From the IMG/VR virus record IMGVR_UViG_3300021400_000034, positions 179,337 to 243,336 of that record: a stretch of 64,000 nucleotides of DNA; one strand, 5' to 3'. The position numbers and the translations under genes were made by a program. Source of the stretch: a virus. Its lineage: Duplodnaviria; Caudoviricetes. The notes under the pieces are model-generated. The model saw only the letters and a list, made by a program, of their open reading frames with translations. It was not told the DNA's origin and made no database searches. Each line of letters starts with the position of its first letter. Within the stretch, counting starts at the first letter, position 1. This document shows positions 1-64,000 of this stretch, one piece after another.

Positions 1-2
1 AC

Positions 3-113
3 TGCTTCACTCGATACGTAGAGCAGTACAAAGCGCTAGAGCTCGCAAAGGTGAAGATGAAGCCTATCAAACCGAACGACAACGCCGAGACCGAAGAGGA
101 CGGCATAGACTAA
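3..113 (+). CDS. 3' end of a gene truncated by the window edge (...KPNDNAETEEDGID*)
   Basis: Open frame from base 3 to TAA at 111-113 with phage-like codon usage; next gene follows with an AAGGAG SD. Confidence 0.7.
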   Translation, partial: CFTRYVEQYKALELAKVKMKPIKPNDNAETEEDGID

Positions 114-124
114 AGGAGAAGAAG

Positions 125-337
125 ATGAACACCGACATCTACTGCGAAATCGACCAGAACCTCGTTGAAGAGATCTGCGTGCTGAAAGCCAAGAACTGCG
201 ATCTGGATCCAAATCCGAAGAGTCCGTTCGCTAAGTGGCTCAACAAGACGAAGAAGTGGCGTGAGAAGTGCATGAAGCGCATGCAGGAGAAGCCTTGGTC
301 GGCTAAGAAAGACGTCTGGATCGCTCCTATCAAATAA
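125..337 (+). CDS. hypothetical protein, 70 aa
   Basis: AAGGAG SD upstream; ORF track. Confidence 0.75.
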   Translation: MNTDIYCEIDQNLVEEICVLKAKNCDLDPNPKSPFAKWLNKTKKWREKCMKRMQEKPWSAKKDVWIAPIK

Positions 338-361
338 ATTGAGATTTTCTTGATTTTGAGG

Positions 362-390
362 TTTAGATTTCTCTGGTATTTTCTTATATT
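362..390 (+). promoter_or_regulatory. early-type promoter TTTAGA-N17-TATATT
   Basis: Same motif and 17-nt spacing recur at 8 intergenic sites; resembles T4 early GTTTAC -35. Confidence 0.75.
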
Positions 391-423
391 TACTATGTAA
401 GAAACAATAACAAGGAGCTACTC

Positions 424-687
424 ATGGCAAACATCGTCCTCGTCAAGAACCTCACCGCCGAAAAGACTATCAAGGAGCTCTTTAAGGCTGGTCTCTGCAG
501 CAACGCTCAACTTCTTCCGATGGTAAAAGACGGCGTCATCGGGTTCGCTCCTACTAAGGGGTTCGCCGAGTTCCTGAAGCGCTGCGAAGAGTGGAGGATG
601 CATGGTGAGTCCAAGACTACAGTCGACTGCGACGTCGCTCTCGGCAATCCTTCTGTCGAATATCGACACATCGAAATGGCCTTCTAA
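424..687 (+). CDS. hypothetical early protein, 87 aa
   Basis: Own promoter, AAGGAG SD and terminator. Confidence 0.8.
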   Translation: MANIVLVKNLTAEKTIKELFKAGLCSNAQLLPMVKDGVIGFAPTKGFAEFLKRCEEWRMHGESKTTVDCDVALGNPSVEYRHIEMAF

Positions 688-709
688 TAAGTTTTCTCAA
701 CCCCGCACG

Positions 710-746
710 AGACCCGAGCTACACCCTTTGCTCGGGTCTTATTTTT
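710..746 (+). terminator. intrinsic terminator
   Basis: agacccgagc/gctcgggtct stem, 10-nt loop, T-tract. Confidence 0.8.
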
Positions 747-749
747 GTT

Positions 750-757
750 GATAAATA
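750..757 (+). promoter_or_regulatory. late promoter variant GATAAATA, 4 nt before ATG
   Basis: One mismatch to the T4 gp55 box TATAAATA. Confidence 0.65.
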
Positions 758-761
758 CTTT

Positions 762-1304
762 ATGTCTACCTTTGCGAAGAACTACTATCAGGGAACTTTC
801 GTTCCAAAGCATCCGGAGAAGTGTCTCAACTACAACGGGAAGCTCTATCCCGACAAAGTTCTTCCTATAACTTACCGAAGCTCATGGGAGCAGATCTTGT
901 GCAACTTCTGCGACATGGAAGTGTATGTGCTAGCTTGGGGCTCTGAGGTCGTCGAGATTCCATACTACTCACAGATCGATCAGAAGACACACCGCTACGT
1001 TCTAGACTTTCTCATCATACTGAGGAACAAGCGTGGAGAACTGAAGAAGTGGGCTGTCGAAGTGAAGCCAGACAATCAGGCAGCTTATCTGGACAAGATG
1101 GGCAACGTGATCTACCCGCCAGCGCCGAAGAGAAAGACTCAGAAGGCGATGGCTAGATGGCAAGAGAAGTGCCGGGTCATCAGGAGAAACGCTGAGAAGT
1201 GGGACGCCGCGAAGGAATGGGCGAAGCGCCGTGGGTTCGAATTCTGTGTAAAGACAGAGAAAGAGATCTTCGGACTAGCTGGCGAGCACAGGGGCGATGT
1301 ATAA
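762..1304 (+). CDS. gp4: head completion nuclease (T4 gp4-like, TnsA-type PD-(D/E)XK)
   Basis: YQGxFxPxHPEK, YRSSWE, WxSE, IPY, HRYxxDF and EVKP motifs. Confidence 0.9.
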   Translation: MSTFAKNYYQGTFVPKHPEKCLNYNGKLYPDKVLPITYRSSWEQILCNFCDMEVYVLAWGSEVVEIPYYSQIDQKTHRYVLDFLIILRNKRGELKKWAVEVKPDNQAAYLDKMGNVIYPPAPKRKTQKAMARWQEKCRVIRRNAEKWDAAKEWAKRRGFEFCVKTEKEIFGLAGEHRGDV

Positions 1305-1307
1305 ATA
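1300..1307 (+). promoter_or_regulatory. late promoter TATAAATA, 4 nt before portal ATG
   Basis: Exact T4 late consensus. Confidence 0.8.
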
Positions 1308-1311
1308 ATCT

Positions 1312-2922
1312 ATGAACCTTAACTTTCTAAACTTTCTAAGCAGCAACTTTCTCAAGAACGAAGAGGACGCACAGACCCTTCGTGAGCTTGAGGCTAGAAA
1401 CAACTCAATCGGTCTAGACGAAGACCAGACGAACTGGGCATCCATTGGCGGCGGCTGGGGAATGACTAACGGCGACGCAGTCAACCCAGACCAGCAGTCG
1501 ATCCTGTTCGATTCAGTCTTCGAGAACAAGAAGCAGAGAATCGCTTTCTACCGCAGCATGTACAACTATCCTCTCGTCAAGAAGGCCGTCACTATGATGG
1601 TCGACGAGATGTGCAAGCCTAACGCCGAGAACGAGGTCGCTAGCTTCAACATAAACAAAGCTTTCTCCGCACAGTTCAACTCGACAGAGTATGCGTCACT
1701 CAAGAAGGAGTTCGACTACGTCATGAACTGCGTCATCGGTCAAGACAACGTCCACGACATGCTGAGACGTTGGCTCGTTGACGGCGAACAGTTCGTCGAG
1801 AACTGCGCATCCGACGACGGAAAGAAGCTAGTCGGCATCAAGGTCCTTCCTGCGTACTGCTCTCTAGTCATCTACGAAGAGGGCAAGGCTACTGGCTACA
1901 TTCAGGATCCTAGAATGATCGACCTGAACTCGACTGGCGAGATCAAGAAGTTCACGCTCGACCAGATCTCTTACTCGGACTACGGCCAGTGGGGCGCTAA
2001 CCGAAACGACGTGAGAGGACATCTTGATCCAGCTATCCGTCCGCTCAACCAGCTGAGAGCCATCGAGGACGCCCTCACGGTTACGAGAATCAACAGAGCT
2101 CCTGAGCGCAGACTCTGGAACGTCTACATCGGCAGAGCTAACGACGCTAAGGCTACTGCGATGGTCAACGACATCAAGAACAAGTACCGCAAGACCATGA
2201 CGATCGACCCGATAACGGGAATGATCCAGAGCTCCAAGAACGTTCAGAGCTTCACCGAAGACATCTTCGTCGGAAAGACAGACCAAGGCAACGGCACTAC
2301 GATCGAGCCGATCAAGTCCTCGACCGAGTTCAACGGACAGATGGACGACGTGAAAATGTTCCAGCAGCAAGTCATGGACGCTCTTCTCACACCTTCGATC
2401 CGCTGGGCGGAAGGAGAAGGCGGTGGCGGTCAGTACGCTGTCGCTCCCGAGCAGCAGCTCTCTGAGATCACTTACCAGGAGATGTGCCGCAGACTCGGAC
2501 AGAGATACTGCAACCAGATCATCAAGCACACTTTCATAGTCCACCTCAAGATGTGCGGATTCAAGACTAAGTACTTGGATCCAGCTCTATACAACATCAC
2601 CCTCAACGGCGCAAACAACTTCGAGAAGATCAGGCAGTTAGCCGTATGGGAGAAGATGGGTGGAATCTTGGGTCAGCTCCAGACGATGCTTCCGTCTCTG
2701 GCTAACGCTAAGGCTGACTCCGAAGAAGCTAAGCCGCTCATCTCTCGCCAGTATCTCTACGAGAACATTCTGCACATGAGCGACGCCGACATACTGAAGA
2801 ATCAGCAGTGCATCAAGGAAGAGTGCGAAGCTCTCCTAGAAGATGCAAAGGCTGCACAAGAAGAAGCTGCACCTGAAGACCAGGATGAAGATCTAGAAGG
2901 CGGAGATGACATAGGGTTCTAA
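1312..2922 (+). CDS. gp20: portal protein (T4 gp20-like)
   Basis: RRWLVDG, AIRPLNQLRAIEDAL..RINRAPERR and TEDIF motifs; 536 aa. Confidence 0.95.
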   Translation: MNLNFLNFLSSNFLKNEEDAQTLRELEARNNSIGLDEDQTNWASIGGGWGMTNGDAVNPDQQSILFDSVFENKKQRIAFYRSMYNYPLVKKAVTMMVDEMCKPNAENEVASFNINKAFSAQFNSTEYASLKKEFDYVMNCVIGQDNVHDMLRRWLVDGEQFVENCASDDGKKLVGIKVLPAYCSLVIYEEGKATGYIQDPRMIDLNSTGEIKKFTLDQISYSDYGQWGANRNDVRGHLDPAIRPLNQLRAIEDALTVTRINRAPERRLWNVYIGRANDAKATAMVNDIKNKYRKTMTIDPITGMIQSSKNVQSFTEDIFVGKTDQGNGTTIEPIKSSTEFNGQMDDVKMFQQQVMDALLTPSIRWAEGEGGGGQYAVAPEQQLSEITYQEMCRRLGQRYCNQIIKHTFIVHLKMCGFKTKYLDPALYNITLNGANNFEKIRQLAVWEKMGGILGQLQTMLPSLANAKADSEEAKPLISRQYLYENILHMSDADILKNQQCIKEECEALLEDAKAAQEEAAPEDQDEDLEGGDDIGF

Positions 2923-2944
2923 AGTTTCGTGATAGGAGGTTTCC

Positions 2945-3688
2945 GTGAAGTACTCGCTAGCTGACTGCAACATGTTGTACAAGTTCTTCAACAAGGACTT
3001 CTTTCAGGAAGAACTAGGACAGAAGCTCGGACGCTGCAAGATCTTCACGGACGTCGGCGAAGCGGTTCAGGCATTCGGAAACGAAGATTACGATTCGCTG
3101 AGCGGAATCTCTAAGTATGACAACGGAAAGTCGTGGATCTGGATCAATAAGTATCTCTTAGAAAACAAGAAGCTTCTCTCCAACACGATCCTTCACGAGA
3201 TGATCCATCTCTACGTTGCTATAGTCGATCCAGACACTCGCTACTATCGTCTAGGACACGGCGCACTGTGGACCAAGGTCGCCAACTACGCTACTAGCAT
3301 CTACGGACACAAGATCGGAAAGATCGACAGGTTCGCAGACGAGAGCGAACAAGAGCGCAAGGAGCACTACAAGCTCATGCACACGACCAAGACCTTGGCT
3401 AACACGTTCATCGTGGTGCTGAGGTCTAGAGATCTAGTTCCAGTGAAGGATCTGACGCCAGAGCAGATCTCTGAGATCCAGAAGACGGACGCTAGAGCTA
3501 TCTTCAAAGTGAAGCCTACGCTAGAGCAGTCGGCGAAGACGAGAGTGAAGAACTACGCTACCTTCGACATGCTCATGGACGACATCAAGTACGGAATCTC
3601 CTATGACGAAGAGCTCATGTACCAGGAGCTTGACCTGAAGCTCGGGACGGACTCTGAGAGAATATGGATAAACCCTAAGAACAAATGA
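2945..3688 (+). CDS. SprT-like Zn metalloprotease
   Basis: TILHEMIH followed by GHGxxW; GGAGG SD, GTG start. Confidence 0.75.
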   Translation: MKYSLADCNMLYKFFNKDFFQEELGQKLGRCKIFTDVGEAVQAFGNEDYDSLSGISKYDNGKSWIWINKYLLENKKLLSNTILHEMIHLYVAIVDPDTRYYRLGHGALWTKVANYATSIYGHKIGKIDRFADESEQERKEHYKLMHTTKTLANTFIVVLRSRDLVPVKDLTPEQISEIQKTDARAIFKVKPTLEQSAKTRVKNYATFDMLMDDIKYGISYDEELMYQELDLKLGTDSERIWINPKNK

Positions 3689-3720
3689 ATGTAAAATCTG
3701 CTTAACAGACAGAAAAGAAG

Positions 3721-3749
3721 TTTACAAATGGTGCTAAACGTATTATATT
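3721..3749 (+). promoter_or_regulatory. early-type promoter TTTACA-N17-TATATT overlapping an inverted repeat
   Basis: Motif match; ggtgctaa (3730-3737) / ttagcacc (3762-3769). Confidence 0.7.
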
Positions 3750-3807
3750 GTCTATATGATGTTAGCACCGAGAGTATAAATGAACTATAACTCAAGGAAG
3801 AGCTGAC

Positions 3808-4104
3808 ATGAACAAGACTATCACGGTCGACACTCTAGATATGGTAAAACTAGACAACGGCTCACACAACTGCGTGGCTATCTTCAAAGCAGTCATCAAC
3901 GACTGCATCAGGATCACCGGAGTGAAGCTGTTCAATGATCCAAGCACAGACAAATGGTGGCTGAAGTTCCCAGTAAATGAGAGCAATCACAAGAAGTTAC
4001 CCTTTTTCTCGTTCGTGAATCGCGACGACTACCAGTATCTGCTGGAGTGCGCCATGAACGAATTTCTAGGTAACTCAGATGAAGAAGAAGCACACATGGG
4101 CTAA
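3808..4104 (+). CDS. spoVG: SpoVG-like nucleic-acid-binding protein
   Basis: AxxxxxINDCIRITGVKL...WLKFP...F.FVNRD pattern; 98 aa. Confidence 0.7.
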   Translation: MNKTITVDTLDMVKLDNGSHNCVAIFKAVINDCIRITGVKLFNDPSTDKWWLKFPVNESNHKKLPFFSFVNRDDYQYLLECAMNEFLGNSDEEEAHMG

Positions 4105-4576
4105 TGCTATCCCAAAGACGAGGCGAGAGAAGGACATCATCCGTATCGCCAAGAACCCGGACGAGTTCAAGCGCATGAAAGACTTGCTCGAGTCCGCTAC
4201 CCGCGTAACAGACAATATCAGTAAGTACAACCAAGAGGCGTTCAAGAGCGTCGAGGAGATCCTCGCTTTTGTCACCTGCAGAATCTCAGACGAGCTCCCG
4301 AGAAAGGATGTTCTGATCGAAGAGCTATACAAAATGCAGGAGCGCTATGAAGAACGAATCTTACCTGACGAAGGAAGTAGTGAAGATACCACAGTTTGTG
4401 GTGGGCGGGGAGTACAAGGACGAACAGGGGAACGAGTACCGAGTTCTGTCGATAACGGGGGACATGATGGAGGCGAAGTTCAACTTCGTGAAGAAGCGCT
4501 TCAAGATCATTCCGTACGGGTCGGTGATGGGTGCGATGAACAGCGGCAGAGTCTGGTTCAAGAGCGCCAAGAATGA
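4079..4576 (+). CDS. hypothetical protein with a long 3' overlap of the next gene
   Basis: First ~90 codons have phage-like usage; tail overlaps 4347-4766. Confidence 0.6.
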   Translation: MKKKHTWANAIPKTRREKDIIRIAKNPDEFKRMKDLLESATRVTDNISKYNQEAFKSVEEILAFVTCRISDELPRKDVLIEELYKMQERYEERILPDEGSSEDTTVCGGRGVQGRTGERVPSSVDNGGHDGGEVQLREEALQDHSVRVGDGCDEQRQSLVQERQE

Positions 4577-4766
4577 TCCGAGCCTGATCGAGGCAGACGA
4601 GAGCTGCAACATTGTTCCACGCGGAAAGTACAACAAGCTCACCAAGATGACGCCGGAAGAGAAGAGAGCTTACCGTCGCGAGAGAGCCAGAAAGCGCAGA
4701 AGAGCGAGAAGGGCTGCGAAAGCTGCTATAAATAACACAGAACACTCTACAGAGGAGCACAACTAA
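4347..4766 (+). CDS. hypothetical protein with Arg-rich C-terminus
   Basis: AGGAG SD; RRERARKRRRARR tail. Confidence 0.75.
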   Translation: MKNESYLTKEVVKIPQFVVGGEYKDEQGNEYRVLSITGDMMEAKFNFVKKRFKIIPYGSVMGAMNSGRVWFKSAKNDPSLIEADESCNIVPRGKYNKLTKMTPEEKRAYRRERARKRRRARRAAKAAINNTEHSTEEHN

Positions 4767-4767
4767 T

Positions 4768-5724
4768 ATGGCATTCAGTGATTTTCTACACGATCACGAA
4801 ATGAAGAAGTCTCGGAGAGCTGAAGAGTTCGAAGTACCCGAGATCGAAGAGAACTATGAGGAAACTCCTAGAAGACCCGTACACGAGGTCGAAGAAGACG
4901 AAGTTCCGGCCGAGGATCGCAAGATCTTGAACGAAGTAGACTTCTACAAGAGCCGCCTCTATAAGAAGATCGACTCTTGCTTCCTGCGCTACGGTCTAGA
5001 AGGTCTGAAGCGCATCGACGAAGGAATCGCTAACTCGATCGCTAAGTACATCGACAGCCTGAAGGGAGGAAACCGATTTGAAGAGCGTCAGCCAGTCCGT
5101 GAGAGATACACTCCGAACTTCCGTCGTCCTCCTGATCGCGTCAGATACCGCGACGAAGAGCTTGACGAGGCTGAAGACGAGATTCCGCCTAAGCCAGCTC
5201 CTAAGCCGTTCAAGAAGCCACAGAAGATCGAAGGATCTAACCCGAATCCAGCTCCAGTCAGAAGACTTGGCGAGCCAAAGCTAGAGAGCAGCGCATTCAA
5301 TCCAGATCTTCTCAACGCTATCCTGACAGACGTCATCCCGCCTACCGAGATACACGAGGTCGAAGTCAAGAGCAACATCCCTCGTCCTGAACAGAGACAG
5401 AAGCCAGTCGAAGAGAAGGTAGATTTCGCTCCTATGCCTGAACCGGAGGTCGAAGATGTTCCTCTCGTAGAGGAACCGACTATCGAAGAATCTGTTGAAC
5501 AGCCGCAAGAACAGCCAGAGCAGACTTACGACATCGCTGACGAGATGCTCGCTGGAGTTCAGACCGAAGATGTAGATCTGTTCGTCCCGCCCGTCATCGA
5601 AGAAGACACGCCAGAGACGTTCACGTCAGAAGAAGAGCTTGACGCTCCGATCGTAGAGTCTGAGACTCAGACGCCGATCGAGATGCCAGCTCCTCAGCCA
5701 AGAAAGAGAAAGAAGAAGAAATGA
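4768..5724 (+). CDS. acidic Pro/Glu-rich late protein with capsid-targeting-like N-terminus
   Basis: TATAAATA at 4727-4734; GAGGAG SD; MAFSDFLHDHE start. Confidence 0.75.
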   Translation: MAFSDFLHDHEMKKSRRAEEFEVPEIEENYEETPRRPVHEVEEDEVPAEDRKILNEVDFYKSRLYKKIDSCFLRYGLEGLKRIDEGIANSIAKYIDSLKGGNRFEERQPVRERYTPNFRRPPDRVRYRDEELDEAEDEIPPKPAPKPFKKPQKIEGSNPNPAPVRRLGEPKLESSAFNPDLLNAILTDVIPPTEIHEVEVKSNIPRPEQRQKPVEEKVDFAPMPEPEVEDVPLVEEPTIEESVEQPQEQPEQTYDIADEMLAGVQTEDVDLFVPPVIEEDTPETFTSEEELDAPIVESETQTPIEMPAPQPRKRKKKK

Positions 5725-5915
5725 GCACTATCCCGTTAGAAGAGCTAGAGAATCAACCTTTCGTGCAGGCCCACAAGGACCTGTACAAGGTAGCTCTTGA
5801 GCGTGGAAAGTACTCGGACAGAGCCTTCTGGGAGGAAATGGATCCCGAGCAGAAGGAAGCTATCCAAGAGCAGATGAAAAAGTACGGAACGAAGCCCGTT
5901 TGGAGATTGCTGTGA
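5721..5915 (+). CDS. hypothetical protein, 64 aa
   Basis: ATGA coupling to upstream gene. Confidence 0.7.
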   Translation: MSTIPLEELENQPFVQAHKDLYKVALERGKYSDRAFWEEMDPEQKEAIQEQMKKYGTKPVWRLL

Positions 5916-6457
5916 GCCTAGATATTCTAAATGTCTGTTTTAGGCGCCTAGAAGAGGCCTCTGGAGGCGACAACAAGCACTTCCTTGAGAAACTACAGCG
6001 TAACTGCAAAATGGCCGTAGCGGCTCTAGAATCAGACAATGTGATCGCCGAGGCACAGTCGTCTGTGAAGACCCTGAAGGCGATGAACAAGAAGATCTCC
6101 ATGTCGACGCACCTCAGAACGATCGACAACATTCTAGTCTACGTCTTCTTGAAGAATCTCATGACTGCTCCGTCCACGACGAAAGCCTACAAGCTGGGTC
6201 TGATCGACAAGGAAGGAAACCTGCTCCGTGAGCCGAAGACGCAAGAAGAGAATGACTGCATATCGAACCTAGACCTGTTCATCGGAAAGCTCAGAACCTG
6301 GCTAAGACCTTACATGTCCCGTCTGTCGAAGATGGCATGGGTCAAGAGCATGGACGCATCCTATCGCGTCCAGAACGCGCTCGGAAACGCCGAGTCGCTA
6401 TCCAAGAGAGCCACAGTGCTACGCGTCAACGACGAACTAGACAAGCTGCTGAAATGA
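5912..6457 (+). CDS. conserved hypothetical protein of T4-like myoviruses (AYKLGxID family)
   Basis: TKAYKLGLIDKEGNLLREP motif; GTG start coupled to upstream stop. Confidence 0.65.
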   Translation: MSLDILNVCFRRLEEASGGDNKHFLEKLQRNCKMAVAALESDNVIAEAQSSVKTLKAMNKKISMSTHLRTIDNILVYVFLKNLMTAPSTTKAYKLGLIDKEGNLLREPKTQEENDCISNLDLFIGKLRTWLRPYMSRLSKMAWVKSMDASYRVQNALGNAESLSKRATVLRVNDELDKLLK

Positions 6458-6678
6458 GTTGCCCAGTCTGCGACAGAGCTTTCAAGCAATACGGCTTCTC
6501 CCTGAAGCCAGGTCTCAAGTGCTACACTGGAACCGCTCAAGCTTGCTGTCCGAAGAAGGTCATCGTCACTTCGTTCAGCGCGAGTGAAGTGAAGTTCACG
6601 ACTAAGGACGGCGTCGAGCACTCAAAGCCGTTCATCGAGTTCATGAAGTCGTCTTGGATAGATAGAACTTCGCTATAA
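6454..6678 (+). CDS. small Cys-rich hypothetical protein (MSCPVC...)
   Basis: ATGA overlap with upstream stop; CxxC and CC. Confidence 0.7.
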   Translation: MSCPVCDRAFKQYGFSLKPGLKCYTGTAQACCPKKVIVTSFSASEVKFTTKDGVEHSKPFIEFMKSSWIDRTSL

Positions 6679-6717
6679 TTTTCTATATTGTCTCTGAACT
6701 GAATTCAGGAGATCAAT

Positions 6718-8574
6718 ATGGATCTTAACTTTGTATTGTTAACAAAATGTTACGATAAGTACGACCTTCAGTACTGGCTGGAGTACCATCACAAGAGATT
6801 CACAGACGCTAGATTCACGATAGTCGACAACGAGTCGATCGTAGACGTCCGCAGAGTCGCTGACAGTGTTCTAGGTCCAGAAAAATACAGATATCTTCGC
6901 ATCAACGGATTTCCAAACCAGAAGAAACTCTATGCTGACTTGATGAACGACCAGTATGGTCACATCTTCTGGCACGGCGAGGTCGTCGCATTCTTCGACG
7001 ATGACGAGTACTTCTACCTGCATGACCCTAACGCTGACGACAAGGACTTCGACTACGAGGAAGTCCTAGAGAAAGCTTTCGAGTACGAGAAGGATTATGA
7101 AGGATGGGACTGGACGAAGTATGACACTCTCTGCATTCCTCACATAAACATGTCGAGCAATCCGCTCTTAGACGACCGCAACACTTCTGCAAGCATGCCG
7201 TTCATTCTCACTAACCGCAGAGATGACAAGACAGCTACGGTCAAGTGCCTAGTCAGATACGATTCGTCCAACGAGTACGAGTGGAAGGTTCAGGAAGGAG
7301 TCGATGAAGCTGGTCACGTCCCGTTCGTCAACGGAAAGAGAAACGCTGCAGTCTTCACGGCATGGTATGACAAGAAGAAAGGACAGGTCGTCGCTCAGTC
7401 GTGGCCGCTAGGAAACACTTCGTTCGCAGAAGTCGACTACAACAGCAACGTCCGTCTCTACCACTATCATCTCAAGTCTAGATGGGACTGGGACCAGAAG
7501 ATCAAGCGCGGCTCTTGCTCTAGCCTGATTCCTTGGTACTCTGACAAGATCGAAGAGAACTGCTTCTACGACCACTACGACATCGTCGACAACAGCATGT
7601 GCGTCGAGTTCAACAGATTCGTCAATCCCGATGTCGTAGAGACGTTCCACGAAGTCTGGAATCCTATTGAAGAGAACGAGACGACTAAGAGACGTGATGC
7701 GCACGATCCGGAGTGGGACAAGATGCCTCACAAGATCAACTACGAGGACATCCGCTTCGCTAAGTCGTTCGAACAGAAGAGAAAGATGGGTGAGTTGTGG
7801 ATCACACAGAACTGCCCGACCATAGACCTTGCATGTCCAGGATCTAACTTAGCGAACCAGATCAACTACTGGAAGCTGAACGACATGAACCCGAAGAAAG
7901 TTCTCTGGGCTGACAAGTGCGCAGTCTACAAAGAGCTCTACGATCTAGGCCTAGAGAACATCAGAATTCCTATCCTGTACGAGAAGTACAAGCCGTCTGA
8001 CAGCGACATCCGAGAGGTGATCGACTGCCTCTGCGTCAGAAACGACTGTATTCTCAAGTGCAACCACGCGTCTGGGTACAACATCAGATTCAACGCTCTC
8101 GAAGGAGTAAACACAGACTTCCTTGTGAAGAAGATCCGCACCTGGCTAGACACTAACTACGCTTACATAGCTGGGTACGAGTGGCACTATGAGCCGATCG
8201 TTCCAGCTATTCTCGTCCAGCCGTCTCTGACACGCAAGGACGTCGTCCCTATCGACTACCAGTTCTACTGCGTAGAAGGTAAGATCGTCGCTATCGAGAT
8301 TCAACGCAAGGTCAGCAAGGTCCTCATCGAGCACCTCGCATTCACCGACGAAGATGGAAACGATCTGGACTGGTGCTTGGGCAGCTGGCCTCTCCAGCAC
8401 GGACTAGGAAAAGAACAGAAGGAAGCCGTCGAAGCGATGAAGCCAGTCGTGAAGAAGATAGCGTCTCAGTTCACGTTCGTTCGAGTCGACCTGTTCTGGA
8501 TCAACAAGCGCATCTACTTCTGCGAGACCACGTTCTGTCCTTCATCCGGAGTTCTCGACTATCAAGAACGGTGA
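6718..8574 (+). CDS. GT-A glycosyltransferase fused to a TupA-like ATP-grasp domain
   Basis: N-terminal WLEYHH, IVDNES, FFDDDEY, HYHLKS; C-terminal ADK, KCNHASG, EWHY, IDYQFYC, FVRVDLF, IYFCETTFCPSSG. Confidence 0.85.
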   Translation: MDLNFVLLTKCYDKYDLQYWLEYHHKRFTDARFTIVDNESIVDVRRVADSVLGPEKYRYLRINGFPNQKKLYADLMNDQYGHIFWHGEVVAFFDDDEYFYLHDPNADDKDFDYEEVLEKAFEYEKDYEGWDWTKYDTLCIPHINMSSNPLLDDRNTSASMPFILTNRRDDKTATVKCLVRYDSSNEYEWKVQEGVDEAGHVPFVNGKRNAAVFTAWYDKKKGQVVAQSWPLGNTSFAEVDYNSNVRLYHYHLKSRWDWDQKIKRGSCSSLIPWYSDKIEENCFYDHYDIVDNSMCVEFNRFVNPDVVETFHEVWNPIEENETTKRRDAHDPEWDKMPHKINYEDIRFAKSFEQKRKMGELWITQNCPTIDLACPGSNLANQINYWKLNDMNPKKVLWADKCAVYKELYDLGLENIRIPILYEKYKPSDSDIREVIDCLCVRNDCILKCNHASGYNIRFNALEGVNTDFLVKKIRTWLDTNYAYIAGYEWHYEPIVPAILVQPSLTRKDVVPIDYQFYCVEGKIVAIEIQRKVSKVLIEHLAFTDEDGNDLDWCLGSWPLQHGLGKEQKEAVEAMKPVVKKIASQFTFVRVDLFWINKRIYFCETTFCPSSGVLDYQER

Positions 8575-8584
8575 TAAATAATGT

Positions 8585-9379
8585 ATGCTAGACAGTAGAT
8601 TCATATACGACGTAGACGCGACGACGCTTCCGCTCTCTAGGGATCTCTTGAAGTCCTGCATAGACAGCAAGCCGATTTTCTCGTTCGTGCTGTGCAAGTA
8701 TGAGAACCTGATTACGACGATCAACACTATCAACCGTTCGCCAGAGATCTCTGGAACGCTGAACGGCAATGTCTTGTTCGACACGATCAACAGCCCGGAG
8801 ACGAGCTATGACTGTGTCATCAAGATCGAGGGTCTGAAGTCTACCGAGGACAACTACCTCAACAATGTGCTACGCTCTAACGAGAACTGCACTTGGACGG
8901 ACTTCAAGACATACTCGAGCATGCTCAGATCCGAGATCAAGGGCATGAAAGAGACCGTGTTCAAGAAGGCTCTCTGGAACAAGGACAACATCGACTCCTG
9001 GTTCGACAGCTCGACGATGCAGCTTCCAGACAGCGTCCGAGATGGACTCGCGAACGACTGGAACGTCTTCAAGGCGACAGTCATCAGATCTAAAGACCTA
9101 GATGCTTTCGTCTCGGCATGCTCAGACGACGCTAAGAACCAGTACATCAGCTTGATCTACAAGAACGCGAAGAATCTGCTCGACCGCTACAAGGTCGAGC
9201 TCATGGCGCACGTCCAGCAGCAGAACAAGAACGACGAGAACGTGACTATCTCTAAGCCCGTCGTATCGAAGATATACATAATGTCAAACAACTACGCAAG
9301 ATGTCAGAAGGAGTGGCCGACTCTCAGAGTCGCTCCGCTGAACAAGAAGAACTTAGAAACACTGGGGCTGTATCTGTGA
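8585..9379 (+). CDS. hypothetical late protein, 264 aa
   Basis: GATAAATA (8573-8580) 4 nt before ATG. Confidence 0.75.
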   Translation: MLDSRFIYDVDATTLPLSRDLLKSCIDSKPIFSFVLCKYENLITTINTINRSPEISGTLNGNVLFDTINSPETSYDCVIKIEGLKSTEDNYLNNVLRSNENCTWTDFKTYSSMLRSEIKGMKETVFKKALWNKDNIDSWFDSSTMQLPDSVRDGLANDWNVFKATVIRSKDLDAFVSACSDDAKNQYISLIYKNAKNLLDRYKVELMAHVQQQNKNDENVTISKPVVSKIYIMSNNYARCQKEWPTLRVAPLNKKNLETLGLYL

Positions 9380-10077
9380 TCAAGACTTTCGTTCCAACTA
9401 AAGATCCTAAACCGTATGACGAGAAGCGTGACATCACCTACCTCGATAACTCCTATGGCGACTCGATGTGCAAGAAGTACAACAGAGCCATCGACATGCT
9501 CGGAGACTATCAGGGCTGGGTCTGCTTCATTCACGACGACGCTGAGATCAGAACACCTGACGACATCGTCGAAGCTAGACTGAGACAAGCTTACGAGAAA
9601 GGACAGCTCATCGCTGGAGTCATCGGCACTTTCAACTTAGACTACACGATGCACTGGTGGTACCCAGACAGGGGCGTCAACGGCGCAGGCTACATTCTCC
9701 AGAAGGTTCTGGGTCCAGACAAGAAGCCAGTAGTGCCAGAGAAGTGCTACGAGATGAAGGACTGGCCAGGATTCCACGACGGACTCGCTACAGTGGACGG
9801 ATGCTGCATGTGGATCCACACAGACGCTTTCAAGAAGATCCGTTTCGACGAGAATCTTCTCAGCTACCACTTCTACGACGTCGACATCTGTCTCCAAGCG
9901 CTCAGAAATAAGATGGGCGTCTGCGTCATTCCGGTCGTAGTCGTTCACGCGTCTCCTGGAGAGCTTCCGAAGAACATAGGGGAGCTTAGAGCCTACGTCT
10001 TCGACAAGTGGTCAAACATCGTAAACACGTTCCCTATCAACAAGTATAGCTTATTCAAGAAAGAGGAAGAGAAATGA
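9376..10077 (+). CDS. GT-A (GT2-like) glycosyltransferase
   Basis: KKYNRAI, CFIHDD, GVIG, VDGCCM, FDE and HFYDVDICLQA motifs; GTG start overlapping upstream TGA. Confidence 0.85.
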   Translation: MIKTFVPTKDPKPYDEKRDITYLDNSYGDSMCKKYNRAIDMLGDYQGWVCFIHDDAEIRTPDDIVEARLRQAYEKGQLIAGVIGTFNLDYTMHWWYPDRGVNGAGYILQKVLGPDKKPVVPEKCYEMKDWPGFHDGLATVDGCCMWIHTDAFKKIRFDENLLSYHFYDVDICLQALRNKMGVCVIPVVVVHASPGELPKNIGELRAYVFDKWSNIVNTFPINKYSLFKKEEEK

Positions 10078-10658
10078 CTTTCGACAACTTCGACAAGATG
10101 GCTAGAATCAAAGATGAGCTGGGAAAGAACTATCTGAAGAAGCTCGGTCTAGATTCTGACCTAGAAGACACTGCACCAGCTTACGAGGTAGCGGATGAAG
10201 TCGTCCGTGCGTTCGAGTTCGCATACCCTGGAAAATACGCTAAGATGGAAGAAGAAATCAAGAAAGAGTATGAGGCTAGCTTAGATCCGACGATGTCGAG
10301 AGAAGAGACGATCGAGGATCTGATGAGCAAAGTCAGCGATGACGACATGGCTGACATCTACATGGACGACTACAAGTATGGCCGAAGCCCTAGGAGCAGA
10401 GAGTTCCGCTGCTGTCAGGAAGTCATTCTGAACACTCTGTTCGAGAAGAAGTTCAAGAACCTGGGCGAGATGATCGGAGCTCTCAGAAGCGCTCCTGGCA
10501 GCTACATAGGTCCTTACAACTACAAGAGGCTTCTGAACCACATCACGTTCGCGGTAAAGAGCCGCATCATTCAGTACTACCTCACTAGAAGACGCATCGC
10601 TCAGAGCGGAAAGAGGTTCTACTACGTGGATCCGTCGAGATTCCAGAGAGGCAGATAG
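10074..10658 (+). CDS. hypothetical protein, 194 aa
   Basis: Coupled start; codon usage. Confidence 0.75.
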   Translation: MTFDNFDKMARIKDELGKNYLKKLGLDSDLEDTAPAYEVADEVVRAFEFAYPGKYAKMEEEIKKEYEASLDPTMSREETIEDLMSKVSDDDMADIYMDDYKYGRSPRSREFRCCQEVILNTLFEKKFKNLGEMIGALRSAPGSYIGPYNYKRLLNHITFAVKSRIIQYYLTRRRIAQSGKRFYYVDPSRFQRGR

Positions 10659-10666
10659 GAGGAGAG

Positions 10667-11134
10667 ATGAAGAGATTTCTGAAGTTCGTAGACGAGTCAA
10701 ACGTAATCAGCGAGAAAGAGACGCTGACTCAGCTCAGGGACAACTTCACTAAGGTGTTCCCTTACTCTGACTACAAGAACTTGAAGATTCTCAACTCCAC
10801 TAGCAAGGGCAAAGACACCCTTACTCTCGTCTGCCGTGGCACCGTCCAGTCATCTACGCTGGCGCACAACTACACCGTTCTCTGCCAGTTCCACAGAAAG
10901 ACCTTGGAAGATCCGTGGGATCTGAACGCTATGGTCGAGATCAAGTGCACCTGCAACGCGTTCCGCTTCAACGTGGCTTACCCGCTGTTCAAGAACAAGA
11001 ACTACGCAGGAACTGTTCCGGGAAACTCGAGGATTCCTAACAGGGTCCAGAACGCCCAGCAGGTCCCGACATTCTGCAAGCACATCTACGCTTATCTGCG
11101 ATACCTGATTCAGCAGAAAGTCATAACTATGTAG
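10667..11134 (+). CDS. SWIM-type zinc-finger protein with capsid-targeting-like N-terminus
   Basis: CTCNAF...CKHIYAYL; MKRFLKFVDE start; AGGAGG SD. Confidence 0.75.
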   Translation: MKRFLKFVDESNVISEKETLTQLRDNFTKVFPYSDYKNLKILNSTSKGKDTLTLVCRGTVQSSTLAHNYTVLCQFHRKTLEDPWDLNAMVEIKCTCNAFRFNVAYPLFKNKNYAGTVPGNSRIPNRVQNAQQVPTFCKHIYAYLRYLIQQKVITM

Positions 11135-11155
11135 AAATTTCTAAATTTAAACTGT

Positions 11156-12646
11156 ATGAGCAAGAAGAGCAAATTTCTAAAGACCGAAGAGCCGGTTCAA
11201 GAGGAATCGGTTGAACAAGATCTCTCGAACGTACTAGAGTTCAACATCAAAGAATACGGCATGTCCGTGATCGAGGACCGCATGATCCCATCGATTCGCG
11301 ACGGACTCAAGCCTTCTCAGCGCAGACTTCTCAAGGCTATGTATGACCTGAAGGCTTGGTCGACTTCTCCTACTGTGAAGTCCGCTAGAGTCACTGGTGA
11401 CTGCATGGGAAAGTATCACCCGCACTCTGAAGCCTATGGCGCACTGGGCGGTCTAGTCAACCAGACGTACAGTCTCGTTCAAGGACAGGGAAACTGGGGC
11501 AGCCTAGACGACGAGCCAGCTGCCGCGAGATACACCGAGTGCCGATTCAGCAAGCTCGGACAGAGGTGCTTCGAGAACTACGAAGTCGCCGACGAAGTTC
11601 CTAACTTCTCTGGCGAGTACATGGAGCCTATCGACATTCCGATGGACTTCCCTCTGTTCTTCGTCAACGGCGGAAAAGGCATCGGAGTCGCAGTCCGTCT
11701 AGAGACTCCAGACCACAACCTGCAAGAGATCGTAGAAGCGATGAAGATCGTTCTGAAGAAAGGCGACAAGACTAAGATGAGCGATCTGTTCAAAGTTTTC
11801 CACGGTCCGGACTCTGTCTATGGCGGAAAGCTGCTCACCAGCGAAGAAGAGCTGAAGACGATCTACGAGACAGGATCTGGAAAGATCACTTACGAGTGCG
11901 ACTACGAGATAGCACAGCAAGGACGCAACAAGTTCCTTCTCACAGTGACTGGGTACTGTCCAGAGTTCAAGCCGTCTACGTTCCAGAACGAGATGATCAA
12001 GCTCATGGCCGACAAGAACGACAGGAGCATTCTGAACGCCAACGACGCTTCGACGAAAGACAACAAGTGCAACTTCCAGGTTCTCTACGAAGGCGAAGAC
12101 ACTTTCGAGAAGAAGATCCACAAGCATCTCATCAAGACGCAGAACGTGCAGTACTATGCGCTAGACCGTCGAAAGAGCGCTAACCCTCAGCTGAGAGACA
12201 TCGACACCGTTCTCCTGAAGAAGTCCTTCATCGAGTACATGCAGATCTGGCTAGACTGGCGCAGAGAGCAAGAGACTAAGCTTCTCTCCATTCGCGCTAA
12301 AGAGATAGACGACCGCATGTTCCACGTCGAGTGCCGCATGGACGCTGCAGAGAACGTGAAGATCATTCAGGCTGCGCTAGCTGCTGACGACGCAGTATCG
12401 CACCTGATGAAGAACATGCCTTACCTCATGGGACACCAGAGAGCCAAAGAAGGCGCTGAGTACATCCTCGATCTGAAGATCGGATCCATCAAGAAGACTG
12501 ACATGCAGAAGATGCGCCTAGAGTTCGGCGAGCTCGATCAAGAGCTGCAGCGCATCAAGAAGGACATGAGCGACATAGACAAGGTCGTTGCTAGAAAGCT
12601 CGACTCGCTAAAAGAGTTCTTCAAGCCCCGCATGCTGAAGTACTAA
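11156..12646 (+). CDS. type IIA topoisomerase subunit A (GyrA/ParC/gp52-like) lacking the C-terminal pinwheel
   Basis: DGLKPSQRR, KSARVTG..MGKYHPH, QGNWGS, AAARYTE (catalytic Tyr). Confidence 0.93.
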   Translation: MSKKSKFLKTEEPVQEESVEQDLSNVLEFNIKEYGMSVIEDRMIPSIRDGLKPSQRRLLKAMYDLKAWSTSPTVKSARVTGDCMGKYHPHSEAYGALGGLVNQTYSLVQGQGNWGSLDDEPAAARYTECRFSKLGQRCFENYEVADEVPNFSGEYMEPIDIPMDFPLFFVNGGKGIGVAVRLETPDHNLQEIVEAMKIVLKKGDKTKMSDLFKVFHGPDSVYGGKLLTSEEELKTIYETGSGKITYECDYEIAQQGRNKFLLTVTGYCPEFKPSTFQNEMIKLMADKNDRSILNANDASTKDNKCNFQVLYEGEDTFEKKIHKHLIKTQNVQYYALDRRKSANPQLRDIDTVLLKKSFIEYMQIWLDWRREQETKLLSIRAKEIDDRMFHVECRMDAAENVKIIQAALAADDAVSHLMKNMPYLMGHQRAKEGAEYILDLKIGSIKKTDMQKMRLEFGELDQELQRIKKDMSDIDKVVARKLDSLKEFFKPRMLKY

Positions 12647-12667
12647 CAAACAAGCATCCCTTACAAC

Positions 12668-12701
12668 AAGTCCGCTAGGCACTGAGGCTCTGGCGGACTT
12701 T
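12668..12701 (+). terminator. probable terminator hairpin
   Basis: aagtccgcta/tggcggactt stem. Confidence 0.6.
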
Positions 12702-12742
12702 CGTGCATATAAATAACTCATCAAACTAATAGTGGTAACTTG

Positions 12743-13438
12743 ATGAGTCTAGAAAATTCTTTAGATGCGCTATGCCGCGAGTTCGAGATAGACAACGTCG
12801 TGGCGCCAGATCCAATTCAGCAGGTGACTTCAGCAGCTCCCAATCCGATGAGCTTCTTAGACGAAGAGGCCCTCGGCAGCGATGCGCTCGTTCAGACGGT
12901 TCCTACGATCGAAGATGACGACAATCCTTCAGTCGCTGACTTGAAGAAGAAGGCGGAAGATGGTCACAAAGAGATCGTGAAGCTCGAAGAGGAAGTGAAG
13001 CTGAACACGATGACCCAGCGATACGACTTGGAAGATCGAGCCTACATGAAGACTCAGCTAAAGTCGCTCATCTCTGACAACCGCGCCGTGATGGACTGCA
13101 TCGAGTCTCAGCTGAAGATAGGCACGAATCCACATCTGTTCGAGGTCTACGCGTCGATGTCAAAGACGGTCGCAGACAACATCATGCGCCTAGCTAAGAT
13201 CGACCAGATGGTCACCGACTACAAGATCGTTGAAGACAAGGGCACTGGAAACATCAAGCACGACGTGGTAGCTGAGCAAGCTGCCCAAGCTGCAGCGAAT
13301 GGCCGGGGCGGCGGGAACACTTACATTCAGAACAATCTCTGCTTCTCGTCCGATGAGCTGCTCAAGATCGTCAAGAAGGCGATACCTCCACGCGAAAAGA
13401 CCAAGATAGAAGATCTTCCGAAATTTGACCTGTCGTAA
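12743..13438 (+). CDS. gp16: terminase small subunit (T4 gp16-like)
   Basis: PHLFEVYASMSKTVAD and QNNLCFSSDELLKIVK patterns; late box at 12708-12715. Confidence 0.7.
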   Translation: MSLENSLDALCREFEIDNVVAPDPIQQVTSAAPNPMSFLDEEALGSDALVQTVPTIEDDDNPSVADLKKKAEDGHKEIVKLEEEVKLNTMTQRYDLEDRAYMKTQLKSLISDNRAVMDCIESQLKIGTNPHLFEVYASMSKTVADNIMRLAKIDQMVTDYKIVEDKGTGNIKHDVVAEQAAQAAANGRGGGNTYIQNNLCFSSDELLKIVKKAIPPREKTKIEDLPKFDLS

Positions 13439-13462
13439 CTTTTTCACTGTAAATAACTAAAC

Positions 13463-13786
13463 ATGGGAAGACCACTCTACACCAAGTTCTCGATTTTCTA
13501 TCGAATCAGCAAGAAGGAAGACTTCCTTCGAAAGTTGATTATGAGCCTGTGCAATCGCGAGGACCTGTCAAGCTATGACGTGTTCTACGAGATGTACTCG
13601 AAGACTTTCGACATCATCGCTGACGCGATCATGAAGAAGGACAAGGACCGCATTCTGGCTCTAATCATGAACGAAAACGTAGATGCGAAGCTCAACAGGA
13701 GAATATACGACTATCTAATGTGCGCTAACACTTTCAAGCTCTCTAAGAAGAACCTTCAGGAAGCGCTAGAGCAACAGGAGCTGTAA
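13463..13786 (+). CDS. hypothetical protein, 107 aa
   Basis: TGTAAATA 7 nt upstream. Confidence 0.7.
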   Translation: MGRPLYTKFSIFYRISKKEDFLRKLIMSLCNREDLSSYDVFYEMYSKTFDIIADAIMKKDKDRILALIMNENVDAKLNRRIYDYLMCANTFKLSKKNLQEALEQQEL

Positions 13787-13788
13787 TT

Positions 13789-14508
13789 ATGCTAGATGAC
13801 ATCAGAAAATTCATCAACGAGAGAGTCCAGCCAGTAGACTTTCTGACCCTACTCAAAGAAGACGAAGAACCGGCTCCTGCCGATGATGCAGGCGGCGGAG
13901 ATGATGCTGGATTTGACGACGCCGGTGGCGGAGATGATGCTGGATTCGATGACGGTGGCGGATTCGATGACAGCGGCGACATGGGAGGAGGCCTTGATGG
14001 AGGTCCAGGCGGTCCGGACGGAGGTCCAGGAGGCGGCGAGTCGGGTGAAGATCTAGGCGACGACACCGAAGACAAGGGAAGCGACAAGTTCGCTGACCGT
14101 GAAGACGATCCGGACTTCAAGAACGGAATGCCGACTGACGGCAGCGCTGCCGAGACTGGACCTTCCGGAAACACGACCTACCAAGTCGAGGACGTATTGA
14201 GAAATCTCAACGGAATTGTCGACAGCGGCGACATCGACCTGGCCGAGATCGAACCTTCTAAGCTCATTCTGGAGCTCATCGCTAACGGAAAGAAGCTCAA
14301 AGAGGAAGATTTTGAGGAAATTCACCAGTACGAGTCGTTCTCGAACATCGTGAAGAAGTGCTTGGAAGGAGTAGACGACAGAACTCGCGACTACTTCAAT
14401 CTGAAGATCAAGGAAGCAATTCTAGAGATCCAGAAGCAGAAAAAGATCGACGCAAGCAAGGCGAAAGGCGACGTGGATCAGCTTCGAAACATCGCAGACG
14501 AGTTCTAA
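13789..14508 (+). CDS. acidic Gly/Asp-repeat protein, probable prohead core or internal protein
   Basis: MLDDIRKFINE start; DDAGGGDDAGF repeats; upstream of scaffold. Confidence 0.65.
   Translation: MLDDIRKFINERVQPVDFLTLLKEDEEPAPADDAGGGDDAGFDDAGGGDDAGFDDGGGFDDSGDMGGGLDGGPGGPDGGPGGGESGEDLGDDTEDKGSDKFADREDDPDFKNGMPTDGSAAETGPSGNTTYQVEDVLRNLNGIVDSGDIDLAEIEPSKLILELIANGKKLKEEDFEEIHQYESFSNIVKKCLEGVDDRTRDYFNLKIKEAILEIQKQKKIDASKAKGDVDQLRNIADEF
13882..13980 (+). repeat. 33-nt coding tandem repeat (DDAGGGDDAGF x2 plus partial)
   Basis: ggcggagatgatgctggatt repeated. Confidence 0.8.
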
Positions 14509-14593
14509 ATCACACTTTTTGACAAAAATGTTGACAAAATATTAACATTTTTTCAAAAAAGTCCCGAAAAAGCAAATTTTTAGGGAAATCACA
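14507..14593. repeat. AT-rich inverted repeats flanked by 8-bp direct repeat aaatcaca
   Basis: IR 14514-14534/14542-14562; second hairpin 14563-14585; direct repeats 14507-14514 and 14586-14593. Confidence 0.75.
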
Positions 14594-14624
14594 ATGATAT
14601 ATAATACATAACGGAGGAAATTCG

Positions 14625-15650
14625 ATGGATAAAATCGTAGAAAAGCTCCAGTCCCTCGGACTGTCAGAAGATGACTTGAATGAAGTCAAGAAGTCTTTTG
14701 ATGAAGCCGTGGAAACTAGAGTCAAAGCCGAAACCGATCAAATTTCCGAGAAAGCCGAGAAGTATATCGCTATGCGTGTCGACGAGCTGGCAAAAGCTAA
14801 GACAGCAGAGCTCGAGACTCTCTCCGAGAAGTATCTTGAGATCAAGACTAATACGATCGCAAAGAACGCTAGCTTGAAGCTCAACGAGAAGACGGCAGAA
14901 GTCGAAAAGGCTTGCGAAGACTACATCAACGAATACTTCGAAAAGGCATTCGCGGAAAAATATGAAAAAGAGTTGGCTTTGATGGAAGAGTCGATCCTCT
15001 CGCAGCTTGACAAGTATCTTGACTATGCTATCACGGAGAACATCACTCCGGATCTCATCAAGACGACTGCCGTCAACGAGACCTTCGCTCCAATCATCAA
15101 GGGTATCCAGAACCTCTTCGAAGAGCAGTATGTTCCGCTCAACGTCTCCGGCAAGAAGAAGATCAAAGAAGCTCAGGCTCACGTGGCCGAGCTCGAAGAG
15201 ACTCTCAAGCAGCAGATCCAAGAGAACATGGCTCTCACCGACCGCACCGAGAAATACGCAAAGCGTGCTCTCATCGCTGAGAAGGTCGCTGACCTATCCG
15301 CCGCTGATCGCGCCAACGTTAGAAAGTTCTTCGCTGAGAAGTCTTTCGCTACGACGAAGTCGGACATTGATTCTTACTGCGCTGTCCTCAAGGAATCAGC
15401 TCAGAAGATTCAGGAAGCCAAGGAACAAGCTATTCGTGAGAGCAAGGTCGACATGAAAGAGCGTCGCAGCCTTGTCACGGAGAGAACTAACTCAAGACCG
15501 AGACCGAGAACTGCAGTGAAGTCTTACACAGAAGACAACACCCCTGACTTGGTCACAGAACGCATCAAAACCTACAAACAGTCGAGAAAAATCGACGAAG
15601 CAAGTGACGACTACCTAACCTCAGTGGCGAAGTATGTCGAACTAGACTAA
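14625..15650 (+). CDS. gp22: prohead scaffolding core protein (T4 gp22-like)
   Basis: Coiled-coil; FDEAVETRV, LDKYLDY and GIQNLFEEQYV motifs; directly upstream of MCP. Confidence 0.85.
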   Translation: MDKIVEKLQSLGLSEDDLNEVKKSFDEAVETRVKAETDQISEKAEKYIAMRVDELAKAKTAELETLSEKYLEIKTNTIAKNASLKLNEKTAEVEKACEDYINEYFEKAFAEKYEKELALMEESILSQLDKYLDYAITENITPDLIKTTAVNETFAPIIKGIQNLFEEQYVPLNVSGKKKIKEAQAHVAELEETLKQQIQENMALTDRTEKYAKRALIAEKVADLSAADRANVRKFFAEKSFATTKSDIDSYCAVLKESAQKIQEAKEQAIRESKVDMKERRSLVTERTNSRPRPRTAVKSYTEDNTPDLVTERIKTYKQSRKIDEASDDYLTSVAKYVELD

Positions 15651-15673
15651 GAATTTTCAAGGAGTAAAAGGAA

Positions 15674-17008
15674 ATGAAAATACTTAATTCCCAGAAGACA
15701 ATCACTGAGGCATGGAGCGACAAGCCGAATGCTCTCTCTGTTGCATCAATCCAGGACAAGTATATTCGTGCCAACACTGCAAAGTTGCTTGAAAACCAGG
15801 ACCGCTGGGTCAAGAAAGGCATGAGACTTGACGAAGACTTCAGCATGGGCGTTGCTGGTGCTACTGGCCTCAACCAGGGTATCCCGCACGGTGGCCCAGG
15901 CAAGGGCGTCCTTCCGAACATCTCTATGGCTATCGTCCGTAGAGCTTTCCCGGAAATGTTCGCTAACGTCCTCGTCGGTGTTCAGCCGATGGCCGGTCCG
16001 GTGTCTCTAGCCTGCGCAGTCCGCAGAATCTACAAGACGTCCAACCCGCAGGAAATCATCGAAGCTGCTTGGAAGCACGTTCCGCGCTTCTCTGGCTTCA
16101 CTGGCTCTACTGCCAACGCCTCTGGCGAACCGGATGCCGGTACCGCCGTTGAGACGGAAGCTGCAGAACACTGGAAGCTCGGCGGTGACCCGAACAAGTT
16201 CGAGAAGTGGCCGGAACTCGGTCTCATGCTCGCTACTCAGGTGGTCGCAGCTAAGAGCCGTAAGGTCGGTTCCAGCTTCTCTATCGAGTCTGCTCAGGAC
16301 ATCGAGTCTATGCAGCACCTCGACATGATGGCTGAGATGATCAAGACCTGTCAGGAAGAGCTCGTTCAGGAAATCGACCGTGAAACGATCGCTCACTGTA
16401 AGGCTCTCTGCACGCCTAAGGTTTACAAGTTCGCCGAAGGCAAGGTAAGCACTGCTGAACAGGCAGGTGGTGTCGGTGACGGCTGGAACGGCCGCTGGTC
16501 TCAGGAGAGACTCGCCAACATCGTCGCTAAGCTCATCGGCGCTTCTAACAACATCCGTACCAGCACTCGTACCGCTTCCGGTAACATCGCTGTCGTTTCT
16601 CCGGACATCGCTACTGCTCTGCAGATCGCTGCCCCGAACTTCAGCAAGATCGTTACCAACGTGAACGGCAGCTCTGCTACCGCTAGCGCAGGTACCCTGA
16701 ACGGCAACATCAAGGTCTTCATCGACAACAACGCTGTTGACCCGATCACTGGAATCGATAACGGTGAAGCACTCATCGCATACAAGGGCGAAGGCCTTTC
16801 CAACTGCGGTGTGGTATACTGCCCGTACATCACTAGCTTGACTCTTCAGGCTACGGATCCTCGCGACTTCTCTCCGAGAGTTGGCGTGATGAGCCGCTAC
16901 GCTTTCGCTGACAACATGCTCGGCGCTGAGAACTACTACCGTCTTCTCAGATTCGAAGGTCTCGCTTCCAAGGTCGGATTCGATACGTCCGAAGAAGGCA
17001 CGTGGTAA
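15674..17008 (+). CDS. gp23: major capsid protein (T4 gp23-like)
   Basis: AKLLENQ, VRRAFP..GVQPMAGP, EIDRE, YCPY and FSPRVGVMSRY motifs. Confidence 0.97.
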   Translation: MKILNSQKTITEAWSDKPNALSVASIQDKYIRANTAKLLENQDRWVKKGMRLDEDFSMGVAGATGLNQGIPHGGPGKGVLPNISMAIVRRAFPEMFANVLVGVQPMAGPVSLACAVRRIYKTSNPQEIIEAAWKHVPRFSGFTGSTANASGEPDAGTAVETEAAEHWKLGGDPNKFEKWPELGLMLATQVVAAKSRKVGSSFSIESAQDIESMQHLDMMAEMIKTCQEELVQEIDRETIAHCKALCTPKVYKFAEGKVSTAEQAGGVGDGWNGRWSQERLANIVAKLIGASNNIRTSTRTASGNIAVVSPDIATALQIAAPNFSKIVTNVNGSSATASAGTLNGNIKVFIDNNAVDPITGIDNGEALIAYKGEGLSNCGVVYCPYITSLTLQATDPRDFSPRVGVMSRYAFADNMLGAENYYRLLRFEGLASKVGFDTSEEGTW

Positions 17009-17047
17009 TCACAGAGTTGAAATTTAACAACAAGGAGAATTTTTACA

Positions 17048-17392
17048 ATGTACAAACTACCTTCTAAGTCACAGTATCACGTCGGTAACGACAAGGCTAT
17101 CCCGGATAGCGCTTTCGTCGCCAGCAGCTGGTGCGACGGCATCTACACTCAGTTCGATGCGGACAATGCTCCGAACGGCTGGGCAGATGTTCAGGACACC
17201 TTCAAGATGAATCTCCCGCAGGACAAGTGGCAGCTCGAAGACGAAAGAGCTGCAGCAAGTGGCTTCGCTACTTCTGCTCTCTTCACGGACGGTTACGGCA
17301 CCGCTACCACGGGCAAGGTTCTTGACCAGTTCCCGGAACTGTTCACTTCTGGTCGTAGCGACTACGTCGGAATCGAACAGTCTGCCGAGTAA
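17048..17392 (+). CDS. probable capsid-associated (decoration) protein, 114 aa
   Basis: Co-transcribed after MCP, AAGGAG SD, MCP-like codon bias, terminator follows. Confidence 0.55.
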   Translation: MYKLPSKSQYHVGNDKAIPDSAFVASSWCDGIYTQFDADNAPNGWADVQDTFKMNLPQDKWQLEDERAAASGFATSALFTDGYGTATTGKVLDQFPELFTSGRSDYVGIEQSAE

Positions 17393-17411
17393 TTGGCTGC
17401 ACAAGCATACG

Positions 17412-17445
17412 AAGAAAGACCGAGCGGAAGCCCGGTCTTTCTTTT
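17412..17445. terminator. terminator between convergent genes
   Basis: aagaaagaccg/cggtctttctt stem. Confidence 0.8.
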
Positions 17446-17464
17446 GCGATTGATTCAAGAAGCT

Positions 17465-17737
17465 CTAGAGAGAAGCGATGATCTTCTGTGCGCGGCTGGT
17501 CTGATACTTGTCCCAAGTGGACTTGTTGCGCTTCCACTTCTTGGATTCAGCTCCAGCGATCCACTTGTAGTCGGCTTCGCTGATGACCTTAGCATAACGT
17601 CCCGGAGTGACCTGAAGCTTGGTACCGTCCGTTAACTGGATATACCAACGACCCTGGCTCTCTTTGCTCAGACCGCGAGCAGCCATTTTCTTCTTGGTGT
17701 GGTAGAGGTAGATGGGGGAAGATTCGAACTTCTTCAT
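17465..17737 (-). CDS. basic hypothetical early protein, 90 aa
   Basis: AAGGA SD; own early promoter. Confidence 0.75.
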   Translation of the reverse strand: MKKFESSPIYLYHTKKKMAARGLSKESQGRWYIQLTDGTKLQVTPGRYAKVISEADYKWIAGAESKKWKRNKSTWDKYQTSRAQKIIASL

Positions 17738-17792
17738 AGTTTATTTTCCTTTTCTGTTTAGATCTAACCAGCCATCTTGAGGCTGTAATGTG

Positions 17793-17821
17793 AATATAGG
17801 AATTTGTTGTAAATTTGTAAA
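17793..17821 (-). promoter_or_regulatory. early-type promoter TTTACA-N17-TATATT
   Basis: Motif match on the minus strand. Confidence 0.75.
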
Positions 17822-17924
17822 CAGTAAAATATCGTTAAAATTTCTTTACATACCTAGACGATGAAAATCTCAAGATAAGCATTTTGATTATATTTTCTCT
17901 TGAAAAGATAAATAACAGGAAACT

Positions 17925-19124
17925 ATGTTAAGAGTAAACAACAGTGACAACAAAAACTTGGTAATTTTCTATCTAGCTGATAACAGTGGATGCAGTCATG
18001 TTCGTTGCCGTTTCTTCGCTGATTACATCAACGCTAACGACTTTGGACTCAAGGCTGTGATTCTGCCAGTCTACACGACTGACACGGCCATCTTGGCCTC
18101 AGCTAAAGCGATCATCTGGCAGAAGCCCAGCACCTTCAAGCACTTGTCCATCATCCAGAAGTACAAGGGATTCCAGCAGAAGTTCGGATTCAAGCTCATC
18201 TACGAGATGGACGATCTGTTCTTCAAGAGCCCTTTCAGGGATCAAGCGCTTCCTCCTTACAACATGTCTTACGTACGCCGCAGAGAAGCTCACATCGACG
18301 AAGAGATCGAAGAGGCGCTAGCTCAGATCCTTCCGCTCTTCGACACGATCATGTGCTCGACTGACTATCTCAAGAAAGTCGTCACTCAGAAGTACAACTT
18401 GGACAACGTAGTCACTGTCAAGAACACTGTCCCGCGCTTCCTATGGTCCTGCGACAAGAGAAAGCCGATCACCGAAGACATCAAGAAACCTTCAATTCTC
18501 TACTCAGGCGCATCTGGCCATTACATGAACCCGATCCCAGCCCGTCCATCTTCTACTAAAGAGCCTAACGGATTCCCTGGCACTACTGGCGACTTCGGTG
18601 ACTGGAAAAACTCTTGGCGTGAGTGGGTCATCAAGAACGTCAAGGAAGACAAGATCGACTTCAAGATCATGGGCGACTTCCCATACTTCTTCCGAGAGAT
18701 CGCGCCGAAGCTTCAGTTCATCTCTTGGACTAACTCTTACAACTATCCTAGACGCTGTTGGAGCACAAACGCTAACTTCCAGATCGCACCTCTCGTAGAC
18801 AACGAGTTCAACCGCTCGAAGTCTGCTCTTCGATTCTATGAGTCTTCTATCGCGGGCATGGGATTCTTCGGATCTGTGTTCGACGACTCCAACGACAGCC
18901 CTTACGAAGAGATCTTCCCAGACTGCAAAGTCAAAGTCGGAGCATCGATGGAAGAGCTTGACGAGAAGTTCTGGAACATGTGCAAGAAAGAGAACTACAA
19001 TCAGCTCATCGAGTGGCAGTATGACAACCTGAACAAGTCTGGCTTGATCCTCGAGTCATCTGAAGCTATAAACAGGATCCTGTCGATCTGTGATCGCAGC
19101 ACCGAGACTATGGAGACGATCTAA
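17925..19124 (+). CDS. GT-B (GT4-like) glycosyltransferase
   Basis: YEMDD, CSTDYLK, KNTVP and IAPLVDNEFNRSKS motifs; GATAAATA at 17907-17914. Confidence 0.85.
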   Translation: MLRVNNSDNKNLVIFYLADNSGCSHVRCRFFADYINANDFGLKAVILPVYTTDTAILASAKAIIWQKPSTFKHLSIIQKYKGFQQKFGFKLIYEMDDLFFKSPFRDQALPPYNMSYVRRREAHIDEEIEEALAQILPLFDTIMCSTDYLKKVVTQKYNLDNVVTVKNTVPRFLWSCDKRKPITEDIKKPSILYSGASGHYMNPIPARPSSTKEPNGFPGTTGDFGDWKNSWREWVIKNVKEDKIDFKIMGDFPYFFREIAPKLQFISWTNSYNYPRRCWSTNANFQIAPLVDNEFNRSKSALRFYESSIAGMGFFGSVFDDSNDSPYEEIFPDCKVKVGASMEELDEKFWNMCKKENYNQLIEWQYDNLNKSGLILESSEAINRILSICDRSTETMETI

Positions 19125-19345
19125 TGGCTAAGGAACAAGGAATCGTACTCAAGGGAAAAGTGCTTGAAGCTCTCGGAGGCATCAGATTCAGATGCGCTCT
19201 AGAGAACGGTCAAGAAGTGATATGCACTCTAGCTGGAAAGATGCACAACAGGTTTCACATCAGAACGAATCCAGATGACACTGTCGAGATCGAGGTCTGT
19301 CCTTATGACCTGACTCGTGGACGCATAATCTATCGCGATAAATAG
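19124..19345 (+). CDS. infA: translation initiation factor IF-1
   Basis: MAKE..G.VLEAL...FR..LENG.....AGKM...I...D.V.IE..PYDLTRGRIIYR. Confidence 0.93.
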   Translation: MAKEQGIVLKGKVLEALGGIRFRCALENGQEVICTLAGKMHNRFHIRTNPDDTVEIEVCPYDLTRGRIIYRDK

Positions 19346-19366
19346 AAAGATAGAGGAGCACAGACC

Positions 19367-19939
19367 ATGAGGATCAACAATCGTGAGCTAAGACAGCGCC
19401 TTCTAGACTACAACGCTGGAACTATTTCAGATAAAGATCATGCCCAGTTCTGGGACGATCTGCAAGAGATTTGCGCATACCAGATCAAGAAGTCGAAGAA
19501 TGACAAAGCATACTATGACTTCATTCAGGACATGGTGATCTACATCATAGACCACTATCTCCAGAACTTCACTTACTATAAGCCCGATGGAACTGAGAAC
19601 TCCGCTCTCGCATTCTTGCTCCAGTCCGCATACTTCTCTAAGCTGGTCCTCTGGAACAACAAGTATAAGCATGAAAACAACGAATTCATGACGATGAACA
19701 TAGCTTCTGCCGACAACGAAGGAAACTCGACTGAGATGGTCAACACCTGGTCTGAAGACTCTTACGCTGAGATCTGGTCAAGAGCTTGGGGAAAGTCACT
19801 TCCAATCGGTCCCGACGACGGGAAGAAACGCAAGAAGAGAATCAAGGGTTATGACACAGACGGGAACCCTATTGAAGATGAAGTAGAAACTGAAGAGACC
19901 GAGGAAGAAGATGTCGAACTTTCTGAACAATCCGAATAG
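19367..19939 (+). CDS. gp55: late sigma factor (divergent T4 gp55-like)
   Basis: INNREL..L.DY start, DM..Y..NF, SALAFLLQ (cf. NPFAYFTQ); many TATAAATA boxes in the window. Confidence 0.65.
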   Translation: MRINNRELRQRLLDYNAGTISDKDHAQFWDDLQEICAYQIKKSKNDKAYYDFIQDMVIYIIDHYLQNFTYYKPDGTENSALAFLLQSAYFSKLVLWNNKYKHENNEFMTMNIASADNEGNSTEMVNTWSEDSYAEIWSRAWGKSLPIGPDDGKKRKKRIKGYDTDGNPIEDEVETEETEEEDVELSEQSE

Positions 19940-20522
19940 CGAAGCGGGTCTCCATGCGGAGAAGACGTGCGCTGTTCACTTAGCCAACTTATTTCAAGAG
20001 TACAACGTTCCGGCGATAGTCATTCACTCTATCTGCTCGGACGACCAGTATCACGAGGCTCCAGGACTCTTCTGCTGGAAAGACTCCGTCGCTAGAAACT
20101 CTCAGATGGGAGACATCCGCATCTACAAGAAAGACATCAACGACCGTCCAGTACAGAACGCATGCGTATGCATAGACGTGAAGTACTCGAAAGACTGGGA
20201 CTTCGGATCGATCACGTTCAAGAAGCGCTCAGAGAGTCCAAAGCAGGACGCTATGCTTCACTTGTTCGGATGGGTCGGTCGCGGCGTCGACAACACGTTC
20301 TGGTACCTGTCCTACGGAAAGAACGCGAAGGTCGTCATTCCTCTCATCAACGTGAGAGCTTTCGTCAACAGCTGCACCGAAGAAGAGATGCTCAAGATCT
20401 GCAAGAAGACGAAGTATGACGGAGTAGACAGCTGGTACTTCTCGCTGGGAGAAGTCAAGTCCCATCTGTTACCGCTTGATGAGTGGGCGATGACTTACGT
20501 CAGAGGAATCATTGAACAGTAA
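19911..20522 (+). CDS. putative PD-(D/E)XK nuclease
   Basis: GxxAE, GDI and IDVK motif order. Confidence 0.55.
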   Translation: MSNFLNNPNSEAGLHAEKTCAVHLANLFQEYNVPAIVIHSICSDDQYHEAPGLFCWKDSVARNSQMGDIRIYKKDINDRPVQNACVCIDVKYSKDWDFGSITFKKRSESPKQDAMLHLFGWVGRGVDNTFWYLSYGKNAKVVIPLINVRAFVNSCTEEEMLKICKKTKYDGVDSWYFSLGEVKSHLLPLDEWAMTYVRGIIEQ

Positions 20523-20965
20523 TGCCCATAGAAGCATCAGAACGTGTCCAGAACGGCTACTTCTACACGTTCATCTACAAAGCAGCCGACACTAGCCAGG
20601 AAGTCGACGAGACGCCTCTGATCTACTGCATAGGACCTTCGCTGAAGAATCGTAACAATTTCGTAGGTTTGAACCTGCACCATCTTCCAGAGAATGCGAG
20701 AGAGATTCTCATAAGGAAGATGGAGGCAACGAAGAAGGTCGTTTCCAGCGGTTCTAGAGCGGTATTTACCGACACCGAACTAAACACTATGGTACCGGGC
20801 GCAAAAGCCGCTATACGTGAGTATAACCGCAAAAGAGTCTATAGCTGCTACAGGATCGACTCGAAAGAGATTCCGCTATACATCTACGGTGACGGCAAGA
20901 AGAGAACAAAGGTAGACAAGAGCAGACTATCTATGATTCTCCGCAAGCTCGGCATAGCAGTATAA
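20522..20965 (+). CDS. gp2: DNA end protector-like protein (T4 gp2 family)
   Basis: GYFYTFIY, DETPLI and FVGLNLHHLP motifs. Confidence 0.75.
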   Translation: MPIEASERVQNGYFYTFIYKAADTSQEVDETPLIYCIGPSLKNRNNFVGLNLHHLPENAREILIRKMEATKKVVSSGSRAVFTDTELNTMVPGAKAAIREYNRKRVYSCYRIDSKEIPLYIYGDGKKRTKVDKSRLSMILRKLGIAV

Positions 20966-20988
20966 ATAAACAAACGGAAGAGTGAAAG

Positions 20989-21477
20989 ATGATTAGAAAG
21001 ATCGCAATTGACTTGGACGGCGTCGTGGTTGACTTTCTTCGCGGCGCATACTCTGCTGGAATTTTCGATCCAGAGACTGGCCGAATGGATGAAGCTAAGC
21101 TGATGGAAGCCGACGAGCGCTTCTGGGCTGATCTTCCTGCGATCGTCGAAGGTCTCTGGCTCTACTCTAGACTATACGCTTTCTCTCGCAAGAAGGATCT
21201 TACGATCTACATTCTGTCTCATGCAATAAATGAAGCTTCTAAAGCTGGCAAGCGTGAGTGGATTCAGAAGAACTTGAAGACGAACCCGATGGAGATCGTA
21301 TTTGTCGCTAAGAGAAAGGACAAGAACGAGTTCGCTGACTCTCAGACGCTGCTCATTGACGACTACCAGAAAAACTGCGACGAGTTTGAAGCTGCTGGAG
21401 GACACGCTGTGTGCTTCCACCGCCAGGACTTCAAGAAGACATTGGAAGACTTGAGGGCCTATCTACGCGAAATTTAA
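20989..21477 (+). CDS. HAD-family 5'(3')-deoxyribonucleotidase
   Basis: IDLDGVVVDF, FWADLP, KREW and LIDD motifs. Confidence 0.85.
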   Translation: MIRKIAIDLDGVVVDFLRGAYSAGIFDPETGRMDEAKLMEADERFWADLPAIVEGLWLYSRLYAFSRKKDLTIYILSHAINEASKAGKREWIQKNLKTNPMEIVFVAKRKDKNEFADSQTLLIDDYQKNCDEFEAAGGHAVCFHRQDFKKTLEDLRAYLREI

Positions 21478-21487
21478 GGAGAAGGAC

Positions 21488-21751
21488 ATGAATATCAAAG
21501 AAGCGCTAAAGATTCTCGATGAAGCTGATGTCCAGTATGATTATGAGAATCCGAGAAAGACCTGGAGAGACTGGATTGAAGAATATGAAGATCTTCATCC
21601 AAATGGCGAAGACTATAGCTCTTTGGTCATTGATCTGGCAGACGACTGCGACGAAGACTGGAGAAGACACTACTCTGAACCTGAGCAAGCAATCGATCTG
21701 TCATACGAAGACCTCTGCAAGATGTGGGGAACACCAGAAGAGGCAGGATGA
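21488..21751 (+). CDS. acidic hypothetical protein (MNIKEALKIL N-terminus)
   Basis: AAGGAG SD. Confidence 0.75.
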   Translation: MNIKEALKILDEADVQYDYENPRKTWRDWIEEYEDLHPNGEDYSSLVIDLADDCDEDWRRHYSEPEQAIDLSYEDLCKMWGTPEEAG

Positions 21752-22146
21752 AGTTCGACGACTATGTAAAATCGATCACGGAAGCTGTAGAGGAAGTGCC
21801 TAAGATCACTTCTGGGGATCTCGGTGCAGTCGAAGACGACATTCAGGTCGCTCTAGCCGAGTCGGAGAACAAGTGGCTCTCGAAGCGCTTGTCCGACAAC
21901 GCGATCTATCTCTTCAACAACCGTCACTACATCAACGTGACCGAGCTGCGCAACGAGATCGCTCATCTGTACGCGTCTAAGGGCTTCACTGGATCCGGAT
22001 TCGACAAGCTGACCGAAGAAGAGCTCATCGTCTACAAGACGGTCAAGGAGATCTTCGTCCAGCTCATCGCTCAGTCTCTCGGTCCGCAGCTCAGCGCTAA
22101 AGAGACAGCTCAGTCACTATTCGACCGTGAGATTTTCTACGCTTAA
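21748..22146 (+). CDS. hypothetical protein with capsid-targeting-like N-terminus (MKFDDYVKSITE)
   Basis: ATGA overlap; GAGG SD. Confidence 0.75.
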   Translation: MKFDDYVKSITEAVEEVPKITSGDLGAVEDDIQVALAESENKWLSKRLSDNAIYLFNNRHYINVTELRNEIAHLYASKGFTGSGFDKLTEEELIVYKTVKEIFVQLIAQSLGPQLSAKETAQSLFDREIFYA

Positions 22147-22155
22147 TCTTGATTG

Positions 22156-22191
22156 TGCTGCTGGACAGAAATTTGATCCAGCAGCATTTTT
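22156..22191 (+). terminator. intrinsic terminator
   Basis: tgctgctgga/tccagcagca stem followed by T5. Confidence 0.8.
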
Positions 22192-22222
22192 GTAAATTGT
22201 AACTGAAATAGAGAGGTAACTC

Positions 22223-22690
22223 ATGAACGTAACTATCGACAACGCTACACTCGAAGGCTACAAGGCTTTCACCAAGAAAGAAGACCTGATCGTCTACTCC
22301 CAGATCGTGATCAAGACCACGGAAGATGGCCCGATCGAGCTTCTCCGCTACTTCAAGAACACGACCGACCGTTCTGATCTCGAAAAGATCGCAGACTCCG
22401 ACAGCTGGTCGAAGCACACCGTCGAGATGCATGATGAGATCGATCTCGAGTTCGGCGAAGCTAAGCTGCAGTGCAAGATCACAGAGATCGCTGTGAAGCG
22501 CAACCTGAAGAAGCAGAAGACGACTTACAAGCTGACGTTCGAGACAGACATTGCCGCAGAGCAAGTCAGCCAGATGGTCATTCCTTACTTCCATGCTCGT
22601 GAAGAAGATCTTGAACCTGAGAAGCCAGGCAAGATGCCGAAGGGTCCGAAGTACAAGAAGACCATGTTCGTAGCTACTCTGAGCAACTAA
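22223..22690 (+). CDS. hypothetical protein, 155 aa
   Basis: GAGGT SD. Confidence 0.8.
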   Translation: MNVTIDNATLEGYKAFTKKEDLIVYSQIVIKTTEDGPIELLRYFKNTTDRSDLEKIADSDSWSKHTVEMHDEIDLEFGEAKLQCKITEIAVKRNLKKQKTTYKLTFETDIAAEQVSQMVIPYFHAREEDLEPEKPGKMPKGPKYKKTMFVATLSN

Positions 22691-22699
22691 GGAGCTGAG

Positions 22700-22918
22700 A
22701 TGGAACAGGTCACTCTATACACCACGCACTGTCCTAAGTGCGAAGTCCTGAAGAGGAAGCTCACCGAAGCACAGATCTCTTACACGGAAGTCGATGACAC
22801 CGCAGAGATCCTGAAGGTCGCAGAGAAGGGCGGATTCACGATGGCTCCGCTTCTCCAGGTCGGAGACGAAATTCTAGACTTTAGCAAGGCAGTTTCATGG
22901 ATAAAGTCTAAAAACTAG
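22700..22918 (+). CDS. NrdH/glutaredoxin-like redoxin
   Basis: LYTTHCPKC, APLLQV; upstream of nrdD. Confidence 0.85.
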   Translation: MEQVTLYTTHCPKCEVLKRKLTEAQISYTEVDDTAEILKVAEKGGFTMAPLLQVGDEILDFSKAVSWIKSKN

Positions 22919-22929
22919 ACTCCAGAAAG

Positions 22930-23020
22930 TATAAATAATCGACAATGCTACACGGAACTGCATAAAGACCGAGAAGATATGAAGCAGAATGAGGAGTTCA
23001 TTCTGCTTTCATTGTGGCAT
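22930..23020 (+). promoter_or_regulatory. late box followed by a structured leader or putative small RNA upstream of nrdD
   Basis: TATAAATA at 22930-22937; 11-bp stem 22982-22992/22998-23008; outer stem 22945-22952/23013-23020. Confidence 0.45.
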
Positions 23021-23050
23021 AGTAAAGATTTCTGAACCTAAGGAACATAT

Positions 23051-25066
23051 ATGGCAGTCAACAATTCTATTTTCAACATCCCACTAAAAGTAAACAAGGA
23101 CTTCAACAAGGCTCTGTCTTCGATGATGGAGAAGTATGGAGAAGACTTCGAGATTCTCAATGGATTCGCAGAGAAGAACCTGAACTTCTCGGACTTCATT
23201 GACGCATTCACGGCAAAGAACGCAGTCACGGCAGACGTGACAATCGACGCTAACGCAAACGCATCGACTAAAGACATCAGAGCACTTCTCAACGAGAAAG
23301 ACAAGCCGCTCGACAAGATCTTCGCATTCAACAAGCTCTTCCTGGAGCTCAAGCAGAAGTACGGTCTCAAGGTCGCTCGTGAGTGGCTGGAACAGGAATA
23401 CAACGGCGGATTCTATCTGCACGACGCTTGCACTTCAACCTACATGGGCTACTGCTTCGCCTACGATCTTACCCGTCTAGCTAAGGAAGGTCTCTTCTTC
23501 CTGAAGAACTACAACAACATCCCGCCTAAGCACCTCACGACGTTCTTGGACGACGTGATCGAGTTCGTCAGCTTCATGAGCAATCGCAGCTCTGGCGCTG
23601 TCGGCATTCCTAACATTCTCGTCTGGACCTACTATTTCTGGCGCAAAGACGTGCAGCAGGGCTTCTTTACCAAAGACCCTGACAGTTATCTAAGGCAGGC
23701 CTTCCAGAAGCTCATATACCGCCTGAATCAGCCCTTTATGCGCATCGACCAGACAGCATTCGTGAACGTGTCCATCTTTGACCGTCAATACTGCGAATCT
23801 CTGTTCGGCGGTCTAGAGTTCCCAGACGGCACACTGTTCATCGACTGCGTTGATGAGTTCATCGAACACCAGAAGATCTTCATGGAAGTCGTATCTCAGA
23901 TCAGAAGCGAGAACATGTTCACGTTCCCTGTCCTCACTTACTCACTGCAGTTCAAGGACGGCAAGTTCGTCGATGAAGAGTTCGCTCGCTGGTGCTCTGA
24001 CCACAACACTGAGTGGAACGACTCTAACTTCTTCGTCTCCAAGGACGTCACTACCTTGTCTAACTGCTGTCGATTGCTATCCTCGACTACTGGATTGAAA
24101 AAAGACGGAAAGAAAGTCGTTATCGGACAGAACAACGAAAAGCTCAATGGGTTCATGAACTCCATCGGCGGAACCTCGCTCTCTATCGGATCGATCAAGG
24201 TCAACACGATTAACCTCGTGAGAATCGCTATCGAGTCTGGAATCAAGAAGGACAACAAGATCCACAGCATCAACGCTTTCCTCAAGCTGCTGAAGAAGAG
24301 AACCGAGCTCTGCTGCAAGCTTCTCGATGTCCAGCGCGAGATCATCAGAAAGAACGTCGAACGCGGACTTCTTCCGAACTACGTAGAAGGCGGAATCGAC
24401 ATCAACCATCAGTACAGCACGGTCGGCATCCTGGGACTCTACGAGACTATAAAGGAGTTCGGATTCATCGAGACAGACGAGTTCGGCAACAAGTCATACA
24501 CCAAGGAAGGAATCGATCTCGCTCAGGCGATCTTCGACACGATCAATGAAGTGAAGGACAACTTCACTCAGGACTACAGCTTCAACATCGAGTCCGTTCC
24601 TGCTGAGAGAGCTGCTGTCATTCTCTGTCAGAAGGACAACCTTCTCTATGACCGCAACGACGACTTCATCTACTCCAACCAGTGGATCCCGCTCAAAGAG
24701 AAGTGCACGATCCAGGAGAAGATCAGTCTGTCCGCGATCCTCGATCCGATGTGCTCGGGCGGCGCTATCGCTCACATCAACGTCGAGAACAAGTTCCCGT
24801 CGAATGACGTCGCTTGGGAGATGCTGAACAAGATCGCTAGCGCTGGCGTGATCTACTTCGCCTTCAACACGAAGATCAACGTCTGCAAGAATCATCACGG
24901 CTTTGTAGGCAGAGACACTTGCCCAGTCTGTGGCGAGGGCATCTATGACCGATTCACTCGAATCGTCGGCTTCCTGACTCCGACTAAGTCCTACTCTAAG
25001 GACCGCAAGAAAGAGTTCGACGCACGCAACTGGTACGACTACGCTACTCAGCTGAAAGATCTCTAA
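23051..25066 (+). CDS. nrdD: anaerobic (class III) ribonucleoside-triphosphate reductase
   Basis: YLHD, YCFAYDL, TFPV, SNCCRL, ESVPAE, CxxH..CPVC and RIVGFL glycyl-radical motif. Confidence 0.95.
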   Translation: MAVNNSIFNIPLKVNKDFNKALSSMMEKYGEDFEILNGFAEKNLNFSDFIDAFTAKNAVTADVTIDANANASTKDIRALLNEKDKPLDKIFAFNKLFLELKQKYGLKVAREWLEQEYNGGFYLHDACTSTYMGYCFAYDLTRLAKEGLFFLKNYNNIPPKHLTTFLDDVIEFVSFMSNRSSGAVGIPNILVWTYYFWRKDVQQGFFTKDPDSYLRQAFQKLIYRLNQPFMRIDQTAFVNVSIFDRQYCESLFGGLEFPDGTLFIDCVDEFIEHQKIFMEVVSQIRSENMFTFPVLTYSLQFKDGKFVDEEFARWCSDHNTEWNDSNFFVSKDVTTLSNCCRLLSSTTGLKKDGKKVVIGQNNEKLNGFMNSIGGTSLSIGSIKVNTINLVRIAIESGIKKDNKIHSINAFLKLLKKRTELCCKLLDVQREIIRKNVERGLLPNYVEGGIDINHQYSTVGILGLYETIKEFGFIETDEFGNKSYTKEGIDLAQAIFDTINEVKDNFTQDYSFNIESVPAERAAVILCQKDNLLYDRNDDFIYSNQWIPLKEKCTIQEKISLSAILDPMCSGGAIAHINVENKFPSNDVAWEMLNKIASAGVIYFAFNTKINVCKNHHGFVGRDTCPVCGEGIYDRFTRIVGFLTPTKSYSKDRKKEFDARNWYDYATQLKDL

Positions 25067-25087
25067 AATATCTTGACTGCACAAATG

Positions 25088-25118
25088 AAGAGAGGAAGAT
25101 GAAAGTCTTCCTCTCTTT
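25088..25118. terminator. terminator with GAAA tetraloop between convergent genes
   Basis: aagagaggaagat-gaaa-gtcttcctctctt. Confidence 0.85.
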
Positions 25119-25142
25119 ATGTTTAAGATTTCTCTTGATTTC

Positions 25143-25379
25143 TTACAGACCCTTGAGCAAGCGGATCAGATCCTTCTTGAACATCATCGCACGCTTGTAC
25201 TCGCTAGTGAAGCAGATCTTGTGGATCGTCTCGCAAAGATCTGCGCACTCGTCGGCGCTCATGTCGTAGATTGTTTCGAAGAGCTGATCGTAAGTGTCGT
25301 TCGTGTAAGTGTCTGCATATTCCTTGATGACCTTGAGTCCAGAGTCCTTCAAAGTCTTTATAGCTTCTTTCTCGTTCAT
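25143..25379 (-). CDS. late hypothetical protein (MNEKEAIKTLKDSGLKVIKE)
   Basis: TATAAATA on minus strand at 25397-25404; GAGGT SD. Confidence 0.75.
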   Translation of the reverse strand: MNEKEAIKTLKDSGLKVIKEYADTYTNDTYDQLFETIYDMSADECADLCETIHKICFTSEYKRAMMFKKDLIRLLKGL

Positions 25380-25405
25380 AGTGGTACCTCTCGATTTATT
25401 TATAG

Positions 25406-25458
25406 AAAAAGTCCCGTCTCCTAAAGACAAGGACCAGTTGAATTGAAGGAGACGGGAC
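25406..25458 (-). terminator. terminator of the MoxR gene with a 24-nt anti-RBS loop
   Basis: 12-bp perfect stem 25411-25422/25447-25458; U5 tract on the minus strand. Confidence 0.8.
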
Positions 25459-25482
25459 CGAAAGGTTAAGCGGCAGCTTGCG

Positions 25483-26607
25483 CTAAGCGACCTTGGCCGC
25501 GATGGTGGTCTCGTAGAAGGTCTGGAGCTCTTCGTCGGAGATGTCGTAGACCCAGTCTTCCTGAGCCATCATGTCCTGGTAGACCAGGTTGTTGATGATG
25601 GCGACCTGAGCTTCCTTGCTCATGCCTTCACGGATGAAGGCAGAGAAGTTCTTCTTCCACTTCTCGGGAACATCCTTCTTGGTGTCCTTCTTGTAAGCAG
25701 TGACGAAGATCTTAATGTCGTTCGTGAGCTTGGTAGCCGTGGCGACGTCGAAGAGATCATCATCGTTCTTCGGCTTGATGGACTTCCAGTCGCGGAGGAT
25801 GTCCTCAGCGCCAACGGCAGAGGAAGCGTTCTGGTAGAACGGAGCGTATTTGACCGCGATTGTCGGACCTACGTAGCCAGACATCATGTTGATGACGAAG
25901 GCGTTGTCAAGCTTCTTGACGTTCTTGACCTTCTCTGCGTTGTAGAGGTTGTCGGAAGCGTCGAACCAAGAGCGGCGAGAAGGAAGGACGACGAGCTCGG
26001 AGCCGTCACCAGCGCCGACATCCATAGCCTTCGCGTTAGAGAACGGATCGAGGTCGGACTTGTTCTTGGAGAGGTAGTCGATGATAGAGGGGTGTATCTT
26101 CGCAGCCTTAGCGTGAGCCATCCATTCGTTGAAGGTCGGATCCAGCCAGTAAGCAGCGTAGCGGCTCAGCTGTGCGGGGTCAGGAATTTCGCCTTCGTAG
26201 CCGTGGAATCCCGGAGGGTTAGCGGCAGCGAATACGCGAGAGCCCGGAGCGAGCTTCTTGTCAGCGATGGTCTGGTCGAGGCAGAGGCTCATAAGAGCGT
26301 TGCGGACGTCCGGGTTAGCACGGAAGACTTCGTCGAAGAAGAGCAGCACCGGTTCGTCCGGAGAGTACCAGTAAGTGGGGTTGAAGACCGTCTTGCCGTC
26401 CTTGATAGACGGAAGACCGAGGATGTCGCCCACGTCGTTGAGGTGGGTGCAGTCGAAGCAGATGACCTTGAGGCCGAGCTGTTTGCCGATCTGGCGGATG
26501 ACTTGGGTTTTACCGATACCAAACTCGCCAATGGCGAGCATTGCCTTGTGCGACGGGCAGCAGAGGGCGAGGTCGGTGAATTCGGCGATGGAGACTTTTG
26601 CGAGCAT
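25483..26607 (-). CDS. MoxR-like AAA+ ATPase
   Basis: GEFGIGKT Walker A, LLFFDE Walker B, AAANP sensor, DPAQLSR. Confidence 0.9.
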   Translation of the reverse strand: MLAKVSIAEFTDLALCCPSHKAMLAIGEFGIGKTQVIRQIGKQLGLKVICFDCTHLNDVGDILGLPSIKDGKTVFNPTYWYSPDEPVLLFFDEVFRANPDVRNALMSLCLDQTIADKKLAPGSRVFAAANPPGFHGYEGEIPDPAQLSRYAAYWLDPTFNEWMAHAKAAKIHPSIIDYLSKNKSDLDPFSNAKAMDVGAGDGSELVVLPSRRSWFDASDNLYNAEKVKNVKKLDNAFVINMMSGYVGPTIAVKYAPFYQNASSAVGAEDILRDWKSIKPKNDDDLFDVATATKLTNDIKIFVTAYKKDTKKDVPEKWKKNFSAFIREGMSKEAQVAIINNLVYQDMMAQEDWVYDISDEELQTFYETTIAAKVA

Positions 26608-26651
26608 ATTTCTGGTCCTTGTTGAAGTGGCTCTTTTTATCTTACATATAC

Positions 26652-26680
26652 AATATAAGTAAATTCAGAGAAACTCTAAA
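26652..26680 (-). promoter_or_regulatory. early-type promoter TTTAGA-N17-TATATT
   Basis: Motif match. Confidence 0.8.
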
Positions 26681-26688
26681 CCCCTAAA

Positions 26689-26928
26689 TCAAGATTTTTC
26701 TGATTTTTCTTCTACCCTGCTGAATATCGTGAGCAGATCCGAGAAGTCCTTCTTGAACTGGTCAATGCCTATACCGTACTTTTCGAGCACTGCATGACAG
26801 TTGAACCCGTACTTGTTGCTATCCTGATAGTAGATCATAGCTTTTTCGATCTCGTTGTATGAGATCAAATCGTGATATTTCCACTCAACGAATTCGTGTA
26901 TGAATTTAGCGATTTCTCTCTTGTTCAT
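26689..26928 (-). CDS. hypothetical protein, 79 aa
   Basis: GAGGT SD after the VWA stop. Confidence 0.7.
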   Translation of the reverse strand: MNKREIAKFIHEFVEWKYHDLISYNEIEKAMIYYQDSNKYGFNCHAVLEKYGIGIDQFKKDFSDLLTIFSRVEEKSEKS

Positions 26929-26937
26929 GTTTACCTC

Positions 26938-28503
26938 TTAGTCGTCCCAGACATGAGTGAGTTCCTGAATCGAAGCGTGATGCCTGACGAACTGCGGCAC
27001 CGAGTATTCCTTCTCCGAAGAGATGATGAATATCGGAGTGGGCGTGAGGTTGTTCTCCTTCCAGTCCCAGTAGCAGTCCGTGAAGATCACGACGCCGTCG
27101 TAGTGCTTGTTGTGCTGTTTGAGCCATTCACCGATGCAGGCAGGATCGGTACCTCCGCGACCCGGAGCTTCGATCTTCTGGATGTTCTTGGTGAGCTTCT
27201 TCGGCTCGACCATCTGAGCGTCCCAGAATGCCAGATCGATCTCGGTCTTCTTGTAGAAGTTGTGGAGGATAGCGCAGCCCTTCTCGATGTCGGACTGGCT
27301 CATGGATCCACTAGAGTCGATCGCGAAGAGCATGCGAGTCTTGCGGTCGGTTCGATAGCCAGGCAGGTATTCGTAGCGCTTGTTTACGCGGAGACGAGTG
27401 GAGATGCGCTTGCGAGAGCGGACCGTAGCGCCGAAGCCAGCGATGATCGGGACGATGTTGACCTTGCGCTTGTTCTGGAGCAAGATCTCTTCGACCTGAT
27501 TGCCGCTGAGCTTGCCCCAGCCAGTGATCTTGCACTTGTTCTCCACGACGTCGCGGATCATCTCGTCTACGATATTGTTTTGGCCCCACTCTTCTGTGTT
27601 TTCTTCGCCTGACTGGTTCCAGTCGTCGAACTTCTCTTTTCCAGATCCGCTATTCGAGTCTTCAGAGTCAGATTCTCCACTGCCAGTTCCAGGCCGATGT
27701 TGAGCATCTCCATCACCACTGCCTTCGCCTTCGGAGTCAGACTGTTGATCTCCTCTGAGACCTTCAGAAGATCCTTCTGAGTCAGCGTCGTCCCCGCTGC
27801 CGTCTTGATCTTGGTCTTCTTGGCTTTCACCTTCTCCTTGACCTTGATCTTCTTGATCCTCGTCGCCTTCGCCGGAGTCTCCGCTTTCGCGATTATCGTT
27901 TTCGTCTTTGCCATTGTCGGCTCCTTTGTCCTTCTTGGACTTTGTTTGTTGAGACTGTTGACCTTCGCCGTCTTGGCTCTGGCCGTTCTGTTGAGATTGT
28001 TGCTGCTGTTCCTGATTCTGGTTCAGCATGTCGTAGACAGCTTCGTAGTAGAAGTCGTCCTTGTCGATTTTCTTGCCGATCTCGTCCTCGATGGTGATCT
28101 TGGACCAGACGGCCTTGCGTACGTATTCAGCGACGTCGCTCGGAGCGCTGCTGAGGAAGAACTGGAGTTCCTTAGAGTTGCAGACAGCGGTAGAGGCCTT
28201 GTAAGCGTTCGGGCCCTGAAGTTCGCGGTGCGTGCAGTGATGAAGAATGAAGCGGTAGAGCTCGATGGCCATGATGAAGACGAAGACGGACTTGTCGATA
28301 GAGCAGACCCATTCCTCGTTGTATTCGAGGTAAGGAGTTACGTCGGTCTTGACGCAGATTCTCATGGACTGGATGTTGTTGTTGACGCGCTTCGTGAAGA
28401 GAGCATAGAACGAGAGCAGGTTCGGGATGTAGAGCCCGAAGTAGTCCACCGCGTTGGTGAACTTGTTCTCGATAGCTTCTTTTGTGACTTCTATGGAGTT
28501 CAT
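26938..28503 (-). CDS. DUF2201-type protein: degenerate metallopeptidase-like N-domain, acidic linker, VWA domain
   Basis: AIDSSGSMS MIDAS, GRGGTD, VIFTD; IELYRFILHH in place of HExxH. Confidence 0.85.
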   Translation of the reverse strand: MNSIEVTKEAIENKFTNAVDYFGLYIPNLLSFYALFTKRVNNNIQSMRICVKTDVTPYLEYNEEWVCSIDKSVFVFIMAIELYRFILHHCTHRELQGPNAYKASTAVCNSKELQFFLSSAPSDVAEYVRKAVWSKITIEDEIGKKIDKDDFYYEAVYDMLNQNQEQQQQSQQNGQSQDGEGQQSQQTKSKKDKGADNGKDENDNRESGDSGEGDEDQEDQGQGEGESQEDQDQDGSGDDADSEGSSEGLRGDQQSDSEGEGSGDGDAQHRPGTGSGESDSEDSNSGSGKEKFDDWNQSGEENTEEWGQNNIVDEMIRDVVENKCKITGWGKLSGNQVEEILLQNKRKVNIVPIIAGFGATVRSRKRISTRLRVNKRYEYLPGYRTDRKTRMLFAIDSSGSMSQSDIEKGCAILHNFYKKTEIDLAFWDAQMVEPKKLTKNIQKIEAPGRGGTDPACIGEWLKQHNKHYDGVVIFTDCYWDWKENNLTPTPIFIISSEKEYSVPQFVRHHASIQELTHVWDD

Positions 28504-28532
28504 CGGCTGGTCCTTGATGAGTTAACATATAC

Positions 28533-28623
28533 AATATAAGAACTTCTCGGAGAAATCTAAACCCCTAAAATGAGAAAAATCTCAACTTTTTCTATTTAGA
28601 TTTTCACAAAATTTACCTATATT
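28533..28623. promoter_or_regulatory. back-to-back early promoters (minus 28533-28561; plus 28595-28623)
   Basis: Both TTTAGA-N17-TATATT followed by gtatatgt. Confidence 0.8.
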
Positions 28624-28655
28624 GTATATGTAGAACCAGCTAACAAGGACCAGAT

Positions 28656-29255
28656 ATGTTAGACAACCGCAAGATCTATCCCCGCTCGAAAGTCGCCCTT
28701 CTCAAGGTCGCCAACCCAGATCTAGCTCCGCTGTGGGGTCTCATTCAGGGCAAGATCACCTCCTCACACTACGCTTCGATCGTCTTCCAGGAACAGAAGG
28801 CCCTGGACCGTCGCGGCATCGGCGGCTTCTTCACCGAGCACAAGTTCGTGAACATCCTCTATCTCTCGGACAAGTACTTGGACGCTGGCACGAACACTCT
28901 CAAGTTCGACACCGACGAGGATCTCGCTATATTCATTCACGAGTGCTCCCACTTCCTGCACCTGTCCTCGAACGGCGGCAAGTTCCTCATGAGGGACGTC
29001 GGAGATCTGCCTCCGCTCAGCGCTGCGAGTCGTCCTACCCCGAAGCAGCGCTACTGGGCTGAGCGCGAAGCTTGGTTCCGCTCCTTGGGTCTCAACCGCT
29101 GCTTCCATCTCGGTCTCGAAGACGCTATAAATACCGCTAACGCGAAGAACATGCTCGCCGTCGAGGTCAGCATGGGACTCCGCAAGGGAAAGCTCGAAGA
29201 TCTCAAGAAGGAAGCTCGGTCGATGAAGATCACCGACTTCGTCCTCAAAGACTAG
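28656..29255 (+). CDS. HExxH zincin-like protein
   Basis: FIHECSHFLH plus downstream EREAW. Confidence 0.65.
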   Translation: MLDNRKIYPRSKVALLKVANPDLAPLWGLIQGKITSSHYASIVFQEQKALDRRGIGGFFTEHKFVNILYLSDKYLDAGTNTLKFDTDEDLAIFIHECSHFLHLSSNGGKFLMRDVGDLPPLSAASRPTPKQRYWAEREAWFRSLGLNRCFHLGLEDAINTANAKNMLAVEVSMGLRKGKLEDLKKEARSMKITDFVLKD

Positions 29256-29284
29256 CGCAACGTCGTCCAAGCTATAAATACTAT

Positions 29285-32017
29285 ATGAGCTTGGACTACA
29301 CTAAGATAACGCATGAGAGTCTGCTAGCAGAGTGGAACAACCGCGTTCTAGCAGACGAGAGATACAAGAATCTCAGTCACGCCAGCATCTACTCATTCTT
29401 CCAAGAATTCCTAGCTGGAACGATGGATCTGGTGAACTTCTACATTCAGAGAACTGCCGAGGAGAACTACCTCGACACGGCTAAGCTTGACTCTAGCGTG
29501 ATCAAGCTAGCTCACAACCTAGGATATCAGCCGAAGCGTCCGATTCCAGCAGTCGCTGACATCGTTATAGAGCTGAGAGGTCCTCTTCCGAAGACGGTCC
29601 AAGCTGGAGACACTATCTGGCTGAACAACGAAGCTCTAACGTTCTCTTTCAACGGTCACGACTTCATGCTTGACGCTTGCTACTCTTACAAGTTGACCGC
29701 AAAAGACATCGCAGACGGAAAGGATCCGTCTTGGAGAAAGAGGATCAGATACGCTACTGACGGCTACGCTGGTCATCGTGAAGGCTACATCGCTCTAGAC
29801 GGCCAAGTCAACAGCGTATCTGCTGCTAAGCTGTACACGATAGGAATTCTTCAGGGAAAGAAGGTCAAGAAGATCATCGAGCCGCTCGTCTACTCTAATC
29901 AGATCGGCGAGCCTTACCAGATCTACGACATCAACGACGTGAAGTTCTCGAACTACTACGGCGTTCGTGATCCGTTCGCTACGATAGACGGTCAATACTC
30001 CAAGAAGTTCGGCATGTGCCGCGTCGGCATTGGAAGAACAGAGACGGAGGCGATGCTTGAAGATAACCTCTACGACATCGAAGAGCTCGCCGTCGAGATG
30101 AACTCCAAGTTCAAGAGAGAAGAACATCTCACGGAGAAGGAGATCAGCAACCAAGCTCAGATCGTCGCTTTGACCTCTAACTACGACAAGACTGTCCGCT
30201 TGGAGTTCGGAAACGGTGTAAGCACTTCCTGCGGCCTTAAGAGCACAGAAGACATTCTATGTGTCGAGTATCTCATCACTGACGGATCTGACGCTAACTA
30301 TCCAGACGCTGAAGGTTCTGAGCTAAGAGTCGTCGGCAAAGTCTACGCTTCGGGCGAAGGACGCATGACTAATCTGACGAACTACGTCTCGTTCATTCTA
30401 GACTCAGAGATTCATGGAGGTCAGGACTTCGAGTCACGCGACAGCATCAAGAGAAACGCTAGAACGTTCTACGCTTCTAACGGAAAGCTTATCACTCTGC
30501 CAGACTATCAGTCTTGGCTGTTGACTATCACAGACCCAATCATCGTGAAGAACGCTATCGCTTACGGCGAGAACCAGATCGAAGACAAAGGATATCAGCA
30601 CGACGCTGGTATGTCAAACTTCGTTCTCTATACGATCTTCTCAGACGTCTACCGCAAGTATGACGGACGCTATCGTCCTATCAACGTGTTCGATGAAGAC
30701 GAAGATCTCAGCAACACGTTCTTGTACTTCGACTACAACACGTACATCAACCACTTGTCAGACTTCGTCAAGATGATGGCTGAGCCGAAGAACGGATGCA
30801 CAGAGCAGCTGAACGACACTACGACGTTCGGAAAGTGGTGCAAGAGAATTCGAGATGTCGTCGAAGACCGAGTAGCGATCAACACTAAGCTTCTCAGCCT
30901 TCCACCCATCTTCCACTACTATGACGTTGTAGGCGACATTCAGGTCGACCGTCATATCGACATGTCTAAACTCAAAGATGAGCTAGAGAACAGCATCTAC
31001 GAGTGGCTAGCAGAGAACACGTCATTCAATACGAAGATCTTCAAGTCCGACCTGATCGACCGAATTCTTAAGCATCCAGACTGCTTGAGAGCTAACATCG
31101 ACATTAAGGTCTCTGAGCTGATCAAGGGCGAGAGAAAGACATACAGATTCAACAACACTAGCGAAAAAGAGCGCATCACCGTCAACAGAGACATTCTGAT
31201 TATCCCAGTCAGGGACATCAGAGGAAACGACATGAGAGATATTCTGAAAGACATGGTCGGACAGAGCATCGATCTAGAAGTCATTGACGGAACTGGCAAC
31301 ATCCAGTCTTACACAATCAAGAACTACAGCGCAGACGAAGAGCACGTCTATCTGAGAGTCAACGGAAGTCCTACTGTCAACGACGACTACATGTCAGACA
31401 TCATTCTCGAAGAAGATTCCTTCAGCACTCGTGGCAATCTATCTAGCCTGACTGACAAGATGAAGGATCTGATCTACTACTGGATCAGCTCGAAGACTAA
31501 AGTCGAAGGGACAGAAGACAGACCTATCTCGCTACCGTACGAAATCAAGGTCGAGACATCTACAACGAGAGATCAGATCGTCGATAAGATGAATGAGATA
31601 GATACCCAGATTAGAATCAGTCAGAGCAATGCTCGTAGAAGTGATGAGGATCAGGCAAGGCTTGACGCGCTCAATGCCGAGTATCAAAGACTACTAGCAC
31701 TCATCCAAAACTATGACGGAAAGCCAATCACTACCGACAGCACAGTCCGTCTGGAGACGTTCTTGAGAGTCGGCGCTAACTCTACTGACGTCAGCACGAA
31801 CCTAAGCGAAGACTCGTTCTACTACATGCTCATCGACAACGTCAAGAGCGGAAATCTGTCTATGGACACTGTAAAGAGCGCTATGCCTTACATGTACCCT
31901 GCGCTCAAGGCTATCTTCGACGACAACGTTCTAGACGACAACAACAACATCGTATACTTCAGCTCTGAGAGAGAAATCCCAGTGCTGAGACTAAGATTCA
32001 GATACACGTACGCATAA
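29285..32017 (+). CDS. gp6: baseplate wedge subunit (T4 gp6-like)
   Basis: ENYLDTAKLDSSV..LAHNLGYQP, LEFGNG, GGQDFES..IK and ITLPDY motifs; TATAAATA at 29273-29280. Confidence 0.9.
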   Translation: MSLDYTKITHESLLAEWNNRVLADERYKNLSHASIYSFFQEFLAGTMDLVNFYIQRTAEENYLDTAKLDSSVIKLAHNLGYQPKRPIPAVADIVIELRGPLPKTVQAGDTIWLNNEALTFSFNGHDFMLDACYSYKLTAKDIADGKDPSWRKRIRYATDGYAGHREGYIALDGQVNSVSAAKLYTIGILQGKKVKKIIEPLVYSNQIGEPYQIYDINDVKFSNYYGVRDPFATIDGQYSKKFGMCRVGIGRTETEAMLEDNLYDIEELAVEMNSKFKREEHLTEKEISNQAQIVALTSNYDKTVRLEFGNGVSTSCGLKSTEDILCVEYLITDGSDANYPDAEGSELRVVGKVYASGEGRMTNLTNYVSFILDSEIHGGQDFESRDSIKRNARTFYASNGKLITLPDYQSWLLTITDPIIVKNAIAYGENQIEDKGYQHDAGMSNFVLYTIFSDVYRKYDGRYRPINVFDEDEDLSNTFLYFDYNTYINHLSDFVKMMAEPKNGCTEQLNDTTTFGKWCKRIRDVVEDRVAINTKLLSLPPIFHYYDVVGDIQVDRHIDMSKLKDELENSIYEWLAENTSFNTKIFKSDLIDRILKHPDCLRANIDIKVSELIKGERKTYRFNNTSEKERITVNRDILIIPVRDIRGNDMRDILKDMVGQSIDLEVIDGTGNIQSYTIKNYSADEEHVYLRVNGSPTVNDDYMSDIILEEDSFSTRGNLSSLTDKMKDLIYYWISSKTKVEGTEDRPISLPYEIKVETSTTRDQIVDKMNEIDTQIRISQSNARRSDEDQARLDALNAEYQRLLALIQNYDGKPITTDSTVRLETFLRVGANSTDVSTNLSEDSFYYMLIDNVKSGNLSMDTVKSAMPYMYPALKAIFDDNVLDDNNNIVYFSSEREIPVLRLRFRYTYA

Positions 32018-33051
32018 TGGATGAAGATATAGTAATAGAGATGGCTACCAAGAAGCTCGACAACTCGAAAGAGGTGCGAGTGACTAGGTTAAAGAACAAA
32101 GTGATCACGCATCCTGCTGTTCACGAGAGCTGGGGCGATGTAGCTGCTTGGGACGAAGTCGTAGTCGACAAGATCGAAGACGCTGTTCTCTATCCTTACA
32201 TGTATGACGCGACTAGGTTCTTCTACAAGGACAACATCGGAACGAATCTGTCTCTGAACAACGCAGTGAGCCACTTCGTGTTCTCACTAGGAGAGACTGT
32301 CGGTGAGCTCAAGTCTTTCAGTATGAACATGTCCACTAGACTAGACGAAGAAGGAGTCGATCACTGGGACGAGAAGATCTACTACAGCGATACGTTCGCA
32401 TACAATCCCGACACTGGCTTCTACTCGCTCGTGATCTACACTCCAGCGAAGTCCGTGGACTCTCATGATAACCAGATCGGCTACAACGACTCTGTCATCT
32501 CAATAGAAGAGAACATGTCTGCTCCTCCAGAGAGCGCATTCTTGAGAGTGTCTGTTGAATATAGAACGAACTTGCCGCCCTGTCTCATCCAAGGAATCCC
32601 TAAGAAGTTCAATCCTGCCGAGGAGGATCCAGTCTTCCCAGTAGACGCAACTAGGGTAGACATCGGAGTCAACCAGATCCCAGACTACTTCCAGAACTCG
32701 CAGGGCTACACTCAGGACTATCTCTTCACGAACTCCTCGGCTATGTACGTCGCTGACGCGAGCGGATTCATTCCAGAGGAAATCTCAAACGACTACACAT
32801 TCTCTGGTGTGAGCGCTTATCTTGAAGATAGTGATACTACGATGAAGATTCCTGTAGACTTCGAGGTTCTCTCCGACGAGCACATAAAAGAGAAATCTCT
32901 AGATGTCACCGTTGAAGGAACTTCAGCCTCTTACTCGGCTCAGCTAGAGAGGGTCATCTGGAGAACGAAAATCAAGAATAGCATGAATTCGACGAACAAG
33001 AACATCCTGACAATCGAGGCTGCAGTCGAGCCGACAACGGACGAGGTATAA
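32017..33051 (+). CDS. probable virion (baseplate) protein, 344 aa
   Basis: Coupled to gp6 (TAATG); acidic, SA/SG-rich. Confidence 0.6.
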   Translation: MDEDIVIEMATKKLDNSKEVRVTRLKNKVITHPAVHESWGDVAAWDEVVVDKIEDAVLYPYMYDATRFFYKDNIGTNLSLNNAVSHFVFSLGETVGELKSFSMNMSTRLDEEGVDHWDEKIYYSDTFAYNPDTGFYSLVIYTPAKSVDSHDNQIGYNDSVISIEENMSAPPESAFLRVSVEYRTNLPPCLIQGIPKKFNPAEEDPVFPVDATRVDIGVNQIPDYFQNSQGYTQDYLFTNSSAMYVADASGFIPEEISNDYTFSGVSAYLEDSDTTMKIPVDFEVLSDEHIKEKSLDVTVEGTSASYSAQLERVIWRTKIKNSMNSTNKNILTIEAAVEPTTDEV

Positions 33052-33090
33052 ATAAAGAGAATAAACACCTGTGTAGGAGAATTTTGAATT

Positions 33091-33720
33091 ATGGCTGAAA
33101 CATCAAACGACATGAACGTGTTCACTAGCGAGATCGACAACTTCCAAGATCTCGCCAAGAACTTCCTATGGCAAGCCGTGATCATTCCCGAAGAGGGAAC
33201 AGCTCTAGCTCAGCTGTTCAAGGCCCTAGGCGGCACCCGTCAGTTCACTTTACGCTGCAGAATGGCTGCTCTTCCGGAGAGATCCGTCGAATCTGAGCTC
33301 GAGACCCACTGGCAGGGCTCTAAGAAGGTCTTCCCTGGCCGTATGAAGCAAGACGGCGAGATGCAGATGAAGTTCGATGAGTTCCAGGACTGGACGACTT
33401 CTCACATGCTCCAGGCATGGATGAACCTCATGCACAACGCAAACATCAAGCAAGACGGAGGAGATACGGCGGACTACTTCGGTCAGAAGACTGGCGCTGC
33501 TATTTCCAACTACATGACTCAGTACAGCGCAAAGATCCGTCTGACATGCTTCGACTCCAGACTCGAAGAAGGCCAGCCTCACGACTACACCTGCTACTAC
33601 TGCTGGCCGAAGACGATGTCTCAGGTTCAGCTCGACATGGCTGGCTCTGAGAAGATCGAACGTGAAGTCACATTCAGATACTCTACGTTCCAGGAGACGA
33701 ATCCTAAGCTCAGCAAGTAA
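33091..33720 (+). CDS. gp19: tail tube protein (T4 gp19-like)
   Basis: CRMAALP, WQG.KKVFPGR, WPKTMSQVQLD and VTFRY motifs; late box at 33047-33054. Confidence 0.85.
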   Translation: MAETSNDMNVFTSEIDNFQDLAKNFLWQAVIIPEEGTALAQLFKALGGTRQFTLRCRMAALPERSVESELETHWQGSKKVFPGRMKQDGEMQMKFDEFQDWTTSHMLQAWMNLMHNANIKQDGGDTADYFGQKTGAAISNYMTQYSAKIRLTCFDSRLEEGQPHDYTCYYCWPKTMSQVQLDMAGSEKIEREVTFRYSTFQETNPKLSK

Positions 33721-33736
33721 TTCGGAGGTCTGAGAG

Positions 33737-34549
33737 ATGGCAGTTAACAGCAATCCGAGAATTCCGAAGTTCTGCGAACACAGAGATCCCTACTATGACC
33801 TAGGGTGGATAGACAACCTATCCGCGTTGAAAGCCTATATTCTCCGACAGCTTGGGGCACCGAAGATCTGTGTTGAGCTAACTGACGAACAGCTGACTGA
33901 CATCATAGGAGACACTCTCCGCTACTTCTGGAAATACTACAGCCAAGGACATCGAGAAGACTACTTGGCTTTCGAGCTCGTTCCTGGCATGACTCACTAC
34001 AAGATCTGTCAAGAGCTCGAAGAGGTCGTCGACTTAGAGCTAGCGTCATGGCTAGGAAACGTCGACAACCTTCTGACGCCCGTCAACAACATGCTAGTGA
34101 ACCAGTTCCTTCCGTATGGCGGAGGCAAGTACGTCTCCACGTGCTGGGGAACTTCTGACTATGGCGACATTCTAGGAAACTGGAACGCTACACTGACATG
34201 GCTCGAAGAAGCGAAGATGGACTTCGGACGCAAGTATCGCGTGAAGTACATCCGAGAACAGAAGGCTCTGTCTGTCTGGCCGACACCTAAGTTCCCAGAA
34301 CGAGCTCTGCTGAGAGTCTACAAGCGTGAGCACTTCATGAACCTCATTCAGGATCCGCTGTTCCGTGAGCTGCTCGTCGCGAAAGCTGGATGGCTATGGT
34401 CGCTCGGAATGAGAAAGTACACGCTTCAGCTCGCTGGCGGCGGTCAGCTAAACGGCGACTCTCTCGCATCCGACTTCAAGCAAGACATCAAGGACATCAA
34501 GGATCGCATCGATCTAGAGTCTCCAGTCAACGAGATCATCGTAGGCTAG
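33737..34549 (+). CDS. gp13: neck protein (T4 gp13-like)
   Basis: LKAYILRQLGAPKICVELTDEQ; KY..LAGGGQLNG. Confidence 0.9.
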   Translation: MAVNSNPRIPKFCEHRDPYYDLGWIDNLSALKAYILRQLGAPKICVELTDEQLTDIIGDTLRYFWKYYSQGHREDYLAFELVPGMTHYKICQELEEVVDLELASWLGNVDNLLTPVNNMLVNQFLPYGGGKYVSTCWGTSDYGDILGNWNATLTWLEEAKMDFGRKYRVKYIREQKALSVWPTPKFPERALLRVYKREHFMNLIQDPLFRELLVAKAGWLWSLGMRKYTLQLAGGGQLNGDSLASDFKQDIKDIKDRIDLESPVNEIIVG

Positions 34550-34594
34550 TTTCCGCTATAAATAATCTGATAAAGAAACTAGTGGAGTTTTGTG

Positions 34595-36694
34595 ATGCCT
34601 ACAGGTATAATTCCAAATACTGACATAGAATTGAATCTTCTCTCTGGAGCACACTGGTCTAGAACGACTATCGCGGACGGTAAGTGGCTGAACAGCAACA
34701 CGATTCAGCCGCTCTTCAACAACGACTGCATTCTCGCTAGCGCAATCCACGACACATCAGCGGATCTATACAACCGCATCGAGGAGTCTTCAGGCTATCT
34801 TCAGAATGAAGTAGACAAGATCAACGACGAGATCGACACTATCAACGCAGGCAGCGACGTGATTGACGTGGTCGGATCTTATCAGCAGCTCATAGAGTAT
34901 ACGGGCTGGACGACTGACAATGACGTCATCAAAGTCCTCAACGACGAGAGTGAAGGACACTCTGGAAATCAGACCTACTGGCGATATGTCGACCCGACAC
35001 TAGAATCTGGTACTCTTCATCCTGACTCAGCTAACTGGGTTTATCTCGGCGATCTGTCTCCTTACTATAACAAGACGACGATCGATGCGATGTCGGCATA
35101 TCTCTACAACTACACGACTACTGCAAGCGGAAACCTGCACCAAGAGATAACTAACACGAGCGCAATCCTACATCAGGAGATCTTAACTTCTGCCACGAAC
35201 TTGCAGAATGACATCGACTACGTCTCTGGTCAGGCTGACTACAGCGCCGCTTACCTCTATAGTCTGATTCACGACACGTCGGGTAAGACTGAAGTATCTG
35301 GCGGAAAGTATGTTCAGGTGACTAAGCTTCCGCAGAAACCGGACGGAATGATCACTTACTCTGCTGATCTCAATGAGAACCAGATGGTCAACCTAGAAGC
35401 TAGCGGAGAACATCTCAAGATAGTCAACTCTGGAAACACATCGACGTTCGTCTGCGACGCATCTCAGATCTTGGCCGCGCCAGATGGAGTCAATATTCCA
35501 ATTGATCTATTCATTAAGCCAGACAGAAGCGGCTATGACATCACAGGAAGTGGTATCACAGGAAGTGGTATCTCGGGATTCATTCCGTCTATTCCGCCTA
35601 AGACAGCAACTGGAATTGACAGACTAGTTCTCGGAAAAGACGGATCCGATACCGGAAGCAACTTCGGATGGATAGAAGCTGATCTAATATCGAAAACACT
35701 GCGTGAAGAGAATGGTGGTGCAATAGTTTCAACCGATAGACAACACGAATTAGATTTTGAAATTGCTACGTATCGATACTCTCCACTAAATCCTCTACAA
35801 GTCAGTGTATATACAACCGATGATAGCGGCAATAAGACGAATTATGGAAAATTGATTCCGCCTCCTCTGTATCCTCAGGATCCTGACTACATGAAGAGGG
35901 AGTACTTAGAAAAAAGTATTCGTATCAACAATGTAGGAAGAGTCGAATTAACCGAAGATCCGATAAACTATCTTGAACATACACAGGATCAAGGCGATAT
36001 AAGGCATCATAACGTCCATCTGTGTGGATATTACGGTGCAGCTAACGATCCACTTTACAGTAAAGATAAGACAGTCGAGGGTGATGCATTCGGCGTATCA
36101 GCAGACAATGGGTTCAGAGGCACTTACCTATCTTGGGCAGTGTGGCCTTCGAACAACAGTGAGGTAGAAGCTGGAGCATATCGAAAAGCCTCAAATCCGG
36201 CCGGATCAGTAGAATTTGTGAATAACGTTCAGGACTTCACTCAAAACGGGTCGATGTATCTCTGGTCAAAGAAGATACCTACTCTTTATATTCACGTCTC
36301 TAGAAATGGCGGAACTGGCGGATATAGAGTGAACAAGTTGATTGAGCTCCCTAAGGATCCTAGAAATGGTACAAAATATCCAAAGTTCGTTCACGGATCC
36401 GGAATGTTCAAAGTAGGAGATTCTAGAGAGATTCACATTATTCCCGGAAAGGCTCCTTATGAAGAAAATGGATATAATTATCTCAATTCTATTGACCACG
36501 TGCAGAACTACAACTGCTCTGGCTTCGTCTCTAACGAATGGAATCATATCTCATTCGACTTCAGCAGAACATCTGCTTGGTCTGAAACGGAACCAAACTA
36601 TGAGTCAGACCTGAGATATATCGCGGTCAAGGGAAGGGATAACTCAGACTCTGAGATCACGGTCGAGAACTTGAGACTTCTCTGCTGGTACTAG
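34595..36694 (+). CDS. fiber-like virion protein with a mosaic C-terminal domain
   Basis: Late box at 34557-34564; SDVIDVVG..DNDVIKVL fiber-like motif; shift in codon usage after ~35500. Confidence 0.6.
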   Translation: MPTGIIPNTDIELNLLSGAHWSRTTIADGKWLNSNTIQPLFNNDCILASAIHDTSADLYNRIEESSGYLQNEVDKINDEIDTINAGSDVIDVVGSYQQLIEYTGWTTDNDVIKVLNDESEGHSGNQTYWRYVDPTLESGTLHPDSANWVYLGDLSPYYNKTTIDAMSAYLYNYTTTASGNLHQEITNTSAILHQEILTSATNLQNDIDYVSGQADYSAAYLYSLIHDTSGKTEVSGGKYVQVTKLPQKPDGMITYSADLNENQMVNLEASGEHLKIVNSGNTSTFVCDASQILAAPDGVNIPIDLFIKPDRSGYDITGSGITGSGISGFIPSIPPKTATGIDRLVLGKDGSDTGSNFGWIEADLISKTLREENGGAIVSTDRQHELDFEIATYRYSPLNPLQVSVYTTDDSGNKTNYGKLIPPPLYPQDPDYMKREYLEKSIRINNVGRVELTEDPINYLEHTQDQGDIRHHNVHLCGYYGAANDPLYSKDKTVEGDAFGVSADNGFRGTYLSWAVWPSNNSEVEAGAYRKASNPAGSVEFVNNVQDFTQNGSMYLWSKKIPTLYIHVSRNGGTGGYRVNKLIELPKDPRNGTKYPKFVHGSGMFKVGDSREIHIIPGKAPYEENGYNYLNSIDHVQNYNCSGFVSNEWNHISFDFSRTSAWSETEPNYESDLRYIAVKGRDNSDSEITVENLRLLCWY

Positions 36695-38008
36695 CTAAGC
36701 GTAGACCTTAGCTAGGTCTTCCATATTCAGAAGATCAGTGTAGCCGACGTTGTACTCGTGGAGATAGTTGACAATGTCCAAGTCTCTGCTAGTCTTGAAG
36801 CTGCTCATCGCGTAAGCTCCAGAGTAGATGTTCTCTCCGATCAAGATCGCAGAAGACATAGACGGCGGATCTGGAGTCTCATCCATGTTCATGACGTACT
36901 CATCAGTCTCAGACGGCTCTATAGGCAGTCTGACGTCTTTCACGTAGACGCCGTCCCTCTCGAAGTGCAGATCACTGAGCATCTCGTCGATGCTGTAGTA
37001 CGTCGGCTTCACTGGAAGTCCGTTCCATGCGATCTTCAATGCTTCTACCTTCGTCTTAGCGTACTTGAAGATAGGAATCTGCATAGGATCACCTGTCCAG
37101 ACTGCTTTAGCGATCCCGACGATGTGTCCAGTCAGATTCAAGCAGTCTGTCGTAGGCTTCACGTTGCTCGGGTTTACGAACAGCTTGAGTCCGTTCTCGA
37201 TAGCGTTAGCATAGTAGTCTAGCTCGCGAATCTTTCCATTCATGAACGAAGTGCACATCTTCTCGTAGTCTGGCTTGATGATCCAGTCGTTCGCTTTCGT
37301 GCAGTACAGCTTCATCTTCTCTGTGAACGTGCGGTAGTATGATCCAGCAGACTCGACTGATGCGCAAAGCTCGGTCTGGTCTAGAACGCAGTCGAACATC
37401 GCCTTGAGCTGATTGAGCAGATCGAACACACCCCAACGCTTCAGGCTGTCTAGATAGTATCTCAGCCACTTGTAGACCGCATCGACCTTTCTCTGAAGCC
37501 AGCGGAGCCACTTGTTGACTTGCGCCATGAAGTCTTGGAACAGACCAGTGATCGCAGACAGCGTCAAGTCTAGCGAGACGCCAGAGCATATCTGCCTCTT
37601 GAACTCCTTGAAGTCCTGTACTATCTGATACAGCTCTCGCTGAACGTTAGAGTAGCGGTCTTTTCCGTCAAGCTTGAACAGACCTCTCACAGCCTTCGAG
37701 AAGATGGAGTCAGGATTGAGAAGATAGTTAGTGAAGAAGTCGCACTTGAACAGATCCTTACACATCTTAGAGTCTGAGAAGTCTCGAATCCACAATGAGC
37801 TCATGGACTTCATCAGCGATGTTATCGAAGCAGCGATGATCTTCAAGACTGGGTTCAGAACCTCTCTCACAGTCACTAGCGCTAGCTTCACGATTCCGTA
37901 GATCAAGTCAAGAATCTTGTCTGCTGCAGCCTGAGTGACCTCTAGGGCAGTCTTGATTGTCACGAAAGTCTGGTAGATGTAAGTGCAGATGATAGTGGAG
38001 ACGTTCAT
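36695..38008 (-). CDS. helical Cys-containing hypothetical late protein, 437 aa
   Basis: Long ORF; shares TATATATA box with gp14. Confidence 0.75.
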   Translation of the reverse strand: MNVSTIICTYIYQTFVTIKTALEVTQAAADKILDLIYGIVKLALVTVREVLNPVLKIIAASITSLMKSMSSLWIRDFSDSKMCKDLFKCDFFTNYLLNPDSIFSKAVRGLFKLDGKDRYSNVQRELYQIVQDFKEFKRQICSGVSLDLTLSAITGLFQDFMAQVNKWLRWLQRKVDAVYKWLRYYLDSLKRWGVFDLLNQLKAMFDCVLDQTELCASVESAGSYYRTFTEKMKLYCTKANDWIIKPDYEKMCTSFMNGKIRELDYYANAIENGLKLFVNPSNVKPTTDCLNLTGHIVGIAKAVWTGDPMQIPIFKYAKTKVEALKIAWNGLPVKPTYYSIDEMLSDLHFERDGVYVKDVRLPIEPSETDEYVMNMDETPDPPSMSSAILIGENIYSGAYAMSSFKTSRDLDIVNYLHEYNVGYTDLLNMEDLAKVYA

Positions 38009-38015
38009 ATCAGAA

Positions 38016-38023
38016 TATATATA
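38016..38023. promoter_or_regulatory. palindromic TATATATA, candidate bidirectional late promoter
   Basis: Only 19 bp between divergent ATGs at 38008 and 38028. Confidence 0.6.
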
Positions 38024-38027
38024 CTAT

Positions 38028-38852
38028 ATGTACTCAGACTTTCAGGAAGAGTTCAATCGCTTGTGGGGTGATGGCGGATGCACCGTCAGCGGATGGGACT
38101 GGAACAAGCCTATGCCCTACGACAGCACAGACAAAGACAGCTGCTACGCTAACGAAGCAGCATTTCTCTCCTCGCTGACATCTGAAGCGTACAACATGTA
38201 CGGCTTCGAGGTCGACTACTACATCAAGCAGATCTCGACGAAGAGAGATCGTCTGCTCGGCGAGGATCCGCTCGAGAACATCGTCCGCAGGTTCAAGCTG
38301 TCCGTCTACACTGACAGCATTCCCAACCTGCAGAAGCAGTATCAGATCCAAGGCATGCTATATGACGAGGTTTTCGAGATACAGGCGACCATAGCCCACT
38401 TCAGAGAAGCTAGCCAGTATGACTACGAGAGAACCGAGATCAAGTACGAGGAGTACAAGCCGAAGATAGGCGACATCATCTACTTCCAGTATAACGACAA
38501 GTACTACGAAGTGATAAACGTGAAGGAGTTCAAGGACGGCACTGCTTTCCTTGGCACTCCGATCACTTATACGTTCACTCTGAGAATCTGGAAGAACAAC
38601 CACGAAGACGTGGACGTCATGAACCAGAATGACGACGACATGCCTATCGAGGACTTCACTGCCCTGGCTGAGTCGTTCGACATCGAGAACAAGACCTCCG
38701 AAGTGGCTTCTTCTGGAGACATTTTGGCGGTAAACGACTACGTAAAAGGCGAAGATCCGGGACTTCAGCGCTATGTTCCCAAAGACGAGCCTCCTGAGAT
38801 CTGCAAACAGAAGAGAAAATCAGACCCGTTCGACCCGTTTGACGGCTGGTAG
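38028..38852 (+). CDS. gp14: neck/head closure protein (T4 gp14-like)
   Basis: EAYNMYGFEVDYY, DRLLGED, PKIGDIIY..YEV and DPFDGW motifs. Confidence 0.85.
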   Translation: MYSDFQEEFNRLWGDGGCTVSGWDWNKPMPYDSTDKDSCYANEAAFLSSLTSEAYNMYGFEVDYYIKQISTKRDRLLGEDPLENIVRRFKLSVYTDSIPNLQKQYQIQGMLYDEVFEIQATIAHFREASQYDYERTEIKYEEYKPKIGDIIYFQYNDKYYEVINVKEFKDGTAFLGTPITYTFTLRIWKNNHEDVDVMNQNDDDMPIEDFTALAESFDIENKTSEVASSGDILAVNDYVKGEDPGLQRYVPKDEPPEICKQKRKSDPFDPFDGW

Positions 38853-38884
38853 TATAAATAACTAGAACATAAGAGGTGAAAACC

Positions 38885-39298
38885 ATGAAATGGAAAGAAT
38901 TCCTTAACAAGGTCAACGAAGATCAGAACTACAATCCGGAAGTTTTCGAAGACGAGATCACCGGCGAAGTTCCGCAGACTGGAAACACTGACGTCTCCAC
39001 GCCAGCTCCGGTTCAGCAGAAGTCTGAGATGGGCAACCTCATCGAGAAGTACTTCGGCAAGGGCAACAACGACGCTATCAAGTCTCTCGACGGCTTCTCT
39101 AACGACTTCGTCAACGCTATCACGGATTACGTGAACAATGTCTGGGTCGTTCCTGACGACTTCGTCGGTCGCGATGACGCTCTCGCTCAGTTCAAGAAGA
39201 AGGTGAAGGACATCACTGACGCTCGTGTCAACAAGATCGGCACAGCTATTCACGACCTCGGTGTCCAGCTCCAGAACGCAAAGAACCTAGCTAAGTAA
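38885..39298 (+). CDS. probable head-internal protein (MKWKEFLNKVNE)
   Basis: Late box at 38853-38860; GAGGT SD; CTS-like N-terminus. Confidence 0.7.
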   Translation: MKWKEFLNKVNEDQNYNPEVFEDEITGEVPQTGNTDVSTPAPVQQKSEMGNLIEKYFGKGNNDAIKSLDGFSNDFVNAITDYVNNVWVVPDDFVGRDDALAQFKKKVKDITDARVNKIGTAIHDLGVQLQNAKNLAK

Positions 39299-39320
39299 GT
39301 CAAAAGAGTAGAGATCTAAG

Positions 39321-40853
39321 ATGGCAGACAAGAATCGCAAGACTCCCCCAGGTCCTCCAGGTCCGCCTCACAAAGGACCGCATGGACCGTGGCCTTCGGT
39401 GTTTCCGCCAGACGGTCATAGGCCGCCTCATCCGGGCTATCCGCCCAGATGGAACGACACTGAACCAGTGATCGGGGTCAGACCTTGGGAGAACTGCTGT
39501 GATGGAGAGAGTGAGTGCGTATGCGTCACTTCCGGAGATGTCGTCCGCTGGGACGATATCTCGTCTGCCGTTGTAGAAAACTCTGCTGCTTGGAATCAAG
39601 GCGGCGGAGACGACTCTTGGAAGACATCTGCTGACAACTGGAACTCGACCTATGTCACTGTCGAAGAGAATTCCGCTTTCTGGACTTCTGCTTACCAGAT
39701 GGTCGAGAACATCGACTCTGGAAGACTAGAAGATCTCTACAATCTCGTCGCTCAGACGAGCTCCTTCCTCGAGTCCTACAAGGGACTGCGCTACGTAGCT
39801 ACGAAGAAAGAAGAGATCCAAGGCTTTGGAACATCTGGATCTCCTCTACAGCTTTCTGAAGACGTCAGAGCAAGCCTAAGATCCTTGAACAAGCTGATCG
39901 TAGACCTCTATGTGAACGCTATCATCGACCCGCAGAAGAGAAAGTGGGTCAGCCAAGATCAGGTAGATGAGCTCTACTCTTGGATCGAAGATCACGACAA
40001 GCTGTTCTGGGAGACTAATCCCAACATCGAGCATGACGGCAGAAGACCTGACGGCGTGTTCGACCAGCTAGAGAAGATCTGGAAGATTCTCAAGTCTCAC
40101 GGCGGCATAGTCTATCGTGCTGGCAAGTGGATCAGCATCGACCACGATGTGATCTCGGTCTCCGGAATGGATCCAGTCCGCTGGGACAAAGTAGCTGACA
40201 TAGTCGAGGAGAAAGCTGACTACTGGACTTCGGCATACGAGACTGCATCTGCTGCGCTAGAGATCGCAGAGAAAACTGAGGAGAAAATCAAGGGGATCGA
40301 AGATGTAGTCGACAACGTATCAGCGAAAGTCGAAAAGATTGACAAGACCCTAAACTCAGTGATCGACGACATCGACTCTACTTCTGGCAACTGGAATTCA
40401 GCCTACGACACGGTCTATGCAAACTCCGCTAACTGGGACTTCGCTTATGAAGTAATAAGCGACTCTGCCACGACGTGGAACGCTGTAACAGACATCGTAT
40501 CAGAGAGTGGAGACTACTGGAACGAAGCCTATGACTTGTCTAAGCAGACAGCCGAGACTGTAGAAGGGCTCGTAGAGACGGTTTCCGACCTGTCTGAGAG
40601 CGCTACGCTGTGGAACTCGGCTTATCACATTGTCGAAGATCTAAACAGCTCTGCAGAGCTCTGGAACAGCACTTACGAGACAGTCAGCATCACATCGGCT
40701 GAGCTAGTCGACGCCAAGGACGTCGTTCAAGAGAATTCGGCTTACTGGTCGAGCGGCGGACGAGAAGAATGGGTTTACGCTAAGAACATGGACTACACCA
40801 ATTACAGCGCTTATGCTGACCAGAAGAAGATTTATTTCAATTTCTCAAATTAG
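39321..40853 (+). CDS. repeat-containing fiber/whisker-like virion protein
   Basis: Pro/Gly/His N-terminus, Cys cluster, ~14-aa NSAxWNSAYETV repeats. Confidence 0.65.
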   Translation: MADKNRKTPPGPPGPPHKGPHGPWPSVFPPDGHRPPHPGYPPRWNDTEPVIGVRPWENCCDGESECVCVTSGDVVRWDDISSAVVENSAAWNQGGGDDSWKTSADNWNSTYVTVEENSAFWTSAYQMVENIDSGRLEDLYNLVAQTSSFLESYKGLRYVATKKEEIQGFGTSGSPLQLSEDVRASLRSLNKLIVDLYVNAIIDPQKRKWVSQDQVDELYSWIEDHDKLFWETNPNIEHDGRRPDGVFDQLEKIWKILKSHGGIVYRAGKWISIDHDVISVSGMDPVRWDKVADIVEEKADYWTSAYETASAALEIAEKTEEKIKGIEDVVDNVSAKVEKIDKTLNSVIDDIDSTSGNWNSAYDTVYANSANWDFAYEVISDSATTWNAVTDIVSESGDYWNEAYDLSKQTAETVEGLVETVSDLSESATLWNSAYHIVEDLNSSAELWNSTYETVSITSAELVDAKDVVQENSAYWSSGGREEWVYAKNMDYTNYSAYADQKKIYFNFSN

Positions 40854-40878
40854 GATTTAAACAGGAGCATCGACTAAG

Positions 40879-41304
40879 ATGAAGAATTACGACAAACTAC
40901 AGGATTTCCTTCTCAACGAGTCTACGGTGTTCGAGAAGAAGGAAGACACGAACCCGCTCTACTACATCTGGGCAGTGATCAAGAGCGTCAACGGAAAGAC
41001 CGAAGAAGAGATCAAGAAAGACCCAGATCTTAAGAAGCTCTTCAAGAAGCTCGACAAGTTCTGCGACGAATATCCTAAGCAGATCAAGCAGTTGAAGGAC
41101 CGCTTCACACCGTCCGAGTTCTTGATGTCTTTCAAGGATCAACCTGTCGACGAACAGCGCAAGATGGTCGACTACAAGCTCGACGACATGCTCAACTGCA
41201 TGACTTACGGCATCAAGAGCTTCAACGAATACTCTGAAATTCTCAAGGATTTCAAGGAATTGAAAGATTCCGAAGAAATGAAGATCGTCATCGCTGGCAT
41301 CTGA
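40879..41304 (+). CDS. probable head-internal protein (MKNYDKLQDFLLNE)
   Basis: AGGAG SD; CTS-like N-terminus. Confidence 0.7.
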   Translation: MKNYDKLQDFLLNESTVFEKKEDTNPLYYIWAVIKSVNGKTEEEIKKDPDLKKLFKKLDKFCDEYPKQIKQLKDRFTPSEFLMSFKDQPVDEQRKMVDYKLDDMLNCMTYGIKSFNEYSEILKDFKELKDSEEMKIVIAGI

Positions 41305-41343
41305 TATAAATAATCTAAAAGCAATACTAGAAGGGTGTTATAT

Positions 41344-42270
41344 ATGACTATTAAGAACAAAAAAGCGCTTCTAAACGAGGATTTTCTGTCGGACGTGAAT
41401 CAGCCTACCCTTACGGCTGACCAGATCGCCGGCGCCCAGGAAACAACCGAAGGCGATGACGACTTCGCAGATCTTCTCGGCGGAAGCACTGAGAAAGTCG
41501 AAGACACTGAAGACAAACAGGCTGAAGCTACGACAACTCTCGTCGACACTATCGCTTCCCTCAAGGATGTCATCAACGGCGTGAACGTCGGTCTCCAGAA
41601 GCTCTCTGACAAGATCGACGGCATGGGTGCTGCTCCTGCAGCTGAAGCTCCGGCTGAACCTGCACCAGAAGCCGCTCCGGCACCGGAAGGTGATGCTGCA
41701 TCTCAGGACGCTCCTCCCAACATCGATCTCGATCTCGACAACGCTGCTGAAGCTGGTCAGGACGAGCCCGCTGCTGAAGGTGACGGCACTGCTCCAGCTG
41801 ATGAAGGCAACGTTGAAGACAAGCCAGCTGAAGGTGGAGAAGAAGCTCAACAGCCAGAATCCAACCCGGGCGACGAACAGAAGACTGAAGCCTATCGCGC
41901 TAACAAGATGCCTGGCAAGCTGCTCAACAGCAACACTGGCAGCATCATCGGAATCGTCGAGTCTGGTAAGCTCTACAAGCTTGACGAGCGTCTCATGACT
42001 GTCGTCAAGGCTAAGATCCGTGAGCGCATCAACGAAGCTAAGAAGCAGCTCAAGGCTGAACTTCTCGGCGAAGAGTACAAGCCAGCTGAACCGGTCGTAG
42101 AGCCGGCTGAGAAGCAGATCGACGAAAAGAAGGGAACTTCCTTCCTCGAGCAGATCAAGGCTGCTAAGGCTTGCAAGTCTGGCAAGTGCGACTCAGAAGA
42201 GAAGAAGGACGACGAAAAGAAGTCCTGCGACGAAGCTGAGAAGCCAGCAGAAGAGAACAAGGAAGCCTAA
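41344..42270 (+). CDS. acidic Ala/Pro/Glu-rich prohead-core-like protein
   Basis: Late box at 41305-41312; multiple (L/I)xE sites. Confidence 0.7.
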   Translation: MTIKNKKALLNEDFLSDVNQPTLTADQIAGAQETTEGDDDFADLLGGSTEKVEDTEDKQAEATTTLVDTIASLKDVINGVNVGLQKLSDKIDGMGAAPAAEAPAEPAPEAAPAPEGDAASQDAPPNIDLDLDNAAEAGQDEPAAEGDGTAPADEGNVEDKPAEGGEEAQQPESNPGDEQKTEAYRANKMPGKLLNSNTGSIIGIVESGKLYKLDERLMTVVKAKIRERINEAKKQLKAELLGEEYKPAEPVVEPAEKQIDEKKGTSFLEQIKAAKACKSGKCDSEEKKDDEKKSCDEAEKPAEENKEA

Positions 42271-42273
42271 TCT

Positions 42274-42747
42274 GTGCTGAACGAAACTCAAATGGGTGCG
42301 CTTCGCGTACTAGAGGCACTAGAAGGAGAAGAGGATCAGACTGCTTACACGGTCAATCTCTCTAATCCAGTGTGCCCTTGTTGCGGAGCCAAACTGATCA
42401 TTCAGGACGACACAGAACCAGGACAGAACGAAGAGCTGAACACCGACATGATCGATGAGCAGTTCGCTGATCCAGACGTCATCCTTCCGCTGGTCAGAGA
42501 AGCTGCTTCAGACATCGTCGAAGGATATGTTGCTTACGCTAGAGAGTCAATGCTTGACGACCGTCAGATCGCCAACTCTCTCTGCTATCCGCAGGATCCA
42601 GAGCTTAAAGATGCAATTCAGAGAAAGTCAAAGGAGCTGAAGTCTATCTTCTCTAGCGCCTATGGCTTGCTCGTCAACGAGCAGATCATCGTCCAGGATC
42701 TTCGGGACGCGATCAAGAGAATAGTAACAGGCGGTCGAAGATCTTGA
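42274..42747 (+). CDS. hypothetical protein with CPCC motif
   Basis: GTG start 3 nt after upstream stop. Confidence 0.7.
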   Translation: MLNETQMGALRVLEALEGEEDQTAYTVNLSNPVCPCCGAKLIIQDDTEPGQNEELNTDMIDEQFADPDVILPLVREAASDIVEGYVAYARESMLDDRQIANSLCYPQDPELKDAIQRKSKELKSIFSSAYGLLVNEQIIVQDLRDAIKRIVTGGRRS

Positions 42748-42788
42748 GTATAAATAAAAAGATTTTAACAAACAAAGAGGTTAACCAA

Positions 42789-43199
42789 ATGAAAGACTCT
42801 AAAATCACTAAAGAACAGCTTGACGAAGCTATCAAGGTTGCAGAGGCTCACGGCTACAAGGTGGTCGACGAGTCTGCTGAAGAGACTAAGGACAAGAAGG
42901 CTCTGCTCGCAGAGGCCATCGAAGTCGCTAAGGCTCACGGCTACAAGGTCGTGAACGAAGAGGACGAAGAAGTTGGCGCTACGGCAGAGACTGAAGAAAC
43001 CGGTACAGAAGTCACTCCGAAAACCGAAGAGGATGACGGCGAGATCTTCACGATCCAGGTTACCAAGTCTGAGCTCGAAGCCATCAAGTCTATCCTTGAC
43101 AAGGTCGAATACGAAGACGACGGTTCCGCTGACGCTGAAGCTGCTGCTGCAGTCGTAAGCGCTATGGACGACGAAAACGTCTACGGCTCGATGGACTAA
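42789..43199 (+). CDS. acidic protein with duplicated EAIxVAxAHGYKVVxE motif
   Basis: Late box at 42749-42756; GAGGT SD; internal repeat aggctcacggctacaaggt x2. Confidence 0.75.
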   Translation: MKDSKITKEQLDEAIKVAEAHGYKVVDESAEETKDKKALLAEAIEVAKAHGYKVVNEEDEEVGATAETEETGTEVTPKTEEDDGEIFTIQVTKSELEAIKSILDKVEYEDDGSADAEAAAAVVSAMDDENVYGSMD

Positions 43200-43221
43200 G
43201 TCTGGCTGGTCGAATATAAAG

Positions 43222-43256
43222 CTGAGATCTGGGCTAACCGCTCAGATCCAGTTTTT
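43222..43256 (+). terminator. intrinsic terminator
   Basis: gatctgggc/gctcagatc stem followed by T5. Confidence 0.7.
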
Positions 43257-43289
43257 GTGTATAAATAAACTAAGGCATAGAGGAACTAT

Positions 43290-45653
43290 ATGGCAATTTG
43301 GACTAGCAAAGATGCAGTAGAGTGCTTCAGAAGCGCAGACAGCATCAGAAACATGTATAAGAAGCGCTTCATGGGATTGACGCTCTCAGTTCTGGGCAAG
43401 AGCGAGAAGCTGAAAGGCGTCGATCCTATGAAGATCAAGAAAGAGAATCTCCAAGAGGCATTCGACGGTCTCAAGGACTTCGAGATCTACGACAAGCTCG
43501 GATCTACTGACGCGGCTATCAGAGTCGCAGTCGTCAACTCGATCGCGAAAGAAGGTCCAGACAAGGGAAAGTTCAACTATGCTAACCTTGACAAGCAGAT
43601 CAAAGGAAAGGACATCAACGACAAGTTCGTAGCCGAGATCTCGAAAGATCCTTCATACGCTAAGACGAAAGAACAGCTCGACAAGCTCTGCGACGAAGGC
43701 GAGCAGGAAGCGAAGAAGGAGATCGCTAAAGGCGAGAAGATCGAATTCTCTGATCTAGACAAGCGCATGCTAGAGAACTCGCTCGGAAAAGACAGCGCTA
43801 CCGCTGCACTGAACGCTGCATCTCAGTACGTGACCTGGAAGAAAGTCGAAGAGACTGGCGCACTAGACGCTATGAAGGGCACTAAGCAGGGCAGCAAGTT
43901 CTGGAGCGACGACGAGAAGTATCACGACTGGACGGACATGGCGGCAAAGACTAAAGATGCTGCATACAACAGCGTCATGGGCGCTGAGACGAACATTCTC
44001 ACTGCGCCACTCAAGATTTTCTTCTTCGGCCTACACGAGCTTCTCAATCCTAACTCGTTCTTCCGTAGAAACGTTCTAGGAAAGCTCATCAAGAACATCA
44101 AGAACGTCAAGAGCAACAAAGAAGCTCAGGAAGAGTACAAGAAGATGGGTCTAGCCATCGAAGGAATGGAAGGAGAAGGAAGCCAAGAAGAGCAGAGCGC
44201 AGAAGGACAGAAGAAGACAGTCACTAAGGCCGTCAAAGAGATCCAGCGTGAGCTCATGAAAGGCTACGACTTCAAGAAAGACATGGAGTTCCTAGGCGCT
44301 GAGCCTGGCAAAGAAGAACAGCCTCAGGAAGAGGAGAAAGAGCAGCAGCCGACTCAGAAAGCTGAGTCGTGGATCAGAGAAGCTGACGGAGATCAGCAGA
44401 ATCAGACCAACGTGGACGCTGCAGCAGACGCTGGTGAGGACGAGAAAGAAGAGGAACCGAAGCAAGAGCAGCCTAAAGAAGAGAAGAAAGAAGACGGTCC
44501 GTCTATCGAAGAGATCCAAGACACGGTCTCTGCAGTAGTTCTACGATACAACTGCTTGATATACATTCTCATGAGAGCTTTTGCTGGCGCTTACGGTCAC
44601 GACGAGGCGTTCAAGATATTCAGCTTCCATCCGTTCACTATCTCTAAGAACGACGAAGAGACACAGCGTCAGCAGAACAGCCAGCAGAACAAAGAGAACT
44701 GGCAGAAAGTTCAGAAGTACTTCTCCAACCAGACAGAGCTCCAGCGACTCGGCATCAAGAGCATGAAGGACGCTAAGACGATCACGGCTCAGTCTAAGAA
44801 GACGGTAGTAGACGACCTCCAGAAAGAAGGAGTTCCAGTCGAGATCATCGACAAGGTTCTCGGAACGAAGAACGGCGTCGCTGAATCTCTCACTCTTGAT
44901 AAGTGGGTGGAACTGCTTACAGAAGCGAACCAGAAAGTCGTCAACCCGTACAGGTTGTCTCTGACGAAGGGAATAGACCACTGGGTGAAGAACGATCCGC
45001 TCATGACCCGCTTGCTAGTCAAGAACAAAGACATGAGAGTCGAGATGCAGAGAAACTCTAAGTTCTCTACATTCTTCGCTTACGCTAACCTCTTCGAAGA
45101 AGTCTTGAACGAGTACAGCCAGTACATCAACGCCATCAAGAATCACGCTAAGTTCGAACAGTTCAAAGACATGGACATCAAGCTGAGCGGAATCAAGAAC
45201 CTCAAGCCTATGGAGTGCACGACTAACCTGCAGAAGGCTATCACATACCTCAGCAGCCACACTGACGGAAGCTTCGGAAGCGAAGTCAAGCGTGAGTTCA
45301 TCGCACTCTCTATGTTCAAGAGAATCACTAACATCAGCGCATTCTTGACCATCAGAAACCTAGACTTCAAGAACATCGAAGCTTTCATCAAGATGTGCTT
45401 GCCGAAGATAGAGATGCTCAGAAAGCCGTCCGCTACGACTTGCACAATCTCGGACGAAGTCGCTAAAGTCGTCTTCGGAGATAAAGGAATTCCATTCTCC
45501 TTCATTGACGCTAGAGAGCCTGAGAAGGAAGAGAAGAAGGACGAGAACCAGGAACAGGCAGAGAAACAGTCCGAGCAGCAAGCACAGAAGCAAGGCCAAC
45601 AGCCAGAACAGAATTCTAACCAGGAACAGCAGAACACTCAGGAGCAGAAATGA
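43290..45653 (+). CDS. large helical late protein, 787 aa, possible ejected/internal protein
   Basis: Late box at 43260-43267; Q/E-rich linkers with IRE/LTE sites. Confidence 0.7.
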   Translation: MAIWTSKDAVECFRSADSIRNMYKKRFMGLTLSVLGKSEKLKGVDPMKIKKENLQEAFDGLKDFEIYDKLGSTDAAIRVAVVNSIAKEGPDKGKFNYANLDKQIKGKDINDKFVAEISKDPSYAKTKEQLDKLCDEGEQEAKKEIAKGEKIEFSDLDKRMLENSLGKDSATAALNAASQYVTWKKVEETGALDAMKGTKQGSKFWSDDEKYHDWTDMAAKTKDAAYNSVMGAETNILTAPLKIFFFGLHELLNPNSFFRRNVLGKLIKNIKNVKSNKEAQEEYKKMGLAIEGMEGEGSQEEQSAEGQKKTVTKAVKEIQRELMKGYDFKKDMEFLGAEPGKEEQPQEEEKEQQPTQKAESWIREADGDQQNQTNVDAAADAGEDEKEEEPKQEQPKEEKKEDGPSIEEIQDTVSAVVLRYNCLIYILMRAFAGAYGHDEAFKIFSFHPFTISKNDEETQRQQNSQQNKENWQKVQKYFSNQTELQRLGIKSMKDAKTITAQSKKTVVDDLQKEGVPVEIIDKVLGTKNGVAESLTLDKWVELLTEANQKVVNPYRLSLTKGIDHWVKNDPLMTRLLVKNKDMRVEMQRNSKFSTFFAYANLFEEVLNEYSQYINAIKNHAKFEQFKDMDIKLSGIKNLKPMECTTNLQKAITYLSSHTDGSFGSEVKREFIALSMFKRITNISAFLTIRNLDFKNIEAFIKMCLPKIEMLRKPSATTCTISDEVAKVVFGDKGIPFSFIDAREPEKEEKKDENQEQAEKQSEQQAQKQGQQPEQNSNQEQQNTQEQK

Positions 45654-46159
45654 TAGAGAAGAAGAGAAAGACATTCATGGACTTCAGAACGAAGCTGAAC
45701 GAAGACGATCTCAGCAATCCTAATCCAGCAGCTGCGCCAGAGCAGCCCACAGCTCCTCAGCCTGCGCCAGCTCCAGAGCCAAAGCCAGCGCCTGCTCCAG
45801 CGCAATCAGGCGACCCTGCATCTAAGCGCGCTTCAGTAGCAGAGAAGATCAAGCCGCAGTATGAGCTCGCTAAGTCGGTCATCGATGGTATCAACAAGGC
45901 TTTCGCTGACGACTGCGCTAAGACGACTAAGTATGACACTATGGGCGACCAGATCAAGAACTTCGAGAAGCAGATCCGTGGCGCTTGCCAGCAGACGATG
46001 ACCATCGTACAGCAAGAGAACTTTGACTGGCACAACTACAACATCTGTTCTCCAAAGTCCTTCAAGTGCATCACTCTCTACAAAGACCGTGACCTTGACG
46101 TTCTGAAGCTCAGCGCAGGAATCATCATATTCTACAACAGCCTCATCGGAGAGAACTAA
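45650..46159 (+). CDS. hypothetical protein (..FMDFRTKLNE, Pro/Ala linker)
   Basis: Coupled start; CTS-like segment. Confidence 0.7.
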   Translation: MIEKKRKTFMDFRTKLNEDDLSNPNPAAAPEQPTAPQPAPAPEPKPAPAPAQSGDPASKRASVAEKIKPQYELAKSVIDGINKAFADDCAKTTKYDTMGDQIKNFEKQIRGACQQTMTIVQQENFDWHNYNICSPKSFKCITLYKDRDLDVLKLSAGIIIFYNSLIGEN

Positions 46160-46554
46160 TGAGATACCTCGTCGAGAAACTACTTCTTGAGCAGCCTCAC
46201 GTCTTTCTAGACATGGACGGCGAGAGCGAAGAGCAGGTCTGGGACTTCTGCGCTGAAGACAAGCCGAAGACATGGATCATCCAGCTGATCAAGCTGTATG
46301 CGATGAAGAAGCTAGAGACGCTAAACGACCGCAAGAACCATAGCACTGTCCTCTATCTGACTCAAGATGAAGTCGACATGTTCACGGAGAATCTCGTCAA
46401 CGATCCGTTCTTCCTTCTGCAGGCTAGATCCTGCATCGAGCAGCTATACCGAGACAACCAGACGAAGTCCGTAGAGCTGCTGAGAAAATATCTCCCAGAT
46501 GAACTGAAAGAGAAGATCGGGCTCGATCGAGGAATTGATCTAGAGATAGACTAA
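46159..46554 (+). CDS. hypothetical protein (MRYLVEKLLLE)
   Basis: TAATG coupling. Confidence 0.7.
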   Translation: MRYLVEKLLLEQPHVFLDMDGESEEQVWDFCAEDKPKTWIIQLIKLYAMKKLETLNDRKNHSTVLYLTQDEVDMFTENLVNDPFFLLQARSCIEQLYRDNQTKSVELLRKYLPDELKEKIGLDRGIDLEID

Positions 46555-46563
46555 GGAGAAACA

Positions 46564-46785
46564 ATGGGAACCAGAGTAAGAAGACCTATGTGCCGTAAGC
46601 CGATTCCAGTAGCGAAGCATGCTCCTGTAGTCAAAGAAGAGCCTAAGAAGATTTCAGAGACGCCCAAGCCGGAACCAGCTCCAGAACCGGAGCCAGTAGC
46701 TGAAGAACCTAAGAATCCTATGGAACGCAGACTTCACGCTCGTCGCTGGAAGAGGATCGAAGATTCTACTGAATCGAATGACTAG
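46564..46785 (+). CDS. small Pro/Glu-rich protein
   Basis: AAGGAG SD. Confidence 0.7.
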   Translation: MGTRVRRPMCRKPIPVAKHAPVVKEEPKKISETPKPEPAPEPEPVAEEPKNPMERRLHARRWKRIEDSTESND

Positions 46786-47803
46786 AGTACAGTTCCTTGA
46801 AAGCCTGGAAGACTTTTGACTTGTTCTTGATGTCTTCGCAGTCGTCGATGTAGCGCTTTCCCAAGGATAGAATCGTTATCTTCGAGACGTCGATCTTCTC
46901 GGTCGGCGTCGTTTCGCGTCTGCGCTGGTAGATAGGATTGACAGGATATGCGGGTCCGTATGACTCGAGCTTCACAAGATAGTCGTTGACCTTGGTCATA
47001 TACTTCGAGTCTTCCCAAGAGATTTCCACGTCGATGATGTGTCCTTTGATGAACTCTTCTGGATTCTCGGGCATCTCGGGATATTTGAGCTTCTTGTACT
47101 CGATGCAGTGCTCGTTCTTCACGAACTCGAGCGCTTCCGTGTCTGTATCTAGGATGTAGAATCCCTTAGGCTCTATTTCAGATCGATTAAGCTGGTATGG
47201 AGAGCCCAAATAGGTCAATTTGCAGTCACCCTGTGTAGTTTCCGAGTGAATGTGATAATGACCCGTATAGATGTATTTCCAGTGATTAAACAGCTCAGCC
47301 TTGTCGAATCCTTGCTCGGCACGATTGTTGAAGATGTCCATCTTAGCGCCTAGCACATCCAAGTGTCCGAACATACGCTCGCAGTCCATCTTTTCTTCAA
47401 CTTCGTTGCGAAACTGCTCATAGTCCGTCACCCACGGAAGCAGAAGCGTATCGCCAATCATCTTAGGCTTGTCGATGATGTTCACGTTAGTGATGCGGTC
47501 CAATACGACCAACGAACTGACTTCCGTCGAAGACTTATAATAGAGGTCGTGATTTCCGAGAATGATGTACCAGATCACTTCGCCTTCGTGGCTCTTGAAG
47601 AACTCGACGACGCGATTGACGGTTAGAACGTTTACAGCGTGTCTCGTGTCGAACAAGTCACCGAGAACGAAGATCTTCTCGATGCCTCGATCTTTGCAGT
47701 TCTGTACAATCTGCTCCATGAATGCGAACTGAGAATCTTGAAACTTTCTGTCGTCCGAATGAGTTCCAAAGTGCAGATCAGAAACTAATGCTACCTTACC
47801 CAT
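46766..47803 (-). CDS. gp47: Mre11/SbcD-like recombination nuclease (T4 gp47)
   Basis: SDLHFG, LGDLFD, GNHD, GHL and GHYH..GSPYQ motifs. Confidence 0.93.
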   Translation of the reverse strand: MGKVALVSDLHFGTHSDDRKFQDSQFAFMEQIVQNCKDRGIEKIFVLGDLFDTRHAVNVLTVNRVVEFFKSHEGEVIWYIILGNHDLYYKSSTEVSSLVVLDRITNVNIIDKPKMIGDTLLLPWVTDYEQFRNEVEEKMDCERMFGHLDVLGAKMDIFNNRAEQGFDKAELFNHWKYIYTGHYHIHSETTQGDCKLTYLGSPYQLNRSEIEPKGFYILDTDTEALEFVKNEHCIEYKKLKYPEMPENPEEFIKGHIIDVEISWEDSKYMTKVNDYLVKLESYGPAYPVNPIYQRRRETTPTEKIDVSKITILSLGKRYIDDCEDIKNKSKVFQAFKELYSSHSIQ

Positions 47804-47805
47804 CT

Positions 47806-49563
47806 CTATCCTTTCAAAATCGTGCTGAAGCATCCTCTCTTCAGAACCCTCAGCGTCTCGAACTTGTACTGTATCTGGCTAAAATTTAAATCATTTAGCT
47901 TGTGAGAAATTAAGTACACGCCGAGATTTCCGTCTCCATGCAGCATTCCGATCAATTCCTTCAAGAAGTCCGTGATGCCTTCGCTGTCGATTCCTGTGTC
48001 GAAGATCTCGTCGATGAAGAGTATCGAGCTCGACCAGTTGGACAGCTGTTTTGCGATGTCGTAGAACGTGAGAAGCATAGCGACGTTGACGCGTGTCTTC
48101 TCTCCGTTCGATAGTCCGTTGTACTCCATCTCGAATGCTCCGCGAGTCAGCGTGTACTCCAGCATGTTGTCGAACGTGACCTCCACGTCCATGCCGAATT
48201 TCTTGATGTACTCGTTCACTTTCATGTTCAGAATCGGAACGATCTCGTCGAAGAAGTATCGCTTGATTCCGCTGTCAGACAGAATCGCTATCAGGTCGGT
48301 ATCTACCGCTACTCGATCTTCGATCTCGCTGATCTGCTTGTTCGCTTCGACTAGCTGTCCTTGATACTCGGCGAGCTTCTCTCGCTGCTCGGTAGCGTCA
48401 AATCCGTTCGTCTCTTTCTCTATCTCGGCAACCTGGGACTCGTCGTATGTTATCCCTCGGTCAAGCGCCTCTATCGCCGACTGCTCTTGGGTTATTCGGC
48501 TCTCGATCTTCTTACGAAAAGCGTCTTCTTTGCGCTTCTTGTCAAGCAGAGTATTGTCGCTCAGAATCTCGTCCTGCAGCGCTTTCCATTCGCCTTCGAG
48601 TCTATCGTACTCGGACTGCAGATCGGCTAAATACTTCTGCGAGTGAGATGAGCACAGGTCGGATCCGCACACTGGACAGACGGCTTCGTCTCTGTGCTCT
48701 AGGGATCCAGTGATCTGTCCGAGACGGTCGGACTTTCGAGTCGCCTCTATCTTCTTCTCCGCTATCCTGTCGTACAGCTCTCTCATCGTCGGACCTTCGT
48801 CTTTCAACTCTTCGAGCTTCTTGTTGCACTTCTCTATGTTCGACTCATGGTCCGTCTTCTCAGACTTCTGCTGCTCGATATGGTCGCGGACACGCTTGAT
48901 GCGGTCGGCTTTGTTCTCTTCGAAAGTGCGGCTCTTCTTGTCCAAGTCTGCGATGAGTTCGGTCGTGTTCTTGATACACTGCTCGATTCCGCTCTTCGAT
49001 CCAGCCATCGTTCTGATGGTGATGTTGTCGTTCGAGCGTCTCGTCTTTACTTCGTCGAGCATGTCCGCGATGTTGGTGAGTCCGAATATGGTCTCCAGGA
49101 GCTCCCGGCGGTCGGACAGACACATGTTAAAGAACGGGACGTTGGAGATTGCGCCGATGCACATCACGTTCTTGAAGAGAAGATACTTGACGCCGAGCAG
49201 CTTGTCGATCTCGAGCTGATTGAGCTTCTTAGAGCTCAGCGCCTCAACCTTCTCGCCGTTCTTCTTCAGCTCGAACTTCGCAGGACCGAGTCCTCGCATC
49301 ATTTCGTAGCTGTCTTTCCCTATGTCAAACTCGATCTGCACCTCCAAGTGCTTCTTGTTCACATAGTTTATGAGACTCTTCATTTTTATGTCACGATACG
49401 GCTTTCCGAACAGGACGAACGAGATCGCGTCAATGATGGTCGACTTTCCGGAGCCGTTTTGCGCATTGATGATGCAGAGCTTGTTGCTGAACTCTAGCTC
49501 GGTCCATCCGTTTCCGTATGACAGGAAGTTTTTGAACCTCAGCTTCTTGAACTTTACATACAT
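47806..49563 (-). CDS. gp46: Rad50/SbcC-like ATPase (T4 gp46)
   Basis: FKNFLSYGN, NGSGKST, CPVC hook, SNGEK and IDEIFD motifs. Confidence 0.95.
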   Translation of the reverse strand: MYVKFKKLRFKNFLSYGNGWTELEFSNKLCIINAQNGSGKSTIIDAISFVLFGKPYRDIKMKSLINYVNKKHLEVQIEFDIGKDSYEMMRGLGPAKFELKKNGEKVEALSSKKLNQLEIDKLLGVKYLLFKNVMCIGAISNVPFFNMCLSDRRELLETIFGLTNIADMLDEVKTRRSNDNITIRTMAGSKSGIEQCIKNTTELIADLDKKSRTFEENKADRIKRVRDHIEQQKSEKTDHESNIEKCNKKLEELKDEGPTMRELYDRIAEKKIEATRKSDRLGQITGSLEHRDEAVCPVCGSDLCSSHSQKYLADLQSEYDRLEGEWKALQDEILSDNTLLDKKRKEDAFRKKIESRITQEQSAIEALDRGITYDESQVAEIEKETNGFDATEQREKLAEYQGQLVEANKQISEIEDRVAVDTDLIAILSDSGIKRYFFDEIVPILNMKVNEYIKKFGMDVEVTFDNMLEYTLTRGAFEMEYNGLSNGEKTRVNVAMLLTFYDIAKQLSNWSSSILFIDEIFDTGIDSEGITDFLKELIGMLHGDGNLGVYLISHKLNDLNFSQIQYKFETLRVLKRGCFSTILKG

Positions 49564-49615
49564 ATCAAGGTTAAATATAGCAAAATGGCGCTTCGTGAGA
49601 TTTCGAGCGAAAGAG

Positions 49616-49644
49616 TTTACGAATTTCGCCGATTTTCTTATATT
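49616..49644 (+). promoter_or_regulatory. early-type promoter TTTACG-N17-TATATT
   Basis: Motif match. Confidence 0.75.
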
Positions 49645-49675
49645 TAACATGTATAACTCAACAAGCGAGGGTATC

Positions 49676-49825
49676 ATGAACCTCAAAACTAAAAAACCGC
49701 TTTTAGAGCGCATAAGAGAGCAAGAAAGGCCGAAAGCTGCGCACAGGCTCGACGAAAAGCGCATCGACGAGGGCACGTTCACTCGTAGAGATTTCTTCAA
49801 CTGGATCGACAGGCCGGAGGCATAA
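49676..49825 (+). CDS. small early hypothetical protein, 49 aa (MNLKTKKPLL...)
   Basis: GAGG SD after early promoter; coupled to next gene. Confidence 0.65.
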   Translation: MNLKTKKPLLERIREQERPKAAHRLDEKRIDEGTFTRRDFFNWIDRPEA

Positions 49826-50160
49826 TGGCAGAGCTGGAAGTCGGATATAGAATCGCAAAAGAAGGCGAATATCCTAAATTTTATCTAGCAGAAGATGTTG
49901 AAAAACTTCTCGCCGAGAAAAATAAAGAGATAGAGGATCTGAAAGCAGGACACTACGCAGAGTCGTGCAAGGACGGCGCTGAGATCCACCGTCTGCACCG
50001 CTGTGTGATTCGAATGACGAAGCAGTGGCTGAGCGCGATCGAGGACATGTATAGCAGACTCGACGATGTGCACGGATTGGACGATGACGATGTTGAAGAC
50101 TGGGATAAAGTGTCAGAACTTCACGACAATCTCAACAAAGTATTGGAGAAGTGGAAATGA
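49825..50160 (+). CDS. hypothetical protein, 111 aa
   Basis: GGAGG SD; TAATG coupling. Confidence 0.75.
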   Translation: MAELEVGYRIAKEGEYPKFYLAEDVEKLLAEKNKEIEDLKAGHYAESCKDGAEIHRLHRCVIRMTKQWLSAIEDMYSRLDDVHGLDDDDVEDWDKVSELHDNLNKVLEKWK

Positions 50161-50297
50161 GTTTCTTTGTCGCTATATTTCGATTCATTCTAGCTACTCT
50201 AGGTATGTTCATCCAAGCGATTGGAGATTTGATAAACTGGATGCTAGACGTAATAGAGTCTGGATTAGACTGGTGCGACGAGCACACGGAGATGTGA
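50157..50297 (+). CDS. small hydrophobic protein, 46 aa (MSFFVAIFRFILATLGMFIQAIG...)
   Basis: Not in ORF track; ATGA coupling; fills the gap before uvsY. Confidence 0.6.
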   Translation: MSFFVAIFRFILATLGMFIQAIGDLINWMLDVIESGLDWCDEHTEM

Positions 50298-50300
50298 TAT

Positions 50301-50711
50301 ATGCTGAGAGAAGATTTCTTGAAGTTTCAAGAGATGGCGCTGGAAGATACAGCGATGCCAGAGAACCCTGACGACATTCTAGAGAAGAACATGCAGATTC
50401 CTGGCATGAAGCAGAAGTACATCGACGCATACCGCAAGCAGGTCGCCGTCGTCGCTACTCTGGAAGTGAAGCTCGAAGAGGCTACCGCTCGAACGAAGAA
50501 CAAGCTCAAGGAAGGCGGAATGGCTTACACGGCCAAAGAAGCTACAGAGCAGACTGCGCTAGATGACGAAGTTGCGAAGATCAATCGAGCTCTGATAGAG
50601 CAGCGCTACTACATGGGCTGGCTCGAAGACACGGCAGCCAACATCACTTCGCTCTCTTTCACTATCAAGAACTGGCTGAAGTGGAAAGAGATCATATCCA
50701 CCAACTTCTAA
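50301..50711 (+). CDS. uvsY: recombination mediator UvsY-like
   Basis: 136-aa helical protein with IP...KY and SFTIKNWLKW C-terminal motif. Confidence 0.75.
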   Translation: MLREDFLKFQEMALEDTAMPENPDDILEKNMQIPGMKQKYIDAYRKQVAVVATLEVKLEEATARTKNKLKEGGMAYTAKEATEQTALDDEVAKINRALIEQRYYMGWLEDTAANITSLSFTIKNWLKWKEIISTNF

Positions 50712-50721
50712 GGAGGACCAG

Positions 50722-51291
50722 ATGGAGTACGACTACAATCAGTACGTGTGGCACGCTATCCAGCGCACTAAGGAACACGATCCCGAGTACTTCAAGAAGT
50801 GCATCGAACAGCGGCTCTGCGACGGAAAAGGCAGCGTGACCGACTATGTCCACGCAGAAGATCTCGAACGTGCTCTGATGCACGTATCTTGGTACAAGTA
50901 TGACCATCCCGCAGTAGCGCCTGGATGTCGAGCATTCAAGACTGGAGCTATTCGTGGTTGGCTCGGAATGGCTCCTCTGAAAGAGATTGATCAAAATCTC
51001 ACGTGCACGATGATGGACGTGAAGGGAACTGGAACTCTGTCTCTCGTTCTCACCGATCCTCTAGCATTTATCAAGCGCTGGTTCGTAGACTACACAGTCA
51101 TTATCATCGGAGATGACGGCTATGGCGCTTGCATGTTCACTTTCCATCCTGGAGATCCTCTACCTCCGAGCACTCTATCTTCTGACGGAAGCAACGAGCT
51201 AGGACTAAAAGAAGGCGACAGGCTAACTGTCGGAAAGGCGCTTGAGCTAGGCTTCGTTCACGCAAAGCTTCAAGGAGCAAACGATGAGTAG
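50722..51291 (+). CDS. conserved phage hypothetical protein (FTFHPGDP motif)
   Basis: AGGAGG SD. Confidence 0.75.
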   Translation: MEYDYNQYVWHAIQRTKEHDPEYFKKCIEQRLCDGKGSVTDYVHAEDLERALMHVSWYKYDHPAVAPGCRAFKTGAIRGWLGMAPLKEIDQNLTCTMMDVKGTGTLSLVLTDPLAFIKRWFVDYTVIIIGDDGYGACMFTFHPGDPLPPSTLSSDGSNELGLKEGDRLTVGKALELGFVHAKLQGANDE

Positions 51292-51520
51292 ACAACTGAC
51301 TATACAGGAAGAAGTGTTTTGCGATATATGCGGAAAACGGATCTACGGAAACAGTAAGCTCTGCAGATCGGGGCGCTTGTACCTGCAAGACTGCAAACAA
51401 CTGAACTACACTATCGACATCAAGATGAACACGTTCGACGGATTTGACTGCATGGAGCACGTCTGCAAAGACTGCCTGAAGGACTTCCTTGAGCGGTTCA
51501 TCAGCAATCTGAGAGACTAA
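51284..51520 (+). CDS. small Zn-finger protein (CDIC...CKDC)
   Basis: Two CxxC pairs; AAGGAG SD. Confidence 0.7.
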   Translation: MSRQLTIQEEVFCDICGKRIYGNSKLCRSGRLYLQDCKQLNYTIDIKMNTFDGFDCMEHVCKDCLKDFLERFISNLRD

Positions 51521-52329
51521 GCCTTCACGTTCGTGTTTCCGCCGTTAGTCGGAGCTCCAGTGACGAAACAGACTGGATGAGCGCATACTAGCGTCTTCAT
51601 CGAATTTCTTCCAAGATTCACGTCGCCGAGCACAGAGTCTATGTAGACGCTCTGCTTGGCGTTTATCGTGACATCGTCGTTAGCCTCTAGATTGAACTTG
51701 CCTTCGATCTTCACGTCCATCTTAGCCGGCACTGGCTGAGAGAACTTCTTCGACATGCTCTGCTCGATGAGAATGCTGCCGTTAGAGTCGATCTGGACCT
51801 TCAGACCTGAGCGGTGCGAGATCTTCATTGTGCCGTTCTTGCGGTTCAGGGTGACGCCTTCGCCCTCGTCCGTCTTCATTAGGACCATCGTGTTCGGATA
51901 GTCGCTCAGGATAGCGTCGTCTAGAATCGTGTCGCCGGGACTAGCCATTCCCGTGAAAGCTTCAGCTGCTGCAACGAGCGGATTTCTCGCAGTGATTATG
52001 CCGTCATAGATAGGCTTGTACGGGTCACCGTTCTCGAAGTAGCCGCGAATGATCGTGTCTATCGGAGGAACGACTAAGTTAGCCGTTCCCGCTCCTAGAT
52101 AGCCGTTCTCCGGCAGAGCCCACGACAGATAGTCCTTGTTGTCATCGTTGATTCCGAAGATCTGAACCTGAACACGTCCCATGCGCAGAGGGTCATCTAC
52201 GTTCGTAACCTTTCCAGTCCAGCGCTCGTTGAACTTCTTCGGCTCAGGATCGAGAGTGTTGTTTCCTAGCGCTACGTCATCTTCGAGGTTGCCGAAGCGC
52301 TGCATAAGCTTCTCTATATCTTCGCTCAT
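51517..52329 (-). CDS. gp5: baseplate hub/spike protein (gp5 OB-fold; no lysozyme domain)
   Basis: GKVTNVDDPLRMGRVQV..G, WALP, FENGD..P and HRSG motifs; Cys/His tip. Confidence 0.85.
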   Translation of the reverse strand: MSEDIEKLMQRFGNLEDDVALGNNTLDPEPKKFNERWTGKVTNVDDPLRMGRVQVQIFGINDDNKDYLSWALPENGYLGAGTANLVVPPIDTIIRGYFENGDPYKPIYDGIITARNPLVAAAEAFTGMASPGDTILDDAILSDYPNTMVLMKTDEGEGVTLNRKNGTMKISHRSGLKVQIDSNGSILIEQSMSKKFSQPVPAKMDVKIEGKFNLEANDDVTINAKQSVYIDSVLGDVNLGRNSMKTLVCAHPVCFVTGAPTNGGNTNVKA

Positions 52330-53192
52330 CTTCTAACTCCAGGATTGTTCTTCTTCTGGTTCAGGCTCTCTGCCTCTTTCTCAGCTAGCTCGTTGACGAC
52401 CGAGATCGTCATCTCGACTTCGTTGTACGGCATGTCGTCGTCCAAGTCGACTCCGCAGTACTTCGACACTTGCACTCGATTTCGGATCATCGTAGACATG
52501 TGGATGCGGTTGAACAAGGCGCTGTCTGCTAGATCTATTCCGACACGCAGATCACTGAAGCACTTGCTGCACTTCAAGTCTGCATATCCGAGAATTCCAC
52601 ACTTGGCTCTCTCAGCGAGATGAAGAAGCTTGCTGAACTCGTCCGCTGGAAGATTCAAGATGAAGTCTTTGAGATTCTCCGATTTGATCTTCTTGTCGAT
52701 GTCAGTGAAAGCTAAGATGAGGTCTACGTCTGGATCTCCGGTCTTGTAGACCGGATCCGTTATCTTCTTTAGTGCGCTGTGAACGACTTTGCAACCGCCG
52801 TCAATCGTGACTGATCCGCTGACTGAATCTTCCATCTTTCGTACGGCTAGATCGCCAGGCTTCAGCGTCTTCACGACTTTGGCTTCGCAGTAAGGACACT
52901 TGAACTCTGTCTGATAAGAGTTCGACAGCATGAACGTGTTGCTTCTCAAGTAGAAGATGAGAGTCAAGCGGTCTATCTCTAGAATATCCTCGAAACGGAG
53001 ATCTGTGAGTCTGAGACATCTTCGCAGAATGTCGTCGACTATCTCACGAGCGTTGCTCTCGGTCATCGCTGCCATGTACTTCAGATCTCGGATCGTCAAG
53101 CATCGGAACTCTATCTTCGTGTCTTTCGAGTACTTCGTCCCTCTGCTCGGCAGCTTATCTAACGGTATCTTCCAATAGTTCACTTCAGACAT
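52326..53192 (-). CDS. baseplate hub assembly protein (gp26/gp51-like)
   Basis: LPSRG, DR..LIFYLR, CPYC and CSKC motifs. Confidence 0.75.
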   Translation of the reverse strand: MSEVNYWKIPLDKLPSRGTKYSKDTKIEFRCLTIRDLKYMAAMTESNAREIVDDILRRCLRLTDLRFEDILEIDRLTLIFYLRSNTFMLSNSYQTEFKCPYCEAKVVKTLKPGDLAVRKMEDSVSGSVTIDGGCKVVHSALKKITDPVYKTGDPDVDLILAFTDIDKKIKSENLKDFILNLPADEFSKLLHLAERAKCGILGYADLKCSKCFSDLRVGIDLADSALFNRIHMSTMIRNRVQVSKYCGVDLDDDMPYNEVEMTISVVNELAEKEAESLNQKKNNPGVRR

Positions 53193-53204
53193 AGTTTTTA
53201 CCCT

Positions 53205-53219
53205 GTATATAATATATAC
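53205..53219. promoter_or_regulatory. 15-bp palindrome gtatata-a-tatatac between divergent late genes
   Basis: Perfect 7-bp arms in a 43-bp intergenic gap. Confidence 0.55.
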
Positions 53220-53235
53220 TATAGGAGAATTGCAA

Positions 53236-54528
53236 ATGTCAGAGAGCAACTGGAAGAGTCCCGGATATAACCCAGAGCATCACGGATGGTGGAAAGCTAC
53301 GCTAGACGATCGCGCTGATCTCGGCTATCCCGTAGGCTACTACTACGCGGACACTGTTCGCGCAATCATGATCGCGTTCACTAACTTCTTCAACGACATG
53401 TACGTCGTCAGATACGACGAGAACGGATTTCCGAGAAAGAGAATTCAAGTCCCGATCAAGTTCGGTCCGAGAGCTAAGTCTCACGACTACAGAAAGGAAG
53501 AAGAGTCTGGACAGACATACTACATTCCGCTGCCGAACATGTACTACAAGATCACTTCGTTCCAGTACGACGCCCAACGAGCTTCGTCATCGAACGAGAT
53601 CAGAACATTCTACGACACGTACATGATGAATCAAGGAATAGAGGAGAATGAAGTTCAGCTTCTCTGGCAGGACACTCAGCCCGTTCCTTACAACATCGGC
53701 ATAGAGCTCACGGCTAAGGCAGACAAGTTCGCAGACATTCTGCAGATCGTAGAGCAGATCACTTCTAGATTCAATCCAGACGCTTTCATATTCATAAAAG
53801 AGTTCTGGTTCATGAACATACGTCGAGACATCAAGATGAAGCTAGACTCAGTCTCGATCGACTACCAGGACGAGTTCGGCGAGCAAGACAAGCGAGAGCT
53901 AGAAGCGAAGTTCACCTTCACGATCGAAGGCCAGGTATACACGAAGATCGAGCACGGCGCTATCATCGACCAGATCATCATGAAGCTCAACCCGTCTATC
54001 GCAGTCTACAGCGACGTCGTCTCTGACCAGTACCTCAGAGGAGACAGCGCTAGACCAGAGTTCTTCGTCGACAATATCGGCTACAACTGGTTCGTGGACA
54101 ACAAGGTCATCGTCAAGGACGGAGATCGCAGCTTCTGGGAAGAGTATCACGACAAGCTCAACCTGCCAGACGAGAAGTACGACTACTACAAGGACGTCGG
54201 AATCTATGTCCCGTCTGTCGAGTACCAAGATGCTTTCGAGATGACCGACTCGGCGAACGGAATCTGGAAGCTCACGTCGGCCTACACTCAAGAGATCGTC
54301 GACAAGTACAACTCGATCATCTCCGTCTCGGGAAACTATGCTCCAGAGCCAGGAACATACGACGAGCAGACACGCTCTTGGCAGGGCAGCTTGACCGACA
54401 GGTACAACTTCAAGGAGCTCGGCGAGGACGATTTCACCATGTCTGGGCGCAAAGACTACCTGAACAGCGACCACGACAAGGTCGATACGATGTGGGTTCA
54501 GAACCATGAGACTGATATCCGTCCATAA
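53236..54528 (+). CDS. gp15: tail terminator/sheath stabilizer (T4 gp15-like) with C-terminal extension
   Basis: AFTNFFND, VPIKFGPR, LP.M, PVPYNI and QIVEQI..F.P motifs. Confidence 0.9.
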   Translation: MSESNWKSPGYNPEHHGWWKATLDDRADLGYPVGYYYADTVRAIMIAFTNFFNDMYVVRYDENGFPRKRIQVPIKFGPRAKSHDYRKEEESGQTYYIPLPNMYYKITSFQYDAQRASSSNEIRTFYDTYMMNQGIEENEVQLLWQDTQPVPYNIGIELTAKADKFADILQIVEQITSRFNPDAFIFIKEFWFMNIRRDIKMKLDSVSIDYQDEFGEQDKRELEAKFTFTIEGQVYTKIEHGAIIDQIIMKLNPSIAVYSDVVSDQYLRGDSARPEFFVDNIGYNWFVDNKVIVKDGDRSFWEEYHDKLNLPDEKYDYYKDVGIYVPSVEYQDAFEMTDSANGIWKLTSAYTQEIVDKYNSIISVSGNYAPEPGTYDEQTRSWQGSLTDRYNFKELGEDDFTMSGRKDYLNSDHDKVDTMWVQNHETDIRP

Positions 54529-54543
54529 TGACGCATTTGAAGA

Positions 54544-54610
54544 CGTTTTAAAGCGCTTTAACGATTTCCCGTGTAGACCCATTGGGTAAACCGTTTAGGG
54601 CTTTAAAACG
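54544..54610. repeat. long imperfect inverted repeat upstream of a late box
   Basis: cgttttaaagc (54544-54554) / gctttaaaacg (54600-54610) with further inner pairing. Confidence 0.7.
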
Positions 54611-54644
54611 GCGTATAAATACAATAAATCGAGTGGTATAGACG

Positions 54645-56018
54645 ATGGATGATGTTGAAAGAAGACTAAGAGAGCTGAGGTCTGAGGTCCAGAACCTCAA
54701 CGACAACATCTTGTTTGCAGCTGCTGACCTGAAGTCTGCGGTGCTCAGATCGTCATCAGACAACTCTACTGACTTCTTGATCCGCAGCATCTCAGCGACG
54801 ACTCACAGCATCCGACAAGACGTGTTCATGCTGAGCATCGACTTGAAGGGCTACTTCAACAACGTTCACGACGACCTCGTCGCTATCGCTAACCGTTCAG
54901 AGACTAGCGCTGATCTGATCAAGTCTACGATCGCTGAGTCGAATCTCCGGATAGAAGACAGCATCTCAGATCTGTCTCCAGCCGACCTCATAAAGAGCGT
55001 AACTCCGACAGAGCAGAATGTCAGTCCGATCGCTGGAATGGCTGGAAACGTAATTCCGCCGTCTCTGATAAAGAAAGTAGAGCTGGTTCTAGACGCTGCC
55101 GCGATATTCTTGAAGGCCTGGGCTAACCCAGTCAACGTCGGAATCGCTCTCGCTATTCCTATCGTAGCGGGTGTCGGAATTCTGGTCTTCGGCGTCGTTA
55201 AGGCCATCGAGGCTCTCGCTGAGCCGTTGAAGAACATCACTGCTCCACTAGCCGGAATGGGAAAAGCTATCGGAAGCATCGGAAGCAAGCCAGACGTTCG
55301 TGTAGAGCATGGCGCAGAGATCGCACAGTCTATCGATCAAGCTGCCGTCATGCTGTCTCCAGCTCTGTTCTCGATGGACGACTCTCTGACTGCGATCAAC
55401 ACGAACCTAGGTCTAGTTCTCCAGGAAGTCAGGAAAGGTCCAGAAGTTCAGCAAGCGGCCGTCGTAGACTTCACGCCTCTGATAAACTCTATCGATTCTG
55501 CAGTCGACCGATTCTTGTTCGCGCTTCCTAGCCAAGAGCCAGCCAAGGATCAGACGAAGAACGCTACTACTAGAATGACAGCCTTCGAGACTGAAGTTCT
55601 GAATCTCTTGAGCAGCCCGATCCAAGTCTCTGTGCAGAACGCAGCTCCTAAGAATCCAGAAGAAGACTCTCGAGTCTTCGCCGACGCAGTGACTCCGCTC
55701 GTAAGCGGACAGAACGCTATGTACAAGATGCTCGACAGCAACATGAGAAAGCTGACAGCAGAGCTGCAGAGCTTGAGAGAAGCTCCGAAGGCTACCGACA
55801 TGTACAGGATGTCGAAGATAAACGACACTCTTAACACTACGCTGAGCGACACGACAGAGACTCTCATTCTTCAAGAGTCTCAAGCGATCCGCGAAGTCGT
55901 CACTAGGTTCAGAGAAGAGTTCATCGACTTCAAGACAGTGTGGCTGACTAATCTGAACGGCGGCGAGAAGAAAAACAAGTACAGCAACGAAGGTCCGACT
56001 AACAAGAGTGGAAACTAA
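54645..56018 (+). CDS. putative tape-measure/hub protein (gp29-like)
   Basis: Helical, one hydrophobic segment (VGIALAIPIVAGVGILVFGVV); late box at 54614-54621; T4-like 29-48-54 order. Confidence 0.45.
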   Translation: MDDVERRLRELRSEVQNLNDNILFAAADLKSAVLRSSSDNSTDFLIRSISATTHSIRQDVFMLSIDLKGYFNNVHDDLVAIANRSETSADLIKSTIAESNLRIEDSISDLSPADLIKSVTPTEQNVSPIAGMAGNVIPPSLIKKVELVLDAAAIFLKAWANPVNVGIALAIPIVAGVGILVFGVVKAIEALAEPLKNITAPLAGMGKAIGSIGSKPDVRVEHGAEIAQSIDQAAVMLSPALFSMDDSLTAINTNLGLVLQEVRKGPEVQQAAVVDFTPLINSIDSAVDRFLFALPSQEPAKDQTKNATTRMTAFETEVLNLLSSPIQVSVQNAAPKNPEEDSRVFADAVTPLVSGQNAMYKMLDSNMRKLTAELQSLREAPKATDMYRMSKINDTLNTTLSDTTETLILQESQAIREVVTRFREEFIDFKTVWLTNLNGGEKKNKYSNEGPTNKSGN

Positions 56019-56020
56019 CG

Positions 56021-57037
56021 ATGGCTAAGAACGAACTAGATAGCGCAATAGATATATGGGGTGGCAGATCACGCCAGCCTATTCTTGAGCTGTTCCCGTT
56101 CAGCCTCGAGTCGCTCGGAGAGAAGAACGGAACTCAGATAGAGTCGCTAAGGTGCTCTCCCATGTACGCTTACATAAAAGAGTTTCCGAAGATCGAGTAC
56201 GGAACTGACTGGGGCAGCTGGGATGAGAGCAACACAGCTTTCGTAACTAACAAGATCAATACTTTCGGAGGCGCTGGAGACAGCATTCCGGCTAGAATAG
56301 TTCAGATGCTAGCTGGTCCAAACTATCAGCCGCCGATCACTACTGGCAAGTGGACTCAGTTGACGGCTCAGCTGAACGACGGAGCATACATGAAGCTCAG
56401 CGCAGAGATTGTCGCGTTCCCTCTCCTCAAAGGAACGACTAAGCACGTCGAAGGTCTGAGATACGACTCTGACAACTTGAGCAGGGCTACGAACATCGGC
56501 GCAAAGAGAACGAGCAGTCTGTATGACTGGCTCAGTCTCGGTCAGAGAGCGATGATGCCAGAGCAGTTCTCTACGAAGATCATCAAAGACAACGTTATGG
56601 GAATCAAAGAGAACATTTTTGGAGAAGGAACATCGGGCAAAGCTATACTCTCTGGCGCTCACGACATGGCTCACGTCATCGACGGACTAATACCTGGAAA
56701 CGGAATCGAGTTCCAGGACGCTGTCGCAAAAGGCGTCTACGGTCTAGAGACATTCGTTCGAGGAGTATGCGGAACTCATCAGAGATTCGGACACACTTTC
56801 ACGCTGAGAATAAGAGACGACGACACAAATCTGTTCATAGACAGCACGAAGCCAATTTCTCCAGTAGACTTCTACATCACTGAGATGAAGTTCAAGTTCT
56901 CTCAGCATCTCGTGAAGATCGTTGACGACAAAGGAGAGAGAAAGGGAGTCGCTCCGGAATGGGCTGTGATAAATATCTCGTTCAAGAGCGCTTGCGCAGT
57001 CTCTAGAGATCAGATGATGCAGATGTTCACTCGCTGA
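56021..57037 (+). CDS. putative baseplate tail-tube cap (gp48/gp54-like)
   Basis: Position and size; tube-fold-like C-terminus (FYITEMKFKFS..PEWAVINISF). Confidence 0.45.
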   Translation: MAKNELDSAIDIWGGRSRQPILELFPFSLESLGEKNGTQIESLRCSPMYAYIKEFPKIEYGTDWGSWDESNTAFVTNKINTFGGAGDSIPARIVQMLAGPNYQPPITTGKWTQLTAQLNDGAYMKLSAEIVAFPLLKGTTKHVEGLRYDSDNLSRATNIGAKRTSSLYDWLSLGQRAMMPEQFSTKIIKDNVMGIKENIFGEGTSGKAILSGAHDMAHVIDGLIPGNGIEFQDAVAKGVYGLETFVRGVCGTHQRFGHTFTLRIRDDDTNLFIDSTKPISPVDFYITEMKFKFSQHLVKIVDDKGERKGVAPEWAVINISFKSACAVSRDQMMQMFTR

Positions 57038-57044
57038 GGAAACG

Positions 57045-58046
57045 ATGGCTGAAGAAAAAGAGAACAAAGAAGAAGAGAAGAAGGAAGATCTCTACTATGC
57101 CGACAAGGTATCGTTCTCTGACAGCCAGAAGAGAATGTTTCAGGGATTCAGTGAAGATCTATATGGCAACAACTGGTTCGTCTTGACGACTAACGTCGGA
57201 ACTGACGGAAGAGGAACTCAATCCTCGAAGTCGATATGTGGAATTCTTGACACTATTCCCGAGCTTTCGTTCACGACCGATGTGATCGAAGGTCCGCAGA
57301 AGGTCGTGACTGATCTAGCGAAGAAGCTTCTGCTGGACAGAGACAGCGTCCCTGGAGCTATAGGCGCTGCTCTAGGAGCTAACATAAATCCACAGCTAGG
57401 CGGTGGCTACACTAAGCAGATGCTGAAGTCAAAGGAGTTCCAGAAGGATGGATTCGATCTGGAGTTCACTGCATGGAGAGCTCCAAAAGAGATCTTCGAT
57501 CCAGACTTCGCTCCTTCTAGCCAGCAAGAAGTTCTAAGCTATCTGTCGGACAACGCCGTCGTAGAGACTACTGATGCCGTGAGCGGATTGCTCGACAGAG
57601 GAGTCGGTCAGATGATGGCTGGTCTTGGAAGCGTAGTTCCTATAGCTCTCGAGACAGCGAGCGAAGCTGGAAAGCTGATACTAGGCGGAAATGACGCGGA
57701 TCTAGCATCTCAGACGAGCGGATTCGTAGACAAGATTGGAAATTTCGTAGATGCGCTCGCTGGAGCAGCCGATACTCTTCTAGTCAGAAGCTGGTCAGAC
57801 AAGCAGAGAATCACTATGGGAAGAACGAAGTTCAACGAGAGCCTTCATCGTCTCGACATTCTTCGTGCTGGAATCTTGGACACTTACTTCATCGTCGCTA
57901 TTCAGGACTGGTCGTGCGAGCTACAGCAAGACAGCTTAGGAGAGAAGATGAAGGTGTCGATCAAGTGCACGCTAGACCAGAGAATACCTCAGTCTAGACT
58001 CCATCTATGCAATGTGAAAGAAATTGAAGGCGACAAGAGTTCCTAG
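57045..58046 (+). CDS. putative second tube-initiator/cap protein, likely paralog of the upstream gene
   Basis: Similar size; ILDTIPELSFTTD vs YIKEFPKIEYGTD. Confidence 0.45.
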   Translation: MAEEKENKEEEKKEDLYYADKVSFSDSQKRMFQGFSEDLYGNNWFVLTTNVGTDGRGTQSSKSICGILDTIPELSFTTDVIEGPQKVVTDLAKKLLLDRDSVPGAIGAALGANINPQLGGGYTKQMLKSKEFQKDGFDLEFTAWRAPKEIFDPDFAPSSQQEVLSYLSDNAVVETTDAVSGLLDRGVGQMMAGLGSVVPIALETASEAGKLILGGNDADLASQTSGFVDKIGNFVDALAGAADTLLVRSWSDKQRITMGRTKFNESLHRLDILRAGILDTYFIVAIQDWSCELQQDSLGEKMKVSIKCTLDQRIPQSRLHLCNVKEIEGDKSS

Positions 58047-58195
58047 CCGTTCTCTTCACGATACTTAGCAGCGCTCTCTGAGATCCACTTGCGTACATAC
58101 TCGTCGCCTGGATCTCGTCCTATGCGCACGCCCTCTAGCCACTTGTCTAGATTGATCTGGTCGATCTGCTTCTGCATGAACTCATGCTGGTCCAT
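58043..58195 (-). CDS. small protein, 50 aa (MDQHEFMQKQIDQINLDKWLEGVRIGRDPGDEYVRKWISESAAKYREENG), DUF4032-like
   Basis: Not in ORF track; KW.EG....DPG.....W....A..YR motif. Confidence 0.65.
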   Translation of the reverse strand: MDQHEFMQKQIDQINLDKWLEGVRIGRDPGDEYVRKWISESAAKYREENG

Positions 58196-58212
58196 AACCC
58201 ATCCCAATTTCG

Positions 58213-58566
58213 CTAGATAGATCCGTCGTGTTCGCTGTTGACGTCCGGAAACTTGTGATTGTAGTGCCTGAGCTCTGACGACTGGCGTCTGATCTTCATG
58301 CTGTTCGCTTTCTTGCGTTCTCTCTGCGTCTCTTTGGCATCTGCCTTGCGCTGACCGACCTTGCGTCCTTTCTCGCGATTCAGGATCTCTTGGTTAGTCA
58401 TCCTGACTTCTCTAGGATTCCCATACTCGTCATACTCGATGCGGTGAGTTCCTGGACGCGTCGTCTTGATCTTCTGGACGATTTTTCCGTCTCTGACCAT
58501 GCGCTTGCGCTTCATGGCCTCGGATAGAAGATTTTCAGACTCTATGAACGTGATGAAGCGCTTCAT
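58213..58566 (-). CDS. basic prohead core protein (gp68-like), paralog 2
   Basis: MKRFITFIE..LSE leader; VRDGK...RMT..E..R K/R-rich domain. Confidence 0.65.
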   Translation of the reverse strand: MKRFITFIESENLLSEAMKRKRMVRDGKIVQKIKTTRPGTHRIEYDEYGNPREVRMTNQEILNREKGRKVGQRKADAKETQRERKKANSMKIRRQSSELRHYNHKFPDVNSEHDGSI

Positions 58567-59003
58567 TTGTCCTCCAGATCTGTGAACATGAAGTTGTTGT
58601 CGAGTATAGGATATTTCTTGCTGAGGAAGTCTTTCGAGTGGTCGACCTTTCCGAGAGCGCTTCCTGTGCTCTTCGTGTCTGGCTTGCGAATTCCGATCTT
58701 GCTTCCGAGACGATTGCTCAGCTGTTGTCTCAGCTGGATCTTTCCTTGAATGGCAGCTCTCTTGATCTTTCCAGTTCTCTGACCGAGCTTGCGGTGACGA
58801 CGCTCAGCTCCAGTGATCCTCTTCTCGTGAGGAATGCCGTTCTTGTCGTACTGGATCTTGAAACCTGGCTTATCGGACTTCCACTTCTTTTTCTTCTTCC
58901 CTTTGCGGATGACGTACTTGACATGAAGAGCCTCGTCGAGCTCTTTCTCTACGTCGCCTTCCTGTTCGAGGAACTCTAGAAAACCTAGTCCATTGTCTGC
59001 CAT
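58563..59003 (-). CDS. basic prohead core protein (gp68-like), paralog 1
   Basis: FLEFLE..LDE leader; VIRKGK..PGFKI..RIT.AERR; TATAAATA on minus strand at 59008-59015. Confidence 0.65.
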   Translation of the reverse strand: MADNGLGFLEFLEQEGDVEKELDEALHVKYVIRKGKKKKKWKSDKPGFKIQYDKNGIPHEKRITGAERRHRKLGQRTGKIKRAAIQGKIQLRQQLSNRLGSKIGIRKPDTKSTGSALGKVDHSKDFLSKKYPILDNNFMFTDLEDK

Positions 59004-59010
59004 GTATTAT

Positions 59011-59121
59011 TTATACACGGCTCACTGGCAGTTTCATCGATTCGATGAGCGTCTTCTTCCAGTCGTTCACGTCCTTCTTGCTTATGCGATTTTTAGGCTT
59101 CTTTTGGTCCTTTTTGCTCAT
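59011..59121 (-). CDS. 36-aa basic early peptide (MSKKDQKKPKNRISKKDVNDWKKTLIESMKLPVSRV)
   Basis: Not in ORF track; AGGAG SD and early promoter upstream. Confidence 0.55.
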   Translation of the reverse strand: MSKKDQKKPKNRISKKDVNDWKKTLIESMKLPVSRV

Positions 59122-59152
59122 GATAGCTCCTATTTTAGGTTTCTCATAATCA

Positions 59153-59181
59153 AATATAAGTTCTAGAAAGCGTTTCGTAAA
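59153..59181 (-). promoter_or_regulatory. early-type promoter TTTACG-N17-TATATT
   Basis: Motif match. Confidence 0.75.
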
Positions 59182-59226
59182 CCCTAAAAGTTCAGATAAA
59201 TAGAATATATTCCAGAGTAGTGAACT

Positions 59227-61044
59227 ATGATAGACTCATTCAAGTATAGCAACTTAAAGCATCAGAGCACTCATGACAGGGTCGAATACAATCCAGCGTG
59301 GAACGACTATAAAGGTGACGGTCCTTTCCAAGAGAAGCGTGATGAGCTTCTGTCGAAGTATGGATGGGTATCTCCATACGAGTTCTACTACGGTTCTGCG
59401 ACGAACTCAGTCGACACTGACAACAACACGGTCATCGACTTCGACTACATCGAGAGACTCGGTGCAGCAGCAGAAGGAGTAGAAGTTGCAGATAAGGACA
59501 ACGTTCCGAACTACTTCTGGTGCGAGACTCTGTCGAACTGGTGCTACTTCAAGGTGACTGCCGTGGTTCCCAATTTCGAGAAGACTTATACTTGGGTTCC
59601 TACACCTATAAGAGCAATAGCAGCTATTTGCACTATGGGTTGGACCGAGGTCCTTGAGGAGATATCGGTAAATGGATTTTCTTGGGATCTTGTATGGAAA
59701 GCACCAGTTCATATCGTTACTTCATATTTTTCAGGAATAGCTGGATTGGTCTCTTCAGGCATTTCCGCTATTTCTGGAGGACGTGATCTTCAAGAAAGAT
59801 ATGGCGCTTTGACATTCCCTTTTCTGATATACAATGCAGTCACAGCAGCTTCACAAATAAGTACTGCAGACTGGGAAGCAGAAGATCTGATCGAAAAACA
59901 TATACCAACAGATCTAAAAGAAATCTTGATGCCCAGAATGTGTATAAGCTTATACATGTGGAATGGATATAAGCGAACATGGCAGCCTATAAAGCCGCTA
60001 ATAGATCAATTCTCAAGAATGACTAGAAATAATTCGGAATGGGAGCTACAGAAAAATATCGAGTCCGAGTTCGTTGAAAAGTTGCTAAAAGAGGGAGGAG
60101 ACTGGAAAACTCCAGAAGAAAGAGCAAAAATGGCAGACGAGTGGCTCAATAAGCATACAATAAGCGATAGTGGAAAAGAAAAATTCCGGAATGATTGTGC
60201 AACATACTCAGGTGGTGACGAACTTAGGACCGGAGAGCTCATATACCATTTAGCACACGATATGCTCACTGATCCGTGGTATGCTCCGGGTCTGATAGAA
60301 GTTGCTAATTTTGCTACTCTTGAAGCATGGTATCTAGACTGCCATTGTTTTGAGCCGTTCGTCGGTAGAACACCTCTTGCTAAACTTCAATACATAGGTG
60401 TCGACAACGGGGACTTCATCAGCTGGGGTGAGTGGCACTGGATAGAGCAGTATGGATTCTGGATGCCTCTTCCAAAAGATAAAGCTAAGCTTCGCCTATT
60501 CGCAAAGAACACTTTCCAGTTGTTCAACCGTCAGTATTCTTATATAGGACATGATAAAAGAGACCACGTCGGATGGATTCACAAGAATCTAGGTCATCCA
60601 TGCTTCTTCCGAGGAAACGACAATGAGCTGTGGATGTCATACTGGCTTCGTTGGACATCAGGTTATGGATCAGAAGACAGGAGCGGCTGGATGTGGTCTG
60701 AGACGACTAAGATGTCCGGTGTGTATGACATATCGAAGGACGACATCGCTCTGTGGGACGACATCATAAATACTATGTTCGAGAAGCACGATGACTACGG
60801 CTACGACGAGTGGCTAGTCAACGGCGAGTACGGATTGACGTACAAGAAGTTCACAGTCAACGAAGAGCAGCCGAACGAAATTCTGACAGCAGACGACTCG
60901 ACTCTAAATCCAGACAAAGCGCCACTCAACAACAGCATCGAAGAGACACCAGAAAACACGATGATCTTGTCGCTATCTACTGGAACCGTAATATCTCGTG
61001 ATGACGACAACTCGACTATCGACACCGCACAGCGCTGGAAATAA
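59227..61044 (+). CDS. Trp-rich late (probable virion) protein, 605 aa, with a mosaic centre
   Basis: GATAAATA at 59195-59202; A/T-ending codons in the central part. Confidence 0.7.
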   Translation: MIDSFKYSNLKHQSTHDRVEYNPAWNDYKGDGPFQEKRDELLSKYGWVSPYEFYYGSATNSVDTDNNTVIDFDYIERLGAAAEGVEVADKDNVPNYFWCETLSNWCYFKVTAVVPNFEKTYTWVPTPIRAIAAICTMGWTEVLEEISVNGFSWDLVWKAPVHIVTSYFSGIAGLVSSGISAISGGRDLQERYGALTFPFLIYNAVTAASQISTADWEAEDLIEKHIPTDLKEILMPRMCISLYMWNGYKRTWQPIKPLIDQFSRMTRNNSEWELQKNIESEFVEKLLKEGGDWKTPEERAKMADEWLNKHTISDSGKEKFRNDCATYSGGDELRTGELIYHLAHDMLTDPWYAPGLIEVANFATLEAWYLDCHCFEPFVGRTPLAKLQYIGVDNGDFISWGEWHWIEQYGFWMPLPKDKAKLRLFAKNTFQLFNRQYSYIGHDKRDHVGWIHKNLGHPCFFRGNDNELWMSYWLRWTSGYGSEDRSGWMWSETTKMSGVYDISKDDIALWDDIINTMFEKHDDYGYDEWLVNGEYGLTYKKFTVNEEQPNEILTADDSTLNPDKAPLNNSIEETPENTMILSLSTGTVISRDDDNSTIDTAQRWK

Positions 61045-61051
61045 ATAATAC

Positions 61052-64000
61052 ATGAGAGAAATATTCTTCAACAGCTTCAAGGAGAGAATACTCCGAGGAG
61101 AGATCCCGACAGAGTTCGAACTAAGCGGAGCTCCGGTCACCTCGAAGTTCTTTGACGCTTACGACAACTCTGACATAACTATCGAGCAGTACAGAAACCT
61201 TGCTGACTTTGACACTTATCACTCAGGAAATAGCGCGACTATTCCATCTCTCAGCGAGACGCTGTTCGAATACAGCTCTTACGGAGTCGAGTACTCTTCA
61301 TACGAGCCAGACGACATCTCAGAGAAGCCGCTCTTCGTGAACTCAGCCAACTCAGCAGAGTTCTACCGTCTCTACGACTTCGATCTCACTTCAGCTACAA
61401 GGGACTTCACACTAGAGACTATTTCAGATTCCGCTGGCGCAAACTACAACTACGGCTTCTACTATGCGATGAAGAAGTCTCATCTCAACTGGCTAGCGAA
61501 GCGCTGCAACGACGAGTATGACTTCAACAACCAGATCCGCATCGTTCTAGGTGACGACATCGGTAACCTGAATGACCAAGACACGCTAGAGAGCATGTTC
61601 TGTCCGACACCGGACAGACCGTTCCAAGGTGTGTTCGACATGAACGGACACAAGATAGTAAACAAGACCTTCCTATGCAAGAACAACAGCAACGGTCTCT
61701 TCGGCTATTTAGGAAAGAACGGAGTCGTTTGCAACGGCATAGTAGAAGACATCAGGATGGTCTGCCAGAAGCCTATTACATTGGACAAGATCAGAGATGA
61801 CTGTTCTGACGTCGTATGTGGATTCTTGGTCGGAACAAACTACGGAACTGTCCATGACATTGTCACATCTGGTACTATGCAGTTCGACGGATTCTGTCCT
61901 GACGTATATCTCGTCAACAACAAGTACGAATATGTAGAAGGTGACAATACATTCAAGAACAGCGCATACAACTGCTTCTATCCGAACAAGTTCTGTATCA
62001 ACTCGATCTATAATGTTCTTCCATACGCTGGCTACTTCACTGAAGGAGCTGACAGCTACTACAACGACATCGGAATTCCGAGCGTTCTGCACGCTAACAC
62101 GGATATTTCTACCAATTCACTATGCTCGCTCGGCTACTTGATGCACTTTGGATATAGCAATTTCAACGAATACTTCTTAAACTTCAAACACTTCTATGAA
62201 ACGAAGTGTTCTATACACGATGGATTCGACCAGACCTGGGCAAACCCGACAGAGGATATTCCTTTTGTAAGTAATATCGATCGCGCTTCGCTACGTGGAG
62301 CATCGATAGCAAAAGGCGGTAAAGAAAAGCTAGATTGGATCTATGGATATGTTCTTCAAAATATCACAGCCGACGAAAAGATATTGGATCTTGAGCAGTG
62401 GGCAACATTTGCACCAGTAATAAGCACTGAGAGCAACACTACTCTCATTGATGCGATGTCGAAGAACACTATTCAGAATCTAAAGAAGTGGAAGTCGTTC
62501 GACGGATCTAGCGAATACGACATAAAAGATCTGGATAAGAATTATGGTTATTACTATGTCAACAGAGCTTCATATCTCTGCCGTCAGTTGATCGATACAG
62601 TTAAATCGATCACTGCATTTAACAGCGAGAGAACTACACCTCACCAGAGACTGAACCCGAACGCTAGAATTGCTTACTACTGTTCTCCTATCGTTGGAAA
62701 CAACTTTGGAACTATTCACACGATAGACTGCAAACATAGGATAAAGGAATCCAGCGACACGTTTGTCGGATTCATAGGAAATGTATGCGGTAAGCAGAAC
62801 TGCGGAAATATATTACTAGTCAACTCGGTTCTTGACATCGAGCCAAACTCTGGATGCAAGCTTACTCATAAAAACTATATAAAGACTAAAGACTATGCAC
62901 CAAAATACCCAGAAGACTGGGGAAATCTATACAGCGTGTTCGGTTATAACTGGGACTACTGTCAGAGCCCTTACGGAGTAGACGAAGAAGAGTACAGCGC
63001 AAACTCCGCCGAGTGTGTCAGAGTCACTGAGTCTTATTACGACTTCAACGACTTCATATCTTCGGGCGACGACTTTGTTCCGTCTGGCGTTAACCCTGCA
63101 GCATTCAATCGCTACATATTCAACAGATACGAGAACAAAGATTCCGCTTACGGAAACTGCAACTTCGCCGTCAACAATAGCTCTACAGTCGATACGATAG
63201 GATCTGAGATACCAGACGAGATCAGAAGCGCTAAGATGAAGTTCAAGTTCACTGGCGATAATGAGCCATCCGGATTCTACATCGGATTCAACATCCATAG
63301 CGCTACGTACTACGGAAGAATCAAGTTCTACGATCCGTATAATGAAGACAAGAAGTCGAACTTTGAGTGTGAACTAGGAATGGGACAGATAGCGCAACTT
63401 ATCGCTTCCGAGCTTGATTGCGACATTCAGCACTTCGACTTGAACTATCTAGGAGACGCTGCTAAGACGCTAGCATCTTCGGACGATATAGGCGGCCTGA
63501 AAAAGCACGGTGACTACCAGCTGACACTAGAAGATGTTCTTGACTACTCACCAGCATTCAACGGTCCATGTGGAAGGACAGAAAACAATGCAAGAAGCTT
63601 CTGCCGAAATATCATGAACGCAAAGATAGCTATGGGCGGTGAGCTATTAGCAAACTCTGCTGTCTGCACTAGCGGAAAGTTCGCATGGCAAGATTTTCCG
63701 TTTGGCGGAAATAACTTAGGTCCATTCGGAACTACGAACAGCAAAGAAGATTACGACACTAGATACGAAGATGGTCTCTTCGTCATACCTTCAGGCATAG
63801 GCCCAAATCAGACTGATGAAGACTGGAATATATTCGCAGACGATGATGGCAAAAATGGTCCAGACATGTGCTGGTATATGCCTCCAGCTTCTCGTAAATA
63901 TGAAAAAGATGATGGGAAGAATGGCCCAGAAGCATTCAATTCAAGAATCTTGGGTTACTCAGAATCAGGTTCGAACGTCAAGTATTATTTGAACAACTAC
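61052..64000 (+). CDS. large virion/adhesin-like protein with GLUG-like motifs, truncated at the window end (>983 aa)
   Basis: Absent from ORF track (no stop in window); MREIFFNSFKERIL...PFQGVFDMNGHKIVN...GLFGYLGKNGVV; AATAAATA 4 nt upstream. Confidence 0.75.
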   Translation, partial: MREIFFNSFKERILRGEIPTEFELSGAPVTSKFFDAYDNSDITIEQYRNLADFDTYHSGNSATIPSLSETLFEYSSYGVEYSSYEPDDISEKPLFVNSANSAEFYRLYDFDLTSATRDFTLETISDSAGANYNYGFYYAMKKSHLNWLAKRCNDEYDFNNQIRIVLGDDIGNLNDQDTLESMFCPTPDRPFQGVFDMNGHKIVNKTFLCKNNSNGLFGYLGKNGVVCNGIVEDIRMVCQKPITLDKIRDDCSDVVCGFLVGTNYGTVHDIVTSGTMQFDGFCPDVYLVNNKYEYVEGDNTFKNSAYNCFYPNKFCINSIYNVLPYAGYFTEGADSYYNDIGIPSVLHANTDISTNSLCSLGYLMHFGYSNFNEYFLNFKHFYETKCSIHDGFDQTWANPTEDIPFVSNIDRASLRGASIAKGGKEKLDWIYGYVLQNITADEKILDLEQWATFAPVISTESNTTLIDAMSKNTIQNLKKWKSFDGSSEYDIKDLDKNYGYYYVNRASYLCRQLIDTVKSITAFNSERTTPHQRLNPNARIAYYCSPIVGNNFGTIHTIDCKHRIKESSDTFVGFIGNVCGKQNCGNILLVNSVLDIEPNSGCKLTHKNYIKTKDYAPKYPEDWGNLYSVFGYNWDYCQSPYGVDEEEYSANSAECVRVTESYYDFNDFISSGDDFVPSGVNPAAFNRYIFNRYENKDSAYGNCNFAVNNSSTVDTIGSEIPDEIRSAKMKFKFTGDNEPSGFYIGFNIHSATYYGRIKFYDPYNEDKKSNFECELGMGQIAQLIASELDCDIQHFDLNYLGDAAKTLASSDDIGGLKKHGDYQLTLEDVLDYSPAFNGPCGRTENNARSFCRNIMNAKIAMGGELLANSAVCTSGKFAWQDFPFGGNNLGPFGTTNSKEDYDTRYEDGLFVIPSGIGPNQTDEDWNIFADDDGKNGPDMCWYMPPASRKYEKDDGKNGPEAFNSRILGYSESGSNVKYYLNNY

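Follow-up and report, generated by a model that had tools for sequence, protein, structure and literature searches.

Short-spacer T4-type late promoters in an uncultured rumen phage suggest a class of leaderless late mRNAs

In the genome of an uncultured T4-like rumen phage (243,336 bp), a subset of late genes carries a T4-type late promoter box so close to the start codon that the transcripts would begin at the AUG, or just before it, and would be translated as leaderless mRNAs. We consider this reading fairly probable. The window analysed here is a stretch of 64,000 nt from that genome (IMGVR_UViG_3300021400_000034, positions 179,337–243,336), and pooled spacing counts refer to five genomes, namely that of the rumen phage and the related contigs G001–G004. 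A near-identity DNA search against GenBank phages gave zero matches, and a scan for relatives that took the 520-aa protein encoded at position 24245 of the genome as its query likewise returned none. Genes that use a Shine-Dalgarno (SD) sequence form the clear majority in the rumen phage genome, at roughly 65–80% of all genes.

The motif ATAWATA-N4-ATG, in which a late box is followed by exactly four nucleotides and a start codon, occurs seven times in the window (at 751, 1301, 8574, 29274, 38017, 59014 on the minus strand, and 61041), against an expectation of 0.05, and none of 100 shuffled sequences reached that number. The box as such is also strongly enriched: TATAAATA is present 16 times in the window, with 0.4 expected, and 48 times in the whole genome, with 2.1 expected, a 23-fold over-representation. 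Boxes of the TATAAATA type precede the portal, gp4, gp6, gp14, tube and wedge genes. Upstream of the box, the relative entropy does not exceed 0.1 bit at positions –40 to –2 and amounts to 0.3 bit at –1, and no conserved –35 element is present. Judged by their sequence, the boxes are T4-type late promoters, consisting of an 8-bp TATAAATA-like element without a –35 element.

When the distance from the end of the box to an ORF-opening ATG was plotted for the whole genome, as the original prediction had proposed, a peak appeared at 4 nt, comprising 12 of the 78 ATAAATA boxes (13 when TATATATA is counted), with every other offset holding between 0 and 4 boxes. The distribution is bimodal, with the spike at 4 nt, a tail at 5–8 nt, a nearly empty zone at 9–15 nt and a broad, SD-bearing mode at 16–45 nt; both the peak and the bimodal pattern recur in G001–G004. 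Pooled over the five genomes, 24 boxes lie at 4 nt, 2 at 5 nt, 10 at 6 nt, 5 at 7 nt and 1 at 8 nt, and the totals are 43 at 2–8 nt, 8 at 9–15 nt and 108 at 16–45 nt. The empty zone is what a constraint imposed by the 5′ end predicts, because a leader of 5–11 nt cannot hold an SD.

As shown in Table 1, all seven sites were found where they had been predicted, each with the predicted 4-nt spacer, which contains no SD, and the genes cited for comparison (tube, 38885, 42789 and 43290) do carry SDs. The statement that the distance is exactly 4 nt proved too strict: 4 nt is the mode, but the class spans 4–8 nt, and orthologues have spacings of 4, 6, 7 or 8 nt. Two further short-spacer members occur in the window, at 13448–13465 and in the minus-strand gene starting at 38008. 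The name 'gp68-like', originally given to the 146-aa minus-strand gene, is unsupported because that gene had zero family matches.

Table 1. Late boxes, start codons and associated features in the window, with the arrangement found in relatives (N4 and N7, 4 or 7 nt between box and start codon).
Feature	Position	Strand	Layout	Match or remark	Relatives
Intrinsic terminator	709..749	+	11-bp stem, then U-run	Ends directly before gp4 late box; RNA fold (705-749) -20.8 kcal/mol, z -6.3	Orthologous terminators ahead of gp4 box in six relatives
gp4-like head-completion gene (762-1304)	750..764	+	GATAAATA + cttt + ATG	PHROG 218 'head closure', 1.9e-35	N4 conserved in G001, G002, G004, L001, L004/5, L073, L075; box mostly variant TGTAAATA
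Portal gene (1312-2922)	1300..1314	+	TATAAATA + atct + ATG	PHROG 213 portal, 2.9e-68; gp4 TAA stop inside box	Same ATG (MNLNFLNF); N4 in L004/5; box + 20-21-nt SD leader in G001, G002, G004, L001, L073
264-aa gene (ATG 8585)	8573..8587	+	GATAAATA + atgt + ATG	No family match; TGA stop of upstream gene overlaps box	N4 in G001, G002, L002; N7 in L004/5
107-aa ORF in head-gene cluster	13448..13465	+	TGTAAATA + actaaac (7 nt) + ATG	Extra short-spacer member	
Translation initiation factor IF-1, 73 aa	19124..19345	+		Pfam PF01176, 5e-18, 64.9 bits vs cut-off 30.2; behind late-type box at 17907	Copies in G001 and G002 78-79% identical
Candidate gp55-type late sigma, 190 aa	19367..19939	+		Weak N-terminal pairwise match to T4 gp55, E 0.008	
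gp6-like baseplate wedge gene (29285-32017)	29273..29287	+	TATAAATA + ctat + ATG	PHROG 219	N4 in L016; 17 nt with GAGGT in G001, G002; 32 nt in G003
Tail tube gene (leadered comparator)	33047..33093	+	TATAAATA + 36-nt leader with AGGAG + ATG	SD present	
Palindromic box between two divergent ATGs	38006..38030	both	TATATATA (38016-38023)	Start codons 19 nt apart	Divergent layout conserved in G001-G003: 7-10-nt spacers, gap without SD
437-aa gene	ATG 38008	-	N7 from palindromic TATATATA	Box common to gp14-like gene	
gp14-like neck gene	ATG 38028	+	N4 (ctat) from TATATATA	PHROG 679 'head closure Hc2'	
146-aa gene, divergent neighbour	59001..59015	-	TATAAATA + atac + ATG	No family match	SD-bearing leaders instead of N4
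ORF >983 aa (ATG 61052), running off window	61040..61054	+	AATAAATA + atac + ATG	TAA stop of upstream gene inside box	N4 conserved in G001, G002, G003, also L018 (spacer gaat), all with TGTAAATA

The bases around the presumptive transcription start point in the same direction. RNA polymerase prefers to start where a pyrimidine at –1 is followed by a purine at +1. Counted from the end of the box, the fifth base coincides with the A of the ATG at N4 sites; in leadered promoters, this fifth base is a purine in 40/44, 44/52 and 51/62 cases (82–91%), versus about 60% at boxes without an ORF, and in the leadered promoters of the rumen phage genome itself it is never C (0%) and is G in 41%. Immediately ahead of the ATG, 20 of 21 short-class genes have a pyrimidine, versus 58 of 141 SD-led genes (Fisher p = 1.6e-6), which matches the polymerase preference. 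In T4, the late box spans –13 to –6, with no upstream element (PMC2988020). By that numbering, +1 would be the sixth base, i.e., the U of the AUG at an N4 site, so that a shift of 1 nt relative to T4 has to be assumed; the fifth-base purine in the clade's own leadered promoters supports such a shift. If TATAAA is taken to occupy –12 to –7, a +1 at the fifth base would also agree with the spacing usual for sigma-70. The sequences downstream of the T4 boxes gave no usable +1 signature for calibration. Given the spacing of 4, 6, 7 or 8 nt among orthologues, many RNAs would carry one to three additional bases, or else the start site moves.

Genome-wide, 4 of 22 short-class sites lie directly behind strong terminators and 5 of 22 have divergent neighbours, so that at nine sites there is no other source of mRNA. 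A single metagenome scan for transcript-derived contigs ending at the predicted starts returned only long genomic DNA contigs. The proposal of a separate leaderless late class holds up in part: the spacing spike, the start codons, the gene layouts and the base signatures agree with it, but the spacing is not fixed and the +1 position needs the shift from T4.

A further alternative is that the seven matches are due to chance, or that the starts have been mis-set and the true ones lie downstream behind an SD, a concern raised by the fact that gene starts were set by ORF logic only, with a crude gene caller. Except at 38028, a long ORF (146 to >983 aa) opens at each ATG of the seven sites, with no earlier in-frame start codon. 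The gp14 ATG at 38028 has three in-frame start codons 33–45 nt upstream, and three orthologues align from the 38028 ATG. In up to seven relatives, SD-leader alleles included, the alignment of the orthologues begins with residue 1 at the corresponding ATG; since the orthologues keep both the ATG and the N-terminus, the starts appear to be real, and the proteins are predicted to begin at the N4-type ATGs. When we searched for downstream starts with a good SD within 40 codons, only one short-class gene had any (49017, at +114 nt), and the orthologues of that gene, too, align from the first ATG. With the site enrichment on one side and the conserved N-termini on the other, we rejected chance and mis-annotation, which are already largely refuted and hardly credible.

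The start codons themselves have some bearing on the mode of initiation. In E. coli, GTG is a poor start for leaderless initiation; the gp4 orthologue of G001 has GTG rather than ATG at the N4 position. The short class comprises 43 ATG and 1 GTG, versus about 10% non-ATG codons in leadered genes, a weak contrast given that the sites are non-independent, and this ratio agrees with the preference of leaderless mRNAs for AUG (PMC9031893). The short-class spacers, 4–8 nt long, are rich in A/T. The energy of the duplex with the anti-SD is above –5 kcal/mol at 15 of 18 short-class sites; at the remaining three, the pairing falls upstream of the box. At three N4 sites an SD-like run stands ahead of the box, 12–13 nt from the ATG, which counts against the leaderless reading. 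Folding energy at the 5′ end did not differ between short-class and SD-led genes (p = 0.64), a further point against it.

Two other explanations accept the starts and place the mRNA 5′ end elsewhere. Under translational coupling, late RNAs would be polycistronic and arise from upstream promoters, terminating ribosomes would reinitiate at the ATG or reach it by 70S scanning, and the box would be an internal promoter mainly feeding downstream SD-led cistrons. Because a same-strand gene ends 7–29 nt before the ATG at 10 of the 22 short-class sites (at portal, 8585 and 61052 its stop codon is inside the box or overlaps it), read-through RNA plus coupling could supply the protein there; moreover, initiation by 70S scanning is accepted and is stimulated by IF-1 (PMC9031893), a factor that the phage encodes. 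Coupling is, however, inapplicable at the four terminator-preceded and five divergent sites, requires no fixed distance between box and ATG, and does not predict the empty 9–15-nt zone, the fifth-base purine or the pyrimidine before the ATG, so that we regard it as an unlikely account of the class. Even less can be said for the idea that the box takes the place of the SD, functioning as RNA, on longer transcripts from unrecognised upstream promoters, as an unstructured standby or S1-binding site. The box is indeed A/U-rich and immediately precedes the start codon, SD-independent initiation in Gram-negative bacteria can be supported by AU-rich leaders, and terminators may leak. Yet more than 100 SD-led genes have the same 8-mer 16–45 nt ahead of them, a distance that precludes such a role; the motif resembles a promoter in its strand and position specificity and has no –35 element, and the +1-like signature is common to both classes. 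Such an AU-rich enhancer seems very improbable.

The following scheme can be drawn for the short class. In about one-third of the late transcription units of the clade, the promoter lies 4 nt, less often 5–8 nt, from the ATG, and RNA polymerase would start at the A of the AUG or 1–3 nt ahead of it, yielding an mRNA with no room for an SD. Such an mRNA would probably be translated in the leaderless mode, with a 70S ribosome or a 30S–IF2 complex engaging the 5′-terminal AUG together with fMet-tRNA. Its output would usually fall short of what the strong SDs in front of the abundant capsid, scaffold and tube genes deliver. Genes can pass from one class to the other through an indel of roughly 17 nt, by which an SD-bearing leader is gained or lost. 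The short spacer of some genes is conserved throughout the clade, while portal, gp6 and others alternate between N4 and an SD leader of 17–35 nt.

Short spacers are found at portal, gp4, gp14, gp6 and wedge proteins, and strong SDs at the major capsid, scaffold and tube genes; an SD was confirmed for the major capsid and scaffold genes. Further members with a short spacer are a glycosyltransferase-like gene and a homing endonuclease. The earlier suggestion that this design could set the stoichiometry of low-copy virion parts is consistent with the distribution of spacers among the virion genes.

The phage encodes its own IF-1 (Table 1) and an initiator-type tRNA (tRNA-Met), and its IF-1 is a possible accessory to leaderless initiation. 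A more ambitious model, to which we assign a low likelihood, is a two-tier late programme in which low-copy virion parts and some accessory genes are leaderless, the late-expressed IF-1 and the initiator-type tRNA-Met of the phage boost 70S-type initiation at 5′ AUGs in the infected cell, and lineages tune the output of single genes through indels of roughly 17 nt that move them between the leaderless and the SD-led state. The product of 19367..19939 might be a gp55-type late sigma, but the resemblance is weak: hhalign gave a probability of 6%, an Atlas lead pointed to Sigma70_r2 clusters, and the AF2 model was unusable (pLDDT 43). Neither T4 gp55 nor PHROG 234 nor a fragment of KVP40 gp33 had a match when searched against the genome.

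In the literature, we did not find a leaderless-type design described for T4-type late promoters; it is known in Thermus phages and in some bacteria. If the 5′ ends are confirmed, T4-type late promoters would yield a discrete leaderless class beside an SD-led class within one phage. Portal and gp6 would then be natural paired alleles, with the leaderless state in one lineage and the SD-led state in another, offering a ready-made experiment on the yields of leaderless and SD initiation and on the effect of the phage IF-1 and initiator tRNA. On a practical level, software that calls genes only behind an SD will overlook short-class starts in this clade or place them wrongly.

Leaderless genes also occur in Actinobacteria. 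In Deinococcus-Thermus, an ORF-adjacent –10 element at a fixed short distance, with no SD, is common, and expression depends critically on that distance (PMC12340547); those promoters are of the cellular sigma-A type, whereas the rumen phage element is an 8-bp T4-like late box without a –35. In the Thermus phages phiYS40 (YS40) and Lalka27a, the majority of transcripts, across all temporal classes, lack a leader (bioRxiv 10.64898/2026.04.20.719267). The likeness to these large lytic phages is that promoter placement makes the A or G of the start codon the RNA 5′ end, as we propose here. Unlike the rumen phage, they use host-type –10 or TAGGGT promoters and belong to a setting in which leaderless mRNAs are the norm in the host phylum; in the rumen phage, the design would concern only about one-third of the T4-type late promoters, beside an SD-using majority.

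The gp55/gp33/gp45-dependent late promoters of T4 share with those of the rumen phage the same 8-mer, the lack of an upstream element, and their occurrence on both strands and before structural genes. However, the T4 genome has zero ATAAATA-N4-ATG sites, KVP40 has one N4 site and Syn9 none, and the bimodal pattern is absent from all three; in addition, the late sigma of the rumen phage is only weakly recognisable. A cluster of four N7 matches in KVP40 was rejected, as three of its ATGs were checked and none is an annotated start. Finally, the cI mRNA of lambda made from PRM, the classic example of a leaderless phage mRNA, begins with a 5′-terminal AUG, and IF2 and fMet-tRNA stimulate its translation (PMC9031893). 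There, only one regulatory gene in a temperate phage is concerned, whereas the short-spacer arrangement of the rumen phage extends to a class of late structural genes.

The original prediction held that the T4-type late promoter 8-mer (the box) lies exactly 4 nt from the ATG in seven late genes, which would form a leaderless mRNA class. All seven box-N4-ATG sites (N4 being the nucleotides between box end and start codon) were confirmed, coordinates and spacers included, and the arrangement is real and reaches the whole genome and clade. ATAWATA-N4-ATG occurs 7 times in the window versus 0.05 expected from shuffles, and for TATAAATA the counts are 16 in the window (0.4 expected) and 48 genome-wide (2.1 expected). 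A histogram of distances from box end to an ATG opening an ORF of 60 aa or more, over the 78 ATAAATA boxes in the genome, displayed the anticipated peak at 4 nt (12 sites), with small counts at 2, 5 and 6 nt, only two ATGs (10 and 13 nt) in the 7-13-nt interval, and a second, broad mode spanning 17 to ~36 nt. The sites listed for this long-spacer class have A-rich leaders bearing clear GGAG/AGGA elements.

The same two modes were present in the four related contigs compared in full, G001 (248 kb, 98% complete) and G002-G004. A pooled census of first-in-ORF ATGs behind 286 boxes of the five genomes, variants GATAAATA, AATAAATA and TGTAAATA included, gave 24, 2, 10, 5 and 1 spacers of 4, 5, 6, 7 and 8 nt, respectively, followed by 8 at 9-15 nt versus 108 at 16-45 nt, orthologous sites being counted repeatedly, so that the events are not independent. 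Among control genomes, T4 had no ATAAATA-N4 site, Syn9 no N4 site and KVP40 one; KVP40 also gave four N7 matches, three of which were checked and none found at an annotated start. Since these controls lack the two modes of the clade, the short class (4-8-nt spacers, with no room for a Shine-Dalgarno element, SD) looks clade-specific among the genomes sampled. TGTAAATA is a frequent late-box variant (46 copies in the five genomes), seen at gp4 and 61052 orthologues (G001-G004, L001, L018, L073, L075) and at window 13448; censuses based on ATAAATA thus undercount promoters. Several further N4 sites lie in the G001 tRNA region (144318, 146917, 148412).

As far as comparison shows, the short-class ATGs are true starts. 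At six of the seven N4 sites of the window, the ATG is preceded by no other start codon in its long ORF; the exception, gp14, has further in-frame start codons 33-45 nt before its ATG at 38028, yet the alignment of its orthologues begins at 38028. In tblastn searches against relatives, thirteen short-class proteins aligned from their first residue, the ATG being conserved (see the table). A further start behind a good SD lies within the next 40 codons in just one short-class gene (49017, at +114 nt), but its orthologues align from the first ATG. The sole non-ATG start in the class, awkward for strict leaderless initiation, is a GTG at N4 behind TGTAAATA in the G001 gp4 orthologue (147100 region; L043-L046).

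Positions of the genes discussed and the analyses that place them
Gene	Window	Genome	Basis
gp4-like head completion	762		family scan; tblastn from residue 1
portal	1312		family scan; tblastn from residue 1
8585 gene	8585		tblastn from residue 1
scaffold	14625		family scan
Gp23 major capsid	15674		family scan
gp6-like wedge	29285		family scan; tblastn from residue 1
tail tube	33091		family scan
38008 gene (minus)	38008		tblastn from residue 1
gp14-like neck	38028		family scan; tblastn from residue 1
61052 gene	61052		tblastn from residue 1
wedge		13611	tblastn from residue 1
21807 gene		21807	tblastn from residue 1
27266 gene		27266	tblastn from residue 1
29567 gene		29567	tblastn from residue 1
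32602 gene		32602	tblastn from residue 1
49017 gene		49017	tblastn from residue 1

The predicted "exactly 4 nt" survives as the commonest spacing, but not as a rule. A short spacer (4-7 nt) is kept across the clade at gp4, 8585, 61052, 13611, 27266, 21807, 49017 and 38008, whereas portal, gp6, 29567, 32602, 24245 and 59003 toggle between short spacer and SD leader. The portal, the clearest case for a true start, has TATAAATA-N4-ATG in the studied genome and L004/L005, and a box with a 20-21-nt SD leader, ATG and N-terminus unchanged, in G001, G002, G004, L001, L073 and L075; for gp6, the studied genome and L016 have N4, and G001 and G002 a GAGGT-bearing leader of 17 nt.

The window is the final 64 kb of a 243,336-bp genome with terminal repeats (G+C 48.6%), whose portal shares only ~25% identity with the portals of KVP40-type phages. 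The ORF behind the last N4 site (window 61052-64000, >983 aa) runs off the end of the record, and as an 819-aa open frame begins at position 57 of the genome, the two may be parts of one gene that spans the terminal repeat. The related contig L073 (JAEEGH010000336.1, 297,951 bp) is ~50 kb longer, which may reflect a larger relative, concatemer formation or misassembly.

By T4 late promoter numbering (T at -13), the box covers -13 to -6 and +1 is the sixth base after it (PMC2988020). At N4, this base is the U of AUG. Leadered promoters of the clade have a purine at the fifth base in 40/44, 44/52 and 51/62 cases; in the studied genome this base is C in 0% and G in 41%, versus 7-18% G at adjacent positions, and boxes without an ORF have ~60% purine there. 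With TATAAA at -12 to -7, as is usual for sigma-70, +1 would fall on this fifth base. A pyrimidine precedes the ATG in 20/21 short-class versus 58/141 SD-led genes (p = 1.6e-6), which fits the pyrimidine(-1)/purine(+1) start preference of RNA polymerase. N6/N7 members in the five genomes keep both the base-5 purine and the pyrimidine before ATG (RU-AUG or RNY-AUG), and the scarcity of N5 (2, versus 24 at N4 and 10 at N6) fits a clash of the two constraints at one base. With both signatures present, N6/N7 sites may give 2-3-nt leaders or a shifted start; either a pair of start sites or a motif for short leaders could underlie them. Upstream of the box, information is nearly absent, as in T4 late promoters (≤0.1 bit at -40 to -2; 0.3 bit at -1).

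Sequence and context make the box T4-like, but its cognate sigma is a candidate only. Searches of the genome with T4 gp55 and PHROG 234 gave no match; the product of window 19367-19939 matches T4 gp55 weakly at its N-terminus (E 0.008), hhalign gave a probability of 6%, the Atlas offered a lead to Sigma70_r2, and the structure model was unusable.

On balance, the best explanation appears to be that one class of late mRNAs has leaders of 0-3 nt and is translated independently of an SD. A serious rival is translational coupling on read-through RNA, which would supply translation at 10 of the 22 short-class sites surveyed in the studied genome, where genes on one strand abut tightly and the upstream stop is within or near the box. 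Of the others, four immediately follow strong hairpin-plus-U-run terminators (genome 13611, 21807, 32602; window 762; -18 to -24 kcal/mol) and five have divergent neighbours; at these nine the box is the only evident mRNA source and there is no space for an SD. The gp4 terminator-box-N4-ATG arrangement recurs in seven relatives. Among the divergent sites, gp14 and the 437-aa 38008 gene have start codons 19 nt apart flanking a single palindromic TATATATA, kept in G001-G003. Coupling at the tight junctions and leaderless initiation may well operate side by side.

Strong SDs precede the major capsid, scaffold and tube genes, and the short class includes portal, gp4, gp14, gp6 and wedge proteins, which fits a putative route of lower yield for low-copy parts. 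A glycosyltransferase-like gene and a homing endonuclease belong to it as well. A homing-endonuclease gene (L013:15960-16586, genome 135960; PHROG 314, 3e-41) lies within the tRNA-gene region and has its own TATAAATA-N5-ATG.

The phage encodes an IF-1 (window 19124-19345; PF01176, 5e-18), conserved in G001 and G002, and a tRNA-Met with bacterial initiator hallmarks (L013:16593-16665, genome 136593-136665): no 1:72 pair (C1 opposite U72), A11:U24 and a GGG/CCC anticodon stem (three G:C pairs), the same stem occurring in a similar tRNA-Met of G001 (148453-148538). According to a review (PMC9031893), leaderless translation is stimulated by IF1 and above all by fMet-tRNA, and 70S scanning by IF1; a link of both phage genes to the short class is suggestive only. 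The IF-1 gene is immediately upstream of the candidate sigma gene, and a late-type box precedes it at 17907. Among phages in GenBank, IF-1 homologues occur in records that include Lak megaphages as well as some Bacteroides and other large phages, several matches being short, unannotated records.

Literature searches found no report of leaderless mRNAs from T4-type late promoters. Leaderless transcripts are absent from phage phiKZ, and the 5' UTRs of AR9 span 26-491 nt. The nearest parallels are the transcriptomes of Thermus phages YS40 and Lalka27a, which are largely leaderless (bioRxiv 10.64898/2026.04.20.719267), and the ORFs adjacent to the -10 element in Deinococcus-Thermus (PMC12340547).

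Follow-up and report, generated by a model that had tools for sequence, protein, structure and literature searches.

In phage T4, two proteins, RegA and RegB, shut off early mRNAs as a class, post-transcriptionally, by way of ribosome-binding regions. Among RNA regulators, RepG of Helicobacter pylori uses its terminator loop as the antisense seed (PMC8295292), and the terminator loop of LhrC acts against the Shine-Dalgarno (SD) sequence (PMC4132741). The icaR mRNA of Staphylococcus aureus (PMC3868564) and hbs of Bacillus subtilis (PMC5737220) carry in the 3' untranslated region (UTR) an anti-SD motif that complements the SD of their own 5' UTR, and in B. subtilis anti-SD-like 8-mers located hundreds of nucleotides downstream repress through pairing with the ribosome-binding site (RBS) (PMC12697547). 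The c4 antisense RNA of phages P1/P7 displays in its loops segments that pair around an RBS and block translation (PMC12197685). As in icaR and hbs, the locus described here has an anti-SD motif in the 3' UTR of a transcript that bears the matched SD, that of moxR; as in c4, the candidate segment is displayed in a loop.

The locus belongs to a rumen T4-like phage with a 243-kb genome, host and phage both being uncultured. We analyzed a stretch of 64,000 nucleotides of this genome (the window), in which the loop of a hairpin past moxR, here called T1, exactly complements a shared ribosome-binding tag; early protein synthesis is therefore probably switched down by RNA-RNA pairing. The relevant features of the window are as follows.

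25143..25379, minus strand: gene of 78 aa located 3' of T1, found only in some lineages
25397..25404, minus strand: TATAAATA box, the T4-type late-promoter consensus, immediately 3' of T1 and ahead of the 78-aa gene
25406..25410, minus strand: U-run of T1 (UUUUU), an A-run on the plus strand
25411..25458, minus strand: T1, a 3'-UTR hairpin past moxR, found by sequence and folding and conserved in relatives
25411-25422 and 25447-25458, plus strand: 5' and 3' arms of the G+C-rich 12-bp stem of T1
25423-25446: T1 loop of 24 nt, with minus-strand reading UCAAUUCAACUGGUCCUUGUCUUU
25427..25437, minus strand: putative anti-RBS core of the T1 loop, RNA CUGGUCCUUGU
25483..26607, minus strand: moxR-like AAA+ ATPase gene, 374 aa (Pfam AAA_5 and bpMoxR; PHROG ATPase)
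26612..26622, minus strand: moxR leader/RBS, ACAAGGACCAG, an 11/11 complement of the T1 loop
26645..26680, minus strand: sigma70-like promoter of moxR (TTTAGA, 17 nt, TATATT, then GTATATG)
26689..26928, minus strand: 79-aa open reading frame (ORF), p79, lying between the VWA gene and moxR
26938..28503, minus strand: VWA-like (DUF2201) gene, 521 aa
28507..28516, minus strand: VWA leader/RBS, CAAGGACCAG, with 10 nt complementary to the T1 loop
28533..28561, minus strand: sigma70-like promoter of the VWA gene
28595..28630, plus strand: divergent sigma70-like promoter of the HExxH gene
28643..28653, plus strand: HExxH-gene leader/RBS, ACAAGGACCAG, an 11/11 complement of the T1 loop
28656..29255, plus strand: HExxH gene, 199 aa, with an HECSH motif
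50714..50721, plus strand: AGGACCAG within the RBS of the gene at 50722

A preliminary description had reported a hairpin after moxR with a 12-bp stem and a 24-nt loop. Its coordinates and sequence were verified, and the predicted fold agrees (-36.9 kcal/mol, z = -4.1, in a 106-nt context), with a loop that is predicted to be open at an opening cost of 1.5 kcal/mol. Because the U-run directly follows the stem, we regard T1 as an intrinsic terminator in this genome: a G+C-rich stem and then UUUUU, 24 nt past the moxR stop. The loops of intrinsic terminators are typically 3 to 8 nt long; those of T1 measure 23 to 28 nt in ten lineages, and a standard terminator scan set to loops of 3 to 8 nt missed the 12-bp hairpin. 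Among the relatives, L036, D, F, and I have a U-run that is weak or broken, a canonical terminator stands behind T1 in L006, C, D, F, and L045, and lineage H has lost the big stem yet retains UCCUGGUCCUU upstream of a real terminator. The proposed role of the hairpin as moxR terminator thus fits the U-run seen here but appears dispensable among relatives, and, judged from these sequences, the T1 element need not be the terminator.

The complementarity of the loop to the SD regions of moxR and the HExxH gene is exact, as had been claimed, and the 10-nt VWA match and the AGGACCAG match at gene 50722 were likewise recovered. In terminator scans, the moxR promoter, leader, coding sequence, and T1 proved contiguous with no terminator in between, and no strong terminator was found between the VWA promoter and T1. 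Since none separates the VWA gene from moxR, VWA transcripts probably end at T1 too. The HExxH leader lies on a divergent transcript, yet it is among the best loop matches; any pairing with T1 there would therefore have to occur in trans, with which this match is compatible. The RBS of the downstream 78-aa gene (GAGAGGUAC) has no complementarity to the T1 loop, and an anti-RBS role toward that gene was rejected, given this mismatch and the absence of the gene from most lineages.

The match between the T1 loop and the leaders is more than chance. Over the whole genome of 243,336 bp, CAAGGACCAG occurs five times against about 0.5 copies expected; four of the five serve as ribosome sites, each preceded by the same sigma70-like promoter cassette, and the remaining copy, in the opposite orientation, is the T1 loop. 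The shorter leader core AAGGACCA is common to about 25 early leaders genome-wide. All but four of the intergenic AAGGACC copies in the genome are RBSs, and two of these four are the loops of T1 and of a second hairpin, T2, both antisense to local transcription. Among the 78 terminator-like hairpins of the genome, only T1 and T2 have GGTCC in the loop. The initially proposed regulon of MoxR, VWA, and peptidase genes therefore stands insofar as these leaders match the loop, but the target is not private to them. A genome-wide look for more such leaders, also suggested in the preliminary description, revealed this wider class and a fourth CAAGGACCAG leader at genome position 20754.

The operon of that leader, the sole CAAGGACCAG leader beyond the moxR/VWA/HExxH cluster, is terminated by T2 (genome position 21750, outside the window and 183 kb from T1). 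T2 is an independent terminator with the same loop core, consisting of an 11-bp stem and the loop UCCUGGUCCUU. It is retained with a compensatory stem change in the relatives G001 and G002, and it is conserved in G002 while its own operon there is without an AAGGACC leader. A canonical anti-SD loop was seen in G001 and G002 as well. A permissive hairpin search around GGTCCT returned nothing but noise beyond T1 and T2.

Because blastn against GenBank phages gave no match, relatives were taken from IMG/VR, metagenomes, and Logan, where they were gathered through the MoxR protein; a search of viral contigs with the loop and 3' arm together as an exact pattern found no relatives beyond those known. 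We compared 11 lineages, with moxR 93 to 57% identical and with D, E, F, H, and I represented by genome fragments, and read the stems in each sequence with the core as anchor. An alignment of T1 hairpins with MAFFT and RNAalifold was set aside, as arms and core were out of register between clades and compensatory pairs were undercounted. The loop core UGGUCCUU is invariant in all 11 lineages, against T1 stems of at least seven different sequences, all perfectly paired, whose changes include the exchange of a U-A pair for A-U; in L100 the entire stem differs. We also considered whether the loop might have arisen by degenerate duplication of the 5' arm or might belong to an alternative hairpin; this hairpin is weak, with 8 pairs, and lineages E, G, and I alter the arm and leave the loop unaltered.

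The loop extensions follow the leaders, reading ACAAGGACCAG in lineages A to C, AACAAAGGACC.. in E and I, and AACAAAAGGACCAA in D and F. Contiguous complementarity between loop and leader spans 8 to 16 nt in every lineage (longest: 16 nt in F with VWA; 13 nt in F with HExxH and in I with moxR; 12 nt in B with HExxH), and for the moxR leader it spans 8 to 13 nt in every lineage. Lineages match their own leaders over 11.5 nt versus 9.95 nt after permutation (p about 0.0007, in a permutation that ignores phylogeny). The base adjoining the core matches the lineage's own leaders in just 16 of 29 cases and mismatches the moxR leader in lineages B, C, and G. The loop-leader co-variation rests on few independent events, namely A-run length and the base adjoining the core. 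Covariation in related phages had been put forward as a check, and in these relatives the loop is conserved and tracks the ribosome-site leaders. As in terminator-loop and 3'-UTR antisense regulators of the RepG and LhrC type, the seed here is conserved and appears to co-vary with its targets, and there is already strong evidence that the loop is under purifying selection.

Predicted net pairing, summing duplex and opening costs, amounts to -11.6 to -15 kcal/mol, whereas a generic 16S anti-SD tail of assumed sequence reaches about -5 kcal/mol on AAGGA. The AAGGACCAG leaders came top of a genome-wide duplex ranking, to which we gave no weight as evidence. In a duplex scan at -16 kcal/mol, shuffled loops hit about 12 genes versus 23 for the real loop, a high background, since purine-rich RBSs pair with any loop that is rich in pyrimidines.

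Based on these sequence comparisons, we propose that T1 and T2 are 3'-UTR anti-RBS modules that would repress the early leader class, acting in trans and perhaps in cis too, a proposal that we consider to have an even chance of being correct. Carried on early transcripts, each stable hairpin would display the unpaired, pyrimidine-rich UGGUCCUU together with lineage-specific extensions. The displayed motif would pair with the leader core AAGGACCA, including the SD AAGGA 4 to 7 nt upstream of the start codon, in the about 25 genes under the sigma70-like (early) promoter cassette, and would thereby occlude the RBS and lower early translation. In trans, the acting RNA could be a 3'-terminal hairpin fragment or the whole mRNA; for the VWA-moxR transcript, a cis route by 5'-3' pairing may exist as well. 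Because early transcripts themselves make T1 and T2, a timed shut-off needs the added assumption of a stable fragment that accumulates; were such 3' fragments to build up and encounter the leaders, pairing might repress them at a set time. We put forward more tentatively, and with some doubt, that an RNA device replaces or complements RegA/RegB-type proteins in T4-like rumen phages, with accumulating stable 3' hairpins of early operons titrating the AAGGACCA-addressed leaders of the early class and so timing the early-to-late translation switch. Searches run without a positive control gave no RegA or RegB Pfam match in this genome.

Pairing could instead be confined to cis, the loop binding only the leader or leaders of its own VWA-p79-moxR transcript in the manner of icaR and hbs, which would restrict the translation of each mRNA to a burst or govern mRNA decay and leave no class-wide role in trans. 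We hold this to be possible but rather unlikely. The complementarity of the moxR leader in every lineage and the uninterrupted stretch from the VWA promoter to T1 are consistent with it, as are the in vivo function of long-range anti-SD pairing in B. subtilis (PMC12697547) and the icaR precedent (PMC3868564). Against it, the best match in lineage B is the HExxH leader, on a different transcript, the HExxH leader of lineage F (13 nt) surpasses that lineage's own moxR leader (9 nt), and the T2 of G002 is conserved with no matching leader in its own operon.

It is unlikely that the loop is a protein-binding site or a DNA-level site (an operator or GGWCC site) whose RBS complementarity is a by-product. 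An invariant 8-nt core within a variable loop would fit such a site too, the terminator loops of SdsR, RseX, and ArrS act "likely without base-pairing" (PMC11979758), and GGACC/GGTCC is nearly palindromic, so that an orientation-free reading at the DNA level is conceivable. However, a fixed protein site would not predict extensions that shift in step with the leaders, and a single-strand RNA binder would be unable to read motif and complement alike. The leader motif lies 4 to 7 nt from the ATG but 10 to 24 nt from the promoter; because the former distance is kept and the latter is not, the motif is tied to translation and not to an operator position, making a DNA operator unlikely. Very improbable, finally, is a functionless relic, in which the loop would be an inverted leader copy, decayed or gene-converted, that was formerly a plus-strand RBS. 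The loop complement of lineages D to F does resemble a whole leader from its start (GTAAAAC...AAGGACC), and a TTG follows the motif on the plus strand, but no conserved ORF lies behind it (2 codons in the window, 0 to 41 in most relatives). Further, the core is invariant across lineages with diverged stems and flanks, T2 bears the same core on a different stem, and repeated conversion would need a homology longer than these 11 to 16 nt. The remnant RBS of a deleted plus-strand gene, named in the preliminary description as a competing explanation, fails on the lack of a conserved ORF, as does a plus-strand RBS or small ORF within the loop.

If true, an anti-RBS module acting on the early class would account for the SD-flanking bases (CAACAAGGACCA) shared by about 25 early leaders, bases that we take to be unpaired with a generic 16S tail, and for the oversized loop kept on a terminator. 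Address tag and anti-tag hairpin would make a compact, portable pair of parts, testable with simple reporters, and oversized phage terminator loops merit systematic screening against their own leaders.

RegA and RegB are proteins, whereas the device proposed for T1 and T2 is RNA. Neither a review of phage sRNAs (PMC12197685) nor the literature searched contains a class-wide RNA switch carried at early-transcript ends, and Rfam covariance models, c4 (RF01695) included, gave no match at E ≤ 1 in 25000-29000. The c4 RNA differs in that it is an immunity RNA of temperate phages, is processed, and has ant as its single target (PMC12197685). By analogy, a T1/T2-type module would be a variation on the known terminator-loop (RepG, LhrC) and icaR 5'-3' pairing designs. 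The seed of RepG is a C/U-rich intrinsic-terminator loop that represses by pairing with a purine-rich stretch of an mRNA leader, as is predicted here, but RepG comes from a free-standing sRNA gene and its target is the G-repeat of one operon (PMC8295292); T1 forms part of the 3' UTR of an early operon that codes for proteins in a lytic phage, and its loop matches an RBS tag carried by a whole class of genes. LhrC1-5 of Listeria monocytogenes blocks translation at the SD region with CU-rich loop motifs, that of the terminator loop included, and its redundant copies recall the pair T1 and T2; it is a bacterial sRNA of the stress response whose motif is UCCC, and it is neither borne on a 3' UTR nor derived from a phage (PMC4132741). 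Finally, icaR acts in cis within a single mRNA (PMC3868564), whereas the T1 motif also matches other transcripts and recurs at the end of a second operon.

T1, the hairpin that trails the moxR-like gene, lies in the window, the closing 64 kb of an IMG/VR phage record that spans 243,336 bp and carries direct terminal repeats; its setting is as follows.

Features of the moxR locus (window coordinates)
23051-25066, plus: nrdD, convergent with the moxR side
minus: 78-aa gene beyond the hairpin that trails moxR
25411-25422 / 25447-25458, minus: stem arms of T1
25483-26607, minus: moxR-like AAA+ gene (AAA_5/bpMoxR)
minus: 79-aa ORF, neighbor of the VWA-like gene and moxR
26938-28503, minus: VWA-like gene (DUF2201)
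28656-29255, plus: divergent 199-aa HExxH gene (HECSH motif)

The VWA-like protein matched only DUF2201 (VWA-like) in Pfam; its best PHROG, phrog_1314, is labeled "HNH endonuclease," which looks like annotation carry-over. We recovered T1 as preliminarily described, with a 12-bp stem, a 24-nt loop (UCAAUUCAACUGGUCCUUGUCUUU), and UUUUU on the minus-strand RNA, and structure prediction leaves the loop open. The terminator scan also returned another hairpin of 8 pairs, some of them G-U (25413-25431, minus strand). In it, the loop's 3′ half (CUUGUCUU) would pair with the 3′ arm, masking some of the anti-RBS motif; this fold is much weaker than the 12-bp stem. The hairpin region had no family match in Rfam.

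The complementarity reported between this loop and the ribosome sites (RBSs) of nearby genes is real and enriched, as CAAGGACCAG occurs five times in the whole genome versus ∼0.5 expected. Four copies are in the window (25428 plus, 26612 minus, 28507 minus, and 28644 plus). Four of the five stand 4 to 6 nt ahead of a start codon (moxR, the VWA-like gene, the HExxH gene, and the gene at genome 20766), all behind a common promoter cassette (GGGTTTAGA, 17 nt, TATATT, then GTATATG); the fifth is the T1 loop, oriented opposite to local transcription. This 11-mer is the most clear-cut version of a broader tag, (t)tCAACAA(A)AGGACCa, found 3 to 6 nt before the ATG of ∼25 to 30 genes genome-wide. All but four intergenic AAGGACC copies are ribosome sites of this class; the exceptions comprise two antisense readings of terminator loops and two ambiguous copies. 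Because the motif in the leaders keeps its spacing from the ATG while its distance to the promoter ranges from 10 to 24 nt, it belongs to translation rather than to an operator. About a dozen promoter-leader cassettes are near-identical (GGGTTTAGA, 17 nt, TATATTGTATATG, a short A-rich leader, then CAACAAGGACCA), including those at 26645-26684 (minus), 28526-28565 (minus), and 28591-28630 (plus). The leader core ACAAGGA is also a candidate fit to ACARGGA, which we take to be the CsrA-binding consensus.

No relatives were found among GenBank phages. Via the MoxR protein, we gathered relatives from IMG/VR, JGI metagenomes, ENA, and Logan, giving 11 lineages including the window.

Lineages and MoxR identity to the window
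A, window: reference
A1, L006: 93%
A2, L036: 88%
B, L007 (record G001): 81%
C, L010 (record G002): 80%
G, L100: 74%
I, L103: 70%
D, L029: 69%
E, L042 / L104: 67%
H, L101: 60%
F, L012 / L013: 57%

Past the moxR stop codon, 10 lineages carry a hairpin with a stem of 11 to 15 bp and a loop of 23 to 28 nt. At least seven distinct stem sequences occur, all perfectly paired: one G-U-C-U-C-C to G-C-C-U-C-C change is compensated in the 3′ arm, GGUCCC...GGGACC has become GGACCC...GGGUCC in lineage E, and the lineage G stem (GCCCCACCUCC) is unrelated to the others. The loop core UGGUCCUU is unchanged in 11/11 lineages, with variable flanks, and is clearly under purifying selection. Lineage H has lost the large stem and retains UCCUGGUCCUU, identical to the loop of the second hairpin (T2, below), in a weakly structured stretch directly 5′ of a canonical terminator. 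Canonical terminators, often bidirectional, also stand a few bases past T1 in L006, lineages C, D, and F, and L045. The motif is thus not bound to termination, unlike in the preliminary description, which has it as part of the moxR terminator; since the module is kept where termination does not need it, the conserved object is the displayed motif and not the terminator. Two outgroup loci (L102 and L105; MoxR identity, 46 to 47%) lack a VWA neighbor, AAGGACC ahead of moxR in its leader, and any such loop motif after moxR. In L006, the closest relative, cttagcgcaagcttcc occurs twice in tandem between the moxR stop codon and T1 (5126-5160, 3′ UTR).

Loop and leaders vary together. The loop complement is ACAAGGACCAG in lineages A to C, AAACAAGGACCAT in G, AACAAAGGACCA(T/A) in E and I, and AACAAAAGGACCAA in D and F, and each lineage's leaders bear its own variant, so that contiguous Watson-Crick complementarity reaches 8 to 16 nt. 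In lineage F, the loop complements 16 nt of the VWA leader and 13 nt of the HExxH leader; in lineage I, whose moxR leader has CAAAGG, it complements 13 nt of that leader. The corresponding stretch is 12 nt for the HExxH leader of lineage B and 11 to 12 nt for each of the three leaders of lineage G. The lineage F VWA 5′ UTR, from its predicted start, is antisense to nearly the whole 23-nt loop with a 2-nt bulge. Among these related lineages, the mean best match was 11.5 nt for own pairs versus 9.95 nt for permuted ones, and 14 of 20,000 permutations did as well. Because the lineages are related, truly independent events are few: the A-run length and the base beside the core, which agrees with own leaders in 16/29 cases (counted by eye).

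The hairpin design is present twice in the genome. Among 78 terminator-like candidates, only T1 and a second hairpin, T2, have GGTCC in the loop, and their stems are among the longest.

Second hairpin and downstream boxes
genome 21750-21782 (L001 2497-2529), plus: T2, 11-bp stem, loop UCCUGGUCCUU, U-run
window 25397-25404, minus: TATAAATA box directly behind T1
genome 21793-21800, plus: TATAAATA box directly behind T2

The T2 stem is unrelated in sequence to that of T1. T2 ends a three-gene operon whose first leader (genome 20754) is the sole CAAGGACCAG leader outside the moxR/VWA/HExxH cluster. We take TATAAATA to be the T4-type late-promoter consensus; with these boxes immediately downstream, T1 and T2 each close an early unit and part it from a late one. 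T2 is present in two relatives, G001, with one G-C stem pair changed to A-U and the loop UUCUGGUCCUU, and G002, where the first leader of its operon lacks AAGGACC and the second has only AAGGAAG, which argues that T2 does not act on its own transcript alone. Upstream of T2 (genome 21680-21750; L001 ∼2427-2497) are an extended −10-like TGtTATATT box and a 10-bp hairpin with a CCACCU loop; the hairpin there in G001 and G002 differs (loop UUCUUUGGUCAUUU). Both relatives have at the box position a 122-aa gene with its own TATATT box. The TGtTATATT box may therefore be that gene's leftover promoter, in which case T2 might also be a short independent RNA of ∼70 nt. A further strong terminator in these relatives (G001 235921, minus; G002 118724, plus) combines differing 11- to 12-bp stems with an 11-nt loop, UCACCUCCU(A/U)(U/C), which is the canonical anti-Shine-Dalgarno sequence of 16S rRNA; a search of the window's genome gave no counterpart.

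Judging from sequence, the likeliest reading of T1 and T2 is an anti-RBS module. Whether still attached to the mRNA or left over as a stable product of its decay, the 3′ hairpin would pair through its loop with AAGGACCA leaders and exclude 30S subunits from them. Net pairing with the three window leaders was computed at −11.6 to −15 kcal/mol (duplex energy plus opening cost of both partners); for a generic 16S anti-SD tail, whose sequence we assumed, pairing with AAGGA came to ∼−5 kcal/mol. AAGGACCAG leaders topped a genome-wide duplex ranking, which we do not count as evidence because the pyrimidine-rich loop raises the background. Action in trans is favored by T2 in G002 and by the strong matches to the HExxH leader, since the HExxH gene is transcribed separately; cis 5′-3′ pairing on the VWA-moxR transcript may also occur and is compatible with it.

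A protein-binding or DNA-level site would also explain a conserved loop, but would predict neither loop extensions that track the leaders nor a motif fixed relative to the ATG. Alternatively, the loop could be the relic of a plus-strand RBS; against this, no conserved ORF follows the loop complement (TTG-AAT-TGA in the window, 0 to 41 codons in most relatives), and selection on the core is clear. Lineage F has a 380-codon ORF with a GTG start just past the loop complement (L012 / L013, ∼5148 downward, minus strand of the locus); it runs antisense across the entire moxR, is not conserved elsewhere, and is probably a codon-usage artifact. The interpretation proposed earlier holds in part: the antisense design is real, selected, and covarying, but its scope was drawn too narrowly, since the whole leader class (∼25 to 30 genes) would be addressed.

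The T1 loop resembles that of RepG, a terminator loop that is the antisense seed (PMC8295292), and that of LhrC, a terminator loop aimed at the SD (PMC4132741). Like icaR and hbs, which have cis-acting anti-SD motifs in their 3′ UTRs (PMC3868564, PMC5737220), T1 is a 3′-UTR anti-SD motif. Caution comes from SdsR, RseX, and ArrS, whose terminator loops regulate "likely without base-pairing" (PMC11979758). Phage-derived sRNAs were reviewed in 2025, with mention of c4 of P1/P7 and of no class-wide early-gene switch (PMC12197685). RegA and RegB gave no Pfam matches in the phage genome, in a search run without a positive control. In Bacillus subtilis, anti-SD 8-mers far downstream repress by long-range pairing and are generally depleted from genes (PMC12697547); set against that, the conservation of an anti-RBS motif where an operon ends is notable.
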